From IMG/VR virus record IMGVR_UViG_3300017589_000061, positions 32,001-96,000 of that record: a DNA stretch of 64,000 bases, one strand, 5' to 3'. Positions 1 to 64,000 of the stretch are shown piece after piece. Position 1 is the stretch's first letter. The number at the start of each line of letters is the position of its first letter. This DNA comes from a virus. A program made the position numbers and the translations under genes. The notes under the pieces are model-generated. The model worked only from the letters and a program-made list of their open reading frames with translations, had not been told where the DNA came from and did not search any database.

Positions 1-28
1 CACCCCTTGTGCATTTTTTAATTTAATC

Positions 29-475
29 TTAATATTCAAGTTTTGGTAATTTCTTTGCCCACTTAGTTATTTGCTTTGCGTTATCACAAATATCTATCAA
101 TAATTCATTCATTGATTTTTTATCATCAAATCTTCTTCTTATTGAAACACTATTGTCTTTGTCGTTATATTCAAGAGTATAATCTTTTAAAGTTTTAATG
201 TTTTCTTTTATATAATCATTGATAATTTCATATCCATAAAACTTAATATAGCTTTGCACCAATCCGCAATGTCCTTCGTGAATATGACCGCTACAGCAAA
301 ATTCCGTTATATAACCTTTTTTATTTAACTCGATTATTACTGGAACAAATAATTCATCAATTTCCACCAAATCTCCACTACAATTTAATTTAGGACAATA
401 ATTCCAATCATCATAATAATCAAATTTAACCTTCTCTTTATCAAATAATTCGTAACAATTTAAACAAACCAACAT
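29..475 (-). CDS. Hypothetical Zn-binding phage protein
   Basis: 148 aa, CxxC...CPxxxC and TEFCCSGH motifs; AAGGAG RBS. Confidence 0.6.
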   Translation of the reverse strand: MLVCLNCYELFDKEKVKFDYYDDWNYCPKLNCSGDLVEIDELFVPVIIELNKKGYITEFCCSGHIHEGHCGLVQSYIKFYGYEIINDYIKENIKTLKDYTLEYNDKDNSVSIRRRFDDKKSMNELLIDICDNAKQITKWAKKLPKLEY

Positions 476-520
476 TTTATTTCTCCTTTTTTTAATTTAT
501 TTTTTCGGGCGATAAAACTC

Positions 521-751
521 CTATTCTATTCGGTTATTCAATACTTTTTCCATAGAATTATAATAATTTAATATGTATTCTATTTCTTCATCTGTTAAAC
601 AATCTTCACAAACCCATTCATCGTCCAATATCCAAACAGGTTTACTCCATCCGCATCTCCAACAAGTAGGTTTATAATCCATTTCTTTATTAACATAATC
701 AATACAGCCAACTTTTACATTTTTTCGTTCATTCCCGTATTTGTCTATCAT
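521..751 (-). CDS. Small Zn-finger hypothetical protein
   Basis: CWRC...CEDC; RBS; stop lies inside an 18-bp junction palindrome. Confidence 0.6.
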   Translation of the reverse strand: MIDKYGNERKNVKVGCIDYVNKEMDYKPTCWRCGWSKPVWILDDEWVCEDCLTDEEIEYILNYYNSMEKVLNNRIE

Positions 752-778
752 TTAATTCTCCTTAATAAATCATTCATT

Positions 779-1063
779 TTAAGTCCAATAATCATTTTGT
801 AACCAATTAAATAATTCTTCTCTGCTCATTTTCTTAACTTCTTTTGGCGAAACTAATGCAATTATTTCTTCGTCTTTCATAAATAAAGCCCTGTTTAATA
901 ATAAAATATAAGTATCAAGTTTCTTAGTATAATGCCTAGTGTTATAAAAATTAAAACTATTATCAATTTTACTTTGTACATTCAGTATCAATTTTTGATA
1001 AGGTAATAATTTAATATTATAGCTTTGCTCTATAAAATTATAAAATTCTTCATTATTTTTCAT
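779..1063 (-). CDS. Hypothetical protein
   Basis: 94 aa ORF with RBS; IKLLPYQK motif typical of phage helicase/terminase-like N-termini. Confidence 0.55.
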   Translation of the reverse strand: MKNNEEFYNFIEQSYNIKLLPYQKLILNVQSKIDNSFNFYNTRHYTKKLDTYILLLNRALFMKDEEIIALVSPKEVKKMSREELFNWLQNDYWT

Positions 1064-1156
1064 TTAATCATCATTCTCCTTTTCGCAAACAATCGGTCTT
1101 TTTTCAGAATTTACCCGTTTGTTTAGGGTAATAAAAACATAGTTTTATCTGATATT

Positions 1157-1507
1157 TCAACATTTCTTCTTCTTTTTATTACCTATCATACCACCAATTA
1201 ATTGTAATGATTTATTTTTTACCCATGAATCTTTAGGTAAATCAAAGCCTGTGATTCCCGTCCATCCTTTAAATGCTTCGGCATAACAAATTTTATTTGC
1301 TATGTCAGGATAATCATTTTGAAGTTTAGCTAACTCTTTTCCCCATAGGTCATAAATTCTATCCGTTACTAATTCTACGTCAGTATCATAATACAAATAA
1401 CTATTTATAAGTATTTGTAATCGTCTACGTTGAATTAATTCAGCTATTGGCAATTCTTCATTTGAAAATGATCCGTCATAGTTTATAAACTCTGGCTTAT
1501 ATTCCAT
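1157..1507 (-). CDS. Stand-alone NAD-dependent DNA ligase domain Ia-like protein
   Basis: SYLYYDTD...VTDRIYD...ELAKLQNDYP matches the YY..D.P.ISD..YD..L..L...YP pattern of LigA domain Ia; no ligase catalytic domain. Confidence 0.65.
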   Translation of the reverse strand: MEYKPEFINYDGSFSNEELPIAELIQRRRLQILINSYLYYDTDVELVTDRIYDLWGKELAKLQNDYPDIANKICYAEAFKGWTGITGFDLPKDSWVKNKSLQLIGGMIGNKKKKKC

Positions 1508-1516
1508 TTACTTCTC

Positions 1517-1909
1517 CTAATCCCACAAGCTATAGCAATATTTAGTAAATAATTTCATTCCTTCTTCTAAATTCCCCTGCATAAAATTATATTGATCCAA
1601 TATATTGTCAAAATTATAATTATCATCAACATAATTTTCATCTGCATTTTGGAAATAAATTAACATTTCTTTTAAAATACTTTCCCACTCTTCGCTAGTT
1701 AGTTCTGATGGATAGCTATGCCCAAGCTTAATAAAATCATTTAATATCAATACTATTTTTTCTATTATAGCATCCCCAAATCCCCAAACATCACAATCAT
1801 CATATCCTCGCCAAGCTCTCTGCCAAGCATATTTTAATTCTCGTTTTAAATCTTTTAATCTATTTATGAAACTCATACCTTCGTTTCGTTTCCAAAATCC
1901 TTTTAACAT
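1517..1909 (-). CDS. Conserved phage hypothetical protein
   Basis: 130 aa, WQRAWRGYDD..W and C-terminal LWD motif. Confidence 0.6.
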   Translation of the reverse strand: MLKGFWKRNEGMSFINRLKDLKRELKYAWQRAWRGYDDCDVWGFGDAIIEKIVLILNDFIKLGHSYPSELTSEEWESILKEMLIYFQNADENYVDDNYNFDNILDQYNFMQGNLEEGMKLFTKYCYSLWD

Positions 1910-1919
1910 TTACTCCTCC

Positions 1920-2327
1920 TTATAAAATACGATTTTTATTCGGTTCTGCCAACAACATTTTAGGTTTTTCTGTCCACCAAGTATCAGGACATACTTTAAT
2001 ATCTAAATGATAATCAATACAAAAGTATAAATCTTTTGTATATTCAAATGCTTTATTAATTACTCGACCTAAATAATACGCATAAATTTCTTGTTTCTCG
2101 GGTAATTTGCCAAACATTTCTTGATATTTTTCTAATGGTATAATTATTGATATATCAATATCTCTTGGAACTTCCTTATATAATACAGAACCAACTAAAT
2201 ATACGGGATATCCAAAACTATTAGCTACTTTTTGAGCCGATTCTCTTAATTTTAAAAATGCATTCCATTTCATAGGTTGATAATCAAAACCATGTGGTTC
2301 AGCTTTTCCTAAAATTGGTTCATTCAT
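1920..2327 (-). CDS. Minimal Pol-beta-superfamily nucleotidyltransferase
   Basis: VYLVGS...RDID (GS + DxD) and distal LD. Confidence 0.65.
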   Translation of the reverse strand: MNEPILGKAEPHGFDYQPMKWNAFLKLRESAQKVANSFGYPVYLVGSVLYKEVPRDIDISIIIPLEKYQEMFGKLPEKQEIYAYYLGRVINKAFEYTKDLYFCIDYHLDIKVCPDTWWTEKPKMLLAEPNKNRIL

Positions 2328-2682
2328 TATGTAACACTCCTTTTAATTTAATCTTTCTTTGTTCTTCTTTTAATTGATTTATTTCTTTCTGAATCTCTAT
2401 ATATTTTTGCGTTTTGCTTATCTTATATTCTATTTCTTTTTTGCTTACATTTACGACTTTTCCACCATAAACCATATTGCCTTTATATAAAACTAAACTA
2501 TATTTTAAATCTTCACTTAATATCATTAATACATTAAATGTTTTTAATTGATAATATCCGTTTTTATTTTTATAAAATTCAAAATTACCATATAAATTAT
2601 CAATACAATAAAGATATTCTTCTCTATTATGAAGATAAGATTTATAACTTGGTAATATATGAACATATCCTAAAATATCCAT
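2320..2682 (-). CDS. Hypothetical protein
   Basis: 120 aa, RBS, overlaps start of the next gene. Confidence 0.55.
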   Translation of the reverse strand: MDILGYVHILPSYKSYLHNREEYLYCIDNLYGNFEFYKNKNGYYQLKTFNVLMILSEDLKYSLVLYKGNMVYGGKVVNVSKKEIEYKISKTQKYIEIQKEINQLKEEQRKIKLKGVLHNE

Positions 2683-2724
2683 TTTTCTACATCCTTTCTT
2701 ATAAAATATGGTATTTATTGCTTT

Positions 2725-2964
2725 TCAATCTTCTATACAATAATTTTTATAATAATTTTCACCATAAAAATCATTCGTTATATTTTGAACCAATATATTA
2801 TTCCCACAAACAGGACATTTTAAATTACAAGTTTGGCTATAAATATATTCTCCTTCATATTCAGTAACCGTACAATCACTTTTAGTAAATCTTAAAACGC
2901 TATTGCATTCATTACATATTATTTTCTTTAAACTGTTATTTCCAAACTCTAAAACTTCTATCAT
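2725..2964 (-). CDS. Zn-ribbon hypothetical protein
   Basis: CNEC...CPVC; GAGGTG RBS favours the MIEV start. Confidence 0.55.
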   Translation of the reverse strand: MIEVLEFGNNSLKKIICNECNSVLRFTKSDCTVTEYEGEYIYSQTCNLKCPVCGNNILVQNITNDFYGENYYKNYCIED

Positions 2965-2987
2965 TTGCTCACCACCTCTCACCCACG

Positions 2988-3305
2988 CCTTACCCTACTA
3001 AGTAAGCTTTTTATGTCATTAAACAGAGCTAAAAAGCACGAAGGGTAGTTGGTTGATTAATTGTTCACCCAAGAAATAACTTTTGTTTTAACCCCTGTTT
3101 TAATGCTTATTTTTTTAGTTTAATTTTTAATATAATCTATTAAACTTATTGCTATAAAAATTAACTTACCTCCCCATCATGAGTACCCCCTAAGTAAGCT
3201 TTTTAACCCCTTATTTAGAGCTAAAACTAACGAAGTATAGCTGGTGGACTTATTACTCATTTAGAAATTAACTTTCGTTTAAAAGTTGTATAAGGGTTAT
3301 TTTTA
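2988..3305. repeat. Two imperfect ~125-bp direct repeats
   Basis: taccc..taagtaagcttttta...agagctaaaa..acgaag..tag.tggt.ga.t.att..tca...agaaat.aacttt.gttt.a begins at ~2991 and again at ~3185. Confidence 0.7.
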
Positions 3306-3734
3306 TTAATAGGTATTTTTAATCCATTCACATTCAAATTCTGTTTTAAATTCCTTAACATCTTCATCACCTTTATACCTTGTAAACCCAACAACAGAAA
3401 TTGAATATTTCTCGCATAACTCTAATATCTTCATAGTTTCATCTTCATCTATTCTTACTTCGTCAAACAAAATTACTTTCTTGTCTCTGTTTATTCCTCG
3501 TAAATTGTTATACGACTGAATAAATTTTTCAGCAAAGTATTCTATATTTTGATATGACGTAAAAACATAGACCGTATAATCTAACGCCTGTAAAGTTAAG
3601 GCAAGTTCATTTATTAGATAAGTTTTACCTATTCGTCTTATTCTCCCGTTTATAAATCGTATTCCATTTCTATGTATAGCTTCTTCAAATTCATCAAATC
3701 TTTCTTGTTGCCATTTTGTTAAAATTTCAATCAT
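3306..3734 (-). CDS. Small P-loop NTPase-like protein
   Basis: GRIRRIGKT Walker A, ILFDE Walker B. Confidence 0.55.
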   Translation of the reverse strand: MIEILTKWQQERFDEFEEAIHRNGIRFINGRIRRIGKTYLINELALTLQALDYTVYVFTSYQNIEYFAEKFIQSYNNLRGINRDKKVILFDEVRIDEDETMKILELCEKYSISVVGFTRYKGDEDVKEFKTEFECEWIKNTY

Positions 3735-3738
3735 CTCC

Positions 3739-4470
3739 TTATTTAAAATAACATTTTGTTATAGCCACTACATTCTTCCACCAATCGGCAAATGTTTTTT
3801 TAATTTCACTTTCATATGTATATTCAAATACAATTGAACTACCATCAGCCTTTAAATAATCTGTAAACCCAAATAAATTAAATTCACCATTCACAATGAA
3901 CTGTTCTGGAACTACTATTCGCAATCTTTTATCTATTTCACTCACCTCCAACCCGATAAAATTATGGTTTTAACTGATTAAAGTTCTGTCACAGCATCAA
4001 TTTCAAATGATACTTGAACTACTACTCTTGCACTTTTGTTAATTTCATTACCATTATAATTAACGTTAAATTTTTGCCCAGTGAAGTATAACATTTTATT
4101 AGCTATCACATCAGGAAAAGTTTCTATTTCGTCAACTAATATTAAATCATCATTATTATTAATAATAAAAAATTTTTCATCTGATTTCAAATTCATTTTT
4201 TCTCCTTTTAATATAATTTATTAACAATTTTTAATTACTTTTATTTTTTTATCTGTATTTACTTGTATCAAAATATGGTTTACTATTAATCATTTTAACT
4301 TCTACAAATTGATTAATCTCATTATTGAGCTTATCGTATAATACTTCAGCAACAAATTCACTCATTATTGATAAAAACTTTTTATGAAACCATTTAATTT
4401 TAGTAATTTTATAGATTTTAAAAAATTTATTTGCTTTATCTAATTGTTTCTCTTGTTTTTCTTTGTCCAA
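3739..4470 (-). CDS. Three small hypothetical ORFs (3739-3951, 3978-4196, 4249-4470)
   Basis: ORF track; co-oriented with the leftward operon. Confidence 0.45.
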
Positions 4471-4520
4471 TATATATATTTTCCTTTCATATAAAATTGT
4501 GTTTTTATTGTTTTTTTAAT

Positions 4521-5084
4521 TTAATTTTCACCATAATTTTGTTCTAAATTAGTAATAAATTTAATTAGCTCTTTTTCATTTTCAATTGCGTAGAACTTAT
4601 CTACAACACCAATACCATTCATCCATTCGTCTACCTTTTTAATACATCTATCTGGATTCCAATAATATGTTGGGAAATCTCCATACATTGTTGATTTTGC
4701 AGTTCCATCCAATATACAACTTCTCAAAGGCTCTGTTTTACTTTGTTTTGCTTTTGCAATTCCAGCAAGTCTTAATAATTTTCCCATAGTTTTAGCCCCA
4801 ATAGATATTTGATAACACTGACCTAAATCACTAAGACTTATATATCCATATTTATGTTCTTCTGCTCGGTGTCTTTTAATTTCTAATTCTCTTAAAGTTT
4901 CATTTTCAGATTTCATTATTTCTACTTCTTTTTTAGTTGTTTCTTGTTCCTCTTTTAATTCATTTAAATCTTTTCTAATTAATATGTATTGTTGTTGCAT
5001 AAATTGGTTTATAATTAACTGTAAGTCATCGTAGTCCATATTTTCAATATTAAAATTATTACTTATACTTGTTAATTCGTTCAT
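4521..5084 (-). CDS. Coiled-coil + putative DNA-binding (antirepressor-like) protein
   Basis: N-terminal coiled coil, SLSDLG...IGAKTMGKLL helix-turn-helix-like segment; coupled to the ParB-domain gene. Confidence 0.45.
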   Translation of the reverse strand: MNELTSISNNFNIENMDYDDLQLIINQFMQQQYILIRKDLNELKEEQETTKKEVEIMKSENETLRELEIKRHRAEEHKYGYISLSDLGQCYQISIGAKTMGKLLRLAGIAKAKQSKTEPLRSCILDGTAKSTMYGDFPTYYWNPDRCIKKVDEWMNGIGVVDKFYAIENEKELIKFITNLEQNYGEN

Positions 5085-6127
5085 TATTCTATAACCTCCA
5101 CATCTATTATTTCTATTTCATTATCTTTTTTTATATAGTTATTCATTTCGTCTATCCAATTTTGAAATGTATCTAAAATATCTTTTAAATTTCTTTTTAC
5201 TATTTCATCTTCTGAAGCTTCTTGAATTGCTCTTGAATATTTAATAGGTGCAAATTTTCCGTCAAAATAATGCTTAACCTCTACAACTAATCCAGAAAGT
5301 TCTGTTGCTGAATGCATTTGCCTACTCATATTATCTTTCTGTTGAGATAGAGTTTTAATTTGTGATGTTAATTCTTCATATCTTTTAGCATTTTTATCAT
5401 TTAATTCTGCTTTTCTAATAAGTAATTCTTTTTCTTTTATTAAATCGTTTATTTGTGATTGTTTTTCTTCTACTTTACGTTTGTCAGAATAATAATCACT
5501 TGGGACTTTTTCAATTACTGTTGGTGGCTGATTTTTTAATTGTTGATTTTCTTTTTCTAAAGCTTTTTTTTCTTCCATTAAAGTTATATAAGCTTTATTT
5601 GTTGAAATATTACCTTTATCCCACGCATTGAGAATTTCTTCATTTGCATTATCTACTATGTATTTTTCTTTTTCATATTGCTTACCAGAGCCAATTCCAA
5701 GTTTTTGAGCAACTATATCTCTTGTGTTACCCGTTTCTGCTTGTGGAAAATTTTCCGTAAGCAAAGATTTTCCGTTTAATTCAGATTGTCTTTCATTTGC
5801 CTTAACCTTTTCAATTCTTTCTAACCTTCTGGCATAATCAATTCTTTCTTTTTTGCTAAAATCTTTTCTAGTTTCATTTTCCGATATTTCTAAATTTAAT
5901 TGGTGTTCTGCATCTTTTACACTCATTACCCTTACTTCAATTTGTTTATAATCTAATAATTGTAAAGCCTTTAATCTTCTTTCCCCTGCAATTAGTTCTA
6001 ATTCAGGTGTTACTACTGGTGGATTAATTAAACCATTTTCTTTTATATCATCTGCAAGTTCTTGTATATCACCAAAATCTTTTCTTATTCTGTCTCCTGT
6101 TGTTATTTTGCTAATTTCTATTAACAT
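5084..6127 (-). CDS. ParB/Srx N-terminal domain protein with HTH and coiled coil
   Basis: RIRKDFGDIQELADDIKENGLINP, LIAGERRLKA (GxRR), ENETRKDF, TRDIVAQKLGIGSG. Confidence 0.85.
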   Translation of the reverse strand: MLIEISKITTGDRIRKDFGDIQELADDIKENGLINPPVVTPELELIAGERRLKALQLLDYKQIEVRVMSVKDAEHQLNLEISENETRKDFSKKERIDYARRLERIEKVKANERQSELNGKSLLTENFPQAETGNTRDIVAQKLGIGSGKQYEKEKYIVDNANEEILNAWDKGNISTNKAYITLMEEKKALEKENQQLKNQPPTVIEKVPSDYYSDKRKVEEKQSQINDLIKEKELLIRKAELNDKNAKRYEELTSQIKTLSQQKDNMSRQMHSATELSGLVVEVKHYFDGKFAPIKYSRAIQEASEDEIVKRNLKDILDTFQNWIDEMNNYIKKDNEIEIIDVEVIE

Positions 6128-6151
6128 TAATTTCTCCTTTTTAATTTAATC

Positions 6152-6352
6152 TTAAAATTTACCTTTAATATAATCATTATAAATCTTTGTGTTTTCTTTT
6201 AATATTTCTATGTATATTTCTTCTGGATTACGAAACCAATCGTCTTTCATATATGTATCATCTATAATATCATCTGGATTTTCTTCAAATATCATTTCAT
6301 CACTATATACTAGATTGCCTTCATCATCTCTGTAAGATGATCGACTTTTCAT
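6152..6352 (-). CDS. Hypothetical acidic protein
   Basis: 66 aa, AAGGAG RBS. Confidence 0.5.
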   Translation of the reverse strand: MKSRSSYRDDEGNLVYSDEMIFEENPDDIIDDTYMKDDWFRNPEEIYIEILKENTKIYNDYIKGKF

Positions 6353-6442
6353 AACTTCTCCTTTCTTTTTTAATTTAATTTTAGAGTCGCAATTGTACTA
6401 CCTACTTATTGATGTTCAGTGTATTGCCTAACTCATATTTAA

Positions 6443-6471
6443 AGTATACCATAATGAAAATAGCTTGTCAA
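6443..6471 (-). promoter_or_regulatory. SigA promoter of leftward operon
   Basis: Minus strand TTGACA-17-TATACT. Confidence 0.75.
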
Positions 6472-6539
6472 GTCTTTTTTTAATTTAATTTATAAATATT
6501 TTAACTTGTTTCTTTACCTTATAAAATGTAATATATTAT

Positions 6540-7010
6540 AATAAAACACAGCATCATCTTTATATTTTCTTATCTACTATATTTCTATAATATTATTCAA
6601 TATCTTATTTATTATATATTATTTATATTATCCATAATAGAATCTATAGTGCTATATAGAATATTATCTAGTTTATTATGTATTTTGTTATATATTTTAC
6701 TATAATATTTATTATGCTATTTATTATCTATATTCTTATCTATTATATTATCCATATTCTTTTATATATTATTTTATATATTATTTTTATTTTGTTTTTA
6801 TTATGTATTTTATAATGATTTTAATGTATATAATATTATCTATCTTGTTTTTATATTGATTTTATTTTATATATTATTATATAATTTATTTTATATTCAA
6901 TTATAGTGTTTATTATCTTTTCTATATTATAATTTACTATCTAATATATTATATATCTTATATTGTTTTTATTTTAGAAAATAAATTTATTTTATTATAC
7001 ATAATATATT
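6540..7010. repeat. AT-rich degenerate TATTAT/TATCT repeat tract, candidate centromere (parC)
   Basis: ~470 bp low-complexity tract directly upstream of parA. Confidence 0.45.
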
Positions 7011-7069
7011 GCATTTTAGAATATGCTATAGTATAATGTAGTTAATAAGATATAAAGGAGAATAATTAT

Positions 7070-7918
7070 ATGAAAATAGTAGCTATTACAGCTTTAAAAG
7101 GTGGAACTGGCAAAAGCGTAATTACTTTTAATATAGCCGCATTATTGGCTCAAAAATTTAAACGTAAAATTTTAATATTGGATTTGGATCCTCAGCACAA
7201 TATGAGTAATTTGTTATATAAGACAGCCATCAGAAGTATTAAATCAACTCCACCTACATCAAAAAGGCGACAAGATGAATTAGCCATGAGTACCAAAGAA
7301 TATACTACAGAAGATATATTTGACCACAGTTTAGATGCATCTCAAGTAATACACAAAACACATATACCTCGATTAGACATTGTACCAACAACTATTTCAA
7401 TGACAGCTGTTGAACTTCAATTAACAGGAATGGCAGGTAGAGAATTAGTTTTAAAAAATTGGATTGAAGATAATAGATTATATTTAGAACAATATGATTA
7501 TATATTCTTTGACTGTAATCCTACCATGTCCATAGTAAATATAAATGCTTATATAGTTTGTGATAGTGTTATTTTGATAAGTGACATTGACATTGATGGA
7601 ATTGAAGCTGTGGGAACTTTTCTTGAATTATATTATCCAATTCAGAGCCGAATTGACAGAAAAGCAGTTGATAATATTAAAGGATTGATAATTAATAAAA
7701 GAGATGATACCACTAAGATAACAAAAGATTTTATAGATTATGTTTATTCAGATAAGTTTGCATTTGATGATATACTTTTGAAAAATAATATTCATAAATC
7801 TACTGCTATCAGCGAAACTAAAGTTCATAGAGAACCAATCAATTCCAGACGAGATGAAAGAAGTTATAATGAATTAATGGATATTATTAACGAATTAACA
7901 GAAAGGGGTATTTTATAA
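7070..7918 (+). CDS. parA: ParA/Soj family partition ATPase
   Basis: KGGTGKS deviant Walker A, LDLDPQHN, YDYIFFDCNP. Confidence 0.92.
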   Translation: MKIVAITALKGGTGKSVITFNIAALLAQKFKRKILILDLDPQHNMSNLLYKTAIRSIKSTPPTSKRRQDELAMSTKEYTTEDIFDHSLDASQVIHKTHIPRLDIVPTTISMTAVELQLTGMAGRELVLKNWIEDNRLYLEQYDYIFFDCNPTMSIVNINAYIVCDSVILISDIDIDGIEAVGTFLELYYPIQSRIDRKAVDNIKGLIINKRDDTTKITKDFIDYVYSDKFAFDDILLKNNIHKSTAISETKVHREPINSRRDERSYNELMDIINELTERGIL

Positions 7919-8373
7919 TGGAAAATATGTTTGAAGTGCGTAAAAATGAAAGTAGACGAAAACAATTTGTCGAAGAAAATTTAGATGTAGCCGATAAAAT
8001 TATAAATACCAATCCTTCTATTAAAACGTTTAAAACCGAAGAAAATTTAGCAGAGAAAAAAAATAATATAGAACAATCTGCTGAACAAATTATAACAGAA
8101 AATCAAGAAGAAACATTACCAAAAGATAATACAAATTCATTAATATCAATGCTTTTAGATGAAGATGGAAGAACAAAAGACTCCTTTACTTATTATTTGG
8201 ATAAGTCAATAAATGCTTTAGCAGAATTAATTGTAAGTGGTAATAGTCGCAAAAAATCCAAATTAATAAACTTATTACTCAAATCGGCTATATTATCAAG
8301 TGATGATATTAAACAAATGGCTACCACAAATAAGGATATACAGAAATGTTTGGACAAAATAAAAGAAAATTAA
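7918..8373 (+). CDS. Putative type Ib centromere-binding partner (RHH-like C-terminus)
   Basis: Translationally coupled to parA; disordered N-terminus; SFTYYLD...KSKLINLLL. Confidence 0.55.
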   Translation: MENMFEVRKNESRRKQFVEENLDVADKIINTNPSIKTFKTEENLAEKKNNIEQSAEQIITENQEETLPKDNTNSLISMLLDEDGRTKDSFTYYLDKSINALAELIVSGNSRKKSKLINLLLKSAILSSDDIKQMATTNKDIQKCLDKIKEN

Positions 8374-8440
8374 TTTGATTTTTCTCCAAAGTATGTTATT
8401 CTATATGTTAAAGAATAATAACTTTGGAGGATTTGTTTTT

Positions 8441-9196
8441 ATGAAACTAAAGATTAAAAATCTCAATAAGTTAATAGATAAGCTTTCTGGTAGAGAAATT
8501 GACCTTTATTTATATCTTATAAAAAGGCAAAATACTTTGGGACAAGTTGATGCAATAAGGTATAAAGATGTTATGTTAGATTTACATATGCCCAAATCAA
8601 CTTTTTACAAAGCTTTGTATGAGTTAGAAGAAAATGAGTTTATTTGCATTAACTGGGGATCACGTCAAGGATCATTTGATATCACTGTACTTGATAATAT
8701 TTTTACATCTAAAGATAATTATAACGAAGGATATTTAAATCTAAATCTTGATTTAATATTAAGCCCACTGTTTATTCGACTTCATGTTAATCTTAAAAAA
8801 TTATTATTAAGATTATTAGGACAACAAGCAGGAGATAAGAATATTAAAGTTTCAAAAGAAACATTGAAAAAATTTAGAATGTATTATCTTTTTGATGATC
8901 TTAAAGCTTTATTTAATATACGTGCGTACTCAGAAGATACTTATCTTTTTACATTAAGAAAAGAACTGCGAACAAAGAGCCATAATGTTGACTTCCTACA
9001 ATATCAACATAAATTAATCAATTACTGTAAACAATATAAAATAAGTTACACACTTGAAGATTTAATAGATTCAGTTAAAGTTATTATGAATAATAGAAAA
9101 AAAATGTCCAAAGTGCAAAAAGCATTAGATAAGATACGAAATGAAATACATATGCTACAACCTAAATTAATAAATTATTCTTGTACAAATTTTTAA
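8441..9196 (+). CDS. Putative plasmid replication initiator (winged helix)
   Basis: LYLYL...KSTFYKALYELEENEFI wHTH; GGAGG RBS before ATG 8441; iterons immediately downstream. Confidence 0.6.
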   Translation: MKLKIKNLNKLIDKLSGREIDLYLYLIKRQNTLGQVDAIRYKDVMLDLHMPKSTFYKALYELEENEFICINWGSRQGSFDITVLDNIFTSKDNYNEGYLNLNLDLILSPLFIRLHVNLKKLLLRLLGQQAGDKNIKVSKETLKKFRMYYLFDDLKALFNIRAYSEDTYLFTLRKELRTKSHNVDFLQYQHKLINYCKQYKISYTLEDLIDSVKVIMNNRKKMSKVQKALDKIRNEIHMLQPKLINYSCTNF

Positions 9197-9263
9197 TTAC
9201 TTCTTAGAAAATTACTACTCTTAGAAGTTTTTGTTGTGTAATTAAATAATTTCAAAATATCAT

Positions 9264-9288
9264 GGCAATGAAAATTGTCTTTTTTTAT
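9264..9288 (+). terminator. Intrinsic terminator after rep
   Basis: ggcaat-gaaa-attgtc followed by T8. Confidence 0.55.
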
Positions 9289-9340
9289 GTCCAGATTTAA
9301 TTTACAAAAGTTAATTTTGTTCAAAATGTTTTATAAAACA

Positions 9341-9450
9341 TGACTTGTCCACAGTATTTTAACTTTTTGAACCTGTGGATTGTCCAATAAAGTTATACAC
9401 AATCATGTGGATTGTCCAATTAATGAAAAAATAGCCTGTGGATTGTCCAA
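9341..9450 (+). repeat. Iteron array with DnaA boxes, putative oriV
   Basis: TGTGGATTGTCCAA at 9374, 9406, 9437; TTGTCCACA at 9345; TTATACACA at 9393. Confidence 0.75.
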
Positions 9451-9590
9451 CGGCATGACCAACTAATATTTATACTGCAACATTTTCGTTGAGCTATATC
9501 TTTTTATTTGTTTTAATCTTCTTATCTTTTTCTATTCTTTTATATTTGTCCGACTGGAGAAAATAATTTAATTATTTTTTAATATAATCC

Positions 9591-9619
9591 TTGACAAGTA
9601 TATTTGGCTGTGTTATACT
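9591..9619 (+). promoter_or_regulatory. SigA promoter
   Basis: TTGACA-17-TATACT with extended TG. Confidence 0.75.
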
Positions 9620-9707
9620 ATTTATATATGGCTAGGAGGCGATGTAATTTGATTGTGTATGAATTAAATTAAAAAAAATATTACTAAATAATAGGAGATG
9701 ATTAATA

Positions 9708-10028
9708 ATGAGTAAGATTGAAGTAAAAACTTATAAAGAAGTATTTGAAGTTATTTTAGGAATTAAATTTGATGAAAAACTTCAAAAGTGTGTTAAGTAT
9801 TTAGAAACTGAAGATTATGATGAAAGAAGTATTGTTTATGCAATATATACATCTCAAGACAAATTATCAATATACATAGGTGATCCGAGATTTTTTAGTA
9901 TTTTACAGAACGAAGTACGTAAAATTGCCCACACAAAAACATATTGGAGAGAATATTGGGCGAAAAAAGATGCTAAAAAGAAAAGTGATACTACTAAAAA
10001 GAAACAACCCACCCAAACTAAAAAATAG
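9708..10028 (+). CDS. Hypothetical basic protein
   Basis: 106 aa, AGGAG RBS. Confidence 0.55.
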   Translation: MSKIEVKTYKEVFEVILGIKFDEKLQKCVKYLETEDYDERSIVYAIYTSQDKLSIYIGDPRFFSILQNEVRKIAHTKTYWREYWAKKDAKKKSDTTKKKQPTQTKK

Positions 10029-10039
10029 GGGATGACAAT

Positions 10040-10225
10040 GTGAATTTAATATATATCTACGATTTAAAACAAGCCACTTGGATGGCTAATAACGGTGCAG
10101 AAATTTATAGAATTGGTAAAGGTGGAAAAGGCGATATATTAATTACCTTTGAGAAAACAGAAAAAACAAATAAGTTGATGAAATATTGGCAAGAAAATGA
10201 TAACTTAATGAAAGGAATAAATTAA
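10040..10225 (+). CDS. Small hypothetical protein
   Basis: 61 aa, IYDLKQA..F..W pattern common in clostridial phages. Confidence 0.5.
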   Translation: MNLIYIYDLKQATWMANNGAEIYRIGKGGKGDILITFEKTEKTNKLMKYWQENDNLMKGIN

Positions 10226-10231
10226 ATTAAA

Positions 10232-11515
10232 ATGGAAAACAAAATTAAAGTAGTAGATGCAATTTGTGGGGCAGGGAAAACTTCAATGAGCATTCAAGAA
10301 ATGAACAATAATCCAAATAAAAGATATATATATATTACACCATTTTTATCAGAAATTGATAGGGTAATAGCCAATACTAATATTAATATGAAAGCCCCTG
10401 AACATAAAGGTAGAGGTAAAATTGATAATTTTGAATATTTAATATCAACTCAACAAAATATAGCTTCAACTCATGTTTTATTTCAAAGGTTTGATATTAA
10501 TAAAAAACAGAAGTTAAAAAATGGACACTATACATTATTTTTAGATGAAGTAATGAATGTTATTCAAGAAATTGAAGATATAACTAAAGGAGATATTGAT
10601 TTATTAATAGGTGAAAAAATAATTGAAATTGATAATGAAAATTATGTCCATTGGATAAAAGATTATAATGACACTAAATATGACAAAATTAAACAAATGG
10701 CAGAAAACAAGAGCTTGATATTAGTTAATAAAAAACTTATGGTATGGAATTTTCCAGTAGATATATTTGATTGTTTTGATGAAGTTTTTATCTTAACTTA
10801 TAAATTTGACGGTCAAATTATGAAACATTACTATGATTATCACAATGTAAAATATACTAAATATAGTATAAAAAAAATTACAATTAGCGATGATTATTCA
10901 AAATATAAATTAGTAGAATACTCTCAGCAAAATGAATTTGAGTACATAGACAAATATAGAAAACTAATCAATATTTATACCAACCCTGATTTAAATGAAA
11001 TAGGGGATAAAAAAAGTGCATTATCAGTTTCATGGTTTAAACATTCCAATAAGGAAATTAAGACATTATTAAAAAATAACACATATAATTATTTTAAAAA
11101 TAAGATAAAAGGTAAAGCTTACGATAATATGTGGACTACATTTAAAGATTATAAGAAAATATTAAGAGGAGATAGTTATAAACAATGTGTTTTAGTAGAT
11201 GAATTTAATAAGCCATTAAAAGACGAAAATGATAAAGAAGTAGTTCAAGATTGTTTTGTATCATTTAACGCCAGAGCTACGAATGATTATAAATTCAAAC
11301 GAAATCTAGCTTATATGTGCAACGTATACATACATCCAAATATTAAACAATTTTTCAATTTAAAAGGAATTGAATTTAATGAAGACGAATATGCTTTGTC
11401 GGAATTAATACAATGGATTTTTAGAAGTAGTATAAGAGAAGGCAAAAATATTAACATATATTTACCATCAAAAAGAATGAGAACTTTTTTAATAAATTGG
11501 TTAAATAATATTTAG
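10232..11515 (+). CDS. Superfamily 2 helicase-like protein
   Basis: VDAICGAGKT Walker A, YITPFLSE, LFLDE Walker B, QWIFRSSIR. Confidence 0.75.
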   Translation: MENKIKVVDAICGAGKTSMSIQEMNNNPNKRYIYITPFLSEIDRVIANTNINMKAPEHKGRGKIDNFEYLISTQQNIASTHVLFQRFDINKKQKLKNGHYTLFLDEVMNVIQEIEDITKGDIDLLIGEKIIEIDNENYVHWIKDYNDTKYDKIKQMAENKSLILVNKKLMVWNFPVDIFDCFDEVFILTYKFDGQIMKHYYDYHNVKYTKYSIKKITISDDYSKYKLVEYSQQNEFEYIDKYRKLINIYTNPDLNEIGDKKSALSVSWFKHSNKEIKTLLKNNTYNYFKNKIKGKAYDNMWTTFKDYKKILRGDSYKQCVLVDEFNKPLKDENDKEVVQDCFVSFNARATNDYKFKRNLAYMCNVYIHPNIKQFFNLKGIEFNEDEYALSELIQWIFRSSIREGKNINIYLPSKRMRTFLINWLNNI

Positions 11516-11623
11516 TTTAACGTACACCCCACGTTAAAATTAAAAAATTTCTTCGGTAAAATCAGACATAATTGGGGGTATTCCCTAAAAGAAAAAGATA
11601 ACAAAAAACATTACAAAATTAGA

Positions 11624-11647
11624 GGTATGTTTCACGGTATGTTTCAC
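11624..11647 (+). repeat. Tandem 12-bp repeat GGTATGTTTCAC x2 (parS half-sites)
   Basis: Seen directly in sequence. Confidence 0.55.
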
Positions 11648-11721
11648 AAAAATATTAAAATTCGTATTAAGTTTTTAAATTAAAATGTAACATAAATTAA
11701 ATTAAAAATATACTATGACGA

Positions 11722-11765
11722 AAAAATATATCTAATGGGACGGTTTTGCCATTAGATATATTTTT
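11722..11765. terminator. 17-bp perfect inverted repeat, bidirectional terminator-like
   Basis: aaaaatatatctaatgg / ccattagatatattttt. Confidence 0.65.
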
Positions 11766-12225
11766 AAAAGGAAATGAAAGTGGTTTTCTTTCATTGACGC
11801 TTCTTTTGACCTTAGAGCCTTCAGCAAGTATTATGTTATATTATAAGTATTACTAATTGTTTAAGTAATACTTATTTTTTTGCCCAATCATATATATTTT
11901 AGTTAATTATCACATAAATACATCATTTCTGTTGGGAAATCAACGTTTTATAACACTTTTACGTCATTTTTAATCAAAAATACATTGAAATTATAACAAA
12001 ATTTATCATATACATACTTTTAAGCATTAAAATAGGGTTAAAACGCACGTAATATTGTTAATGAGTAAATACTTACCCAAGTGGGTTGCGTGAAGATTTG
12101 GTACTGTTTATTAGCTTTTTACCCTAGTTTGAGGGGGTGTAGGTATAGTCTAGTGGTAAAGTTTTAAATTTAATATTTCTGTGAATAAAATTTTAAATTA
12201 TGGATAATATATATTTTGAAAGAGG

Positions 12226-12627
12226 GTGATTGTTTTCAGCTATAAAGAACATATTTTATATTCTGAATATATTGGTTGGATAATTTCTATTTTTCTAAAT
12301 TTTACAGTTCAAGAAAAAATTATTTATTTTATTTGTGTTGGAGTAGGATCAATACTTCCTGATGTTGATAGAGCAGATTCGATGGTAGGGCATAATATTA
12401 AATATTTTTCTAGTTGGTTGAATAAAACTGTCGGACATAGAACTTTAACACATAGTCTGTTTTTTATAACTGTATTATATTATTCTGCTAATATAGCATT
12501 CGGAATGAGTGTTGTTTCAACTGGGCTTATGATTGGATGTGTCTTACATGTATTATTTGATTTAATGACACCAATGGGAGTTTCTCTAGCATATCCAATT
12601 AGTCATAAACTGTACAAAATTAAGTGA
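12226..12627 (+). CDS. YdjM-like membrane metal-dependent hydrolase
   Basis: GSILPDVD, GHRTLTHS, LHVLFDLMTPMGV...YP. Confidence 0.8.
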   Translation: MIVFSYKEHILYSEYIGWIISIFLNFTVQEKIIYFICVGVGSILPDVDRADSMVGHNIKYFSSWLNKTVGHRTLTHSLFFITVLYYSANIAFGMSVVSTGLMIGCVLHVLFDLMTPMGVSLAYPISHKLYKIK

Positions 12628-12635
12628 GCTGGTTA

Positions 12636-13184
12636 TTATTCCAGCTCCTTAAAATTTATATTATTTAAATTTTGTATATACTCATTCTCAATATTTCCTG
12701 TTGGTAAATTACTAATTAACAGTACGCTTTTAAAATCAGTATTTTCATATTTTTTAATTGTCTGTTTTAAATTTCCGTATGAACGCTCAATTTCTATTGC
12801 TACAGTAGTTATTTTATTATTACGTTTTAATTCAACTACTAAATCTGGTTTAATACCTTGTTGAATTTGTTGGAGTTTGCAATTTAATATTTCGTATCCA
12901 TTTTGCTGAAGCCAAAAGTATGTCTTTGCTGCTATGTCAAGATGTTCTCGTTGACTTTTTAATTTACCCGTATAGTAGAAATATTTTTCATGTGCAAATT
13001 TACGATATCTTTTTATGTGACTATATTTGTATAAATGTTCTAAATGCTTATTTGCCATTCGCTGACTTGTGTAAAACATTTTTTGAATTGTGTCCGAGTA
13101 GCAAGGGATAAGTTTGATAAATTCTACTACTTGATTATCTCGTTCTTTGGATTGTGTATTGGTTAATCTTTTTTTATCTAACAC
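12636..13184 (-). CDS. Replication-relaxation-like protein (wHTH + PD-(D/E)xK-type domain)
   Basis: ERD..VVEF, EH, IKPD...AIEIER, K..KY; coupled to the FtsK gene, a pairing common in Firmicute phages. Confidence 0.6.
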   Translation of the reverse strand: MLDKKRLTNTQSKERDNQVVEFIKLIPCYSDTIQKMFYTSQRMANKHLEHLYKYSHIKRYRKFAHEKYFYYTGKLKSQREHLDIAAKTYFWLQQNGYEILNCKLQQIQQGIKPDLVVELKRNNKITTVAIEIERSYGNLKQTIKKYENTDFKSVLLISNLPTGNIENEYIQNLNNINFKELE

Positions 13185-14764
13185 ATTAAATCAACCCTTC
13201 CTTCTTTCTTCTGTCTAAGTTTTTCTATTGGAATTGTTTTATCTTCAATAGGTTTAACATCTTCTAGTTGTATATTTTTTTCAACACATTTAGAAGAAAT
13301 AAGTTTTTCAATAGTAGTGATTAATTTATTTTTATTACTTTCTTCGTCATCCTCTAAGTAAAAACTTTTAAATGTTACATCTTGATACATATCATGAATT
13401 ATAGCTTCACCTTTGTCATGTAATTCTTTAAATAATCGATTATCTCCTTCTCCAAGTACAACTTCTGAATTTGGAATACTAACCGTTCTAAATCCAACTG
13501 TATGATTAAGATTAGCTTTTAATATAGGATCAAGATTATCTTTACAAGGTCTTTGCAGGGATAATATGAATTTTATATTACAAGCTCTTGATTTGGCTAA
13601 GATTTGATTCATTTCTTCTACAATTCTATTTTTCTTTGTGTTTAACATATAATATTCTTCAATCACAACAACTATTGGTTTCATTGGATTGTTTTTATGT
13701 TTATTATTGTACGAAATATAATCCTTACAATTTGTTATATCCAAAAGGTGATATCTTTCATTCATAGTATCTTTAATTTTAGTAATTTCATTTCTTGCTA
13801 CCACAACATCTTTTGTAAATGTAGTAAGATTTTTATAATTTTTCAATATATTATAATCTCCGCCAAACTTTAAGTCTAATATTTTTATTTCAATATTTTG
13901 TAAAATCATTGCAGTTAATAAACATTTTATAAAGTTTGTTTTTCCTGAACCATTTGTTCCAGCTACAAGGATATGTGGTTCGTCTGTTAAATCTATAGTT
14001 ACTATTTGCTGACCATTTTCAGTTAAAGTTATACCAATTGGAAATATTAATTTTCCTTTAATTGGTATAATTGAATTATAATTTGGAGTATAAAATTTTT
14101 GATAATGTAAATCGTATTCTTGTATTGTGAGTTTATAATCGGGAGTTAAATTGAATTTTAAAGGTTTTTTAATTGCTGATTGAATTAAAGGTTTCATATT
14201 TTCAAATATTTCAATACATAATCCATATGGTAATTTGAAGATATATTTATTTCCTATTTTGGTTTCTTCAGTTTCAATAAATTCTGGATATTCGCCTTCT
14301 TTATTTTTAATTCCACAACTTTTAAATATTTTATCCCACACAAAACTTAATGATGCTTTTTCAAATACTTCTATTTTTGCATAGAAATTTTTAGTTACAG
14401 TTATTATCATTGGTTTATGAATTGATGCTTCAATATTATCTTGATATTTAATTAGATCATATGCAGTCATTGGAGATGGTGTTTCAAAGATATATGTTGT
14501 TTTATCATCATCTTTAAAATCATGTAATTTCTTAGGCATCTTACCATCTTTATTTATTAAACCAACTTCTTTAAAAGTTTTATCCCATTTACTGTTAAAT
14601 AAATCGTTGAACATAAATCCACCAGATATACTTGTTAATGCTAATGGAATTATATTTCCAAATGGTAAGAAACTTAATACTGCATTGCTTGCCAATAAAA
14701 CTGCACTTCCAGTTAAACTATAAATATCTTTTTCAAAATTAGTTGTTACTTTTTTTATTGCCAT
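13178..14764 (-). CDS. FtsK/SpoIIIE-family ATPase with N-terminal TM segments
   Basis: PHILVAGTNGSGKT, LDLK, VVIEE, SLQRP. Confidence 0.88.
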   Translation of the reverse strand: MAIKKVTTNFEKDIYSLTGSAVLLASNAVLSFLPFGNIIPLALTSISGGFMFNDLFNSKWDKTFKEVGLINKDGKMPKKLHDFKDDDKTTYIFETPSPMTAYDLIKYQDNIEASIHKPMIITVTKNFYAKIEVFEKASLSFVWDKIFKSCGIKNKEGEYPEFIETEETKIGNKYIFKLPYGLCIEIFENMKPLIQSAIKKPLKFNLTPDYKLTIQEYDLHYQKFYTPNYNSIIPIKGKLIFPIGITLTENGQQIVTIDLTDEPHILVAGTNGSGKTNFIKCLLTAMILQNIEIKILDLKFGGDYNILKNYKNLTTFTKDVVVARNEITKIKDTMNERYHLLDITNCKDYISYNNKHKNNPMKPIVVVIEEYYMLNTKKNRIVEEMNQILAKSRACNIKFILSLQRPCKDNLDPILKANLNHTVGFRTVSIPNSEVVLGEGDNRLFKELHDKGEAIIHDMYQDVTFKSFYLEDDEESNKNKLITTIEKLISSKCVEKNIQLEDVKPIEDKTIPIEKLRQKKEGRVDLMC

Positions 14765-14957
14765 AATATTCTCCTTCCAAATTGATATAAATTTATATTC
14801 AAAATTGTTCCAACAGATAGTTCTAATTCAAAGGAATATATAAATGTTGATGTTTCAATATTTGGACAAATTTGTATTAGTGTTTTTCAAAGTAAGGTTA
14901 GCGACCGTGAGTGAGCTAATCGAACTTTGCCCACGGTGAGTGGGTGACGGGTAACCC

Positions 14958-15077
14958 CTACCTTGCAAATGTGAATAGTAGGGGTATTATACTGGTGAAA
15001 TTAATGTTCGATAATGATACAGCTAGGATGAGAAGTATTGATATTATTGTTAGTGACCAAGATAATATATTTTTCAT
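14958..15077 (-). CDS. 39-aa hydrophobic membrane peptide
   Basis: AAGGAG RBS before MKNILSWSLTIISILLILAVSL... Confidence 0.45.
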   Translation of the reverse strand: MKNILSWSLTIISILLILAVSLSNINFTSIIPLLFTFAR

Positions 15078-15087
15078 ATCTACTCCT

Positions 15088-15339
15088 TTAAAATATTCGT
15101 TCTCGGTAATTATCATCTTTACCTTTAAATACAAACGCATTTTTACAAGAGTTACATTTACTGGTTCTTTTATAGAGACAGGTATTACAAGATTGTCTGA
15201 AATTAAAATCAAATATTGTGGAATTGATTTCATACTCTTCAAATTTTTTTCTAGCTTTATTTACATCTTTACCTTTATTTGTTGACCAATCTAATGCGTC
15301 ATAGCAGAGATGCTCGTATGCTTTATAAAGCTTGCTCAT
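15088..15339 (-). CDS. Cys-rich hypothetical protein
   Basis: CNTC...CNSC; RBS. Confidence 0.5.
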   Translation of the reverse strand: MSKLYKAYEHLCYDALDWSTNKGKDVNKARKKFEEYEINSTIFDFNFRQSCNTCLYKRTSKCNSCKNAFVFKGKDDNYRERIF

Positions 15340-15348
15340 ATTTACCCC

Positions 15349-15522
15349 CTATTCTAATCTTAGAAATCCTTTCATAATTTTACTTGCTGATTTTTCTTCC
15401 TTACGTTTAGCTTCGAGTAGAATATCTTTGATACATCCGCTTTTAGTCGTGTGTTTACATACCCAAGTGTATAATTCTAGTTCTTCAGTATTATTTTTGA
15501 ATGTTAAATTGATGGCTTTCAT
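15349..15522 (-). CDS. 57-aa RHH-like protein (not in ORF track)
   Basis: GGAGGTG RBS; MKAINLTFKNNTEELELYTWVCKHTTKSGCIKDILLEAKRKEE... Confidence 0.55.
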   Translation of the reverse strand: MKAINLTFKNNTEELELYTWVCKHTTKSGCIKDILLEAKRKEEKSASKIMKGFLRLE

Positions 15523-15549
15523 ACAATCACCTCCTATTAATTTATATTG

Positions 15550-15661
15550 TATTGTATGTTTTAGGTATGAAAGTGTGCGTAAAATTTGTGTTAATTTTTA
15601 TCTTATTAAAATATATTTTGAAGTGTTGATAATTATGTATGTCCATTATAAAAAAATATGA
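15550..15661 (-). promoter_or_regulatory. Putative SigK- and SigE-type promoters of the FtsK operon
   Basis: Minus strand gcAC-16-CATACAATA and TCATA-15-CATACAT. Confidence 0.4.
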
Positions 15662-16147
15662 GCGTTCTTCCGCTACAGATTAAGTCTTAGAATTAATTTT
15701 AAAAAAAGTTAAAGTCGATAGGTATATTTATGTTAGAAATTAGGTTACGTTAGTTTTAGGGGTGATTTGATAGGTATTAGTGTTAATTATACCCCTATTA
15801 GTTGTTAGTATGGATATGAATTTTTACGAACGGGATGGACTTTGGTAAATTATCGTATGAATGTTTAAATTAGAATGGGTGAGGGGATTGTTTGGGTAAA
15901 TTAGGTTAATTTATTGGGATTTTGAAGGGGAGTTTTGGTTGGGATTGACGAATGTTTATCGACTTGAGGAACGACTCAAAATGGGGGAATTTTACCTAAA
16001 TAGTGGAAAATATTAGTGGTGTGATTATAGAGGTACTAGGGGCATATTGTGGATCTGGAATTGGTTATTTAGTGTAAATATAGCCCAGTTCAAACCTTGT
16101 AACCATTGCAATTACTGCATCATAGCTATTATTATATATCATAATCG

Positions 16148-16175
16148 ACTTACTATAATATGTATTATGCATTGC
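16148..16175 (+). other. dif-like XerC/D site
   Basis: ACTTACTATAA-TATGTA-TTATGCATTGC versus Bacillus dif ACTTCCTAGAA-TATATA-TTATGTAAACT. Confidence 0.55.
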
Positions 16176-16311
16176 AGATGCTGATTGACTATTGAAGGAT
16201 CAAATATAGTTTTAATAATTATTAGACATAGTTATCATAACTATGTCATATAGTATTAGTAAGCACCTTTAATAAATCTAGTATCATAATGATATCATTT
16301 TAATATCATAT

Positions 16312-16327
16312 TGTTTCACGTGAAACA
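16312..16327. promoter_or_regulatory. Perfect chromosomal-type parS (Spo0J site)
   Basis: TGTTTCACGTGAAACA. Confidence 0.85.
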
Positions 16328-16351
16328 TTTTTAATATAATTTTACTAATAA

Positions 16352-16608
16352 CATACTAAACTACTATGCATTATAATATACTAATCTAGTATGCGATAAA
16401 CTAATTAAAACATACTAATAAAATTGGTATTAAAACATACTAAAACAGTATGTAATGAAACTGGATTAAAATATAGGATCAATAAACATACTATACATAT
16501 AATAATTGTATATAATAGTAATACATACTAATCTACTATGTAAACTATACATTAACTATCAAACTATATAACCATTAATTAACAATATTAACATACCAAA
16601 CTTATATG
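16352..16608. repeat. Array of 17-bp imperfect palindromes CATACT-N5-AGTATG
   Basis: Copies at 16352, 16377, 16436, 16524, 16592; half-sites at 16411, 16487, 16619. Confidence 0.65.
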
Positions 16609-17463
16609 TATTATATATCATACCAAACATATTAATTAACTATACTATTAAATTAAGTTAAAAGTAAATTGCATAAACATACAAATTATATTAAAAATAT
16701 AATGTCATAGAATGCGTTTAAACAAACGATAATAAACTAATCGACTTAATATATCATCTATTAAAATATACCTCGAAACGCCACAAAATGCAATATAAAC
16801 AAAGATATCAGAATCAATCAATTACTATTTATCGATAAACAATATATATTTATCGAATTACGATAAATAATCAATACTGGATCAAATGAAATGATGTAAT
16901 TAAGTTAAGATTGTATTAAAAGTAGTATTTTAATCATTACTAACTGTTACAATTGATTAACAATTACAAAATATATAGTAACCAATACACTACTATATTA
17001 TTACTAATAGCAATATATAACTATTAAACCATTACGAATAGAATAGATAAATTAAATTAAAATAAATGTTAAATCGATTGTAACATTTAAAAATTAATGT
17101 TAATTAATGGTAAAATATTAGGAAAACAAAGCAAATTTATATTTTAGGAAAACGTTTACTGAAAACGATATCTTGCATGAAATGACGCAAATAAGGCATT
17201 ATGCAAGGAAAATAGGAAAACGACTAAAATTATGCAAGTATTTATGCATGAAACAAAGCATAAACATTTTTTAACTATTACTTTATTGTAACATTAAATT
17301 AAAAAAGATTGACATATCAACGAAAAATATGTTACATTTATTTCACTTGAGGAAAATAGGAAAATGTGGTATTCTATTATTAACAGAAGGGCAATAGTGC
17401 CTATAAATTATATTAAAAGGAGGGCAACAAGTGGAGGCTACCCATTCAAAGCGGTTATGATAT

Positions 17464-17503
17464 AAAGATTTTCCTAAAAATCTTTGAACATTGAAAACTG
17501 AAT
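17464..17503 (+). promoter_or_regulatory. Hairpin plus rrn-type boxA-like antiterminator
   Basis: aaagatttt/aaaatcttt stem followed by GAACATTGAAAACTGAATA. Confidence 0.55.
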
Positions 17504-19687
17504 AGTCGCAAATTGATTAATACTTGCAAGATAACTTGAAAATGACTTGCAATGATAACTAATAGCTCGATAGTGATAATAATAATGAGGCTATTAAGGA
17601 AAATCAATTTAAGGATTTAAGTCTTAAATAAGAGTATAAAATATTATAAGTTTATTTAAGATTTAAAAAAATTAGATTAAAGGAGATTAAAAAAAATGGA
17701 AAACAATTTTAGAACTATGACTTATAAAGAATTAAAAGGATTAAACAATAATGCACATTATCCAGTATTAAAAGAACAAGAAGTCAATGAATTATTAAAT
17801 CATAAAAATGTTAGTGGTTTTAGCAAACGATTAGATACAGATTTTCAAGGTTATTACAAAATTAAAATTGCATTCAATGGTTACAAACAAAATTTAGAAA
17901 TTATCGTTTTTATGGAAAATGAAAATGAATGATGAAATGTTAAAAGATTTAATTCAAGATTTTCAAACGGCTATTGTAAATGAAGCAATAGCCGAAGCCG
18001 TTGAATTTAAAAATCAAATAATTGAAATTTTAGAAAATGAAATCAAACAAAATAAAATAAGCAAATAAAACATAAAATTTATTACCTTGAGGAGGGTAAA
18101 ATGGAAATATTGAAAAAAAATAAAGAAGATATAAAACAATTTTTAATTAATGTATCAAATGGATATGAAATTAATGATGAACAAGGAATGATGTTTTTAC
18201 AAATGGACAATAAAAGAATCTGTATTAGTGAAAAATTAAGAAGTTATTTATTAGATAATAAAATTATTGTATTAGAATAAAACAATTAATTTAATGGTTT
18301 TACCTGCTAATAAGTGATAATATTTATTAGCAGGATAAAGCTTTTAAAAGCTAAAATATTAAAAGGGGATTGAGAATATGAAAACAAAGCAAGAAATAAA
18401 AAAGGATTTATTTGCAACCTTAGCAGAACTACAAAGCAAAACGGCAGCGGGAGAATTAGAAAACTATTTAAGAATTAAATTACAAATATTATATGATATA
18501 CTGGAAGAAGAAATTGATGAGGAATACTGGGAACAAATAGAAAAGGAGTTATAAAAAATGAGTAAAGAAGAAAAACAGGAAATAAAAAAAGCTATTGATT
18601 TTTTAATTAATCAGCATAGTTATTTTTACGAATCTAAAATCGAAAATGAACAATTGATATTAAAAAATTTGGATACAAATGAACAATTTGAAATAACAAT
18701 TAAACAAATAAAAGGAAGTGAAAAATAATGTTAATGATTGAAAAAATGCAAATTGAAATTGAAAACTTAAAAGAATTAATGGAAGATCAAGAACTTGAAA
18801 ACGAATGTAAAATTAAAATTGCACTGGATAACATTAATCATATTTTAAATGATAGATAAAATTTTGAAGGTTTGGGATTGCTTACAAGGTTAAAAAATTT
18901 GTAAGCAAAGTTAAGCTTTTAAGGTTAAAAATTATATTAAAAGGAGTGTAAAAAATGATTAATAGTAAAAATTTTAATTTTAGTTTTTTCATGAGTGACA
19001 GAAAAAAAGTTGATAGCTTGCAAACTGGAGCTATTGAAAATGGAGGAGCAACAAAGTTTGATGATGCAATTTATTCTAACATTGAAGGAAATAATTTTAT
19101 CGAATTAAAAGAAAACAATAATCAAATATCAATTTTTATACCATCTACAATAGATATAAATAATAAAATTGATAATCAATATTATATTAAAAAATCAATA
19201 AATTATTTAGAAAAATACTACAATATTACAAACAATCTAAAATATTATAAAACAATTGGATCATGGTTTAGTGACAGTTTGAATAAAGTCATAATTGAAG
19301 ATATAACAATAATTACATTGCAATTAATCGAATTAAATGAAAATGATATTAATATATTTATAACACTTGCAAACATGATAAAAAATGAAATGAATCAGGA
19401 AGCCGTTTCAATCACTATCAACGAATCACTTGCAATTATTTAATAAATATAGTAATATGATAAAAAGGAGTGATTAATATTAAAAAAGGTTATATAATAC
19501 ATGAGACTACAAAGGAAAATTTTCAGCTATGCAAAATATTAAAAGAATACGATAATATTGAGGATGCCAAAAATGACTTAATAAAAATATTATCAAATAA
19601 CATAACAGAAAAAAAGTTATTGAAGGAAAATGATAATAAATAAAAATATTAAATATAAGAATAAATTAAAAAGGAAGGTAAATAAAA

Positions 19688-19963
19688 ATGGCACTAACAA
19701 ATAAGGAAATAATCATGACAGAAAAATTATTGCATAATATAGAATTAGACAAAATAGTTGATACATTTGCAGGATGGAATAAACAAGGTTATACAATCAA
19801 TAAAGGAAGTAAAGCATTATTTCAAACTAAAATATGGAAGCCAACACTATTAAAAAATAAAGATACAGAAACAAAAACTAAAAAAATAATTTTAGTAAAT
19901 GCAAGTTTTTTCTCACTGGATCAGGTTACAAAAATAGATAATAAAAATATAATAGCAAGTTGA
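19688..19963 (+). CDS. ArdC-N-like ssDNA-binding domain protein
   Basis: TFAGWNKQGYTINKGSKA...IW...FFSLDQV motif. Confidence 0.5.
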   Translation: MALTNKEIIMTEKLLHNIELDKIVDTFAGWNKQGYTINKGSKALFQTKIWKPTLLKNKDTETKTKKIILVNASFFSLDQVTKIDNKNIIAS

Positions 19964-22900
19964 TAAAATTAGAATTTTAAAAGATTATATTAAAAGCATA
20001 CAGAGATATGCAAATATACTCTTTATAAATATATAAGAATGATTATATGTTTATAAAGCTTTTAAAATAAAAATAAAGGAGTAATAAAAATGAATGTAAA
20101 TAAAAATAGCATGATTGAATTATTGGAAAATGAACTGGAGGACTTTAAGAACTTGCAAGAAAAATATAAAAATGATATTGACGAATTCGCTTTTTATAAT
20201 GGATGTGTTAGCACTATAGAATATTTATTAATAAAAATAAAGGAGTAATAAAGCTATGAATGAAAACTTATACAATCATAATCAAGTTATGGATGCTATT
20301 AACAAAATAAAAGATTTTAATGTTACTTGTACAAGAAAAATATATCATAAAACATTATGTTATGACTTTAAAAAAATAATTGAAAATGATTTAATGCCGA
20401 TTAATGACTGGTTATACAATGAGGATATGTTTGCATTTTATAACTATCATGAATTAGTTGAAAAATTATACGATATAACAACAAAAAAAGAAATGGACAC
20501 ATCACTAAATTATTTAAAAGTATCAATAATAAATGATTTATATAAAACATTAGAATTAGCAAGTTAATAAAAATAAAAATAAAAATAAGGAGTAATAAAA
20601 AAATGATAGAAAATGGATTTGTTTATGCAATTGAGCAATACAGTAAAAAGCAAGACAAAATAAAAGCTAAAAATGATAAAAAATCCGATAAAATGCAAAT
20701 CATATATAAAAAATATAATAAGTCACTGGATCAATTAGATAAAAACGAATTATTAAAAAGTGAATATAAAATAGTAATTGATTATATTGAAAATGTATTA
20801 AAATATCCATTACGATGGTATGAAAATTTAATATAAAAATAAATGCAAGGAGTTTATTCCTTGCTATATGGATATAAAAATATTAAAATAGTTTATATCC
20901 TGTATAGCTTGAAATAAGCAAAATAAAAATAATAGGAGTGAAGAAAATGAATAAATTAAGTGAAGCTATTGAGCAAGTAAAACAAGATTGTATTGAAAAT
21001 GGGGAAGCAGAAATAAAAATAAACAATATAACTATATGTGCTGAATGGGTAAGATATACAGAAGATTTAGAAAATTTTGATACAATATTAATATCAATAT
21101 TCGAAAACAATAAACATAAATTCAATTATTTTTTAAACAATGAAATAAAAGTAATAGTATAATAAATATCATGTTTTATGTACTGGGAAAATGTATTATA
21201 ATAAAAATATAAAAATAATAGGAGAATGCAGAAAATGAAAAAATATAAATATCAATTGGATGTAGTGGAAACAATTTATGATGAACATTTTTGTTTGTTA
21301 TACAATATTTATAATGAAGCTGAAGAAAATGAAAATGGATTTAATACAATGTTATTAATTTGTGACATACCAAACAGAAAACAAATACAATTAAATGATA
21401 CAGAAGAAAATAGAAATTATTGCATGAATAGAATTGAAAAATATTTATTATGGGAATAAAACTTATATTTTATAAAAATAAAAATAATATGGAGAATCAA
21501 AATGATAGTTAAAAATAATATAATAAATTTAAATAATATACTGGGAAATTTAAGCTTTGATTGTTATTACAATGTAAATTATAAAAATGGTAAAAGAAAG
21601 TATAAATATAATCAAAGTTATTCATTAAATGATGAAGCATTAAAATGTTTAGAATTGTTAAAAATAGCAAATAAAAACGATATAACAATTGATGAAGAAG
21701 AAGAAATAAAAGCTTTTTTATTAAGATATAAATTACTCAATGAAAGTTATTTACTGGATAATAAAGAATATATAAAATTAAAAGTAAGTTAAATAAAATT
21801 AGCATAGTTAATGCTATGCTACAAGCATATAAAAATATTTATGTGTTTGTAATTTAGCATAAATAAAAATATATTAAAAAGGAGTAACAATGGATAAAAA
21901 ATATAAAAATTACTATGAAAACATGATAAAAGAATACACAGAAAATAATAAAAACGGATGCAATAATGCAAAAATTGAATTTTATAAAAACAAATTAAAA
22001 GAATTAAAGGAAGGATCTGAAACAAATGATAAAAATATATAATAAAAATTGGAATATCAAAGTATTTGCTGAAAATGTATTCATATTGATATTTTGTATA
22101 ATGTTTATATATTGCTTTATTGGATATATAAAAATAATATCAACAAATATAAGATTATATTAAAAAAGTTATTGCTAAAAATATAAAAATATGATATAAT
22201 AAAAGAAAAAATAAAATTTGAGGAGGATTTAAAGATGTATAGTAAAGATCAAATAACCAAAACTTTAAGTTTTATACAAAATTATGCCAACAAAACGAAT
22301 CAGCAAGCAAAATTTAAACAAACAATAAATTTATTAAAAAAGGAGTTAGAAAAATGACATTAAGAGCCGTAAAAAAAGCATTAAAAAAACAAGATTACAA
22401 AAAGCATATATTAAATTATTGGAATGAATTTGATACAATTTATATCGAATTTGATGATGGACAGCAAATAAAATTAGACTTTGACTTAAATATAATTTAA
22501 TTATTTTGTATCGATTATTAATTTAATTATTTAATAATCGATATTAAGCAATTAAAATATAAAATAAAAGGAGCATATAATTATGGATAGCAAAGAACAC
22601 ATAAAAAGATGTGAGGAATTATTAAAAGAAGCAGCAAGCAGAATAAATATGATAATTGAATTAAAAGAATACAAAGAAGGAAGAAAAGTTATAGGAATAG
22701 AAATATTATTAAAGAATGGAAAAGGTTTAATTTATAAAAATTATGACGATGTATCAGATATGTTGGGTTATATACATGGGTACGAATATAATTTATAAAT
22801 CATTCTTTTATATGTTATATATAATAGCTTTAAGGGCATTAAATAAGGTTTAAAGCATTGAAATTATCAAGATTGATGGCAAATAAAAATATAAAAATGT

Positions 22901-24902
22901 TTATAAGTTTGTAGAAAGCTTTTAAAAATAAAATAAAAAGGAAGTAGAAAATTGAAAAATATAAAAAAGTGGTTAATAAATAATAATATTGAATTTGAAA
23001 TAGTTAATAATTATATTGTTATTTATAAAGAAAAAAATTGTTGTTGGATCAACGGATATAATGAAAAAATGTACTATGATAAAAAAATAAGCATATATCA
23101 AAATACATACAAAGAATATATAATAGGCGAAACAATAGGCTATAATTTAGGCGGTAAAATATATCAAAGTGGGAAACAAACAAATATAATTGAATTTTTA
23201 AATAAGAAATTAATATAAAAATAATAAAAATATAAAATGGAGGTTTTAACACTATGAAAAATTTATTAGCTAGTGCAGGAAACAAGGAAGATTTAGAAAA
23301 ATTAATAAATAAATTTTATTATTCAACTAATTACATAATAACAGAAGAAAACGAAATATATAATACAAAACTAAATAAAATAGCTGAAGGAACAAAAATA
23401 ATAGTTAAAAAAGGAAGATGGCGTTTTGAAATGATTGAAGAATAAAAGGTTAATTTTATAAAAATAGGAGGTCGCAAGATGCTAAACAATGAACATATAG
23501 GAAAAATATTACTTGAATTATATAATTATGTAAAAGTTGAAAAAATAGGAATTGCAGGCGGAAAAGAATGGTATTTTATAAATGATAAATATCCCGAAGA
23601 AGTTACAAACGGACAATATCAACTTTGGGATCAAAACTGGATGGATAGAATTTTAAGTAAGCAAGAAGAATATAAAAATAAATTAGAATTACATAAAAAA
23701 GCATTAATTGAGGAAGAAAAAAGAGAAGCTGAAGAAGCAAGATATAAAGCAGAAAAAGAAGATTTATACGGCTTTGATGATGGAAAAAATCCAATGCAAA
23801 AAGGAAAAATATTAAAATGTTTAATGATTTATAACAATTATAGCATAGGTTTTATGACTAGAAAAGATTTTTTAATGATAAGATTAAAAAATGGTTTTAA
23901 ATTAGATTATAAACAGTTTACGAATTATAAAACAGATACAAAAAAATGGTGTTATGTATTAGGAAATGAAAATTGCTTTACTGAAATAACAAAAACAGAA
24001 TATGATTTTGCACAATATTTATTAAACAATAATTTAATTAAAGCCGAACAAATATCATAATAAAAATAAATTGATATTAAGCTGATACAGTGATATCAAA
24101 ATATCAATCTACAAGCCACAGAATGAGTTTTAAGCAAAGAAAATATAAAAACAATATAAAACTATGGAGGATGTAAAAATGAATTATAAAAATGAATATG
24201 AAAAGAGTATGACAAAAATAATTGACGAATGCAAATATAAAACAAATAATATCCCAGTTGGTCAATGGGCATTATGGACAATTTATAGTAATTTAAATAA
24301 TGAAGATCAAAATAATTTTAATGGTCAATTTAATATAATATTAAATAATTTAACAGAATGATAAAATACAAAATTTATTTGATAGATTAAGTTAAAAAAA
24401 TAAATAAAATATGTTGACAAAGTAATAAAAATATGATAGTATGTAGATACTAAAAGAAATCAAATAAAAATATAAAAATAAGGAGAAATAAAAATGACTA
24501 TGAATGAATTTGTAAAAAGAAATAATATTAGAATCAACGTTGAGTGGGCAGAAAGAAATCCAAGTATGGCTGATGATGCATGGAGTAGAACAGCTAATCA
24601 TTACAAAACTACATTAAAAAAAGATAATAAACAATTAACAGTATATTACAGCATGGGATCAGCATTAACTAACGAACCAACGGCTGAAGAAGTTTTAAAT
24701 AGTTTAGCACTTGACGGAAGTGTGTATTTAAATAATAACAGTTTTGAAGATTTTTGTTCAGAATTTGGATATGATGAGGACAGCAGAACAGCAGAAAAAA
24801 CATATAATACAATCATAAAACAAGCTAAAAAAACTGAAAAATTTTTAGGAGCGGAATTGTTTAATCAATTAACATATGATGTTGAGCAATTGTAAAAATA
24901 AA

Positions 24903-24966
24903 ATTTCCTTGATAAGTCTTTGAAAATTAAGACGAAATATCCCTTAATAAAAGGGGTATCGGAAAT
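24903..24966 (+). ncRNA. Type I hammerhead ribozyme
   Basis: Stem I atttcc/ggaaat; core UUGAUAA (U3-A8 covariant); stem II gtctt/aagac; GAAA; stem III tatccctt/aaggggta; AUC cleavage triplet. Confidence 0.85.
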
Positions 24967-25369
24967 AAAAATAAAATTATGGAGGATTTAAGAATATGAA
25001 AAAGACAATATCAAAATATGAGTTTATTGAAGAATTTAAAGAAATGAACAGAGAAAATAATTTTAGTTATGAAGGCAGAATAGCATTATTCGATTATTTA
25101 GAAAGATTAGAAGAAGATACAGGCGAAGAAATGGAATTAGATGTAATTGCTATATGTTGCGATTTTACAGAATATGAAAGCCTTGAAGAGTTTAATAATA
25201 CTTATGGTAAAGATTGTGAATCAATAGAAGATATAGAATATTATACAGCAGTCATTCCAGTTGACGATGAAAAATTTATAATACAAGATTTTTAAATAAA
25301 AACAATAATAAAAATATAGATTAAATTTTATACATGAGATATAAAAATCTATAACTAAAAGGTGATTAA

Positions 25370-25630
25370 ATGGAATTACAAAACATTATAAAAATAGCGG
25401 ATCAATATAATAATACCGATAAAGATATTATTAAAAATAATATAATCAATTATATCAATGAATCAGAATATAACAGGGACAGCCAAAAATTAGCTGATAA
25501 AATAGGGGTATCAATACAAACAGTATATTCATATAGAAAACAAGAACAGGGTAATATTCCCGACTTTGTGACAGCTTTAAAATTAGTAAATGAATTAAAT
25601 ATAAAAATAAATGATCTTATGGAGGATTAA
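25370..25630 (+). CDS. XRE-family HTH regulator
   Basis: SQKLADKIGVSIQTVYSY...IPDFVTALKL. Confidence 0.75.
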   Translation: MELQNIIKIADQYNNTDKDIIKNNIINYINESEYNRDSQKLADKIGVSIQTVYSYRKQEQGNIPDFVTALKLVNELNIKINDLMED

Positions 25631-27599
25631 AAATGATAGCCATATTAAAAAAGGAATCAAGATATAAAAAATATGAAACGGTTGCATTAATAAAAGATGA
25701 TACAAATAATCAATTTATAGTTGCATATCATTTCAAAGAAGATGATAATTTCAAATCTTATGCAGACACACCAAATGATAATATATTTACATTTTTGGAT
25801 GACGAAACACAACTAGGGGCATTAAAACAAGCTATAAATAAATTTGAAACTATAAGAATATAAAAAAATGCATTAAAATTATACAGGGATATAAAATGCA
25901 TATTTTAATGGCTAAAATGTAAAAATAAGTGTTGAAATTTGAACGTTTTAAGAGTATAATAAAATTAAAAATATAAAAATAGGAGGATTTAAAAATGACA
26001 AGATTTTATTTTGATGATGCAGATGATTACAAATTTGGCAACATGGGAAGATTAGAACACGAAGGAAAGATTTATGTATTAGAAGAAGGAGCAGATTTTA
26101 CAAGTAGACAAATAACAGAAAGATCACAGGATTACAATTTCTTTGAATTATCAGCACTTGCACACGATTTAAGTGGAAATAAATATAGTGTTTATTGGGT
26201 ATTCGAAGATGAAGGAAAAGAGTTAGACGAATATGACTACAGCGATATTGACAGAATAATAGAAATATAAAAATTAGAATAGCTTAAATGCTATTCTACC
26301 AGTAAATAAAAATAATTTGTCTATTGGTAAAATAGCATTTATAAAAATAAATTAAAAGGAGGAAATATTATGTTTGCTATTATTAATAAAAATAAACAAT
26401 ATCTAACAAGAAGGGGAATTGATGCAGATTACACTTTTACAGACAATAATAATTTTGCTTATGTGTGGGGAACAATTAATGAAGCTGAAGCAGTAAGAAA
26501 TATATTGACAGATTATCAAGGAGTTAATGATCTTGAAATAGTAGCAATATAACAACAGTACAGAGGTCATAGAATCGATTTTAAGCAACGAAATAAAAAT
26601 AATAATATGAATTTATGGAGGGTTTAAAAATGTTAAATAGAAATGAAATAGGAATTATAGAATTAAGAGACAATAGTTATGTAATCAGAACTGAAAAGGG
26701 TGATTATAGGTTAGACATATACACTGATGGAGTAGTAGTTGAAAAGGGGTATTATGTAGACGCAAGCAGTCATGGCTACATATGGGAAACTAAAGGATAT
26801 TTATTTCATGAAGATGACAGAAAAATTAAAAGAAGAACTAAAAAAATAGCAAATGAAATAATTCAAGAAATAGTTACAATGTTATGTGAAAAAGAATTAT
26901 CTGCATAACCAAATAAAAAGTAGATTTCATCATAATAAAAATAATTATAAATTATATTAAAAAAGAGTTGTATTTTTCAAGAAGTAGTATATAATAGAAT
27001 AAAGAAATTAAAATAAAAATAATAAGGAGAAATAAAATGGAAAAGGTTAAATGTGTAAATTGTGATTGGACAGGGACAAGTGATGAATTGGGGTGGGACA
27101 AAAAATTGAAAATTGAATTATGTCCTAAATGTTTTGGAAATGATGGGTTAGAGTTAATGAAATATGATAATAGAGATGCTGATTGTGAAAATTAGAAATA
27201 AATGAATAGCTTAATGCTATTCTATGAACTAATAAAAATAATTATTAGCTGATAGATTGGCATTAAATAAAAATAAAATAAAAAGGAGAAATAAAAATGA
27301 AAAAAGGGTATGTATTATTAGTAGATGATGAGTGGGAATTTGCAGAATTAACAAAGAAAGATGTTGAAAGAATAAAAGATGATATCAATGGAGAATATGC
27401 TGAACAATATTTAATCAAACTTAATAATGGTGAAACAATTGATGTTGGAATAATTGACGATATAAAAGAAGCTGAAGAATATTATAAAAATAAAATGTAT
27501 GAAGCTATGCAAATTTTAAATGACATAGTATATGATGCTGAAAGAAATAGAATTGAGTGGAACGAAGCATTTAATCAAATGAAATGTGAATTTGTATAA

Positions 27600-27669
27600 A
27601 GTGACTTGTATCACTATAAATAGGTTGTTAGGTGCAAGGCGGTTGCTGTCTTAGGATGGCAACATCAAC
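27600..27669 (+). ncRNA. Pistol ribozyme
   Basis: P1 agtga/tcact, loop cttgta pairing with tgcaag (pseudoknot), ataaatag, P2 gttg/caac, ttagg, GCG, P3 gttgctgtc/gatggcaac, AU cleavage site. Confidence 0.85.
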
Positions 27670-29043
27670 AAAATAAAAATAAAAGGAGAAGTAAAATGAA
27701 AAAGAGTAAGTTAGATAACAAATTTAGGCATCATGCATGGTTTAAAGAAGGGGTAACGGTCAGATATGCATTAGATAATTTTGCTAAAACTTCAGATGTT
27801 TATTTGTCGCAGAAACCTAGCAAACATCAATCAATGAGATTATTTGATCCGATAAACTATGATGATATATTGACAGACGGAAGGTATTCTTATAGACCAA
27901 CAGAGGAAGAAAAAGAGTATTATTTAGAGAGAAAGGCTTACTGGAAAGAGCAAAAAGAAATTAAATATAATGAATGGCTAGATACTGAAATTGACGTTGA
28001 TAAAGAGTTAAGAATACATTTAGGAAATAATTCACATTATGATTTGAGAGGCAGTGAATACCAATTAAATATTTGGAGGAATTATAAGGTAACTGAAAAA
28101 ACTATAAAAGATTATAGTATAGATGAAAAAGAGAGAGCAAGATTAATTGAATCTTGGGAAAACAGAATTAAAATGACAAAAATTACAAGAGCAATAATTG
28201 ATGATTTAATTAGTAAATATAAACATGAAATAAAAACAAATAGAGATTTTGAAAATTTTAAACAGATTATAGACGAAGAATTATCAGAAGTGGTAGTATG
28301 GAATACCGAAACGGTAGACTGGGAACTAATAGCATAATAAATATAAAAATAATAAAAGAGGTGTTTTAATATGGTAAAAATGTTAAAGTATAAAGATATA
28401 TTATTTGATGATTATTCAAAAGACGAATACGGAACATACTCAACAATATGTAAAAAGTGTCAAGAAAAATATAAAAATAATCTATCCAATAATGAAATTG
28501 ATAATGGAACAGGTGGAGGTGTTTGTGGAGTTAAGGGTTGTACAGAATCAGATTGGGAAACAGAAATTGATGTTGAATATATAGATTTTAAAGATGGTGA
28601 ATTTGAGATAGTAGAAATATAACAATAAAATTATAATAAAAGGGGAAGTAAAATGAATGATGAAGAAAGAAAAGAATTAGAAGAATTCAAAGAAATAGAA
28701 TGCGAATTCAAATGTGTTGGATGTAAAATGGCACAATTATGTTATGAAGAATCTAAAGAACAGGCAATAAAAGAAGGGTGGTATTAAAAATGAAAGATAG
28801 TTATTTTGTAAAACAAGATTTATTAAAATATAAAAATGAATTAGAAATAAAAATAAAAAACTCCAAAGGTCAAGAATATTTTGAAGATTTTTATGGTGGT
28901 GAATTAAGAGGTATAAATATGGCAATAGATTTTATTGATGGATATTTATATTATAAAGATGATATGTTATTTAACAAATAAAAATATAATAATAAAATTA
29001 AAAATAAAAAAGATGTGGTTTATGTGAGGGGTGGAATAGTAGT

Positions 29044-29265
29044 ATGGCAAAATTAAATAACGATTGGTGGAATACGTTTGGAGGTAGTTTTGAAACTGAA
29101 GAAGATGTGATTGAATTTATTTTTGAAAAATTAGATACAAAAAAATGGGAAGATAGCTATATTGATATGGGAGGATATGGTGAACCAAATGAAATGTTTA
29201 AGCAAACAGTTGAAGATAAAAAGAATTTATTGTATGAATTTATGATGAGTTTAGTGAATAAATAA
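29044..29265 (+). CDS. Hypothetical protein, paralog of 48080-48301
   Basis: 60/73 aa identical by manual alignment. Confidence 0.75.
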   Translation: MAKLNNDWWNTFGGSFETEEDVIEFIFEKLDTKKWEDSYIDMGGYGEPNEMFKQTVEDKKNLLYEFMMSLVNK

Positions 29266-30154
29266 AATTATAAAAAGGAGGGTATAAGATGGAAACTATA
29301 ATATGTATTAAAAACTATATAACAGATGGAGAAACTTTCACACAAGGAGAAAATTACGAAGTAATAGAAGATTGTGGCGATAATAGTGTATATGTATTTT
29401 CTAATGAAGGGAATGTAACTTGGTTAGATTTAGAATATGAAGAAATTGAAAAATATTTTATAATTAGATAAATGGAGGATTTTAATATGAAAGATAATAA
29501 ATTTAAAAATGTTTCATCCGATAATTATAGTTTTTTATCAAAAAATAATACACATTGGTGTAACAAATATTGCAACAATGGAACAGCTTCATTAAAGGGT
29601 TTAAGACAATGTTATGATTGGAAGGATGCATATATTGTATTATGTAAAAATGTTTATATGACAATAACAAAAGAAATATTTGAAACATTATAAAAAGGAG
29701 GATATGAAAATGTTAAATAATATAAAAACAACACAGGAATATTTTAATTTGACAATAGATGAATTATTAGAAATAAAAAATAAATATGGTTATACGAGAG
29801 AAGAGTGTAAATTATTTGATGCCGGTGCAACAGTGACTTTTTTTGATGATGAAAAAGAATTTGCTCATGAAATGAAAAACGTAGGTGGTTTTCAGGAATA
29901 TATGGATATCCATAAATATGAAATAAAAGCTATATTAAAAACTATTAATGAACGTATAGCAGTAGTATTAATATAACAATAACAAAGTTACATTAAAAAT
30001 AAAAATGTTATAATATGGGAACGTCATGATAATTGTAATTAAATAATTAGTATAAAATCGTAAATTTATTATATAAAAATAAAGGGGATGTAATAAGATG
30101 GTAAATAAAATATCAGTTGGACAAAGAAGAAAATGGATTGATGAAGATATAGAA

Positions 30155-30228
30155 AGTGGCTTGTACCATTGCAACAAGTCCATTAAGTGCAAGGCGTTTG
30201 GCGGTAGTTAGCGACCGTCAAGGTTGGA
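30155..30228 (+). ncRNA. Pistol ribozyme (second copy)
   Basis: P1 agtgg/ccatt, loop cttgta/tgcaag pseudoknot, P2 tcca/tgga, ttaag, GCG, P3 tttggcggt/accgtcaag, GU cleavage site. Confidence 0.8.
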
Positions 30229-31812
30229 AATATATAAAAATAAGGAGAAATAAAAAAATGAGAGTAAAGTTTGGTAACAGAATAAGATTATGTGCAACAA
30301 TTACACATTCTGACGATAGCAAATTATTAATAATTACAACAATTAGTAATGAAGTATATACAGCAGATATGTTAACAATTAAAAATGCTGAAAATTACTT
30401 TGATAAATTACTTAAATCGGGATATTGTGATTTATCAGAATATGAATATAGTAATTAAATTATAAGTGTATAAAATGATTGTTTTAAACATATAAAAATA
30501 AAAATAGAAAAGGGGATAAAATGAAAATAGGTCATACTTACATAGGAATACATGGGAATAAAAAGGGTTGGAAACATTATTTACTACCTAAAAATTATTA
30601 TGGTAGCAAATGGAAACATTCATATTTTCAATATTATATAAGATGGTTTAATATCTTTTGGTGTAAGCCTAGAAAATGTGAAAAGTGTGGAAATTATATG
30701 GTTGGTGATGGTCATCATATTTGGGATAAAGAAGGAAATAAAATTTTAATAACAGTATGCAGAGAATGTTACAACGAAAAGGGATGTAGTGGTTGGATAG
30801 ATTGGGCGTGGGTTCAGCAAACAAAATAAAAATAATTGAGGTGACAGTATGATACAAATAATATTAATTGGAATTGTGTGGTTGTTTTGTAAGTCATTAG
30901 GAATATAAAAAAAGGAGAATAAAATGAGATCAAAGAGAAATCAAATATATAATTGTTGTAAATTCATTCATTACCTAGATATAGTTGATAGAAATTTTAC
31001 ATTAGATAATTATAAATGGTTAAATGATTTTAATAGCAATGAAATATTTAAAAGTTACAATATTGAATTAAGTAAAAATGAAAAAGAAATGTTAAAATCA
31101 AGATTAGAACAAATAAAAATAAATCATGCTGAAGAAGTAAGAATATATGACGAACAGATACATAAAAAAGCAATGAAGTCACTTGGAGAATTAAGTTATA
31201 TGCTCAGTTTAGTAAGTGGGAATAATCATTATAATGATTTAAAGGGGTTAATGCGATGAATAGAGATATTTTAATAAAAAATATAACAATAATTGAAAAG
31301 TTTGCCGACTGGTTAAGAGAGAAAAGCATTTATGATGATTATGATTATTGTAATATTGATGACTTATTGGATGATGACGATGAAGAAGAGGAAGATGTAG
31401 CGGATAGATTATATAGAATAGTAAAAAATATGGAAAAAGAATTAGAAGTATGTAACAATAAATTATTAGAGAAATATAAAAATAAATTTTAGGAGGATTT
31501 AAAATGGATCAAGAAAATAAAATAAAAAATATTATCAATGAATTAAAATTAAAGTTTCAGGAAAATGTTTATATAGATAAAATAAATCAAATTTATTTTG
31601 TCGAACTGACTCTAAAAAATAAAATTATATTTGGTCAATATAATAATTATAATAAAGAGTTGTATAATGCTTTTAATGAATCGGCACTTACTTCTATTGA
31701 AGAATCAGACAATGATATAATATTAGGTTTTCAATTTTACATATAATCTGTTAGGATAATAAAACAGTTGTTTTAAGAATGTAAAAATAAAAATATAAAG
31801 GAGAATATAACA

Positions 31813-32214
31813 ATGAGTACAAGATCAGCGATAGGCATTAAAAATAGCGATGGTTTTATAACGGGAGTTTATTGCCATTATGATGGTTATTTAGACCACA
31901 ATGGAAGAATTTTAAAGGAACATTATGACAATAAAAACAAAGTTGAAGAATTACTATCTTATGGTGATATGTCAAGTTTAAGAGAAAATATTAATCCAAA
32001 TGATAATGAAGAACATAATTTTGAACACAAACAAAGAGATGTATGTGTATTTTATCATAGGGACAGGGGTGAAAGTTGGGAGGATACTGCTCCATGTGGG
32101 TTTGATAATGAAAAAGATTTTACAGATTACTATAGTGATTCAGATTATTATTACTTGTTTAATAATGGTTGGGAATATAAAACATATAAAAATAATGATT
32201 GGAAAGTGTTATAA
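31813..32214 (+). CDS. Conserved phage protein (MSTRS..YCHYDGY family)
   Basis: MSTRSAIG...GVYCHYDGY...FYHRDRGE. Confidence 0.7.
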   Translation: MSTRSAIGIKNSDGFITGVYCHYDGYLDHNGRILKEHYDNKNKVEELLSYGDMSSLRENINPNDNEEHNFEHKQRDVCVFYHRDRGESWEDTAPCGFDNEKDFTDYYSDSDYYYLFNNGWEYKTYKNNDWKVL

Positions 32215-34223
32215 TAATTGATTAAGTAAAAATAAATTAGTATAATAATAGTAAATAAAAATATTGTTTTAACACAGGAGGATTTATGAATCAAGAATGG
32301 TATAATCCAAATAATGTAACAGCAGATAACTTTAACGAAACTATGAGGGGATATGTAAAATATGCTTTAAGAGATGTAGAAGCAACTTTAAAAAATAAAG
32401 GTTTCAGTAATGAACAGATAGAAGATTTTAAAACTTCCTTTAGGGGTAGTTTAAATTGGTCAATAGATATGATGACAATGGAAGAAGCAAGAAAATATTA
32501 TAACAAATAAAAATAATTCAAAAGGGGGTGGAGTGGTAAATGAAAATTAGTGAAGCTAAAAAACTAAAAATAGGTGATGTTATTTATGAAAAAATACATG
32601 GTTATAAAATGACAATTGAATCTATAAAAGAAAGCAACTCGACTGGGGAAAATAAAATAATAATAGGATGCAGAACTAACGATAGTGGTTTATTATTTAT
32701 ATATGATCACAAAGAAGTTATAATAAAAAATTAGTTTTATTAGAAAGGAAATGTAAAAATGAGCAAAATATATGAATATCAAGGATATAAAATTCAAAAT
32801 TCACCTTATGGAAGTGAAGCGAGATGGTTTATATTTGATGAAAATATGGAACGAATAAAATTCATATCACCATGTAGAACATTAAAAGACGCTAAAAAAG
32901 AAATTGATGATATGATAAAAAGGAAATTTTAAGGGGTGATAAGATGGAACAAAAACATTTTAAAATTAATGTATTTATAGATTCAACAGATAGTAAAATG
33001 AATATTGAAGTGCTTAGAAATAAGTTTACGGAATGGACTAGACAAAATAATTTAACATTTTGTGGTTCATTTGGGGAGATTGAGGATGAACAAGAAAATA
33101 AAAATAATCAAATTTGTTTATATTGTAGCAACTCACTATCAACAGATGATGATAAATTATACTGCGTTGTAAGAGAAGAAATGGTAGAAGAAAATGAAGG
33201 TCAAGAATGTGGATGGCATAATATATAAAAATAAAACGGTCATTTTAAGGTAAAAATATTATGAATTTTAAAGGGAGAAATTTAGTATGGATACGAATAG
33301 TTTAAATAATTTAAAAAAGCGTACAGAAATAGGTTCAGTGTTTTTATCAAAAATTAAAAAATATGATAGGTGGATTGATGAAATTAAAGACCATGAAGTG
33401 ACAAGTGCTTGGATTGGAAGAGAGTTGGTTGATTTCGAAGAAAATTGTGCATCTTGTGGTATACAAGGTATTTGCACAGAAGAGGAAGCTAAAGAATTGT
33501 CTGAATTTATAACAAAATATTTGGTGGACAAGATTGAGAAAAAGAAAATTCAGCTTGAAGAGTCATTTAAAAATCTTTAGTAAATAAAAACAGCATTTTA
33601 ACTATATAAAAATAAGGAGAATGTAAAAATGAAGAATACTGAAGAAGTTTATTTAGTAAGATATGGTAAGACTTGGTTTACAGATGGTGAAATCGAGCAA
33701 CGTTATAAATTTAAAAATATAGATACATTATTAGAGACAATGAAAAGTTGTTTGTCCGATGGTGAATGGGTAGAAGATTTGAATGGTAATAAAATAGATA
33801 TAAAAATAGAATATGCTAAAAGATAAAAGTGATATTTTATCGCACAAATGATAAAAATAAACATTGAAATATCAACGATTATAGGAGGTAAAAATGCAAG
33901 AACTAATTAATTTGGGAGTAGCATATACTGTAGATGGTTACAATGAATCTAAAAAAGAATTAAAAAAGTTTGAGAAAAAATATAATATGAAATCAAAAAT
34001 ATTTTATGACAAAATTAATAGAGATATTTGCTCAATACGTATTCCAACAGAAGATGTTACTGATTGGATATTTAACTGTAATGTTTTTATATCATGTGGT
34101 GGAAAATTATGATGAGGTTATTTTGGAAGTGGTTATATAAATTAGAGTATCAACAAATTAAATTAAAAAAATATGTTGACAAGTTAATATAAAAATAGTA
34201 TAATGTAAAAAAGGAGTTATATT

Positions 34224-34496
34224 ATGGAAAATAAATTATTAAGTGATGTTGATTTTTTCAATGATATCAACGATGAAGAAAAATTTGATTTACAGTATCA
34301 AGGAATATTATGTGATGTTGCATGTCATATTATCAATTACAGACTAAAAAATAATATTACCCAAAAAGAATTTGCAGATAAAATAAAAATATCAAAACGC
34401 AAATTACTAAAAATTGAAAGGGCTGAATATGATATCAAATTAAATCTATTGTTTGAAATTTTAAATGAAATTAATATGGAAATAAAAATATATTAA
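34224..34496 (+). CDS. XRE-family HTH protein
   Basis: RLKNNITQKEFADKIKIS...KIE; SigA promoter TTGACA-17-TATAAT at 34176-34204. Confidence 0.75.
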   Translation: MENKLLSDVDFFNDINDEEKFDLQYQGILCDVACHIINYRLKNNITQKEFADKIKISKRKLLKIERAEYDIKLNLLFEILNEINMEIKIY

Positions 34497-35136
34497 ATGG
34501 AGAACGATATGAATAAAATAATATTTAAATTAGCAGAAAAATTAAGTTATGAATTAGATAAAATGGCGATGTACATAGTAAAAGATGGTGCTGAATACGA
34601 GAGCCATAAGACAATGTTTAGCGTATTGGATAAAGCGTCAACATGGATTTACACCACTGGATATAACAAATGTGTTATAGGGGCAAAATAAGGGTCAAGA
34701 ATATAAAAATAAATTAGGAGGTTAACAAGCAATGAGTATGATGATTCAGTCGAGAGCAAAGTGTCTGAGTGCAAATTTTAAAAGCGTATTAAAATACCTA
34801 GATCGGCAATATCCAAATTATGGGTTTGACGAAACTGAACAAGATATAGAAATGGGAATGACAAATATTGATGAAGAAATAGAGAATGCACATAAAACAC
34901 TAATGTTTTTAAAAGAAGCTAATAAAAATAATCAGAAGCAACGCACAGCAATAAATAGTTTTATAAAAATGTTAGTTAAAGAAAGTCAAATATACAGATA
35001 AAATTAAATTAAAATAAAAAAAGCTATCGACAAATTTCGATGGATAAAGGAGAAAATTATGTGTATAATAATAGTAAGTAGTCAATCCACTTTTAACAAT
35101 AGTGGATGAATACATAAATAAGAAGGAGGAATTAAT

Positions 35137-35547
35137 GTGTTAAATAAAGAAAACACAAATTACAAGCGTGGTTCAGTGGTATTAGTAAATTTAGGGGACA
35201 AAGATGGATCGATTCAGTATGGGATTCGACCGTGCGTGGTAATTTCTAACGATCTTAATAACAAATATTCAACTGTTTTAACAGTGGTACCATTGAGTAC
35301 ATCAAAATTTAAAAAGGAATTACCAACACACATATCTATTACAACTGATAATAGTGAAATTGAAAAAGATTCTATTGCTCTTTGTGAGCAACCTATGTTG
35401 ATAACGAAAGATAAAATCATAAAAGAATTATTTGAATTAGATAATACATTGATGATGCAAATCAATATTGGAGTTATGATACAGCTAGGGTTAATAAATA
35501 AAAATACATTAAAAGTAAATACATCAAAGATGGCTTTTGCTGTATAA
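35137..35547 (+). CDS. mazF: MazF/PemK-family endoribonuclease (no adjacent antitoxin)
   Basis: KRGSVVLVNLG..GSIQYGIRPCVVISND..NKYS...VVPLST...LPTH...DSIALCEQ. Confidence 0.9.
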   Translation: MLNKENTNYKRGSVVLVNLGDKDGSIQYGIRPCVVISNDLNNKYSTVLTVVPLSTSKFKKELPTHISITTDNSEIEKDSIALCEQPMLITKDKIIKELFELDNTLMMQINIGVMIQLGLINKNTLKVNTSKMAFAV

Positions 35548-35572
35548 GAATTAAATTAAAGGGAGACAACAA

Positions 35573-36262
35573 ATGAAGAGAAGAGAAATATTTTTAATGG
35601 TATCAGTAATATTACTAGGCGTAAATAGCGTAAAACTTGGTGATATTACTGATACTTATATAAATGATATAAAAATAATTGAATCAGAAAATACCAGACT
35701 ACAAGAAGAATTGCTTGTAGCAAATGATAAAATAGAAGAATATAAAAATATTACAGAATGTTTTGTTAATACTGATACTAAAAAAGGAAAATATATTTAC
35801 TATTCAATTGACAATTTAACTTGTGAACAACAAGAATATATTCAAAATCTTTGCTGGAGTAATGATATTAGTTATGAATATATTCTTGCCATTATGAAAG
35901 CTGAATCGAACTATCAAATTGATGCAATTAGTTATGACGGAAGTAGCATGGGTATAATGCAAATACAAGAAAAATATGCTTCATCTTGGGCAAGTGTAAT
36001 TGGATTAGAAAATTATGATTTGTTTAATTTTGAAGATAATATTCAACTTGGGATTGCCGTTATTGTAACTTATAGAACTTATTGGCAAGAACAAGGGATT
36101 ACAGATCAGGAGAGTTTATTCATATATATTACAAATTCCTACAACTGTGGCATTGAAGGGTTTAAATTATACATAGAACGAAATGGAAATATTAATCGTA
36201 GTTATAGTAATGTGGTATTAAATTATAAAACACAATTAGAAACAACTAATAAATTATATTAA
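35573..36262 (+). CDS. SLT-domain lytic transglycosylase with N-terminal signal/anchor
   Basis: AIMKAESNY, GIMQI, SYNCG. Confidence 0.85.
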   Translation: MKRREIFLMVSVILLGVNSVKLGDITDTYINDIKIIESENTRLQEELLVANDKIEEYKNITECFVNTDTKKGKYIYYSIDNLTCEQQEYIQNLCWSNDISYEYILAIMKAESNYQIDAISYDGSSMGIMQIQEKYASSWASVIGLENYDLFNFEDNIQLGIAVIVTYRTYWQEQGITDQESLFIYITNSYNCGIEGFKLYIERNGNINRSYSNVVLNYKTQLETTNKLY

Positions 36263-36269
36263 AAAAGTA

Positions 36270-36298
36270 TTGACAAAAACGAATAAATAGAATATAAT
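36270..36298 (+). promoter_or_regulatory. SigA promoter of recombinase gene
   Basis: TTGACA-17-TATAAT. Confidence 0.75.
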
Positions 36299-36344
36299 AA
36301 CATATAATAGAAATATAAAAATAAATCCAATAGGAGGAATAAAA

Positions 36345-37298
36345 ATGATAAATTTAGAATTAATTCAAGAAGAGAATATGACATTAATAGAAAATTATAT
36401 AGGTGGAAAAAGAAGATCAAATACTAAAGAGAGTTATAAATCGGATTTAAAGGTTTTTTCCCAAGAAATAAAAAAATCACTATTAAACGTTAACATTGAT
36501 GATATAAATTATTATTTTTATACTGTATTAGCTGATTACTCGCCAAGTAGTAAAAATCGTAAATTATCTAGCATAAGGGATTTTTATGAAGATTTATTAT
36601 ATAGAGATATGTATAATGATGAACATAATAAACCTCGTAGAAATCCAGTTGGTAGAATGGAAGTATTTAAAGTTGATAAAAAAGAAGAAATCAAAGCTTT
36701 AACCAACGAACAAGCTAAACAGTTTTTTAAAGAAATAAAAAGAAATATAAAAATCGCTGAATCGGATTTTCAAAAAAAACTCCATGTTAGAAATTTAGCT
36801 ATGGCTCATATTTTAATCAATACAGGATTAAGAGTAGAAGAATTAACAACATTAAACTTCAATGAACTTCAATTAGAAGATAAATATATAGTATTAACAG
36901 CAAATAAAACTAAAAGCCAAAAATCAAGATATTTAGATTTAGGAGATACTACAATTGAATATATAAATAATTATCTTGAAATTAGAGATGAATTTAAGCC
37001 AACAGAAAAAGACAAGAAGTATATTTTTCTTAGTGGGCGAGGTAAAAAAATGTCAACTAATTCAGTAAATGAATTTTTAAAAAAATATGCCGAAGCTGAA
37101 TCATGCAAAATAGATAATATACATGCACATCTTTTCCGTGATACATTTGGTACGAATTATTATAAAAAGAACAAAGATATCAAGGGTTTGAAAAACAAGC
37201 TTGGTCATTCGAGTATAACTACCACAGAAATCTATATTAATATTATAGATAAAGCAGGTGATGGAACAATGACTAATTTATCAACTGCTAATTATTAA
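36345..37298 (+). CDS. Tyrosine recombinase (Xer-like), catalytic residues intact
   Basis: TGLRVEE, KTKS, HLFR, LGHSSITTTEIY. Confidence 0.93.
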   Translation: MINLELIQEENMTLIENYIGGKRRSNTKESYKSDLKVFSQEIKKSLLNVNIDDINYYFYTVLADYSPSSKNRKLSSIRDFYEDLLYRDMYNDEHNKPRRNPVGRMEVFKVDKKEEIKALTNEQAKQFFKEIKRNIKIAESDFQKKLHVRNLAMAHILINTGLRVEELTTLNFNELQLEDKYIVLTANKTKSQKSRYLDLGDTTIEYINNYLEIRDEFKPTEKDKKYIFLSGRGKKMSTNSVNEFLKKYAEAESCKIDNIHAHLFRDTFGTNYYKKNKDIKGLKNKLGHSSITTTEIYINIIDKAGDGTMTNLSTANY

Positions 37299-37458
37299 AT
37301 CTATAATCGACATAATCCGACAAGACATATTAATTATAATATAAAAATAAAATAAAAAATACATTCTTTCTTGACAAAATACATAATATATAATAGAATA
37401 AAAACAATGGATAACCATGTAGAGTTGTATATTATGTATATAAAAATAGAAAAGGAGA

Positions 37459-38796
37459 ATGTATTTTATGAAAGTTGAACCGAGTATTTTAAAAGATAGA
37501 ATTGACGAGATATTAATAGAATTAAATCAAAATGGTCAAATAAAAAGGTTGTTGGATAGTAATTTACTAGACGAATATATGAATGGTTCGTTGCTAACCA
37601 AAACATTAAATCAAAATCTACCTTTAAACAATAGGTCGATATCAGAATTATATCATATAAGTCGTTTAATTAATACTTTACAACCAAAAATCAAAGTTGA
37701 CGAATATTTTACGGATGATGAAATAACACAAGCCATTAATAATAAAAATAATATAAAAATAGAGAGTAATCCTTTGATAAAACTTAAAGATGTTTTATAT
37801 TCTAAAAACAACAATGAAGAAACTTGGATGACTATGGTTACTTATAAAGAAATTAATGAATGGATGAAAACAGGAAAGCTAGGCTATAACATGGAAACAC
37901 AAAGAGTTGGGAAGATGCGTAAAATTGGTCACAAGATGTTTGTTGTCCCACATATAAATGATAATTCAGTAGAAGATATCAAAGATGCTCTAGTGAAGAA
38001 TGAATTTTATTCTAATATGATTTCATTCAATATTACACCAGATTACAATAAAAAGTTAGAATACAATCCAGTAGAAAAAACTTTAACTATTGACACAGCA
38101 ATCTTTGATGTGGATGTTATTGACGGGTATCATAGATGTTCAGGTATTGTTAAGGCTTTTGAAGTTGATTCAAATTTGGAGGGTGAATTATATTTAAAAG
38201 TTACTAACATGAGTATCGAGAAAGCTCAAAAGTTTATTAGACAAGAATCTAAAAGTAATATTCAAAATCAAGATGCTTTAGAAAAATATAATCCAAAAAA
38301 TAAGATTACAAGATTTGTTAAAAATATAAACGAAATGGGTTCTGAAGAAAGTAATGCGTTATATAGAAAAATAGACATGGGAGTAAATACTCGTAATACT
38401 TGGATAATGTTTGAAACTTTTAAAGAAGGATTAGATTTATCTGGGTTTTTAAGAGAAATTAATTACACTGATGATAGAACAAAACTTAAAAATATGGAAA
38501 TTTTTATTGTAACTTTCTTTGATAATTTTTATAAAATCGCAAATGACTATAAATTAAATGATAAGAAACGAGAAGAATTAACTGATCCTACGTTTATTAA
38601 AGGTTTGATAGTCACTTGTTATAAGTTTTATAAAAGTGGGAAAGGAATTGATATAAATTTGATATCAGCAATGGAAGTGTTTATAAAAAAATTCAAAACA
38701 ACTACAACAAAATATACCTACGAAAAAACTCTAAAAACTAAAGAAGAAACGAAATATATCAATAAGTTTAAGAGGTTATTGGAGGTGGAAAACTAA
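37459..38796 (+). CDS. DGQHR/DndB-like (ParB-fold) protein
   Basis: YNMETQR, VIDGYHR; position matches SPbeta yopQ. Confidence 0.7.
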   Translation: MYFMKVEPSILKDRIDEILIELNQNGQIKRLLDSNLLDEYMNGSLLTKTLNQNLPLNNRSISELYHISRLINTLQPKIKVDEYFTDDEITQAINNKNNIKIESNPLIKLKDVLYSKNNNEETWMTMVTYKEINEWMKTGKLGYNMETQRVGKMRKIGHKMFVVPHINDNSVEDIKDALVKNEFYSNMISFNITPDYNKKLEYNPVEKTLTIDTAIFDVDVIDGYHRCSGIVKAFEVDSNLEGELYLKVTNMSIEKAQKFIRQESKSNIQNQDALEKYNPKNKITRFVKNINEMGSEESNALYRKIDMGVNTRNTWIMFETFKEGLDLSGFLREINYTDDRTKLKNMEIFIVTFFDNFYKIANDYKLNDKKREELTDPTFIKGLIVTCYKFYKSGKGIDINLISAMEVFIKKFKTTTTKYTYEKTLKTKEETKYINKFKRLLEVEN

Positions 38797-39774
38797 ATGA
38801 TTATTGATAAAGAAAAGAAAAACGAATATTTAGAGAGTATTAAAACACGAAATGAAGAAAAAACTTATGAGTTATATAGTAAATTGATATCTAAACTAGC
38901 CGAGTATGAAGAATATAAAGGAATTCATGCAATCAATATGACTAAATTAGATTTTATGGAGTTTTTAACTATGATGAATTCCTCTAGTCTTAGTGTTCTA
39001 TACACTTATAAAAGTGCGATTAATAGTTATTTGATATTTGCAACTGATAAACAGAATTTCACACTTGGTTTATTAGAATTAGATAAAATTAATCAAGATG
39101 ATTTATTGGAGTGTCTTAATAAAAAAGCTGAATTAATGCAGTTTATAACCGAAAGTGAATATTATGAGATATTAATGAAAGTAGATGATAATGGTAAACT
39201 TATCGGAAATTATCAAGATAAATTAGTAATTATTCTTTTGTGGAATAAGATTAAAGGCGAGACACAATTTAGCGATTTATTAAATTTAAAAGTATCGAAT
39301 GTAGATTTTCAAAATAAAGCAATAAATTTAAAAAATAAAATAATACAATTATCAGATGTCGAATTTGATATTATGAAAAAAGCAATAAATGAACAAACTT
39401 ATATTAGAACCACAATGACTAAAAAGGGATTAGTTAATGAAACTCCAGTTGATATCTTAGAAGGTGATTATCTTGTAAAAGCTACAATTGGATCAACTAA
39501 TAAAGATGTAGATAATAATAGGTGTACGTATGGTACTTTTGCTAATAGAATGAGTAAATATTATACTATCGTTTTACAAAGAAGTGGATTAACAAATCAA
39601 AGAATTTATAAAAGTAGTGTTTATTATCATATGTTAAAAGAATACGGAAGAAAACTTAGCCTGGGTGAATTAATGGAGTATCTAAAATTACATGGTGAAA
39701 AAGTTTCATTGTCTAACACTTACAGAGAACAAGAAATTATGTTTAAGAAAATGATGGATCAGGGCGAAATTTAG
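38797..39774 (+). CDS. Catalytically degenerate tyrosine-recombinase-fold protein, MrpR/YopR-like repressor candidate
   Basis: SAM-like N-domain; DKLVIILLWNKIKG...DLLNLKVSNVDF lacks the GxR, HxxR and LGH motifs; synteny with SPbeta yopR. Confidence 0.6.
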   Translation: MIIDKEKKNEYLESIKTRNEEKTYELYSKLISKLAEYEEYKGIHAINMTKLDFMEFLTMMNSSSLSVLYTYKSAINSYLIFATDKQNFTLGLLELDKINQDDLLECLNKKAELMQFITESEYYEILMKVDDNGKLIGNYQDKLVIILLWNKIKGETQFSDLLNLKVSNVDFQNKAINLKNKIIQLSDVEFDIMKKAINEQTYIRTTMTKKGLVNETPVDILEGDYLVKATIGSTNKDVDNNRCTYGTFANRMSKYYTIVLQRSGLTNQRIYKSSVYYHMLKEYGRKLSLGELMEYLKLHGEKVSLSNTYREQEIMFKKMMDQGEI

Positions 39775-39882
39775 CCTTGACCTATACATATAAAATTATA
39801 TTAAAAATAAATAAAATAGTTGTTGACAAATTGTGGAATAAGGAATATACTATTATTATCAAAGAGAAAAGGAGAAATTAAT

Positions 39883-40134
39883 ATGAAACATGATGAAATG
39901 GAAATGAGGATTTTAGAGGTAGCAAACTACATGTTAAGAACCGAAGGTACAATAAGACAGACTGCAAATTATTTTAAAATGAGCAAGAGTACAGTACATA
40001 AAGATTTGCACAGGTTAAGAAATGTGAACTATACTAAGTATGGCGAAGTTAAAAAGATTTTAGATACCAATTGGGAAGAAAAATATATCCGTGGTGGACT
40101 TGCCACAAAACGAAAATATGCTATAATACAATAA
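39883..40134 (+). CDS. spoIIID: Sporulation transcription factor SpoIIID homolog
   Basis: RILEVANY...TIRQTA..F.MSKSTVHKDL..L...V..IL..N......RGGLATKRKY; promoter TTGACA-17-TATACT at 39823-39851. Confidence 0.92.
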   Translation: MKHDEMEMRILEVANYMLRTEGTIRQTANYFKMSKSTVHKDLHRLRNVNYTKYGEVKKILDTNWEEKYIRGGLATKRKYAIIQ

Positions 40135-43100
40135 GAGGTGACATGATGAAAATGTGCATAATGTGTTTGGAAAAATTAGCTGAAGATTATTCAGATTATT
40201 GTAAAGAGTGTGAAGAAATATTAGAAGAAGAAATACATAAGGAAATAAAAAGTTAATTTTAATAGAAAGGAAAATCAAATGAATAAAGATATAGAAAAGA
40301 ATATGAATAATACAATAAAACGTATTGATGAGAGTATAGATTATTACGATAAAAAATGGGATATTAAATTTAATAAAATGGGGAAAACTTTAAAAGATAC
40401 ATCTAAAATAATAAAAAGTATTAATATAATTTTAATTATAACATTTGTAATAATTATAGGATTAATGATTTTTTATAATAAAAAATTACTTTTATTATAA
40501 AGATTAAATTAAAAAGGAGAATGAATATGTTGATTAGGAGTCAAGATAAAGAAATAATTATCAACTTAGATAGAATAACAGCTATTGCTAAAAGTAAAGA
40601 TAATAATATTATTGTAACCGAAAGTCCGATGGCAAGATTAAATGAAATGTTGTCAATTGGGAAATATTCTACTAAAGAAAAAGCATTAAAGGTTTTAGAT
40701 ATGATAGACGAATTTCACTATCAGTTTATTAATTCACAAAATCCTAAAAGCACAACGGTGACATATACAGTATTTCAAATGCCACAAGAAAATCAAGTGT
40801 AATAAAAGATATTATTTATCGGAAAGGGGATTAAGATGAAAGTATTAAAAAGAATATGGAATTTTGATAAACAAGATATGAAACATATGAAATGGTTGTT
40901 TAAGCAGTTATTTAAACATTTTTTCATAGGAGTATTCATTGGGAACATGGACGAATTTGTTGATACTTGGTTTTGGATCAAAATACATTGCTGTTATGAC
41001 AGTAAGAAAATAAATTAAAGTAGGTGCAAAAGTGGAAGATTTGTTAAGAAGAACAATTAAACAATCAGTTCCGACACATGCCGTTAAATTTATTATTGCA
41101 AATATAACATGTTTCTTTTTAGTAATAATCGGAACATTTTTATTAGTAGTAAGAGAGTACAATATAAACAATGTTATCCGAGCAGATTTCTTTGCTACTG
41201 GATTAATGATGGCTTTAGGAAACATGGTGTTAATAATCACAGGGATAGCGAGTATTCGTGATTATAAAAAGACTATATTAGGATGTTTAGATGATATTAA
41301 AGAAGCTGATGAATACTGTGAAAATGTGATTAAAGAAACAGAAAATAAGAGGGGTTAAAATGGATTACGCAGATAAGTTGGATTTTATGGATGATGATTG
41401 TGATATACAAGGCTTTCCAATTGAAGATGAAGGAGAGAAAATGAATAGTACAGAAAAAGCAAATTTATATAATGAAACTTTAAAAAAGATAGAGGATTTG
41501 TTAATAGAAACAGATTCTAAATTAGGTGATATGCAATCGTTAGAAATATTATCTTCTATAGTTAGAGATTATGATTTAATAACAGCAAGTAATTTAATTA
41601 AAATGAATTGTGATCCATACCTTACTAAATCAATATTAGAGGATAGAATGTATGGCGAAGGAAATGAAGAAGCAGGATTCATATCATTAACATCTTTACT
41701 TGAATCAGTTGAAGAAATAATAAATTGTGATGATAGTGATATGGGTGAAGTTAAATTTCAATATCTTGTCCGACCTGAAACATCAGAAGAAGCAGAAGAA
41801 AATGAGCATGATGAATCTGATGCTACATGGTATATAAAAGATGAAAATATTGATATTGAAAAGTTAAATATTCAATTTGAATTTGAATAAAATTAGGAAT
41901 TTATAAGGAGAGATAAAATGAAAGAAGTTAAATTATATGTTGAAGATAATGGTTATAGAGATTACGAAGATACGGATACATTACTAGACCAATTAAAAAA
42001 GGAATATGATAAACCAAGACCTGTAGTTTTACAATTATATGATAATGAGGGACAAATAATTATTGGTAGATGCACTTGTGTAATTGGAACATTAAAAAAT
42101 GGTTCTTTTCTTTTAACTGGCAATATTGATGATATTCTCTGTGAAAAGTAATAAAACTAGGGTTTTATGAGAATTATAACGTTGAAATTTCAACGATTTA
42201 AGGAGAGTGAAAATGGATATATTAGAAAGTAAAGACGTAATTACAAAAAAAGAACATAATTGTTTTGGTTGTGGGAGAAAATTCCCAAAAGGATCAAAGT
42301 TAAATTTCACAAAATCAGTCGATGGTGGAGAATTTGCAAGTGCTTATTGGTGTAAAACTTGTCAAGAATATTGGGAAAAAAATATGTCATATGACGATGA
42401 AATAGGCTATGGGGAATTAAAATCAGAAGATTTTAGAGTATGGGAAATAATCAGAAAGGAAGTTGAAGTAAATGAATAAATTCGAACACTTCACAGATGA
42501 TGAATTATACATATTGAAACGTCAAGCAATAGAATCATCTTGGGAAATTTGTGGATGTGGAGCATATAACGAATTTGAAGTTAGATTACATGAAAAGTTA
42601 ATGAATGAAATTGCAGATGAAGTTAAAACGAGAGGGTGTTAGAATGTTAAAAGTAAAAGATTCAGTAGGTGGAATTTACAAGAGAACTAAAGATGGGAAA
42701 GAAGAATGGTATCTACTTGAAGATACAATTAACAAAATTGTTGAAAATGGGAAAGGTAGAAAATATTATACAAAGTCAAAATTTGTTCCTTTAGACGCAG
42801 ATGATATTGACGATAATACAGAAATTTTGGAAAATGCCAAAGGATATATTATTACAAGAGAAGTATTCGGGTTGAATGATATTACTCGACCTAAAGCGGA
42901 AAATTGGGTTGAATGGGCGAATGAAAATATGGATAAAGCAGTAAGTGTTTTTGAATAGGGTGATAAATTCGTTGTTTTATTAGAAGCATGATGTTGAAAT
43001 TACAACGTTTATGGGAGGTGAAAAAATGAAAAATAAAGATAATACAATATATAAAGTATACATAATTGAAAACGTCACAATTTTAATTTTAGCAGGGTTT

Positions 43101-45193
43101 TTATGTTATATATTCAAGAGCTTATGGGGATTGTTACCCTTAGTATGTTTAAATACAGGTGTTAAAACAAGAAGTAATGATGATGAAGAATAGAAGAAGT
43201 AATTTAAACGAAACAAGGCTAAATTTAAAAATGACCGCATTTGATTTAAAAATATGAATAATAAAAGGGGAGTAAAATGGATAACCAATTTACAAATAGT
43301 ATAACAAAAAAATTAATAGAAATACACAAAGAAGAGCAGAGGGATTTTCTTACTGGCGAAAAAGATTTATTAGTTCCAAAAAATGAATTTATAGATAAGA
43401 TAATGAAATATGAAAATGGAGAAAGTTATCTTGAAGTAATTTCTATGGAAAATTCTATTTTTGAAAGACAAGGGTTGGTTCATGGTTTTTCAGATGAAAA
43501 TTGGGATACATATTTTAAAATACCTAATTGGGATAATTTTATGAGTGGAGTATATGCATTTTATATAGCTTGTTATGCTGATGAAGATGAAGAAGAATAA
43601 ATTAAAATAAAAGGTGTGTTTTAATATAAAAGGAGATTAAATTATGTTGACAGTTAGGGAAGCATCAATTATATCAGCATATACAGGGGTTTTAATTGGC
43701 GAATTTAGTGACATGTGTAAATATATCGAAGAGAAGTTAGATAGACCAGTTTTTACTCATGAATTAGGAAATAGTGACGTGTGGGAAGAATTAAAAGCAG
43801 TTTGTAAGGAAGATTTTATAAATATTCCAATAGAAAAATAGATAAATTAAAAGGGGTGTAAAAATGCTTTTAGATAAAGAAGATAGATTTTTATTAGTTG
43901 ATGAAGATGGTAATGTAGTTATTGTAACAGAAATAGAAACGAATCATTTATTGACAATGAATTCATCTATGCCAGTAAGAGGTAAATTAATAAGATTAGA
44001 TTATGAAGATTTAAATGTTGATAGTATTGAAGATGTAGAAGTACAATTAAGTTTTTATATAGAAAATATTGAAAATATTACAAAAAGATAAAAGAACTCT
44101 TTTATTACTTATAGTGAAGATTTAGATATTGAAATTTCAATAAAAAAGGAGAATTAAATGATAATAGAAAATGCTTTAATAATGAATATTATGAAAACTG
44201 AAAATGGGCTAGATATAACAAAAGAAATGGTTGAAAATTCCTTAGAGAGTTTTATAAATGCTCCGATAGTTTATAATGAAATGGGTACGTTTAAAGACTA
44301 TAAGGATGAGTCATTTAAAGATTATTTTAAAAAGAATATAGTTATTGGTATGGTATTAAAAAATGTAAATATTGCAAATGATGAAGTTAGAGCTAATATT
44401 TTAATATATGACGGATGTATAAATCTTTGGGCAGATAAATATGATAATTGGTGCATTAAATTAGCTGAAGATAAGAAAAGTTTTACCGTTGATTCAATAG
44501 AAGTATTTTAAATAGAAAGTATATTTTATGGGAGACAAAAATATGGATATGTATACTAAATGTAATAATTGTAAAAAAGAATTAAATATTGAAGATGCAA
44601 AAAAGCAAATTGTAAATAATGGGATTTGGATGAATGAAAAGATAATTTGTAAAGATTGTTATGAAAAAGAAATAAAAAAGTTAATACAACAGTTATGTAA
44701 AACCTATAATTTAAAATATGAAAACTGTTTTACTGAAATAAAAAATAATCATTTGCTGATAAAAACAGAATTAGGTGAAATTAACAAAGAATATTACGGT
44801 ACAGATACTTATTATTTTGTAATAGACACTTATAATAATATTAGATGGATACAAAAAGATGATATAGAATTTAATTTACATAATGAAAATAATAATGCTA
44901 TTGAAAGAATGATTGAATTAATAAAATTTATGTGTGATAAATATTGAAATTTCAACGTTTAAAATTGTAAAGATTATGATAAAATGAGATTTTTATCGGG
45001 AGGGCGAAAATCATGAGTGATACTCATCTTAATGGTAAATATATTAAAAGTATTGATAGAATTGATGACAAAACAATTCACATCAATCTAAAAAATGGAA
45101 AAATTGTAGTGATAAGAGCTACAATGTGTGATTATGATGATTGTGAATTGATTATTAGAAGATAAAATTCAGACTTTATCAGGAGGTTAAAAA

Positions 45194-45508
45194 GTGAATG
45201 CAAATGTAAATGACATTGAAACAGCAATAAGCGAAGTAAAATATCATATGAATGGAAAGTCAGAAATTAGTCCAAAATCTTATAAAATTATTATTGAAGC
45301 TTTAGGGATACAAGTACCTGAACACCCAAGATATAATCATAGTTATGAATATGCTGACATAGATGGGAATAGGGGTATTTGGGTGGATTTTATACATTGT
45401 CCTAATTGCGGGTATGATTTATGTGATGAAGAAGAACCTGAACGTTGTCCAGAATGCGAGCAATTATTGGACTGGGGACTTCCTGAAGAAGATTACTGGG
45501 AGTATTAA
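45194..45508 (+). CDS. Zn-ribbon phage protein
   Basis: CPNCG...CPECEQLLDW; related to 45905-46246. Confidence 0.65.
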   Translation: MNANVNDIETAISEVKYHMNGKSEISPKSYKIIIEALGIQVPEHPRYNHSYEYADIDGNRGIWVDFIHCPNCGYDLCDEEEPERCPECEQLLDWGLPEEDYWEY

Positions 45509-45904
45509 GAGGTGGAATATGGAATTAAATAAACATGGTGTAAATGCTTGCATAAAAGCACACTTATTGCCAGATACAGAAATGAGAAAAATAGGATTTA
45601 CAGATTACAGAGAAGGGTATTGGTATTTTTGCAGAGATTTAGGGTATGAGATATCTTTTAATGTTACTATAAACAAGAATGACGTTGAAGATTTATGCAT
45701 TGATGTTTTGGATGAAGATTTTGGTCAGCCATATGATTATCAAAAATATTTAAAAAACATTCCAGAAAATGAATTTGTGCTTAAAATAAAAGATAAAGTT
45801 GAACATTGGATGGAATATTTACAGACAAATGGTGTGTTGAGTGGACACATTAAAGGCGAGTATATTTAAGATAGAATCAAAAATTTATAAGGAGGTAGAA
45901 ATAA

Positions 45905-46246
45905 ATGGAAATTAAACAATTAATAAATTATTGCGATATGCAAATAAAGCGTTATGAGGACAATATTGAAACACTAAGATTATCGGCTAATCCTACATAT
46001 GATTGGAATAAACATAATATATTTATAGATAAAATACAAAAATACAAAGATTTAAAACAAATTTGTAAAAAACAAATACCTCAAAACCCAATTACATTAA
46101 AGTATCAACCACTTATAGATTATGGTTGGGAACATAGTTGTCCAACGTGTAATTGTGCAGCAGGCATTAATAGTCATGGATATGATTTTACGCAAGAAGA
46201 TAACTATTGTCCTAATTGTGGTCAAAAATTAGATTGGGGAAGATAA
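45905..46246 (+). CDS. Zn-ribbon phage protein
   Basis: KQIP...CPTC...YCPNCGQKLDW. Confidence 0.65.
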   Translation: MEIKQLINYCDMQIKRYEDNIETLRLSANPTYDWNKHNIFIDKIQKYKDLKQICKKQIPQNPITLKYQPLIDYGWEHSCPTCNCAAGINSHGYDFTQEDNYCPNCGQKLDWGR

Positions 46247-46559
46247 TTAAAATCGAAGTTTTAATAGGAGGGAATATGAAAGAATTATTTATGCAAATTG
46301 AAATTTATGAAGCTAAATTAAATAGAACAACTTGTTTTGATAACATTGTAAATATGAAGGTTTTAAATAACAATTTAATTATAAAAGATGAAAATGGCTG
46401 GTCAACAAATATTGAAATTAATGAAGGTATCGAAGTTAAAGTTAATTTTTATAATTTAGATGATGATGAATTTGAAATTTAATTAATAGTAGAATTATAT
46501 TAAAAAAGAATTGACAATTCACAAAACAAAGAATATAATATTACAAAAGGGGTGAAGTA

Positions 46560-47042
46560 ATGGAAATAAAATTAAATGATGTTTATAAATTTAGGTATCA
46601 CGAAGAAGTACGGAATAAAAAAGCGTTTGATTCTTATTGGTGTTTTGATGGTAAATTAATTGTAAAAGAAAATAAAGACGGTTTATATTTACAAGATACG
46701 TACTTGAATAGTGGTGATGATAGACGCTTTACATTAAATGAAGCTCTAAAGCAAGGAATACTCACTTTTATATGTAATTTAGATGATGTTGAAGAAATAG
46801 GGGAATATAATATTCAATATTACAATGATGAAGATGTATTTGATTTATCAACTCAAAAAGGGTGTCGTAAAAAATATTGTATTAAAAAGGGAACAAAACG
46901 TTCAGCAGAAAAAATGAAGAGTGTGTTGAATGAGAAAATTGAAGATTCGGAACGTAAAATAGAATAGTTAACTTCTGATATAAAAAGATATAAAGAAAAG
47001 TTACAAGAAGTAGAAAACGGGAATTTAGATATTTATATTTAA
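46560..47042 (+). pseudogene. Hypothetical gene with possible premature in-frame TAG at 46965
   Basis: Frame continues 24 coiled-coil-like codons (LTSDIKRYKEKLQEVENGNLDIYI) to TAA. Confidence 0.4.
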
Positions 47043-47363
47043 GGTTATATTTATAAAAGGAGTGAAAAGTGAAATAATGACTAGACATAAGTATATGAAG
47101 GTAATAAAACATATTAAAAGATTATTTTGTTATCACAAATGGGATATAGTAGGAAATCCTTATTTGTGGGATTATGGTAAAACTAAAAGAGCAAGTGTCA
47201 GATGTATAAAGTGCAATAAATTATCAGATATTGACATCTTTGATACGCCTAAAAGAAGATTATATTAAAAAGATAAAATAACGGTTTTATCCGAATTATA
47301 GGTCGAAAAAACGTTGAAATTTCAATGGTTATGGAATGTATAAAATTTAAAAAGGAGTAATAA

Positions 47364-48056
47364 ATGTTAGGATTAAATAAATTATATCAAGGTGACACAT
47401 TAAAACTAATAAAACAAATTGACAGTGAAAGTATTGACTTAATAGTAACTGATCCACCATATCCAACAACCAAAAGAGGTATAAGTAAGAATACAACAAC
47501 TGGGGGAATGATGGTAAGCGAATTAGGTAAGCAAGGGAAAATGTTTGAACATAATAATATAAGTCCCAAAGAATACATACCAGAGTTTTACAGAGTTTTA
47601 AAAGAAAATTCACATTTTTATATTATGACAAATCATGTAAATTTACAAGAGATGTTGAATGTTTGTACTGAAAATGGATTTCACTTTATTAAGTCTTTAA
47701 TTTGGAAAAAAGATAATAAAATTATGGGGCAGTGGTATATGTCACAATTTGAATATATATTATTTTTTAGAAAAGGAAAAGCAAAAAGAATTAATAAATG
47801 TGGAACTTCAGATGTACTAGAAGTTGCTAATAAGAAAACTAAAAGTGAGGATGGTAAAAATCTGCACGATACAGAAAAACCTATTGAGTTAATGCAAATA
47901 TTAATAGAAAATTCGAGTCAAGAAAATGACATACTTTTAGAGCCGTTTGCTGGAATTGGTGCAACGTTAATCGCATGCAAAAATTGCAATAGGCAATACA
48001 TAGGTTTTGAAATTGATGAAAGTTATTATAATATAGCGTTTCAAAGATTAAATTAA
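47364..48056 (+). CDS. Beta-class N4/N6 DNA methyltransferase
   Basis: TDPPY precedes HDTEKP and EPFAGIG. Confidence 0.9.
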   Translation: MLGLNKLYQGDTLKLIKQIDSESIDLIVTDPPYPTTKRGISKNTTTGGMMVSELGKQGKMFEHNNISPKEYIPEFYRVLKENSHFYIMTNHVNLQEMLNVCTENGFHFIKSLIWKKDNKIMGQWYMSQFEYILFFRKGKAKRINKCGTSDVLEVANKKTKSEDGKNLHDTEKPIELMQILIENSSQENDILLEPFAGIGATLIACKNCNRQYIGFEIDESYYNIAFQRLN

Positions 48057-48079
48057 AAATATAAATAAAAGGATAAAAT

Positions 48080-48301
48080 ATGGCAAAATTAAAAAATGAT
48101 TGGAGCAACGCATTTAGAGGTAGTTTTGAAACCGAAGAAGATGTGATTGAATTTATTTTTAAAAATTTAGATACAAAAAATTGGGAAGATAGTTATATAG
48201 ATATGGGTGGATATGGCGAACCTAACGAATGTTTCAAACAAACAGTTGGAGATAAGAAGAATTTATTGTATGAGTTTATAATGAGTTTAATAAAACCATA
48301 A
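48080..48301 (+). CDS. Hypothetical protein, paralog of 29044-29265
   Basis: 60/73 aa identical. Confidence 0.75.
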   Translation: MAKLKNDWSNAFRGSFETEEDVIEFIFKNLDTKNWEDSYIDMGGYGEPNECFKQTVGDKKNLLYEFIMSLIKP

Positions 48302-50150
48302 AAGGAATCTTTTAAGAGGTGAATAATATGAGTATAGGATTTAACTGGTTTAAAAGTTATAGAATTGATGAAATAGATTACGGTGAATATGTAGGTATTG
48401 AGTACAATTTGGAATATCTTGATGGATATTCAACTTCTCATAGTGCTGGGAATATTATAAAATTACAAAATATTTTTCAAAAATATTTTAATATAGAAAT
48501 TCCTACCATTGACACATATTGTATATATAGTAAAGAACAAGATTTAAAACTAATAGAACCTAAATGCATGTTTAAAATGTGTGATGAATTATTGAATAGT
48601 GGTAATGATTTACAGGGCATGGAAGATAGAATCGCATGGATTAAAGAATTATCAGCAGAGGGGTATTATGTTAGCTATGATAACACATAGATACTATAAA
48701 AAATCATTTATTGGGAGGTAAAAATGAATAAGATGATAATAAACCCGTCAATAAATTTAAACGAATTATGTTCTTGGTGGGACGACAATGGGAAAGAATT
48801 TAAAATAATAGATTCTTTTGGAGAAGAGTTTGTGACTATAAACAAAGAAACAAGAGAGGTTTATAATTATGGTTATAATGGAATGTTATCTGAATGGTAT
48901 AATGCAAGAATATTAATCGAAGATAATAATTTAGACACTACATTATGTTTTCCACATACTATAGGAAGAATTACATTTTATACGAGACAAGAATTAGAGA
49001 GTTGGGTATTAAGTAAACAAATGTAATTATATTAAAAAGGAGATATAAAATGGATAAACAATTTCAAGTTGATAGAGAAATATTAATGTACGCAATGAGA
49101 TACGCATTAGGCAGAATGACATTTGCACCAATGACAGTAGTTGAAAATATTAAGCACAATATTGATTTATTTTCAGAAGGCGATTTGGAAATATTTATTA
49201 GAGATATTGAAGAACAAGAAAGCTATGGTAGGCAAGCGTTAGGAATGAATTGTGATGTAGAAACATGGTTAAGTTTTAAACAATATTTAAAAGATAGAAT
49301 ACAAAAGGAGTTGTAAACATGGAAAATTTAAGTATAAAAGAAGTAGCAGAATATGTTATTAAGAATCATCCAGAGTCTTGTATAGCATACAATGTAAAAG
49401 ATTATACAAATGAATACGAAGGAATATTAATAGATGAATTAGATAGTTTTTTTACATATGACATAATAGGGATATGTGGCTGTGGCGACCCTGATTTATG
49501 CAAAAAAGATATAAGAGATATTTTAAATATTATTTATGAATATGATAATTCAGAAGATGATTTTAGCAAAAAATATGAAGTAAAGCAAAATAGGTTATTA
49601 GATAGATTTGGATGTATGAGTGTTTATGATAATTCTTTGTTATTGTTTATGGTTTACATATTAGACAATGTGGGATTACTAGAACATGGAAGTGGTATTG
49701 GTGGTGCTTGGATAACAAATTTAGGCAATATGTGTAGAGTAGTATATAATAATTTAAAGCTTGATGAAGAAGATTAAAACATTGCTTTTATTAGGTTGAT
49801 AATAATTCAAAAATACTTTATAATATTTTAAAGGATGTGATAAATTTGAATAAAAGTCATTTTGGTGAATGGAATAGACCTTTAAAATATAAAAGAATGG
49901 TCGAACGTGTAATAGCAGTACAATTATTTGATGTATGGAACACCCCACCAACAAAAGCATATGTTCATTATTATGATGCTGATAATGGTTTTGATATGAG
50001 TAATCCAATAAAAATATATCAAAGAAAAAATGGAACGTATTATGTACAATTTGAAGGGTATAGATTCGATATTGATGTTTTATTAGGAAATAAAGAACAA
50101 TTCATATAATAATATTAACTTAATAAATAAATTAAAAAGGAAGTGGTGTA

Positions 50151-50624
50151 TTGTTAAACGATTCATTGTTTAGTAGTAAAGATCAAGCGTGGGAAACTCC
50201 ACAAGATTTATTTGATAAATTAAATTCAGTTTTTAATTTTAAAATAGATGTTTGTGCAGTTCCAGAAACAGCAAAATGTAATACATATTTTACACCAGAA
50301 ATAGATGGGTTAAAACAAGAATGGAAAGGTAATTGTTGGATGAATCCACCATATGGTAGAGAACAAATTAAATGGATTGAGAAAGCAAGTAATGAAAATG
50401 CAACAACAGTTTGTTTAATTCCTGCAAGACCTGATACAAAAGTATGGCATGAAACAATATTTAAAAAAGCCAAAGCTGTTTGTTTTATAAAAGGAAGATT
50501 AAAATTTGGTGGCAGTAAAGATTCAGCACCATTTCCAAGTGCCTTAATAGTATTCGGAAATGAATTGACAGATGATCAGAGAAAAGTATTAAATGAGTTG
50601 GGTAAATTATACATAGAAAATTAA
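50151..50624 (+). CDS. Phage Dam-family N6-adenine methyltransferase
   Basis: WETPQDLF, DVCA, WMNPPYG, LIPARPDT, GRLKF, APFPS. Confidence 0.9.
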   Translation: MLNDSLFSSKDQAWETPQDLFDKLNSVFNFKIDVCAVPETAKCNTYFTPEIDGLKQEWKGNCWMNPPYGREQIKWIEKASNENATTVCLIPARPDTKVWHETIFKKAKAVCFIKGRLKFGGSKDSAPFPSALIVFGNELTDDQRKVLNELGKLYIEN

Positions 50625-50705
50625 ATTAAAATGATAAAACCAAGATTTTATTATACAAAATCAAAAATTGAGCGTTGAAATTGCAACGAATTTAGGAGGT
50701 AAGAA

Positions 50706-51387
50706 ATGAATAAAATTGAAAATGCAATTATGAATTTAAAATCACTAGACAATCAAGCAGATTTATATGGTTTTCAAATAGATACTATAAATTTAGCAAT
50801 AGAAGCACTTGAAAGGCAATTAAATAATGGTTGGATTCCTACAAAACAAAGATTACCAAATATGAAAGAATGTCAAAAGAATGATTGTAGATTTATTGTT
50901 ACAGACGGAAATAGAGTTTATGGAGATAGTTTTGATTATCTTGCTGATGGATACATAGAACCAAAATGGGTTTATTCGTCAATGTGTGAACCGATAGCAT
51001 GGCAAGAGTTACCTGAAAGATATAAGGAGGTAAAAAATGAATAATGTTGAGATTAAAAAAGCAATATATACAATAGAACATTTTCAAGAACTTATTGGCG
51101 ATTATGAAACCAGAGAACATATAGAGGATTTAATAGATTCAATAGATTTAGCAATTGAAGCACTTGAAAAACAATTAAATGGTGGTTGGATATTATGCAA
51201 TGAAAAATTACCAGATGATATACCACCAGATAATAATTTTGGTGTTGATTATTGGATTACATATTTAGATGAATATAATAATCCTGCGGTTGGAGTGTAT
51301 GAGTGGTTGTGGAATAGAAAATGGAATATAATACATAAAGTTATAGCTTGGCAACCATTACCAAAAGAATACAAAGAATTAAGTTAA
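50706..51387 (+). CDS. Two tandem DUF551-like proteins (50706-51044, 51037-51387)
   Basis: Shared LAIEALE.QLN.GWI...LP...IAWQ.LP. Confidence 0.7.
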
Positions 51388-51667
51388 AATATAAAACGAG
51401 GCTTTATTGGGAGGTTAATAATATGTCAAAAGAAACAGCTATAAATGTTATTAAAGCATTTTTAAATGGTGGCATAAAGGCAGATGATAACGCATTTAAA
51501 GTAGCTTGTAAAATTGCAATAGAAGTAATGGAAGAAAGTCCCAAACAATCTATATTCTCAGATGACCTTATAAATCATCTGATAGATAAACATATTGCTG
51601 AAATTGTAAGTAATAATTAATAATAGAATCTATAATTTAATGATATTTAAAAAAGGGAGAAAATAAA

Positions 51668-52858
51668 ATGAATTATGAATTTGAAAAGAAAAAATTAAAA
51701 GCATACTTAGGAAGTAACATATATAATTCCTTAAAAGCAAGACAATGTATTATAGCTGGTGGTATGATAACAAGTTTATTTTGTAACAGAGAAATAAATG
51801 ATGTAGATGTTTATTTTAGGGATAATGATTCTTTAGAATGTTTTCTTAATGAAAATATAAGAAATAATACGTGGATATTAAGTAAAACAGATAAAGCTTT
51901 ATTAATTAATTGGAATAAATTAAAAATTCAGCTTATATATTTTGATACTTTTGACAACGTACAAGATTTATTTGAAACATTTGATTTTACTGCTTGCATG
52001 GGAGCTTATGATTTTAAGATTGAAGAGTTCGTATTGCATGAAGATTTTATAAAACATAATGCTCAAAGAATATTAAAATTTAATGCTAAAACAGCATATC
52101 CATTGGTTTCAGCTTTTAGACTTGATAAATATAAGTTAAAAGGTTATACAATAAGCAAAGACGAATTTATGAGGATCATGCTAACTTGCTCATTATTAAA
52201 TATTGATACATACGAACAATTCAAAGAACAAATAGGTGGAATGTACGGAATAAATTATGATAAATTTTTAAAGCCAAAAGAAGGCGAGAAATTCGATTTA
52301 TTAGATACCATAGAAAAAATGTCAACGCTGTGTTTGAATGATGAATATTTTAATGGAATAAATACTGATTTTGTAATTGATGATTTTAATATTCTAATAG
52401 CTGAAATTACAAAAAATAAGATAAAATATTTTGAATTCAAAGATAATTATTATATACATACATTTGACGGGATTTCACATATATCAATTTCAGAAATAGA
52501 GAAAAATGTAAATCTTTATGAAAAAGTAGATTTATTCGATAGCATAATAAAAGACGGTAAACTTTATAAATATGTTATGAAGAAAAATAATAAATATTAT
52601 AGCTTTTATGATACAGGTTTTGAATACAAAATAAGCAAAGATATTATTGCTCAAGAAACAAATAGTTTTAGTAATGCAGGAATTTATTGTGGTATGTATG
52701 ATGACAGATTAAGTTTTTCCTATTCATGTTATGATGATTCTGTATTGATAGAAATAGAAGTTAAAAGTGAAGATTTGATAGGAATTGATTATAATGGAAT
52801 GTTTAAATTTAAAAAGGCTAAATTTATCAGAAAAATGGAAAAGGATTCTATAAATTAA
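51668..52858 (+). CDS. Nucleotidyltransferase with CCA/poly(A)-polymerase-like head
   Basis: IIAGG...NDVDVYF...FDFT. Confidence 0.7.
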   Translation: MNYEFEKKKLKAYLGSNIYNSLKARQCIIAGGMITSLFCNREINDVDVYFRDNDSLECFLNENIRNNTWILSKTDKALLINWNKLKIQLIYFDTFDNVQDLFETFDFTACMGAYDFKIEEFVLHEDFIKHNAQRILKFNAKTAYPLVSAFRLDKYKLKGYTISKDEFMRIMLTCSLLNIDTYEQFKEQIGGMYGINYDKFLKPKEGEKFDLLDTIEKMSTLCLNDEYFNGINTDFVIDDFNILIAEITKNKIKYFEFKDNYYIHTFDGISHISISEIEKNVNLYEKVDLFDSIIKDGKLYKYVMKKNNKYYSFYDTGFEYKISKDIIAQETNSFSNAGIYCGMYDDRLSFSYSCYDDSVLIEIEVKSEDLIGIDYNGMFKFKKAKFIRKMEKDSIN

Positions 52859-52947
52859 GTTAAAAATGTAAAGTACATAAAATTTACATTTTATCGTACA
52901 AAACAAGAAAATAAGTGTTGAAATTTCAACAAAAAAGGAGTAGTAAT

Positions 52948-53742
52948 TTGGCAAAGATAGAAAATGATAAATATTATACATCAAAAGAATTAGCTAAATA
53001 CTGTATAGATAAAACATATAAAATTATTGGTTATGACAATATTTCAGAGGTGATTGAACCATCGGCAGGAAGTGGAAATTTTAGTTTACAGATATCTACT
53101 ATTTGTTGGGCGTATGATATTGAACCTGAACACGAAACTATTATAAAAGCTGATTTTCTTGAAAAAGAATTTAATTATTTAGATGGTAGGTTGATAATAG
53201 GTAATCCCCCATATGGTAGATGTTTAAATTTAGCACAGAAATTTTTTAAAAAATCAACTAAATTAGGTGATTATATAGCTTTTATATTACCGATAAGTCA
53301 ACTCAATAATACACAAAGTTTTTATGAGTTTGATTTAATACATAGTGAAGATTTAGGTAAACAAACTTATACTGATAGAGAATTACATTGTTGCTTTAAT
53401 ATTTATCAAAGACCTGAAAGTGGAGAATTGAATAAAAGACCAATAAATAAATTAAAAGACATTTCAATCATAAGACAAGATAGTAAAGGTTATAAAGAAA
53501 AAGATTTTGACATTAGAATGTGTTATTGGGGTGATGGTACAGCAGGAAAAATACTCAACAATGACGAAAATTATTCTGCCGAATATAAGATACAAATACA
53601 TAATGAGCAGTTAAAAGATAGGATAATTGAAGTCTTAACTAATTTTAATTGGAAAGAATACTTGAATTGTATAGCAATGAGAAAAATTCAACAATTTCAT
53701 ATTATTGATGTATTAAAGAAACAAATATCAGAAATAAATTAA
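52948..53742 (+). CDS. Gamma-class amino DNA methyltransferase
   Basis: DKYYT, IEPSAGSG, IGNPPYG; AAGGAG RBS before TTG 52948. Confidence 0.85.
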   Translation: MAKIENDKYYTSKELAKYCIDKTYKIIGYDNISEVIEPSAGSGNFSLQISTICWAYDIEPEHETIIKADFLEKEFNYLDGRLIIGNPPYGRCLNLAQKFFKKSTKLGDYIAFILPISQLNNTQSFYEFDLIHSEDLGKQTYTDRELHCCFNIYQRPESGELNKRPINKLKDISIIRQDSKGYKEKDFDIRMCYWGDGTAGKILNNDENYSAEYKIQIHNEQLKDRIIEVLTNFNWKEYLNCIAMRKIQQFHIIDVLKKQISEIN

Positions 53743-55633
53743 ATTAAAAAGGCAATAAAAACTATGTTTTATGAGAGGTGTTAAAATGAGTAAGATATTA
53801 AAATGGTTTAGTAGCTTAAAAGATTGGCAAGTATTAGTTATTGGTTTGACGTTACTTATAGTTGGTATAACGACAAGTCCATTTGAAGCAGGTGTTTTTA
53901 TGACAATTGAGGAATATATAGAATATACAAAACTTTCAAAAATAGAACAGCAAATCGACTATATAATTAGAGTTATTAAAGGAATTACCTTATTGATGAC
54001 AGCGTTAATGGGTGGTGGATTTATAGGCGAATGGGTGCATAGAAAAACCAAATAAATGTTGCATTTTAAGTCCCAAAAGGAGAATAGTATGTTTAAATAT
54101 TTAAACAAAAAACTTAAATCAATTAAAAAAACAATTATATTTTATATCACTTATTATGATAATCAGCCAAGTCTTTTAGAAAAAGCAAATTTTAAGATAA
54201 ATCAAGAAAAGCCTGATTTTGCTAATCACGAAGGAGACGATTACGAGAGATAAAGTTTATAAATGGTATGAAATTCTTTATATTTAAAGAGTTTTGAGTA
54301 AATTTAAAGGGGTGATAAAATGAATTTAGTTAAAATGGCAAAAGAATTGTTGGATATACATGAAGAAATCAAATATTATACAGGATTTGGTGAATTTAAA
54401 GAAGATGAGTATGATATTTACATATTTGAACAAATGTGGGGAAATACTTCAGGTGGATTTCAAGGTGTAGGCGGATCAGCTATGACAAATCAAAATACAT
54501 ATGTGTTAATACCTAAGTGTGAAGGAAAGTGTTTTGTTTTCTTTGGCGGAATATTTGCTTATAAAGTTCCATATAGTCAGAAATTTATAAAAGATGTAAT
54601 TGACCATAACGTAAAAGGTATACATGGTATGGGAGAGTATTTAAAAAATAACTAAGAAAGGAAAATATTATGGTAGACATTAAGTTTTGTAAAAAAAGTG
54701 GTTGTGACTATTACTTTAACAAAATGGATGACTGCATGTACGGAGACAAAAATTTACCAAAGGATTATTTAAGAATATGTAAAACATCAAGGTACCAAGT
54801 TTATTTAATTGGGAAAGAAAATAAAAAGGAAGGTGAGAAAATGAATCAAACAGTTACAATTACAGGTGAACCAGAACCCTTTGGAAAGTTAATCGTTGAT
54901 AAAGAAGTTTTAATTTATGCTTTATTATGGGCAACAAATATGTCAAATAAATCACCATATAAAATTATAGAAAACATTAGATTAAATTTCGACAAATTAT
55001 CTACTTATGACTTAGAATTTATATCAAAAGAAATTATAGGTAGTGGAAGTTGGAATTTAGAATATGATGGTCAACAGTGGAAAGGATTCTTAGAAGATTT
55101 AAAAAAGGAAATAGAAGGGAGAGAAGATGACTGTTAGAGAATTAATTGAAAAACTTCAGGAATTAGATCAAGACACCGATATATTTATTGAAGGATATGA
55201 GTTTGGTAAAATATCAACATATGATGACATAGATGAAGAAAACTTTTACGTAATAGAAGGTAAAACGTGGAAGTATTAAAAGAGGAATTTTATTAGGTAA
55301 AACGTAAAATTAAGTGTTGGAATTTCAACGTTTAACAAATATAAAAGAAAGGAACATTAAATGAATATTGAAGATTTAAAATTTAAAGAAAGACCTATTG
55401 ATAAATTACATAAAGAATTATTTGAATCATTGCCAGAGTGTAAATATTATAATTTAGGTATAAGTGTGGCGTTATCTTCTTTATATACGATAATTAAAGA
55501 AAGTAAATTAAATTTTAGTAGAGAAGAGTTATTGGAAATTATTAAAATTACAGCAGATCAAAACAAGGATATTCATTATTATTTTTATAACTTAATGGAT
55601 AAATAAATTATTTAAAATTAAATTAAAAAACAC

Positions 55634-55662
55634 TTGACAATGAATTTTGGCTATGTTATACT
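55634..55662 (+). promoter_or_regulatory. SigA promoter
   Basis: TTGACA-17-TATACT; similar promoters at 24414, 37371, 46511. Confidence 0.75.
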
Positions 55663-57788
55663 ATTAAGGTAAGGAGGTGGCAAAGTGCCAATATTAAGAA
55701 ATTGGAAGGTATTAGAATATTATTCAAGCGTACATTTAGAGAAGGTTCAATATTTGACAGGGCAAGTTTTTAATGACACAAGATTCGCTGATGGAACAGA
55801 AATAAGAACTTCAATATTAAAAGAATTTGGTGGTGGATTTGCAAAGACACAAAATACTACATACATATTAGAATAAGATTATATTAAAAAGGAGAATAAG
55901 ATGTTTAATTTAGAGGAATTACAATGTATTAAAGAAAAATTTTCAAATGAAAATCTAGTCGATGACACAAATAATTATAACAAAACTATTGCAAAAAAAT
56001 GCCAAGTATTGATAAACAAGGCTCAAAATTGCAAAGAAAAGCTTTATTCATTTTATTGGGACTGTGGTAGACAAGGAGAAGTAGAAGGATTATTTAAGGC
56101 AACAGAAGAAGAAATAAATAGAGCCATAGGGCAACAAGTATATTTTGGAGAGATACTAGGCAAACATAGTGAAGTATATGGGACATTAGATGAAGGTGAT
56201 ATTACTTTGGTGTCAGATGATTCCTTGATAGTTTCAAATTCTGCCGAAAGTGGATATAACCCTTTAAACTATGTTAGATTTATATGTTCGGTTTGTGGAG
56301 AAAGACTTAGTATAGAAGAATTTGATGACTTAGAAAATATGATTTGTGATTATTGTGCTAAAGAACAGGATCAATAAAAAAGATATAAAATAAAACTTTT
56401 ATATGAAAGGAGTAAAATTTTGGATAACGCAAAAAAGTTACAACAATCCATAAAAAGAAAGACTGTGCTTCGAGAAACATTACATAATACTACAGGATAT
56501 AAAGTTAAAGAATGTGAAGTAGAGTATATTGGTAAAGGATGGTATAGTTTTAATTTGGACGGAAACGAGTTTGAATGTAAGTGGAGTAGTTCACCAATTC
56601 TAAAAGATAGAAATAAGGCAATGTTTTGGTTTAGAAATAATTCTATATTGGAACAAGCAGGATATTGTTATGAGTATGGAATAGATGTAGGTAGAGTAAA
56701 ATATGCAAGTTCATTATATTTTGGATTTGGACACAGTATTATAAACTGTTTATGGGTATTGGGAGAAGTTTTAGAAAAGAAACCAAGTTATGATTATCGG
56801 TAGTTAAAATTTTAGTTTTATAAGAAGGGAGTAAATTATGGGAATGTATACAGGAATAAGATTTAAAGGATATGTAAAACCAGAATTTAGAGAAGATTTT
56901 GGAAATATTGCATTAAATGGTGAGTGGAAAAGTAGTAATGACAACACTATACGATCTTTTAGTAGTTTTTATAGGGCTTCATTTATACCATGTGGAAGTT
57001 TGTCTTATATGCCCGATGAATGGGAATCACACGACGATAAATATAAGGAATATTCGGGTGAATGGTTTGATTCTGCAAAAGATACAGATGGATTTAATAG
57101 AACATGGAATAAAGAAACAGGATATTGGACATTTCAATGCAGTTTAAAAAATTATGAATCTGAAATTGAAGCATGGTTTGATATATTACCACACTTCATA
57201 GAAAAAATTGAACATTTAGAATATTTTTATGAAGAATGGGATTATAGTTGTAGATATGACCTGATTGATAGTGAAATAAAGTGCATTGATACAGAATTTA
57301 TTAAATATGATAGGTAAATAGGGTAATAAAACTAAGTTTTTATAAGAAAGGAGAATGAGATGAATAAAGATTTGTTTTTAAAAATTGTAGCAAGTATGGG
57401 TGAAGATGATTTAGAAGATTTTTCTTATAAACATGATGGTAAAATTTATGGATTTTATGGAGTAGATGAAGATAATTGGGAAGATGAAGGTAAATATCAA
57501 TACAAAACTGAATCGGGTGTATTGATTGAAATGGATGAAAAGTATCATGAGATTCAACGTTTTGATTATGGCGTTTCTCGTAGCGTTCAAAGAAGTGGAT
57601 CATATTTTTCAGACTATTATTATGACTATGAACCATACGATGCTTATGAAATTGTGGAAGAATTAATTCCAGAAGTTATTATTCCAGCACATACAGAAAA
57701 TAAATGGAAAATATTAAACAACTAAAACACACATTTTATTAAGTGTTTTATATAGATTAAAAATTAAATTAAAAAGAGAGGTAAAAGA

Positions 57789-58712
57789 ATGAGTAAAGAA
57801 TTACAAAAAAAAACCCGAGGAAACATTGCAATTACAGGTAGAATTGTCGGATTAAACAACAAAGAAATTAGATCAACGAATTGGATAAAAGAATTGAAAT
57901 TTGGCGTAATGACAACCAAAGACAATATGGTTTATGTTCAAGTAATGGGTTTTAATAAAGCAGATGACGATGATATATTAGTTGAATTTCAAGATGAGGA
58001 TAAGAAAAGAACAATTAAAAAAGTTCCATATGGTGATAGATTTTTTCTTGAAGAAGGAGAAACGGTAATAGGGACTAAGATTAAAAAATCTCCAGATGGT
58101 CAGGTTGAAGCATTCGTAGATGTAGATAGTGTTCAGGTAATAAAAGATAACTTTAAAGATGGTGACGTTGTTACAATAGTTGCAAATGCTGAAGCAGATA
58201 CATATTATCAGGGATTAAAATTTAATATCAACAGAATTTATGCAAGCTCAAAAGAGATGGATTTTGAAAAGGGCAATTTTGAAGAAGAAAATCATGGTCG
58301 ATTATGGGTAGCTTTTGCTGGGATAGAAAATGAAAAAGTAAATGGATTTATATTTGACAGAAAAGACGAAGGTGTTAAATTAGAATTTGATTTAGATACT
58401 AAATATATATCTGTTGAAGATTTTGCAGAATTTGAGCAAGGTGCGATAATTCAGTTGGAATATGAATACGTGAAGAATCCTATCTATGAAGATGTAGAAG
58501 TTGAAGAAAAAAAGGATGAGCCAAAATTTAAACCAAAGGGCAAATATGCCAGTGAGGTTAACAATAGCGGTGGTGGGCGTAGGTTTCCACAAATTACGGG
58601 CTATACTGAGAAGTTAGTATGTACTGGTATTAGTAACTTAAATACTGAAGAAGTGATAGATTTAACGCCTTATTTATCAATAGCTGATTCAGAAGAGGAT
58701 ATACCTTTTTAA
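57789..58712 (+). CDS. Putative single-stranded DNA-binding protein
   Basis: Beta-rich (OB-like) sequence, acidic C-terminal EEDIPF tail, heads the replication operon. Confidence 0.65.
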   Translation: MSKELQKKTRGNIAITGRIVGLNNKEIRSTNWIKELKFGVMTTKDNMVYVQVMGFNKADDDDILVEFQDEDKKRTIKKVPYGDRFFLEEGETVIGTKIKKSPDGQVEAFVDVDSVQVIKDNFKDGDVVTIVANAEADTYYQGLKFNINRIYASSKEMDFEKGNFEEENHGRLWVAFAGIENEKVNGFIFDRKDEGVKLEFDLDTKYISVEDFAEFEQGAIIQLEYEYVKNPIYEDVEVEEKKDEPKFKPKGKYASEVNNSGGGRRFPQITGYTEKLVCTGISNLNTEEVIDLTPYLSIADSEEDIPF

Positions 58713-58762
58713 GATTGATAAATTAAGTTAAAAGTGAGATATTATAATAAAAGGAGAATTAT

Positions 58763-59428
58763 ATGGGTGAAGAAAAAGTTTTAAAAAAGGATATTGAAAA
58801 GGAAGTTAAATTAGAGGATATTTCAAAATTAAACTTATTTTCAAAACTACAAAATGTACGTGCAGAATTATCAAGAACAGAGTTGACAAAAAGTGCTAGA
58901 AATGACTTTAACAAATATAATTATTTTGAACTTTCGGACTTTCTACCTACTATCAACGAATTATGTGCAAAGTATCATGTTTTTACATACTGTGATATAA
59001 ATTCAGACATTGCCAGAATTACAGCAGTTGATTGTGATAATCCAGAAATGGTATTTACTTTAACTATGGATTCTGCTGAAGTAGAACTCAAAGGGATGAA
59101 CAAAATTCAAGGAATCGGAAGCCAAAATACCTATATGCGTCGATATTTGTACATGGCTTTGTTTGAAATTTCTGAAACAGATGAAGTTGACGCAGATACA
59201 GGTAAATCAGAAAAATCACAAAAAGCTAAAAGTTCTAAAAAGGATAAAGCACCTGAAGATGACAAGAAAACAAAAATGAAACAATTGTGTACTTCATTAT
59301 CAGCTGATGGGCGTAACAAAGATGTTGTAGATATTTTAACTAATCGTGCTAAAGTTAAAAACCCGAATTCCATTACAGATGAAAAAATAATCGATGAAAT
59401 AATTAAAGATTTGGAAGCCCTTAAATAA
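58763..59428 (+). CDS. ERF-family single-strand annealing protein
   Basis: KSARNDFNKYNYFELSDFLP, IQGIGSQNTYMRRY. Confidence 0.88.
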   Translation: MGEEKVLKKDIEKEVKLEDISKLNLFSKLQNVRAELSRTELTKSARNDFNKYNYFELSDFLPTINELCAKYHVFTYCDINSDIARITAVDCDNPEMVFTLTMDSAEVELKGMNKIQGIGSQNTYMRRYLYMALFEISETDEVDADTGKSEKSQKAKSSKKDKAPEDDKKTKMKQLCTSLSADGRNKDVVDILTNRAKVKNPNSITDEKIIDEIIKDLEALK

Positions 59429-59457
59429 GGGTTTCCTTCACAACGGGAGGTGATTAA

Positions 59458-59961
59458 ATGGCTGAAAAATCTTATAAATGTCCATATAAAAATTGTGACA
59501 ATTTAGGAATTGCAGTCAATCCAATTAAATACAAAAATAGATATTATTGCGAGGATTGTTTAAATAGATTAATGGATGATTTAAAACAGAAAAAAGAAGA
59601 AGATAAAGTAAAAAGACGTAATGTGGAATTACGTAAAAGGATAATGGAAACTGCACTTGAAATTTTACCGAAAGAGATACCAAGTTTAATTAATAAGGCT
59701 ATTAGCCAATGGGTCGATTTGGGTTATTCAATGGAATATATATTATACACATCAGAATACATAAGATTAAACAAGTGTATACTAAATCATTTTTATGGGG
59801 TTCGATTTTACATGAATAAAGATGAAGTTAAAAACACTTATAAAAACTTAAAATTAAAGCACAAGTTAAAACAAATGGAAAATCAAGAGTTTGAAATAAG
59901 CGATGAAATAGTTGAGTTTAGACCAGTACAAGGAAATAGCAATTGGAGTGATTTAATTTGA
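59458..59961 (+). CDS. Zn-finger protein, possible helicase loader
   Basis: CPYKNC...YCEDC; overlaps the helicase start. Confidence 0.45.
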   Translation: MAEKSYKCPYKNCDNLGIAVNPIKYKNRYYCEDCLNRLMDDLKQKKEEDKVKRRNVELRKRIMETALEILPKEIPSLINKAISQWVDLGYSMEYILYTSEYIRLNKCILNHFYGVRFYMNKDEVKNTYKNLKLKHKLKQMENQEFEISDEIVEFRPVQGNSNWSDLI

Positions 59962-61349
59962 CGGGATATAAAGCTGAAGAAGTTAAAGTATTTGAACGAG
60001 ATAATAAAGTTGAATTACCGAGAGATGATAATAGTGAAAGGGGTGTTTCAGCCACCCTAATTAGCCACCCAACATACATATTTAAAAGTGATTTTCTTAA
60101 ACCAAAGAATTTTATAAATAAAGAATTGGGGGCGATTTATTATATTGTAGGGGAGTTAACTAAAAAAGGAATAAAAGACATAGATACATTTACAATATTG
60201 ACAGAAATTGAAAATAATCCACCAGTAGAAAAGATATTTAAGACTGCAAATATTAAAAATTTAGCAGAATTTTTAGATGATATACAATTATTATCAAGAA
60301 ATACCGTAGAAGAATATGAATTATTAGCTAAAAACATACTTTCTGCATCTTTTAAAAGAGATAGTTATATTAAATTACACATGATGTCTAAAGAGATTCT
60401 TGACAGCACAGAAGATATTAACACAGTTAATTATAAAATGCAGAATGATATTTCTAAATTTGCGAGTATATACATATGTAACAAAGAAATTAAAACATTG
60501 GGTGAAAGGGCAGATGAAATTTGGGCAGGTATACAAAAGAAAAGAGCAACTGGTTTTTTTGGTTATCCAAGCAAATTTTCAGAACTCAACAAATTTACAA
60601 CATATGAACCAACTGAATTAGTGTTGATTTGTGCGTCCTCAAAAGTGGGTAAATCTCAGGTATTAATGAACGAAGCATTGCATAAGTCAGCAAATGGAAT
60701 CCCTACTCTTTACATTGATACAGAATTATCTACTGAAAATCAATTTTTAAGAATATTAGCTAATCTTACTGGAATTGAAAACAGAAGAATTAAAGAGGGT
60801 AAAACAACATCAGCAGAAGAATTGCTAATACAAGAGAAAATTAAATTCATTAAAAAATTACCATATACACATATTTACACGCCGAACATAAATATGGATG
60901 AAGTTTTTATGACTGCTAAGCAATTAAAAATTAATTCAGGGTTACAATTCATATGTTTTGATTATATAAAATATACTAATTCATTAACGAATGAAAAAGA
61001 ACATCAAGCTTTAGGATCAATAACTGATAAACTAAAAAATGCAATTTGTGGTGAACTTGATTTAGCTGGTTTAGGTTCAGCCCAACTTGACCGACTTGGA
61101 ACTAAAATAAGCGATTCGGCAAAAGTTGAAAGATACGCCTCTACAATTTGCTATCTACATAGAAAAACACAAGAGGAAATAGCTAGAGATGGCAAAGAAT
61201 GTGGGAATATGAAACTAAGCGTTAGTTTTAACAGAAATGGTGGAATGACAGAAGAAAATGAATATATTAATTTATCTATGATTGGCGATTTATGTAGAGT
61301 GTTGCAAGCAAAAGTACCATTTACAGCAGTAGAACAACCATTCGATTAA
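59958..61349 (+). CDS. DnaB-like replicative helicase
   Basis: ASSKVGKS, YIDTEL, FDYIK, SAQLDR, NRNG. Confidence 0.88.
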   Translation: MTGYKAEEVKVFERDNKVELPRDDNSERGVSATLISHPTYIFKSDFLKPKNFINKELGAIYYIVGELTKKGIKDIDTFTILTEIENNPPVEKIFKTANIKNLAEFLDDIQLLSRNTVEEYELLAKNILSASFKRDSYIKLHMMSKEILDSTEDINTVNYKMQNDISKFASIYICNKEIKTLGERADEIWAGIQKKRATGFFGYPSKFSELNKFTTYEPTELVLICASSKVGKSQVLMNEALHKSANGIPTLYIDTELSTENQFLRILANLTGIENRRIKEGKTTSAEELLIQEKIKFIKKLPYTHIYTPNINMDEVFMTAKQLKINSGLQFICFDYIKYTNSLTNEKEHQALGSITDKLKNAICGELDLAGLGSAQLDRLGTKISDSAKVERYASTICYLHRKTQEEIARDGKECGNMKLSVSFNRNGGMTEENEYINLSMIGDLCRVLQAKVPFTAVEQPFD

Positions 61350-61360
61350 AGGAGAATAAT

Positions 61361-62395
61361 ATGATTAGTGGAATTGAATTAAAAAGAATGTTATACGATG
61401 AACCTAATCTAATTAAGAAACTTTTAGAAAGTTTTGGTTGTAGACACATACATAAATCAAACAAGAGGATATCTTCCACAAGACCAGATGCAGATGCTAG
61501 AAATAGAAATTCTGTAAATGTAATTCTAAATGAAACATTGAATGCTAAAATATATACAAGACAATCGGAATTTGAGCAATATGAGATTCAAGATATAATC
61601 TCTTTAACACAATTTTTTCTCAAATGTTCATTTGAAGATGCTATAAATTACATATGTTCCACTTGTGGAATTGAAAATAGTGGAACATATGTAAAACAAG
61701 AAGAAAATGAAACGGTTTCTTTTCTAAAGAAATATAAGCGAATAATCAAAAATGAAACCGTGACAGAAGATGTAATTTTAGACGATAAAATACTAGATTT
61801 ATTCGTTCATGCTCCATGTAAGATATTTACCGATGATGGGGTTGATATTCTTACGCAAGAATTTTGGGGTGTGGCGTATGATATTTTAACAAATAGAGCT
61901 GTGTTCCCAATAAGAAATTACACTGGTGGGATAGTGACTTTTAAAGGTAGAACACTTGAAATAAATTTTAAATTATTAGGAATTCCTAAATACTATGTTT
62001 ATTTTGAAGTGGAAACGAGTCATATTTTGTTCGGTGAATGGGAAAACAAAGATTATATTAAAAATGCAGATTATATTATAGTAGTTGAATCGGAAAAAAG
62101 CGTAATGAAATTGTGGCAAATGGGATATAGGAATTGTGTAGCTATAGGAAGAAAATCAATTAGTAGGCAACATAGAAATAAACTTTTAGCATACGGTAAG
62201 CCACTTGTAATAGCATTTGACAATGATGTTAAAGAAAAAGAATTGCAGATTATATCAAGAATGTTTAAAGGGTTAATTCCTGTAAGCTACACTTTAGATA
62301 GATTTAATTTACTAAAAGAAAAAGATAGTCCATGTGATAATGGTTTACGTATATTTGAAGAATTATTAGAAACAAGAATAGAATTTAAGGAGTGA
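61361..62395 (+). CDS. DNA primase (TOPRIM)
   Basis: FPIRN, KGRT, PKY, VVESEKS, AFDND. Confidence 0.88.
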   Translation: MISGIELKRMLYDEPNLIKKLLESFGCRHIHKSNKRISSTRPDADARNRNSVNVILNETLNAKIYTRQSEFEQYEIQDIISLTQFFLKCSFEDAINYICSTCGIENSGTYVKQEENETVSFLKKYKRIIKNETVTEDVILDDKILDLFVHAPCKIFTDDGVDILTQEFWGVAYDILTNRAVFPIRNYTGGIVTFKGRTLEINFKLLGIPKYYVYFEVETSHILFGEWENKDYIKNADYIIVVESEKSVMKLWQMGYRNCVAIGRKSISRQHRNKLLAYGKPLVIAFDNDVKEKELQIISRMFKGLIPVSYTLDRFNLLKEKDSPCDNGLRIFEELLETRIEFKE

Positions 62396-62399
62396 TTAA

Positions 62400-64000
62400 G
62401 TGCAAATAAAAGTTTTAAATCCAGAATTAGACACAGATAATTTTCTTGAGAATATATTTTTCAACAAAGGAATTTATGACATAGAAGGTTTTTTAAATTT
62501 AGATAAATCAGTTTTGGAAAACCCAGAAAACTATGACAATATGGAAGAAGGATATTTATTATTAAAAAATAATTTAGAAAACAAAATAGGATTGCTTGTA
62601 GACTGTGATCCAGACGGATTTACCAGTGCAAGTGTAATTTATTTATACATACAGAAATTAAATCCATCTACTACAATACAAACATTTTTCCATAGAGGTA
62701 AAAAACATGGTTTAACAGATGAAAGGGTAGTATACGAAATATTAAAGAGTGATATTAATTTATTAATTATGCCCGATGCAGGAAGTAATGATTATGAACA
62801 ACATAAAAAATTAAAAGATAAAGGAATTGATATTCTCGTATTAGATCACCATGAAGCTGAAAAATATAGTGAAGATGCGGTAGTTATTAATAATCAATTA
62901 TCAAATAAAGTTAAAAATAAACAACTTAGCGGAGTTGGTATAGTTTATAAATTTTTACAATATTACGACAAGAAAGAAAAAACTAAATATGCTAATGAAT
63001 ATTTAGATTTAGTTGCATTGGGTAATATTAGTGATTCAATGAGTACACTATCTGAAGAAACTAGGTTTTTGTGCCTAGAAGGATTAAAAAATAAAAATTT
63101 ATCCAATGGGTTATTTACTGAATTACTTGATAAATATGTAAAAGATGAAGTTAACATGATGAATGTTGCGTGGAATCTAACTCCAAAGGTGAATGCTATA
63201 ATACGTTCAGGAACACAGAAAGATAAAGTTGAATTATTTCAAGCTTTTATAAATCCAACAGAGCAGATTAAATTCAAAAAGAATAGCAGAACAAAAGAAG
63301 AAATAGTTGATTTATCTACAAAGATTACGGCAATTTCAGAGCAATTAAAGAAGAAACAAGACACTGAAGTTAAAGAAGGTATGGTACTTGTAGAAGATAA
63401 AATTGACGATACAAAGAAAGTCATTATTATTGAACTAGATGACGAAGAATTAGATAAGTCATTTACTGGTTTAGTGGCAAATAAATATGTAGCAATTTAT
63501 AATCGACCTGTTATATTACTTCAAAAATCAAAGAGAAATACATATACAGGAAGTGTTAGATGCCCAGAATTAGTTTATGATATTGAAAATTTTAAAGATT
63601 TTATAAAAGAGAGTGATTTATTTATTAGCTGTGAAGGTCATCCAAGTGCCTGTGGCTGTGAAATAAAAGAAGAAAATGTTAAATTGTTTAGTGAATGGAT
63701 AGAAGATAAATTAAAAGATAAAGAAGTTAGTGTTGGTGGAATTTATGAAGTTGAAGGAATAATTTCTGCCGATGATTTAGAAGAAGATTTTGTTAAAGAA
63801 GTTGGCAATTATTCAAAGATTTGGGGAACTGATTTGCTTGAACCGTTATTTTTAATTGAAGGTGTTAAGATTAATTCCAGTGACATTAAAATGGTGTTTA
63901 ATAAAACAATTCTAACTTTTGAGTATAATTACATTCAATACCAAAAAAGATATTGCAGTAGGGTTTTTAGAGAACGATTAAATGTTGATGGTGATGAAGA
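62400..64000 (+). CDS. recJ: RecJ-like DHH ssDNA exonuclease (3' end beyond window)
   Basis: GTG start after AAGGAG; VDCDPDG, PDAG, LDHH, SGVG, GSVR, GHPSACG. Confidence 0.88.
   Translation, partial: MQIKVLNPELDTDNFLENIFFNKGIYDIEGFLNLDKSVLENPENYDNMEEGYLLLKNNLENKIGLLVDCDPDGFTSASVIYLYIQKLNPSTTIQTFFHRGKKHGLTDERVVYEILKSDINLLIMPDAGSNDYEQHKKLKDKGIDILVLDHHEAEKYSEDAVVINNQLSNKVKNKQLSGVGIVYKFLQYYDKKEKTKYANEYLDLVALGNISDSMSTLSEETRFLCLEGLKNKNLSNGLFTELLDKYVKDEVNMMNVAWNLTPKVNAIIRSGTQKDKVELFQAFINPTEQIKFKKNSRTKEEIVDLSTKITAISEQLKKKQDTEVKEGMVLVEDKIDDTKKVIIIELDDEELDKSFTGLVANKYVAIYNRPVILLQKSKRNTYTGSVRCPELVYDIENFKDFIKESDLFISCEGHPSACGCEIKEENVKLFSEWIEDKLKDKEVSVGGIYEVEGIISADDLEEDFVKEVGNYSKIWGTDLLEPLFLIEGVKINSSDIKMVFNKTILTFEYNYIQYQKRYCSRVFRERLNVDGDE

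Follow-up and report, generated by a model that had tools for sequence, protein, structure and literature searches.

Unlike-spacer sites at the gene junctions of a large phage as candidate registered joints for gene replacement

The accessory genes of a large phage of Clostridium-like bacteria are punctuated by an 18-bp sequence, the A site (WTAAAA-N6-TTTTAW), in which inverted 6-bp arms enclose a spacer of exactly 6 bp and which is present in about 50-60 copies per genome. In this phage and its relatives the pattern fits an ordered exchange of genes, one at a time, among related phages, and we give a probability of roughly 0.5 to the reading that A sites are registered recombination joints for such gene replacement. 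The window analysed is the whole stretch of 64,000 nt, positions 32001-96000 of a genome of 137,366 bases in which our own heuristic called 228 genes genome-wide.

A palindrome at gene junctions had been noticed in a sequence-only reading of the window, and it is real: 17 exact copies of ATAAAA-N6-TTTTAT occur in the window, whereas 100 dinucleotide shuffles average 0.47 and never exceed 3. Over the whole genome, intergenic segments hold 16 exact A sites (0.3 expected) and 39 with at most one mismatch (4.3-5.6 expected), whereas genes hold 5 exact sites (0.5-0.7 expected) and 13 with at most one mismatch, which is the chance level (13-15 expected). The enrichment is confined to intergenic DNA. 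The core TAAAA-N6-TTTTA is found in 60 copies, 46 intergenic and 14 genic, against 4 for the backwards control. In five distant relatives the motif is 4-15 fold above control; these were picked by a motif-containing pattern, so that their having the motif is ascertained, and the spacer statistics given below are unaffected by this choice. The motif is not enriched in the host-like genome G007 (25 copies versus 20 for the control), and therefore a phage-encoded reader is implied.

The earlier list of 49 coordinates comprises 16 exact, 27 one-mismatch and 5 two-mismatch sites; position 51623 drops out, as it does not match within two mismatches, and an exact copy at 40478 had been missed. That list left the par/rep module, the mazF block and the replication operon empty, which is correct for clean intergenic copies but not for one-mismatch matches, of which those at 12242, 36504, 61785 and 65555 are genic or doubtful and that at 58747 is a look-alike of a ribosome-binding site. 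The sites of the window, for which no strand is assigned, are as follows.

512..57739, A-site array
512, 2701, 3956, 18065, 19963, 21162, 24361, 26913, 30052, 30470 (starts), A sites, 1 mismatch
31759, 32255, 33231, 33584, 40245, 40802, 41887, 43607, 44512, 45162 (starts), A sites, 1 mismatch
765, 18277, 45871, 46247, 54052 (starts), A sites, 2 mismatches
23232, 28352, look-alikes with a ribosome-binding site in the spacer
40478, exact A site
1131..1148, exact A site in a minus-strand gene block
1922..1939, exact A site
4491..4508, exact A site
21456..21473, exact A site, stop codon in left arm
23442..23459, exact A site, stop codon in left arm
25891..25944, A site (1 mismatch), 22 bp, B box
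32723..32740, exact A site
33823..33876, composite of A site, 22 bp, B-like box
42151..42194, A site, 12 bp, B box GTTGAAATTTCAAC
42963..43006, A site (1 mismatch), 12 bp, B box
44088..44141, A site, 22 bp, B-like box
44943..44996, B box, 22 bp, A site (reverse order)
47273..47326, A site (spacer TAACGG), 22 bp, B box
48298..48315, A site (1 mismatch, spacer GGAATC), collinear with contig C231 of G006
49774..49791, A site (1 mismatch, spacer CATTGC), common to L007, C231, C389 and C526
50634..50687, A site (spacer CCAAGA), 22 bp, B box
52877..52930, A site, 22 bp, B box
53755..53772, exact A site
55276..55329, A site (1 mismatch), 22 bp, B box
56385..56402, exact A site
56804..56821, A site (1 mismatch, spacer TTTTAG)
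57326..57343, exact A site (spacer CTAAGT)
57722..57739, A site (1 mismatch, spacer CACACA)

The stop codon had also been seen within the arm, and among 157 junction sites in six genomes TAA indeed occupies A-site positions 2-4 in 40, while 93 of the 157 start no more than 10 nt past a stop codon. In long gaps (at least 70 nt) the site hugs the upstream stop in 32 of 77 cases versus 9.8 expected, a picture that would result if units had been abutted at A sites. The sites often adjoin the next Shine-Dalgarno sequence. A sites are also found in minus-strand blocks, and the array is not one-directional beside an integrase. No conservation extends beyond the 18 bp except a weak C 3' of the right arm. 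The arm hairpin is unstable as RNA (average +0.65 kcal/mol), compensated arm changes are not favoured over uncompensated ones, and arm substitutions are approximately mirror-symmetric after allowing for a G-over-C strand bias. From the hairpin energy and this symmetry, the A site is presumably recognised as duplex and not as a fold.

The evidence supports A sites as bounding single accessory genes in long operons. These operons have few promoters and no canonical terminators, and long runs of ORFs without a recognisable sigma-A-type promoter share one orientation. No A site lies in any of the strong sigma-A-type promoter regions. The window has the following sigma-A-type promoters.

39823..39851, + strand, sigma-A-type promoter (11/12), heading an operon punctuated by A sites
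46511..46539, + strand, sigma-A-type promoter (12/12)
55634..55662, + strand, sigma-A-type promoter (11/12)

Of the 29 pairs of A site and B box in six genomes, in either order, 19 are separated by 22 bp and 5 by 12 bp. If A sites are recombination joints, the B box would be contacted by an accessory or regulatory protein lying on the same helical face; the box and its helical phasing suit a regulatory complex equally well.

That every spacer is different, as the sequence-only reading had remarked, is not random. Among 265 sites in seven genomes there are no identical spacer pairs within a genome, where 6.7 were expected (0 of 2000 shuffles gave zero), and 59 one-mismatch pairs against 99 ± 10.6 expected; control hexamers at eight offsets beside the same A sites have no such effect (10-38 identical pairs, 9-16 expected). 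Between genomes, identical pairs number 107, against 44.8 ± 6.8 expected and 64 in the largest shuffle. G001 and G002 have 13 spacers in common, all in like orientation and 12 of them collinear, and of the 18 flanking-gene comparisons made for nine of these spacers, 17 were without a blastp hit. Common spacers are collinear in 8 of 8 cases for G001 and G007, in 6 of 6 for G000 and contig C596, and in 4 of 4 for G000 and contig C231. The island at 47273 is kept in L007 and in contigs C231 and C389 of G006; the gene that lies downstream of it is another one in L007 and C231. Spacer CTAAGT (57326) recurs in C596 with both flanks different, and at 57722 the downstream flank is 100% identical to that of C596 with the upstream gene replaced. 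The spacers show the behaviour to be expected if recombination depended on their identity, and where tolerance of unlike spacers, as in Tn916-type integrases, had been invoked, the data point instead to spacer identity choosing the partner. Between deeply diverged genomes, spacers are not kept (for G000 and G001, 8 in common versus about 4 expected, non-collinear; for G000 and G004, 3 versus about 3), which counts against A sites as joints.

We examined breaks in homology with HSPs of at least 85% identity, counting pairs in both directions and with no region control. Homology is broken at 36 of 40 site-bearing junctions (4 continuous), versus 82 of 128 junctions without a site (52 broken and 31 continuous in long gaps, 30 and 15 in short gaps). 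Where both genes have homologues, their adjacency is kept in 2 of 6 cases across an A site, versus 52 of 74 and 78 of 86. In G007, HSPs with 93% identity or more have 12 ends, 8 of which are no farther than 30 nt from an A site. In the list of 50 exact sites for the MAG G006, 9 begin at a distance of 1-39 nt from the first base of a contig (6 of them at 35-39 nt), which fits assembly forks at site edges. Visible switch points lie either at an A-site edge or at a ribosome-binding site and none lies inside N6; this suits exchange between identical sites without proving it. Related genomes differ by replacement of whole genes with limits at the sites, and of the mobile cassettes proposed earlier, what stands is that the sites bound single accessory genes replaced whole between relatives, though not as integron cassettes. 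A sites occupy accessory regions, which turn over faster anyway. Moreover, site-free junctions are break points in 64% of cases, and breaks J2 and J6, within site-bearing junctions, fall 11-17 nt off the site, on the ribosome-binding site or the ATG; therefore, single-gene mosaicism in this clade needs no sites, and A sites are preferred joints and not the sole ones.

If A sites are such joints, their common 6-bp arms would presumably be bound on duplex DNA by a dimeric phage protein, and when related phage genomes meet, exchange would occur between sites of equal spacer, which are corresponding junctions. The gene or genes between neighbouring sites would be replaced together, with no disturbance of gene order or of the operon around them, and the sites would not recombine together and delete genes because no spacer is repeated within a genome. 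We infer that recombination happens at the A sites and that they do not merely survive it. The window encodes the following candidate proteins.

36345..37298, + strand, Xer-type tyrosine recombinase, 317 aa, in yopP position; candidate enzyme
37459..38796, + strand, yopQ-like protein, 445 aa
38797..39774, + strand, MrpR/YopR-like degenerate recombinase, 325 aa; candidate DNA-binding regulator
58763..59428, + strand, ERF-family single-strand annealing protein, 221 aa; candidate enzyme for short-homology exchange

Two intact Xer-type recombinases are encoded, at 36345-37298 of the window and 125312-126310 of the genome, and one of them is our tentative first choice for the enzyme acting at such joints. 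Among lox and FRT spacer variants, spacer identity selects the partner, and it would do so for an Xer-type enzyme. Our second choice, which we consider rather unlikely, is short-homology annealing by Erf on the 18 identical bases. Characterised core sites of tyrosine recombinases have arms of about 9-13 bp and those of the A site are just 6 bp, which counts against A sites as joints.

The main alternative, with a lesser but still appreciable chance, is that a dimeric DNA-binding regulator of the phage uses the A site as an operator or boundary element and that recombination is a side effect. The regulator might be the MrpR/YopR-like protein, a dead recombinase that kept recombinase-type site geometry without cutting. 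Sites would then punctuate operons, for example as roadblocks or insulators in the plasmid-prophage state, and exchange would survive at them because they are the only conserved sequence at unrelated junctions, as in the PeSL cassettes of T4-type phages. In information content the palindrome matches a typical operator, it does not fold, a second palindrome stands in phase with it, the reader implied for the motif is phage-encoded, and A sites are absent from modules expected to be active in lysogeny. The window carries a yopP-yopQ-yopR-like module, in the 325-aa member of which the box I Arg and the two catalytic His are missing, and MrpR of SPbeta is, in the available part of its description, a recombinase-fold repressor acting on a repeated 15-bp element at ten promoters (PMC10516654). 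Nevertheless, a mere spacer should drift freely instead of being over-dispersed within genomes, and should not stay identical and collinear where flanking genes are unrelated. An operator is also at odds with the lack of A sites in strong promoter regions and would not be expected to be anchored to stop codons in long gaps, and homologues of the 325-aa protein were found in just two of six relatives searched (G001 and G005), the records being incomplete. That anchoring, the frequently adjoining Shine-Dalgarno sequence and the scarcity of promoters and canonical terminators would all suit an RNA-level intercistronic signal for processing, stability or translation of a polycistronic transcript, and no protein other than a MazF-type endoribonuclease has homologues in every one of the five relatives. 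We nonetheless consider such a signal improbable: the arms pair unstably and without favoured compensation, they differ in single-stranded RNA and so offer a homodimer no symmetric target, the 10-bp step in B-box spacing in either order is meaningless in RNA, and the spacer statistics are left unexplained.

The bipartite N6 palindrome also resembles the recognition sites of type I and type IIB enzymes, which are bipartite, and breaks cluster at both A-site edges. The site might therefore be the target or footprint of another DNA enzyme, such as a bipartite-site nuclease causing breaks that trigger repair from a relative in the same cell, or the preferred target of an IS605-type tnpB unit. Such a unit is inserted in the homolog of the 25891 site in contig C60 of G006, the homolog of the 56804 site in C596 bears its right end, and this end abuts the arm-spacer boundary at four different A sites. 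However, the left junctions of the unit are inconsistent, the genome has no Y1 transposase, no such nuclease was identified, and neither spacer uniqueness nor collinear conservation is predicted, making this explanation quite unlikely. Finally, the sequence-only reading had called the system integron-like, and a true integron would comprise IntI, attC and attI; its sites would fold as single strands, and circles of one gene each would be excised and enter a primary site. The embedded stop codon, the one-direction ORFs lacking recognisable sigma-A-type promoters and the encoded tyrosine recombinases are in keeping with this, but scores with the integron-integrase model are 57.2 and 87.6 bits where the cut-off is 265, and the match covers just about 60 C-terminal residues. 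The 18-bp sites have neither a foldable stem nor the R/L boxes that are a feature of attC, and the group IIC intron lies 3' of an ordinary GC-rich terminator and not in an A site. Neither IntI nor a long imperfect palindrome of the attC kind nor a hairpin able to fold is present, integron-family membership is refuted by integrase-model scores and site tests, and we regard a true integron as exceedingly improbable.

In integrons, circles are captured at attI, and attC is a long imperfect palindrome folded from single-stranded DNA. Our system resembles attC/attI arrays in that ORFs lacking a recognisable sigma-A-type promoter lie in an operon between recombination-type bounding sites, the site can hold a stop codon, and turnover is gene by gene. 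It differs in having no IntI, no folded long imperfect palindrome and no single primary site, and in apparently registered replacement between matching sites instead of capture of circles at attI. Sites such as lox, FRT and dif have inverted arms of about 11-13 bp around a spacer. A sites are like them in their inverted arms and 6-bp spacer, in spacer statistics that fit partner choice and in the Xer-type recombinases encoded here, and differ in their 6-bp arms, in numbering 50-60 per genome and in being known here from sequence alone. Cassette exchange between two unlike-spacer sites is used in genetic engineering; we know of no natural array of unlike-spacer recombinase sites, and a literature search for one found no example.

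In the available parts of their published descriptions, the PeSLs of T4-type phages are 'mobile regulatory cassettes' of about 50 short conserved motifs per genome. They lie between stop codon and Shine-Dalgarno sequence and are concentrated ahead of orphan genes in hyperplastic regions, and the insertions, deletions and replacements by which relatives differ end at them (PMC2839356, PMC4122927). Each joins a sigma-70 promoter to a stable GC-rich stem-loop terminator and recombines by homology (PMC2839356, PMC4122927). As far as these descriptions go, A sites share with PeSLs their number, their placement and the marking of replacement limits, but have no promoter or stable stem, keep a strict arm-N6-arm layout, and carry spacers unique within a genome and kept by position between genomes. 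In SPbeta, MrpR (YopR) is described, in the parts available, as binding SPBRE, a 15-bp element, at about ten promoters (PMC10516654; bioRxiv 10.1101/2022.10.21.513154). On that basis the two phages share a three-gene module matched in order and sizes (317/445/325 aa here, 360/460/325 aa in SPbeta), a recombinase-fold protein lacking the catalytic set and a short repeated element dispersed over the phage genome; the difference is that the A sites, about 60 in number, are found at gene ends and away from the strong promoters, whereas SPBRE sits at about ten promoters.

The element studied here, which we call the A site, is an 18-bp sequence of the form WTAAAA-N6-TTTTAW, its six central bases (N6) being termed the spacer. 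Exact copies of ATAAAA-N6-TTTTAT number 17 in the window against 0.47 expected, with a GC content of about 25%. Using our own heuristic gene calls (228 genes over the whole genome), we counted 16 intergenic exact copies in the genome (0.3 expected) and 39 intergenic copies with at most one mismatch (about 5 expected), and genic one-mismatch copies were at chance (13 against 13–15). The enrichment at gene junctions proposed in the sequence-only reading is thus real, and the excess is intergenic only. Among the 49 sites listed in that reading, 16 are exact, 27 carry one mismatch and 5 carry two, but the one at 51623 does not match. The window is positions 32001–96000 of a virus record of 137,366 bases. 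The two record ends share 99 bases, which makes the genome circular or terminally redundant, and A sites occur across more than 100 kb of it in gene blocks of both strands.

Every counted copy has a spacer of exactly 6 bp, and six positions are conserved in each arm, the outermost merely as W; no conservation was found beyond the 18 bp. Pairing of the arms into a hairpin (six A-U pairs around a six-base loop) would yield a mean free energy of +0.65 kcal/mol. Compensatory changes between the arms were not found, and a surplus of arm changes to G over C, present in both arms, tracks strand composition. A symmetric sequence that is unable to pair alone points to a dimeric protein that would read the site as duplex DNA. 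Near some A sites lies a second palindrome, the B box (GTTGAAATTTCAAC). In six genomes, with A and B taken in either order, it stands 22 bp from the A site 19 times, 12 bp from it 5 times and at other distances 5 times; this step is one helical turn, which is sensible on DNA and not on RNA. In eight composites inspected by eye, N6 did not pair consistently with the spacer that lies downstream of the site.

The stop codon of the upstream gene is often embedded in the arm, as had been noticed from the sequence: TAA occupies site positions 2–4 in 40 of 157 junction sites from six genomes. In gaps of at least 70 nt, 32 of 77 sites begin between −4 and +10 of the stop codon (9.8 expected under uniform placement) and 13 of 77 end near the next start codon (15 expected). 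A sites are anchored to the upstream gene end. Many also abut a Shine-Dalgarno sequence, which leaves no room there for a promoter. Window 39000–58900 contains three strong sigma-A-type promoters in all and no canonical plus-strand terminator that we could find, from which it follows that the A sites there punctuate long operons. No A site was found in a strong sigma-A-type promoter region, those promoters lying at other junctions. Two simple roles were rejected: A sites lack the GC-containing hairpin and U run of an intrinsic terminator, and neither A nor B gave a sigma-A −35/−10 fit by eye. The genome has no detectable Sigma70_r2 domain and a weak r4-like match (14.7 bits).

Relatives were sought with a pattern scan for the A–B composite, that is, via the motif itself. 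Matches came from several viral contigs of 64–135 kb, from a fragmented phage in a MAG labelled Clostridium sp. and, in another Firmicutes MAG, from a contig of 29 kb; a megablast of window 30000–50000 against phage and plasmid collections gave no match. Five viral relatives show protein identities of 23–73% to this genome, no higher, and contain 13–39 copies of the core site TAAAA-N6-TTTTA against 3–7 of a backwards control (60 against 4 here). Control by a host regulon was not supported, since the host-like genome outside the phage contig has 25 copies and 20 of the control. Being present in distant relatives and not enriched in a host-like genome, the motif is an element of a deep phage clade, presumably read by a phage protein. 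The listed sequencing runs with words of this genome are all of DNA, and their shares of the sampled words are small (0.05–0.13).

In one MAG with related phage (G006), many contigs have their first or last base about 36 nt outside an A site, which places the inner edge of that site about 54–56 nt from the end of the contig; forks of the assembly graph at site edges would give this pattern. The NODE_ contig names suggest SPAdes as the assembler, for which the largest k would probably be 55. The tally of 16 in 40 G006 contig ends is biased, as 9 of the 20 contigs were picked for a site near their start. We rest instead on the 50 exact sites listed for this MAG, of which 9 begin 1–39 nt from the first base of a contig, 6 of these at 35–39.

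Spacers proved to be distinct within genomes, in agreement with the initial impression that each one differs. Among 265 sites in seven genomes there is no identical pair in either orientation, against 6.7 expected from column shuffles, and not one of 2000 shuffles was free of such pairs. Pairs differing by one base are also depleted within genomes (59 against 99 ± 10.6). Control hexamers at eight offsets beside the same sites gave 10–38 identical pairs where 9–16 were expected, and since they show no deficit the shuffle is not biased towards excess collisions. Between genomes, in contrast, identical spacer pairs are in excess (107 against 44.8 ± 6.8). The viral records G001 and G002 have 13 spacers in common, all in the same orientation and 12 of them collinear, and the genes flanking nine of these shared-spacer sites gave no blastp match in 17 of 18 comparisons. 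Order is likewise kept by all eight spacers shared between G001 and the phage of a second MAG (G007), and by all those shared between this genome and the G006 contigs C596 (six) and C231 (four); deeply diverged genome pairs share spacers at chance level. Within a genome no site shares its centre with another, and between genomes corresponding positions have the same centre, despite unrelated flanking genes. Spacer statistics like these offer evidence of a new kind, applicable to other repeated palindromes.

Breaks by gene replacement had been expected at the sites, and in HSPs of at least 85% identity homology is indeed broken at 36 of 40 site-bearing junctions; site-free junctions, however, break as well (82 of 128, or 64%), in counts that take each pair in both directions and pool accessory with other regions. 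Accessory regions, where the sites lie, are plastic anyway. Where the proteins on both sides of a site have homologues, they are still neighbours in 2 of 6 cases; the comparison counts are 52 of 74 and 78 of 86. The 29-kb G007 contig is a patchwork of segments 93–98% identical to G001 or G002, with 8 of 12 segment ends at most 30 nt from a site and the other four at a stop-plus-RBS motif or start codon. Base by base, the switch falls on the outer site edge in three cases, inside an arm in two and at a ribosome-binding site or ATG 11–17 nt from the site in two; one more segment end starts about 8 nt before a site. Breakpoints within the spacer itself, as had been predicted, were never seen among these switch points. 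Single slots differ in content between relatives: after the composite at 47273 (spacer TAACGG) comes a 230-aa methylase gene here, a 359-aa gene in the viral record L007 and one of about 90 aa in C231, and the 57326–57722 interval holds a different gene in C596, with the flank downstream of 57722 100% identical.

The proteins that bear on the function of the sites, and others of interest, are encoded as follows.

Window 36345-37298: Xer-type tyrosine recombinase, 317 aa, candidate enzyme
Genome 125312-126310: second Xer-type tyrosine recombinase, 332 aa, candidate enzyme
Window 58763-59428: ERF-family annealing protein, candidate enzyme
Window 36345-39774: yopP-yopQ-yopR-like module, in the order and sizes of SPbeta-like phages
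Window 35137-35547: MazF/PemK-like endoribonuclease
Window 47364-48056: DNA methyltransferase (N6_N4_Mtase), directly after an A–B composite
Window 50151-50624: DNA methyltransferase (Dam-like), between an A site and an A–B composite
Window 5084-6127, minus strand: protein with a ParB/Noc-like N-terminal domain
Window 7070-7918: ParA-type ATPase
Window 13178-14764, minus strand: FtsK/SpoIIIE-like ATPase

Both recombinases have a Phage_integrase domain (E 9e-32 and 5e-37) and, by alignment, the R, HxxR, H and Y positions. The last gene of the yopPQR-like module (325 aa) has a recombinase fold without most of the catalytic residues. When a cognate protein was sought by co-occurrence, the MazF-like protein alone was common to all five relatives (31–43% identity), which is probably uninformative. 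L007 and C231 have the Dam-like gene at 88–90% identity, in other surroundings. Judged from their predicted domains, the ParB/Noc-like, ParA-type and FtsK/SpoIIIE-like genes suggest a plasmid-like maintenance module.

Other repeats and mobile elements also occur in the genome, including the following two.

Genome 135434-137361, minus strand, across the record ends: group II intron (L020) containing an ORF of 469 aa, with Rfam hits to D1-D4 and domain V
Genome 99929-101330: IS605-type tnpB (L023) with OrfB_IS605 and a Cas12f-like TNB domain

The motif TAAAAATAA occurs 63 times, about 60 of them within window 20000–40000 (genome 52000–72000), a 20-kb block of small genes, usually 8–20 nt ahead of a Shine-Dalgarno sequence and often twice per gap around a GC-containing hairpin. 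Hairpin modules (..aatagc..gctatt.. and then TAAAAATA) recur in gaps of about 100 nt across window 19600–30300, for example upstream of 21890, 26370 and 27297. At gathering thresholds, Rfam matched nothing in the window, these modules included, and the group II intron only in the rest of the genome. The junction AATTAAATTAAAAAGGAG, made of a stop codon, an A-rich run and a Shine-Dalgarno sequence, is very common genome-wide and especially in structural blocks (examples lie upstream of window 6127, 50706 and 53786); several of the mosaic breaks that are not at an A site coincide with it.

The 5' exon of the intron, read across the 99-bp terminal overlap, ends in a GC-rich terminator, GGGCAGTT-loop-AACTGCCC-TTTTA; this group IIC intron is inserted after an ordinary terminator and not in an A site. 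Beyond the intron come a B box and then the start of an operon on the minus strand (genome 119–135 kb). The tnpB gene is also present in G006 contigs C60, C442, C596 and C151, and no Y1 transposase was found in the genome. After the right-end hairpin, four tnpB copies have ATAAAT and, next to it, the spacer and right arm of a resident A site, which is a different one in each copy; the left junctions vary among copies.

The origin of single-gene mosaicism in phages is an old question, for which the competing accounts are random illegitimate joining plus selection, short conserved linkers and dedicated machinery. Marking gene ends clade-wide, the A site is one short, directly testable handle on it. 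Common arms, a unique and positionally conserved 6-bp centre and site-bounded replacement are best fitted by registered joints, and we assign a probability of roughly 0.5 to the reading that A sites may act as such recombination joints for gene replacement between related phages. Partner sites would be chosen by spacer identity, so that a slot would be refilled from a relative with gene order undisturbed and the sites of one genome would not recombine together. As the mechanism at these joints, site-specific action is somewhat ahead of annealing: action by a recombinase would explain why all sites have the same palindromic arms, and the shortness of those arms argues against it. Relaxed recombination by phage annealing proteins is reportedly the subject of one study. 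A natural cassette-exchange system in a clade of large phages or phage-plasmids (about 120–140 kb) with Clostridium-like hosts seems rather improbable to us. Its 50–60 recombinase sites would have common arms and each a different 6-bp overlap as positional address; a phage tyrosine recombinase would swap single genes slot by slot between co-infecting relatives, neither scrambling nor deleting the phage's own genome, and the phased B box would serve as binding site of an accessory factor. If a recombinase does read the sites, they would constitute a natural addressable gene-replacement system and a ready set of mutually exclusive sites for engineering.

Alternatively, the arms might be the operator of a regulator, for which the 325-aa MrpR/YopR-like protein of the yopPQR-like module is a candidate, and exchange might merely survive best at conserved spots. 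Excerpts of the PeSL papers offer a precedent for the latter (PMC2839356, PMC4122927), but an operator leaves the spacer statistics unexplained, and we consider this reading unlikely. Ranked lower are an RNA signal, at odds with the helical step between A and B; a target of a nuclease or IS; and a true integron, from which the A sites differ as set out below. Partner choice by spacer is known from lox and FRT variants, and the two-part layout of the A site is reminiscent of the recognition sequences of type I and type IIB enzymes.

Our searches of the literature on integron-like phage cassettes, linkers and hotspots, or with the motif strings, returned no description of the A element. Membership of the integrons, implied by the sequence-only reading, did not hold up: TIGR02249 scores are 57.2 bits for the 317-aa and 87.6 bits for the 332-aa recombinase against a cut-off of 265, and the match covers just about 60 C-terminal residues. 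Integron attC sites are imperfect palindromes of tens of bases that fold from single-stranded DNA and have paired core boxes, whereas the A site is 18 bp long with 6-bp A/T arms and has no attC features. Integrons also have a primary site and promoter by the integrase and a one-directional array, unlike the both-strand blocks and several internal promoters here. The likeness to a tyrosine-recombinase core, with inverted arms around a 6–8-bp spacer, was well founded, the A-site spacer being 6 bp, and an apparently catalytically complete recombinase is encoded here too; known core sites, however, have specific arms of about 9–13 bp, longer than the 6 bp of the A site. Partners at such cores need the same spacer, a requirement that spacers distinct within genomes and kept in order between related ones support only indirectly.

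As in the MrpR/SPBRE system, a yopPQR-like module here contains a recombinase-fold protein without catalytic residues. The repeated element of that system, in the part of its description used here, is the promoter binding site of the repressor (PMC10516654); A sites avoid strong promoters. A motif derived from two intergenic regions of SPbetaL1, putatively SPBRE-like, is unlike both A and B. PeSLs, within the excerpts of their description used here (PMC2839356, PMC4122927), resemble A sites in their location between stop codon and Shine-Dalgarno sequence, their plastic regions, their number (about 50 per genome) and their position at indel limits; they differ in having a sigma-70-type promoter, which A sites lack, and a stable stem-loop terminator, absent from A sites by fold energy and terminator scan. 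If annealing does the work, A sites would represent a much tighter form of the PeSL principle in an unrelated group of phages.

Follow-up and report, generated by a model that had tools for sequence, protein, structure and literature searches.

The Composite Sites and Their Setting

The stretch of DNA analysed here (64,000 nt, hereafter the window, to which coordinates refer unless otherwise stated) is part of a complete phage genome of 137 kb (137,366 bp) that is distantly SPbeta-like. Two palindromes recur in it: the A box, an 18-bp junction palindrome of the form ATAAAA-N6-TTTTAT (in its shorter form TAAAA-N6-TTTTA), and the B box, a 14-bp palindrome, GTTGAAATTTCAAC, also written CGTTGAAATTTCAACG, with a length of 14-16 bp. 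At no more than one mismatch, B occurs in the window in 8 copies, compared with 0.04 expected (at most 1 in 100 shuffles), and two further copies, at 33863 and 44128, carry 2 mismatches each. Over the whole genome, the A box with its N6 spacer is found 27 times exactly and 76 times at no more than one mismatch; pairs of the same arms with any other spacer of 0-15 number 0-4 and 14-29, respectively.

The A/B composites occupy the stretch from one gene's stop codon to the ribosome site of the gene after it, and ten of them lie in the window. In composite 1 (25891-25944), A at 25891-25908 (ATAAAATGCATATTTTAA) is separated by 22 bp from B at 25931-25944 (GTTGAAATTTGAAC). The same gap is found in composite 2 (33823-33876; A 33823-33840, B 33863-33876), where the left A arm contains the upstream ORF's stop codon and AGGAGG starts 6 nt past B. 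The gap is 12 bp in composite 3 (42151-42194; A 42151-42168, exact B 42181-42194, with a ribosome site 6 nt past the B end) and in composite 4 (42963-43006; A 42963-42980 and B 42993-43006, one mismatch each). It is 22 bp in composite 5 (44088-44141; A 44088-44105, B 44128-44141, ATTGAAATTTCAAT) and in composite 6 (44943-44996), whose order is reversed, B at 44943-44956 preceding A at 44979-44996, and in which GGAGG lies 2 nt past the A end. The same 22 bp separate the boxes of composite 7 (47273-47326; A 47273-47290, B 47313-47326), composite 8 (50634-50687; A 50634-50651, B 50674-50687), composite 9 (52877-52930; exact A 52877-52894, exact B 52917-52930, with a methyltransferase-like gene downstream) and composite 10 (55276-55329; A 55276-55293 with a TTAAAA arm, B 55316-55329, GTTGGAATTTCAAC). 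The preliminary description of this DNA had listed these ten pairs with exactly these gaps, and all ten hold. Relative to the gene, A comes before B at 13 sites of the phage genome and B before A at 4, as read from site against strand; one contig harbors a symmetric A-22-B-22-A arrangement.

The window also encodes, on the plus strand, three proteins whose gene order (yopP, yopQ, yopR) is kept between this phage and SPbeta. The first (36345-37298) is a YopP-like tyrosine recombinase (Pfam Phage_integrase, 9.2e-32; 24% identity to SPbeta YopP, E 7e-5) in which the R, HxxR and Y positions are evident in the alignment, and which is a candidate binder of the A box. The second (37468-38796) is YopQ-like (24.6% identity to SPbeta yopQ; phrog_5732). 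The third (38797-39774; 325 aa), an MrpR/YopR-like protein of recombinase fold (Pfam MrpR_N_CB, 6.3e-5, below the cut-off; 23% identity to SPbeta YopR, E 1e-5; phrog_5830), is by synteny the ortholog of the SPbeta master repressor. The genome harbors four recombinase-fold genes, one of which terminates inside a composite; a domain search of the four proteins revealed no arm-binding domain.

Spacing and Helical Phase

The distance between the two palindromes is far from random. Allowing up to two mismatches, 15 of the 24 B copies in the genome have an A box at exactly 12 or 22 bp (binomial p 6.5e-27 against a position-random model); two others have A at 16 or 17 bp, and seven, five within coding sequence and two intergenic, have none. 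The preliminary description had held that random spacing in the rest of the genome or in relatives would speak against a composite site, and the relatives behave like the phage itself. The pooled set, made up of this phage, four IMG/VR viral contigs and loci from Clostridia MAGs, comprises 39 distinct B sites, with gaps of 22 bp (22 sites), 12 bp (8), 11 bp (1), 13 bp (1) and 16-18 bp (4), and no A box in three cases; gaps of 19-21 or 23 bp are absent among the 39. In five host MAG genomes (about 17.8 Mb), A lies at 12, 13 or 22 bp from 8 of the 9 exact B sites, and the hosts of the phage DNA bearing composites are Clostridia-type. When IMG/VR was scanned starting from B, A was found within 60 bp at only 3 of 104 evaluable B sites, in all three cases at 22 bp. 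Together with the N6-specific excess of A, these statistics bear out the earlier view that the junction motif is not AT-rich noise.

The sequence between the boxes, said earlier not to be conserved, is in fact conserved, if weakly: the mean pairwise identity of 24 gaps of 22 nt is 0.390, compared with 0.315 in 200 shuffles (sd 0.006, max 0.337). At gap positions 6-9 and 16-19 nearly all letters are A/T (0-1 G/C in 22 sites), and positions 2-4 and 10-12 are G/C-rich, which gives a 10-bp rhythm of A/T versus G/C; A/T tracts thus repeat every 10-11 bp or so from A across the gap to the centre of B. The idea that two factors occupy the same DNA face fits both the 12- and 22-bp classes and this rhythm. 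The minor class of 16-18 bp (4 of 39 sites), about half a turn out of phase, speaks against it.

The A Box Alone and with B

The preliminary description had proposed a core plus accessory architecture, and the distribution of the boxes agrees with B being an accessory of A, since in this clade B almost never occurs without A and most A boxes lack B (only 16 of 76 lie within composites). Its suggestion that copies consisting of the core only are scars is not supported. Fifteen of the 27 perfect A boxes in the genome have no B, and the Bacillus phages SPbeta and phi3T, in which A is enriched to the same degree as here, contain 38 and 33 A boxes, respectively, and no B; A alone is therefore the default state. 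The A box is a trait of the whole SPbeta-like family, and B is specific to the present clade. A search around the SPbeta A boxes for a partner at a fixed distance found none. B is letter-identical across phages whose MrpR-like and YopP-like proteins can barely be aligned (32.6% over 89 aa, E 0.006; 33% over 54 aa, E 1.8e-4), and a search for a conserved DNA-binding candidate common to this phage (G000) and the viral contigs G003 and G004 found none.

Possible Gene Exchange at the A Box

Could the A box be a crossover site? Its two inverted arms around a 6-bp centre (5-6-5 here, about 11-6-11 in SPbeta if flanks are included) have the geometry of a recombinase core site. According to the main rival explanation that we considered, A would be where a tyrosine recombinase of the phage (the YopP-like, the YomM-like or the Xer-like enzyme encoded at genome positions 125312-126310) carries out the crossover, B would bind an accessory dimer that activates, blocks or directs it, and the composites would be controlled joints of gene-cassette exchange. 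The comparison of SPbeta with phi3T lends this idea some weight: homology breakpoints fall on 13 of the 24 junctions bearing A and on 19 of the 111 other gene junctions (odds ratio 5.7, p 3.3e-4), or on 11 of 20 against 8 of 50 if only intergenic lengths of 20-150 bp are considered. Moreover, identity sets in with the first base of A in five breakpoints and stops within A in two, which upholds the junction character attributed to A. In the clade itself, composite 7 and the U box upstream of it form an island of about 72 columns with about 93% identity to the viral contig G001, flanked on both sides by unrelated sequence, and the gene upstream of composite 8 has a homolog in G001 that is followed by B-22-A rather than A-22-B. 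The four recombinase-fold genes, the one that ends in a composite and the near absence of B without A point the same way, and Xer-type sites can indeed bound mobile modules, as reported for pdif (PMC6449649).

The 6-bp centre of A, however, is not constant between sites, and 19 of the 32 breakpoint junctions lack A. Unlike centres block classical strand exchange between different sites, as in Xer, Cre and lambda Int. Exchange at any short shared sequence could account for the breakpoints at A just as well, and so could selection for intact ORFs, because A directly adjoins the stop codon upstream of it; nor was any deletion, inversion or circular product seen. In cer/psi and lambda, the accessory sites consist of long stretches or of arm repeats, quite unlike a 14-bp palindrome at 12 or 22 bp. 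For this reason, and in view of the varying centres and the lack of an arm-binding domain in the recombinase-fold proteins searched, the proposed membership in the Xer cer/psi or lambda att class is not supported. The recombination reading as a whole we regard as possible, though less likely than not.

Promoters, RNA Signals and Partition Sites as Unlikely Alternatives

As explanations of the composites, hairpins in RNA, sigma-A promoters and a host regulon all lack support. A promoter module for the host RNA polymerase, like the T4-type PeSLs or the curved-DNA promoters of Bacillus phages, would have B as its -35 hexamer (TTGAAA, on either strand) and A with the phased A/T tracts as upstream curved or UP-like DNA in helical register, linker recombination being a by-product. 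The register of the tracts suits such a module, as do TTGAAA-17-TATAAT at 25932 in composite 1, TTGGAA-17-TATAAA at 55317 in composite 10 and TTGGAA-17-TATAAA at genome position 125272 on the minus strand; PeSLs are described, moreover, as small composite motifs of promoter and terminator that lie at points of exchange (PMC4122927). Yet a -10 box with at least five of six letters at 16-18 bp accompanies only 3 of the 17 A-linked B sites, against about 9% expected by chance, so that B performs as a -35 element at chance level. B ends 5-7 nt ahead of a ribosome site at seven sites of this phage (and at two MAG sites), which leaves no room for a -10 box there, A may stand on either side of B with respect to the gene, and the promoter-like matches of the region (140) do not exceed those in shuffles (138.1). 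The strongest early-region sigma-A promoters use another upstream element, the U box, with TTGACA-17-TATAAT, and have neither A nor B. A promoter function thus appears unlikely; the same two findings, the chance-level -35 and the strong promoters devoid of both boxes, also count against a regulatory role of the composites.

The position of both boxes between a stop codon and the following ribosome site, the short distance from B to that site and the prevalence of A ahead of B would also suit two small hairpins in a polycistronic early mRNA, acting as a processing site, a 5'/3' stabiliser or the operator of a translational repressor near the ribosome site, and folding does give both hairpins in most of the ten window sites. 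These hairpins are weak (MFE -5.8 to -11.1 kcal/mol; z between 0.0 and -2.3 in nine of ten sites and -3.3 in one), the reversed B-gap-A order has identical gaps, several B variants disrupt pairs (as judged by eye), and Rfam at gathering scores gave no match within the window. There is no covariation: A variants change a single arm in 26 cases and both arms in 2, and the N6 ends could pair in 26 sites where 32 would be expected, which favours double-stranded DNA over a hairpin. The variable order of the two boxes with respect to the gene and the symmetric A-22-B-22-A arrangement of one contig favour it as well. We consider an RNA-level signal very unlikely.

Dispersed centromere or silencing sites for a ParB-like protein of the phage deserve mention, since scattered centromere sites exist in the plasmid-prophage N15, as do KorB operators in RK2. 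The genome encodes ParA (7070-7918) and a ParB_N protein (5084-6127, minus strand), B is a palindrome of 14-16 bp in about 17 dispersed copies, and the global repressors KorB and KorA cooperate, each from a palindromic operator of its own (PMC4889941, PMC11790492). The ParB_N domain, however, occurs in one of five records, that of this phage, and identical B sites occur in G003 and G004 (records that are 69% and 81% complete); KorA and KorB, as described in PMC4889941, cooperate at varying operator distances, unlike the boxes of this phage, whose gaps are rigid at 12 and 22 bp. This reading strikes us as hardly probable at all.

A Proposed Two-Protein Regulatory Complex

The reading that we consider best, with a probability of roughly 0.4, is that two proteins cooperate on a single face of the DNA and form a regulatory complex. 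As a pair, the palindromes resemble a platform on which two cooperating DNA-binding proteins could dock to control or exchange the adjacent genes. The composite would be a two-part protein-binding site in double-stranded DNA at gene-module junctions, in which A, to judge from its arms and centre, is the putative site of a protein of tyrosine-recombinase fold and B a clade-specific palindrome of operator type for a second, dimeric factor. Since B lies 12 or 22 bp from A, the centres of the two boxes are 28 or 38 bp apart; the A/T tracts of the spacer would bring both proteins onto one face of bent DNA and allow cooperative binding, with B acting through A only. Most likely, its output would be to control, via repression or roadblock, the early module that lies downstream in the prophage. 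Such composites would also double as crossover points in recombination between relatives, because they are conserved linkers. The sequences themselves show the motifs, their spacing and placement, their conservation in relatives, the lack of RNA-type covariation and the SPbeta/phi3T breakpoints at A; protein binding and the proteins concerned, cooperativity, bending and the output are inferred.

The fixed spacing and the spacer rhythm, the signs of double-stranded DNA, the gene order shared with SPbeta and the 17 A-linked B sites, placed like the SPBRE elements of SPbeta, argue for this regulatory reading, as do 3 of these 17 sites in which a good -10 box stands 17 bp from the TTGAAA of B. Besides the promoter findings and the off-phase class, several observations count against it. 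B is constant across phages with scarcely alignable MrpR-like and YopP-like proteins, and the search for a shared DNA-binding candidate in G000, G003 and G004 was negative. In our own comparison, the MrpR peaks of SPbeta fall at SPBRE, which are not A boxes, so that A would be bound by another protein, or by none, in lysogens; and the island shared with G001 has been kept independently of both neighbour genes, which is easier to reconcile with a positional joint than with an operator of one particular gene.

Comparison with Known Systems

Like Xer sites, and pdif of Acinetobacter plasmids in particular (PMC6449649), A has arms and a 6-bp centre, the sites bound exchangeable modules, and the core is accompanied on one side by a second element. 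The composites depart from cer and psi in having a single palindrome of 14-16 bp at 12 or 22 bp, in centres that vary by site and in that recombination products were not seen. In cer and psi the accessory region is far longer and is recognised by the host proteins ArgR/PepA or ArcA.

PeSLs are reported as composite promoter/terminator motifs that drive modular shuffling in T4-type phages (PMC2839356, PMC4122927). They share with our sites the character of small conserved composites that separate small, variable genes of like orientation and mark the limits of gene replacement between relatives. They differ in that neither A nor B acts like a sigma-A promoter or a stem-loop terminator in the folding and -10 tests, and that here two palindromes stand at fixed helical phase with a weakly conserved spacer. 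KorA and KorB of RK2 offer two distinct palindromic operators dispersed over a mobile genome and bound by two cooperating repressors (PMC4889941, PMC11790492); in contrast, a ParB-like gene is present in this phage alone among the five records, G003 and G004 being 69% and 81% complete. A ComK-type system would be comparable, by analogy, in its A/T dyad and in two dyads on one helix face with spacers differing by whole turns; here, however, the A box has N6 instead of N5, the second dyad is of another sequence, and the DNA is that of phages of Clostridia-type hosts.

The closest counterpart may be found in SPbeta itself, where MrpR (YopR), a master repressor of recombinase fold, binds the dispersed SPBRE element upstream of about ten genes, and where ChAP-seq is reported to give only ten MrpR peaks, at promoter regions bearing SPBRE (PMC10516654). 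SPBRE, in the form extracted here (approximately ATAGACAAATACAAAWAATATGTATAT), is unrelated in sequence to B, SPbeta and phi3T lack B, and our search of the SPbeta A boxes gave no partner box at a fixed distance. Nevertheless, the two phages are of one family and keep yopP, yopQ and yopR in one order, and both systems consist of dispersed intergenic repeats just upstream of early genes, in similar numbers: our scan of SPbeta located SPBRE-like copies in 13-14 places, often immediately ahead of the ribosome site, compared with 17 A-linked B boxes here. If its output is control of the early module, the composite would be the functional counterpart of the SPBRE operators under MrpR.

Spacing of the Composite Sites

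The B box (GTTGAAATTTCAAC), a palindrome of 14-16 bp, occurs in eight copies in the window at one mismatch or less, against 0.04 expected, and in 24 copies genome-wide at two mismatches or less. The spacing of this motif with respect to the A box (the junction palindrome ATAAAA-N6-TTTTAT, with a 6-bp centre) is non-random over the whole genome: an A box with at most two mismatches lies at exactly 12 or 22 bp from 15 of the 24 B copies (p 6.5e-27 against random placement) and at 16 or 17 bp from two more, while the seven copies without an A box fall in coding sequence (five) or between genes (two). The gaps that the preliminary description had reported for ten pairs of the window were all reproduced. 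According to our reading of the tables, A precedes B in the direction of the gene in 13 sites and follows it in 4. When the distinct B sites of all sources were pooled (39 sites, one mismatch or less), the gaps were 22 bp (22 sites), 12 bp (8), 11 bp (1), 13 bp (1), 16 bp (2), 17 bp (1) and 18 bp (1), with three sites lacking a partner. Two local arrangements are worth recording: at window 49774-49824 an A box (TTAAAACATTGCTTTTAT) precedes a strong TTGATA-17-TATAAT promoter, with 4 nt between it and the -35 element, and at genome positions 12758 and 112006 the left arm of A shares bases with a TATAAT, while B stands at 16-17 bp.

A Distant Relative of SPbeta

The window (bases 32001-96000) comes from a single contig of 137,366 bp and 27% G+C, classed in the virus collection as a complete genome with direct terminal repeats. 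Among deposited phages, megablast revealed no close relative, and the best DnaB-type matches remained below 30% identity; a search for related loci with the MrpR-like protein returned none, and tblastn gave four weak records and no more. Local BLASTP revealed that 16 ORFs of the genome match SPbeta (NC_001884), with their order largely kept; they include those for the tape measure, terminase, YonO-type RNA polymerase, YonV, YopQ, primase, YorK, DNA polymerase, dUTPase and YomM integrase. The genes located at 36345-39774 correspond to SPbeta yopP, yopQ and yopR. The first codes for a YopP-like protein (Phage_integrase, 9.2e-32; 24% identity to YopP, E 7e-5), the second for a YopQ homolog, as judged from the comparison with SPbeta ORFs, and the third for an MrpR-like protein of 325 aa, whose match to the MrpR N-terminal domain (6.3e-5) is weak and below cut-off and which shares 23% identity with YopR/MrpR (E 1e-5). 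The 16 matches and the counterparts of yopP, yopQ and yopR together indicate that the genome is that of a very distant SPbeta-like phage. The bacterial genomes embedding the same composite are low-GC Clostridia MAGs. All the gene calls were made with our own crude caller.

Some further features of the gene content can be mentioned. Genes for a ParB_N-domain protein (5084-6127, minus strand), a ParA-type ATPase (7070-7918, plus strand) and an FtsK/SpoIIIE-like protein (13178-14764, minus strand), together with the direct terminal repeats, hint at a plasmid-prophage lifestyle. The lysogeny module (window 35137-40134) harbors a MazF/PemK-like toxin gene (window 35137-35547, plus strand), whose product belongs to the small set of non-structural proteins in common with two related contigs, G003 (41% identity) and G004 (32%); this is of interest because the phi3T arbitrium system is reported to modulate the host MazE-MazF system (PMC10769878). 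Outside the window, two separate ORFs on the minus strand (genome 21814-23133 and 23418-23924) are each similar to YonF, the terminase of SPbeta, at 39% and 45% identity, so that the terminase gene appears to be split, perhaps through the presence of an intron or intein. The same may hold for the gene of the YonO-like RNA polymerase, as a second ORF (28514-29263) is a weak match to the YonO-like ORF of G003. Candidate hammerhead (24903-24966) and pistol (27600-27669) ribozymes gave no Rfam match at gathering thresholds, although variant cores may escape such a scan.

The A Box as a Junction Element of the SPbeta Family

The A box is present in this genome in 27 exact copies, and in 76 copies at one mismatch or better, when the spacer is N6. 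The other spacers from 0 to 15 yield 0-4 exact and 14-29 one-mismatch-or-better copies, and the everted arrangement 0-2 and 14-30, so that the view of the junction motif as something other than AT-rich noise is borne out. The copies lie outside or at the edge of gene calls in 62 of 76 cases, versus 114 of 320 control-spacer matches, and in 23 cases the stop codon of the upstream gene is in or against the left arm.

The same element is found in SPbeta, with 13 exact and 38 one-mismatch-or-better copies at N6 versus 0-1 and 3-10 at other spacers, and in phi3T (KY030782), with 33 versus 3-8. We can discard the idea of a general feature of Bacillus phages, at least on the single control used, since the unrelated SPP1 exhibits no enrichment (1 copy at N6 versus 0-3 elsewhere). 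In SPbeta the context is the one observed here, that is, a stop codon abutting the left arm followed by the ribosome site, and the flanks widen the symmetry to about 11-6-11.

The comparison of the early regions of SPbeta and phi3T revealed homology breakpoints at 13 of 24 A junctions versus 19 of 111 others (odds ratio 5.7, p 3.3e-4), bearing in mind that HSP ends are not independent events; the difference persists when intergenic length is held to 20-150 bp (11 of 20 versus 8 of 50, p 0.0016). At five breakpoints the identity starts at the first base of the A box, centre included, and at two it ends inside the box. This pattern indicates that the A box marks points of gene-module exchange in the two phages. 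A term search confined to a few SPbeta papers, to which the genome paper defining SPBRE (the operator of MrpR) did not belong, gave no mention of a comparable dispersed repeat or palindrome or of such a mosaic structure, and the passages considered in other SPbeta papers contain no description of the A box.

B as an Addition to A in One Clade

B has no copy in SPbeta, phi3T or SPP1, and k-mer and offset analysis of SPbeta revealed no B-like partner of A. In the genome under study, 15 of the 27 perfect A boxes have no B, and only 16 of the 76 A boxes belong to composites; core-only copies are therefore the normal state and not scars, contrary to what had been supposed, and SPbeta and phi3T, which have A but no B, lead to the same conclusion. 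Within the clade, B is almost never found without A, which suggests that B acts through A.

A pattern scan of viral contigs yielded four carrying the composite, whose proteins are 23-52% identical to those of this phage, apart from one short region of contig G001 at 90%. The spacing holds in these relatives as well: of the 13 B sites that they carry, 10 are accompanied by an A-like box at 22 bp, and the other three by one at 11, 16 and 18 bp. One locus (L012, G003:C1:56642-56779) has a symmetric A-22-B-22-A arrangement with a central B, which suggests that each half of a B-bound dimer could contact an A-bound partner.

The scan of bacterial genomes gave 13 loci. In the seven belonging to low-GC Firmicutes the gaps were 22 (4), 12 (2) and 13 bp (1); the remaining six, in unrelated or higher-GC taxa, had gaps of 14, 15, 17, 20, 23 and 24 bp and are taken as chance. 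A scan of IMG/VR viral contigs starting from B gave at least 112 loci; among the copies listed, 101 of the 104 evaluable ones have no A within 60 bp, whereas the other three all have it at a gap of 22 bp, in low-GC DNA, two of them in contigs of 124 and 135 kb. The A-less copies among the matches listed sit in higher-GC, unrelated contigs and were treated as chance, and the possibility that B is a generally meaningful 14-mer was set aside.

Two comparisons can be made with G001. At window 47260-47326 a U box (a third dispersed motif), A, the gap and B form an island with about 93% identity to G001, while both flanks are unrelated; and downstream of the gene that ends at window 50624 there is A-22-B in this phage, but B-22-A and a different gene in G001. 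The conservation of the island independently of its neighbours, the breakpoints at A in SPbeta and phi3T and the presence of four recombinase-fold genes are what one would expect if A were a recombination core and B its accessory site. We hold this explanation, the main alternative to the regulatory one proposed below, to be possible but somewhat less likely, as the 6-bp centres are site-specific and no recombination product was observed.

A Probable Double-Stranded DNA Element

The intervening sequence had been described as not conserved, and its conservation is indeed weak. However, the 22-nt gaps have a mean pairwise identity of 0.390 versus 0.315 in shuffles (sd 0.006), with visible sub-families (e.g., cgYACAAAA...AAAATAAGt and ccGAATTATAg), and they are not without structure: A/T occupies positions 6-9 and 16-19 in 21-22 of 22 sites, and most of the G/C sits at positions 2-4 and 10-12. 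A/T tracts thus recur every 10-11 bp across the whole element, from the A-box arms through the gap to the AAATTT centre of B, and the short gap class has one period fewer. One would expect such a period where DNA bends around proteins that sit on one of its faces. A further motif, the C box (TAAAAATAA(A/G)), is repeated on the downstream side of A boxes, at a distance of about 5 nt (in other cases 11 or 18 nt), both in this phage and in SPbeta (L002/L003), for example at window 30488-30503 and 31777-31792, and constitutes the B-proximal half of several 22-bp gaps.

A function as RNA or single-strand hairpins can be rejected. The ten window composites fold with MFE values of -5.8 to -11.1 kcal/mol and z-scores of -0.30, -1.98, -0.59, -1.13, -1.44, -3.26, 0.00, -2.25, -1.02 and -0.59, nine of the ten lying between 0 and -2.3. 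The arms are not compensated, with 26 single-arm versus 2 double variants of A; pairing between the outermost N6 bases is possible in 26 sites versus 32 expected here, and in 15 versus 16.4 in SPbeta; several B variants, by eye, break the would-be stem; and the order of the boxes flips. A known RNA family was likewise dismissed, Rfam giving no match in the whole window at gathering thresholds.

A sigma-A promoter reading of B fares no better. A -10 box at 16-18 bp is found in 3 of 17 B sites versus about 9% expected, a scan of 40000-58000 gave 140 promoter-like sites versus 138.1 in shuffles, and the strong early promoters are elsewhere, with an upstream element of their own (the U box) and neither A nor B. 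In seven sites a ribosome site follows B by 5-7 nt. As for the U box itself (TTA[AT]ATTAAAA), it has 74 copies genome-wide, nearly all on the coding strand of local genes (e.g., window 46495-46505, 55618-55628 and 34158-34168); what follows it immediately is a ribosome site, a TTGACA-17-TATAAT promoter (in about 13 strong early promoters) or an A box, and its longer form, ATAAATTAAATTAAAA, contains TAA in all three frames.

Finally, B does not appear to belong to a host transcription-factor regulon, as the five carrier MAGs (about 17.8 Mb) contain only nine exact copies, eight of which are composites with A at 12, 13 or 22 bp. Palindromes whose half-sites decay independently, the use of the element in either orientation and the rigid phasing point to dimeric proteins binding double-stranded DNA, and we rate the composite as a putative bipartite protein-binding junction element.

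Candidate Binding Proteins

The MrpR-like and YopP-like proteins of this phage (G000) and of G004 are barely alignable, in spite of the identity of the B boxes in the two genomes. We see no DNA-binding protein common to G000, G003 and G004, the last two being incomplete; what they share are the tape measure, the YonO-like RNA polymerase, the MazF-like protein, YorK, the DNA polymerase, a deoxyribonucleotidase-like protein and the YomM-like integrase, none of which is an obvious candidate for binding B. Other candidates were discarded on the basis of their distribution: the ParB_N domain and the HU-like protein are found in G000 only, a SpoIIID-like protein scores above cut-off in G000 only, and a sigma-70 region 2 domain is limited to G004. 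The gene for the SpoIIID-like HTH protein (window 39883-40134, plus strand; Pfam 2.9e-25) is the immediate downstream neighbour of the MrpR-like one, and at the same position of G004 (about 80095-80592) there is the sigma-70 region 2 domain protein, followed by a composite.

Possible Function and Significance

Palindromes that occur in pairs, scattered upstream of genes, are in most cases operators. We tentatively propose, with a probability of about 0.4, that the composite is bound cooperatively by two proteins on one face of bent DNA, with a mainly regulatory output, and that it might play in this clade the part that the MrpR-SPBRE system has in SPbeta. The number of sites, their placement and the gene context match that system, and the authors of the MrpR study suspected extra factors to be necessary for its specificity in vivo (PMC10516654). 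The regulatory and recombinational readings are not mutually exclusive, as a conserved regulatory linker would also invite exchange, which has been reported for the PeSLs of T4-type phages (PMC4122927).

A bolder idea, which we regard as unlikely, is that of a gene-cassette exchange system carried by the phage, with the composites as its controlled joints, which would differ from any Xer, integron or lambda-type system described. An SPbeta-family tyrosine recombinase would act at the A boxes, each with its own 6-bp "address", and a second protein at B, rigidly phased with A, might switch chosen joints on or off or set their direction; the Clostridia-type clade would thus pair a recombination core with an accessory site that is both minimal and dispersed.

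The A box of SPbeta, a model temperate phage, recurs in a distant clade, where it has gained a partner site held in rigid helical phase with it; this is the signature of a complex of several proteins. If the regulatory reading is correct, the composites would show how very large temperate phages silence or schedule a hundred small early genes, and would point to partners of MrpR and other repressors with a recombinase fold; if they are recombinational, they would represent a new, addressable device for gene exchange.

Comparison with Known Systems

The preliminary description had placed the composite with Xer cer/psi or lambda att sites, an assignment that is not sustained. The A box, with two inverted arms around a 6-bp centre and its enrichment at N6, does resemble a tyrosine-recombinase core of the Xer/dif type. 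However, classical strand exchange needs a central region shared between partner sites, and N6 differs among the 27 exact copies, with no position-specific conservation. In cer and psi a long accessory region beside the core is bound by the host proteins ArgR/PepA or ArcA, whereas B is a single palindrome of 14-16 bp at 12 or 22 bp from A and, by eye, does not fit an ARG box. Lambda att relies on an arm-binding integrase domain and distant arm repeats, while B is a palindrome adjacent to the core, and the Pfam analysis of the four recombinase-fold proteins revealed SAM-like/core-binding and catalytic domains only, with no arm-binding domain.

Integron attC sites consist of RYYYAAC...GTTRRRY bounding a long imperfect palindrome, recombined as a folded single strand by an IntI-type integrase; here the palindromes are short, with perfect arms and uncompensated variants, and the halves of B resemble, by eye, the core motifs but back to back and in the opposite order. 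The composites resemble PeSLs in being located at the endpoints of gene replacements between relatives, and differ from them in having no host-type early promoter (3 of 17), no stable stem-loop or terminator and no covariation.

The ComK K-box is made up of two AAAA-N5-TTTT boxes 8, 18 or 31 bp apart (PMC3536758). A has 22 copies at N5 versus 76 at N6, and its partner is a different motif. As regards SPBRE, MrpR is reported to give ten ChAP-seq peaks in SPBRE-bearing promoter regions (PMC10516654). The SPBRE that we derived from the DNA preceding the ten genes that this paper names is, by eye, unlike A or B, and B is absent from SPbeta and phi3T; the identity of the A box with SPBRE was rejected on the former ground. 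The composite, in short, lacks defining properties of Xer-cer/psi, lambda att, attC, PeSL, K-box and SPBRE alike. The likenesses that it does exhibit are those of a phased pair of dyads, as in the ComK K-box (PMC3536758), of dual global operators, as in KorA/KorB, and of the SPBRE/MrpR system, with which it shares a dispersed element placed just upstream of early genes in a genome that codes for an MrpR-like protein.
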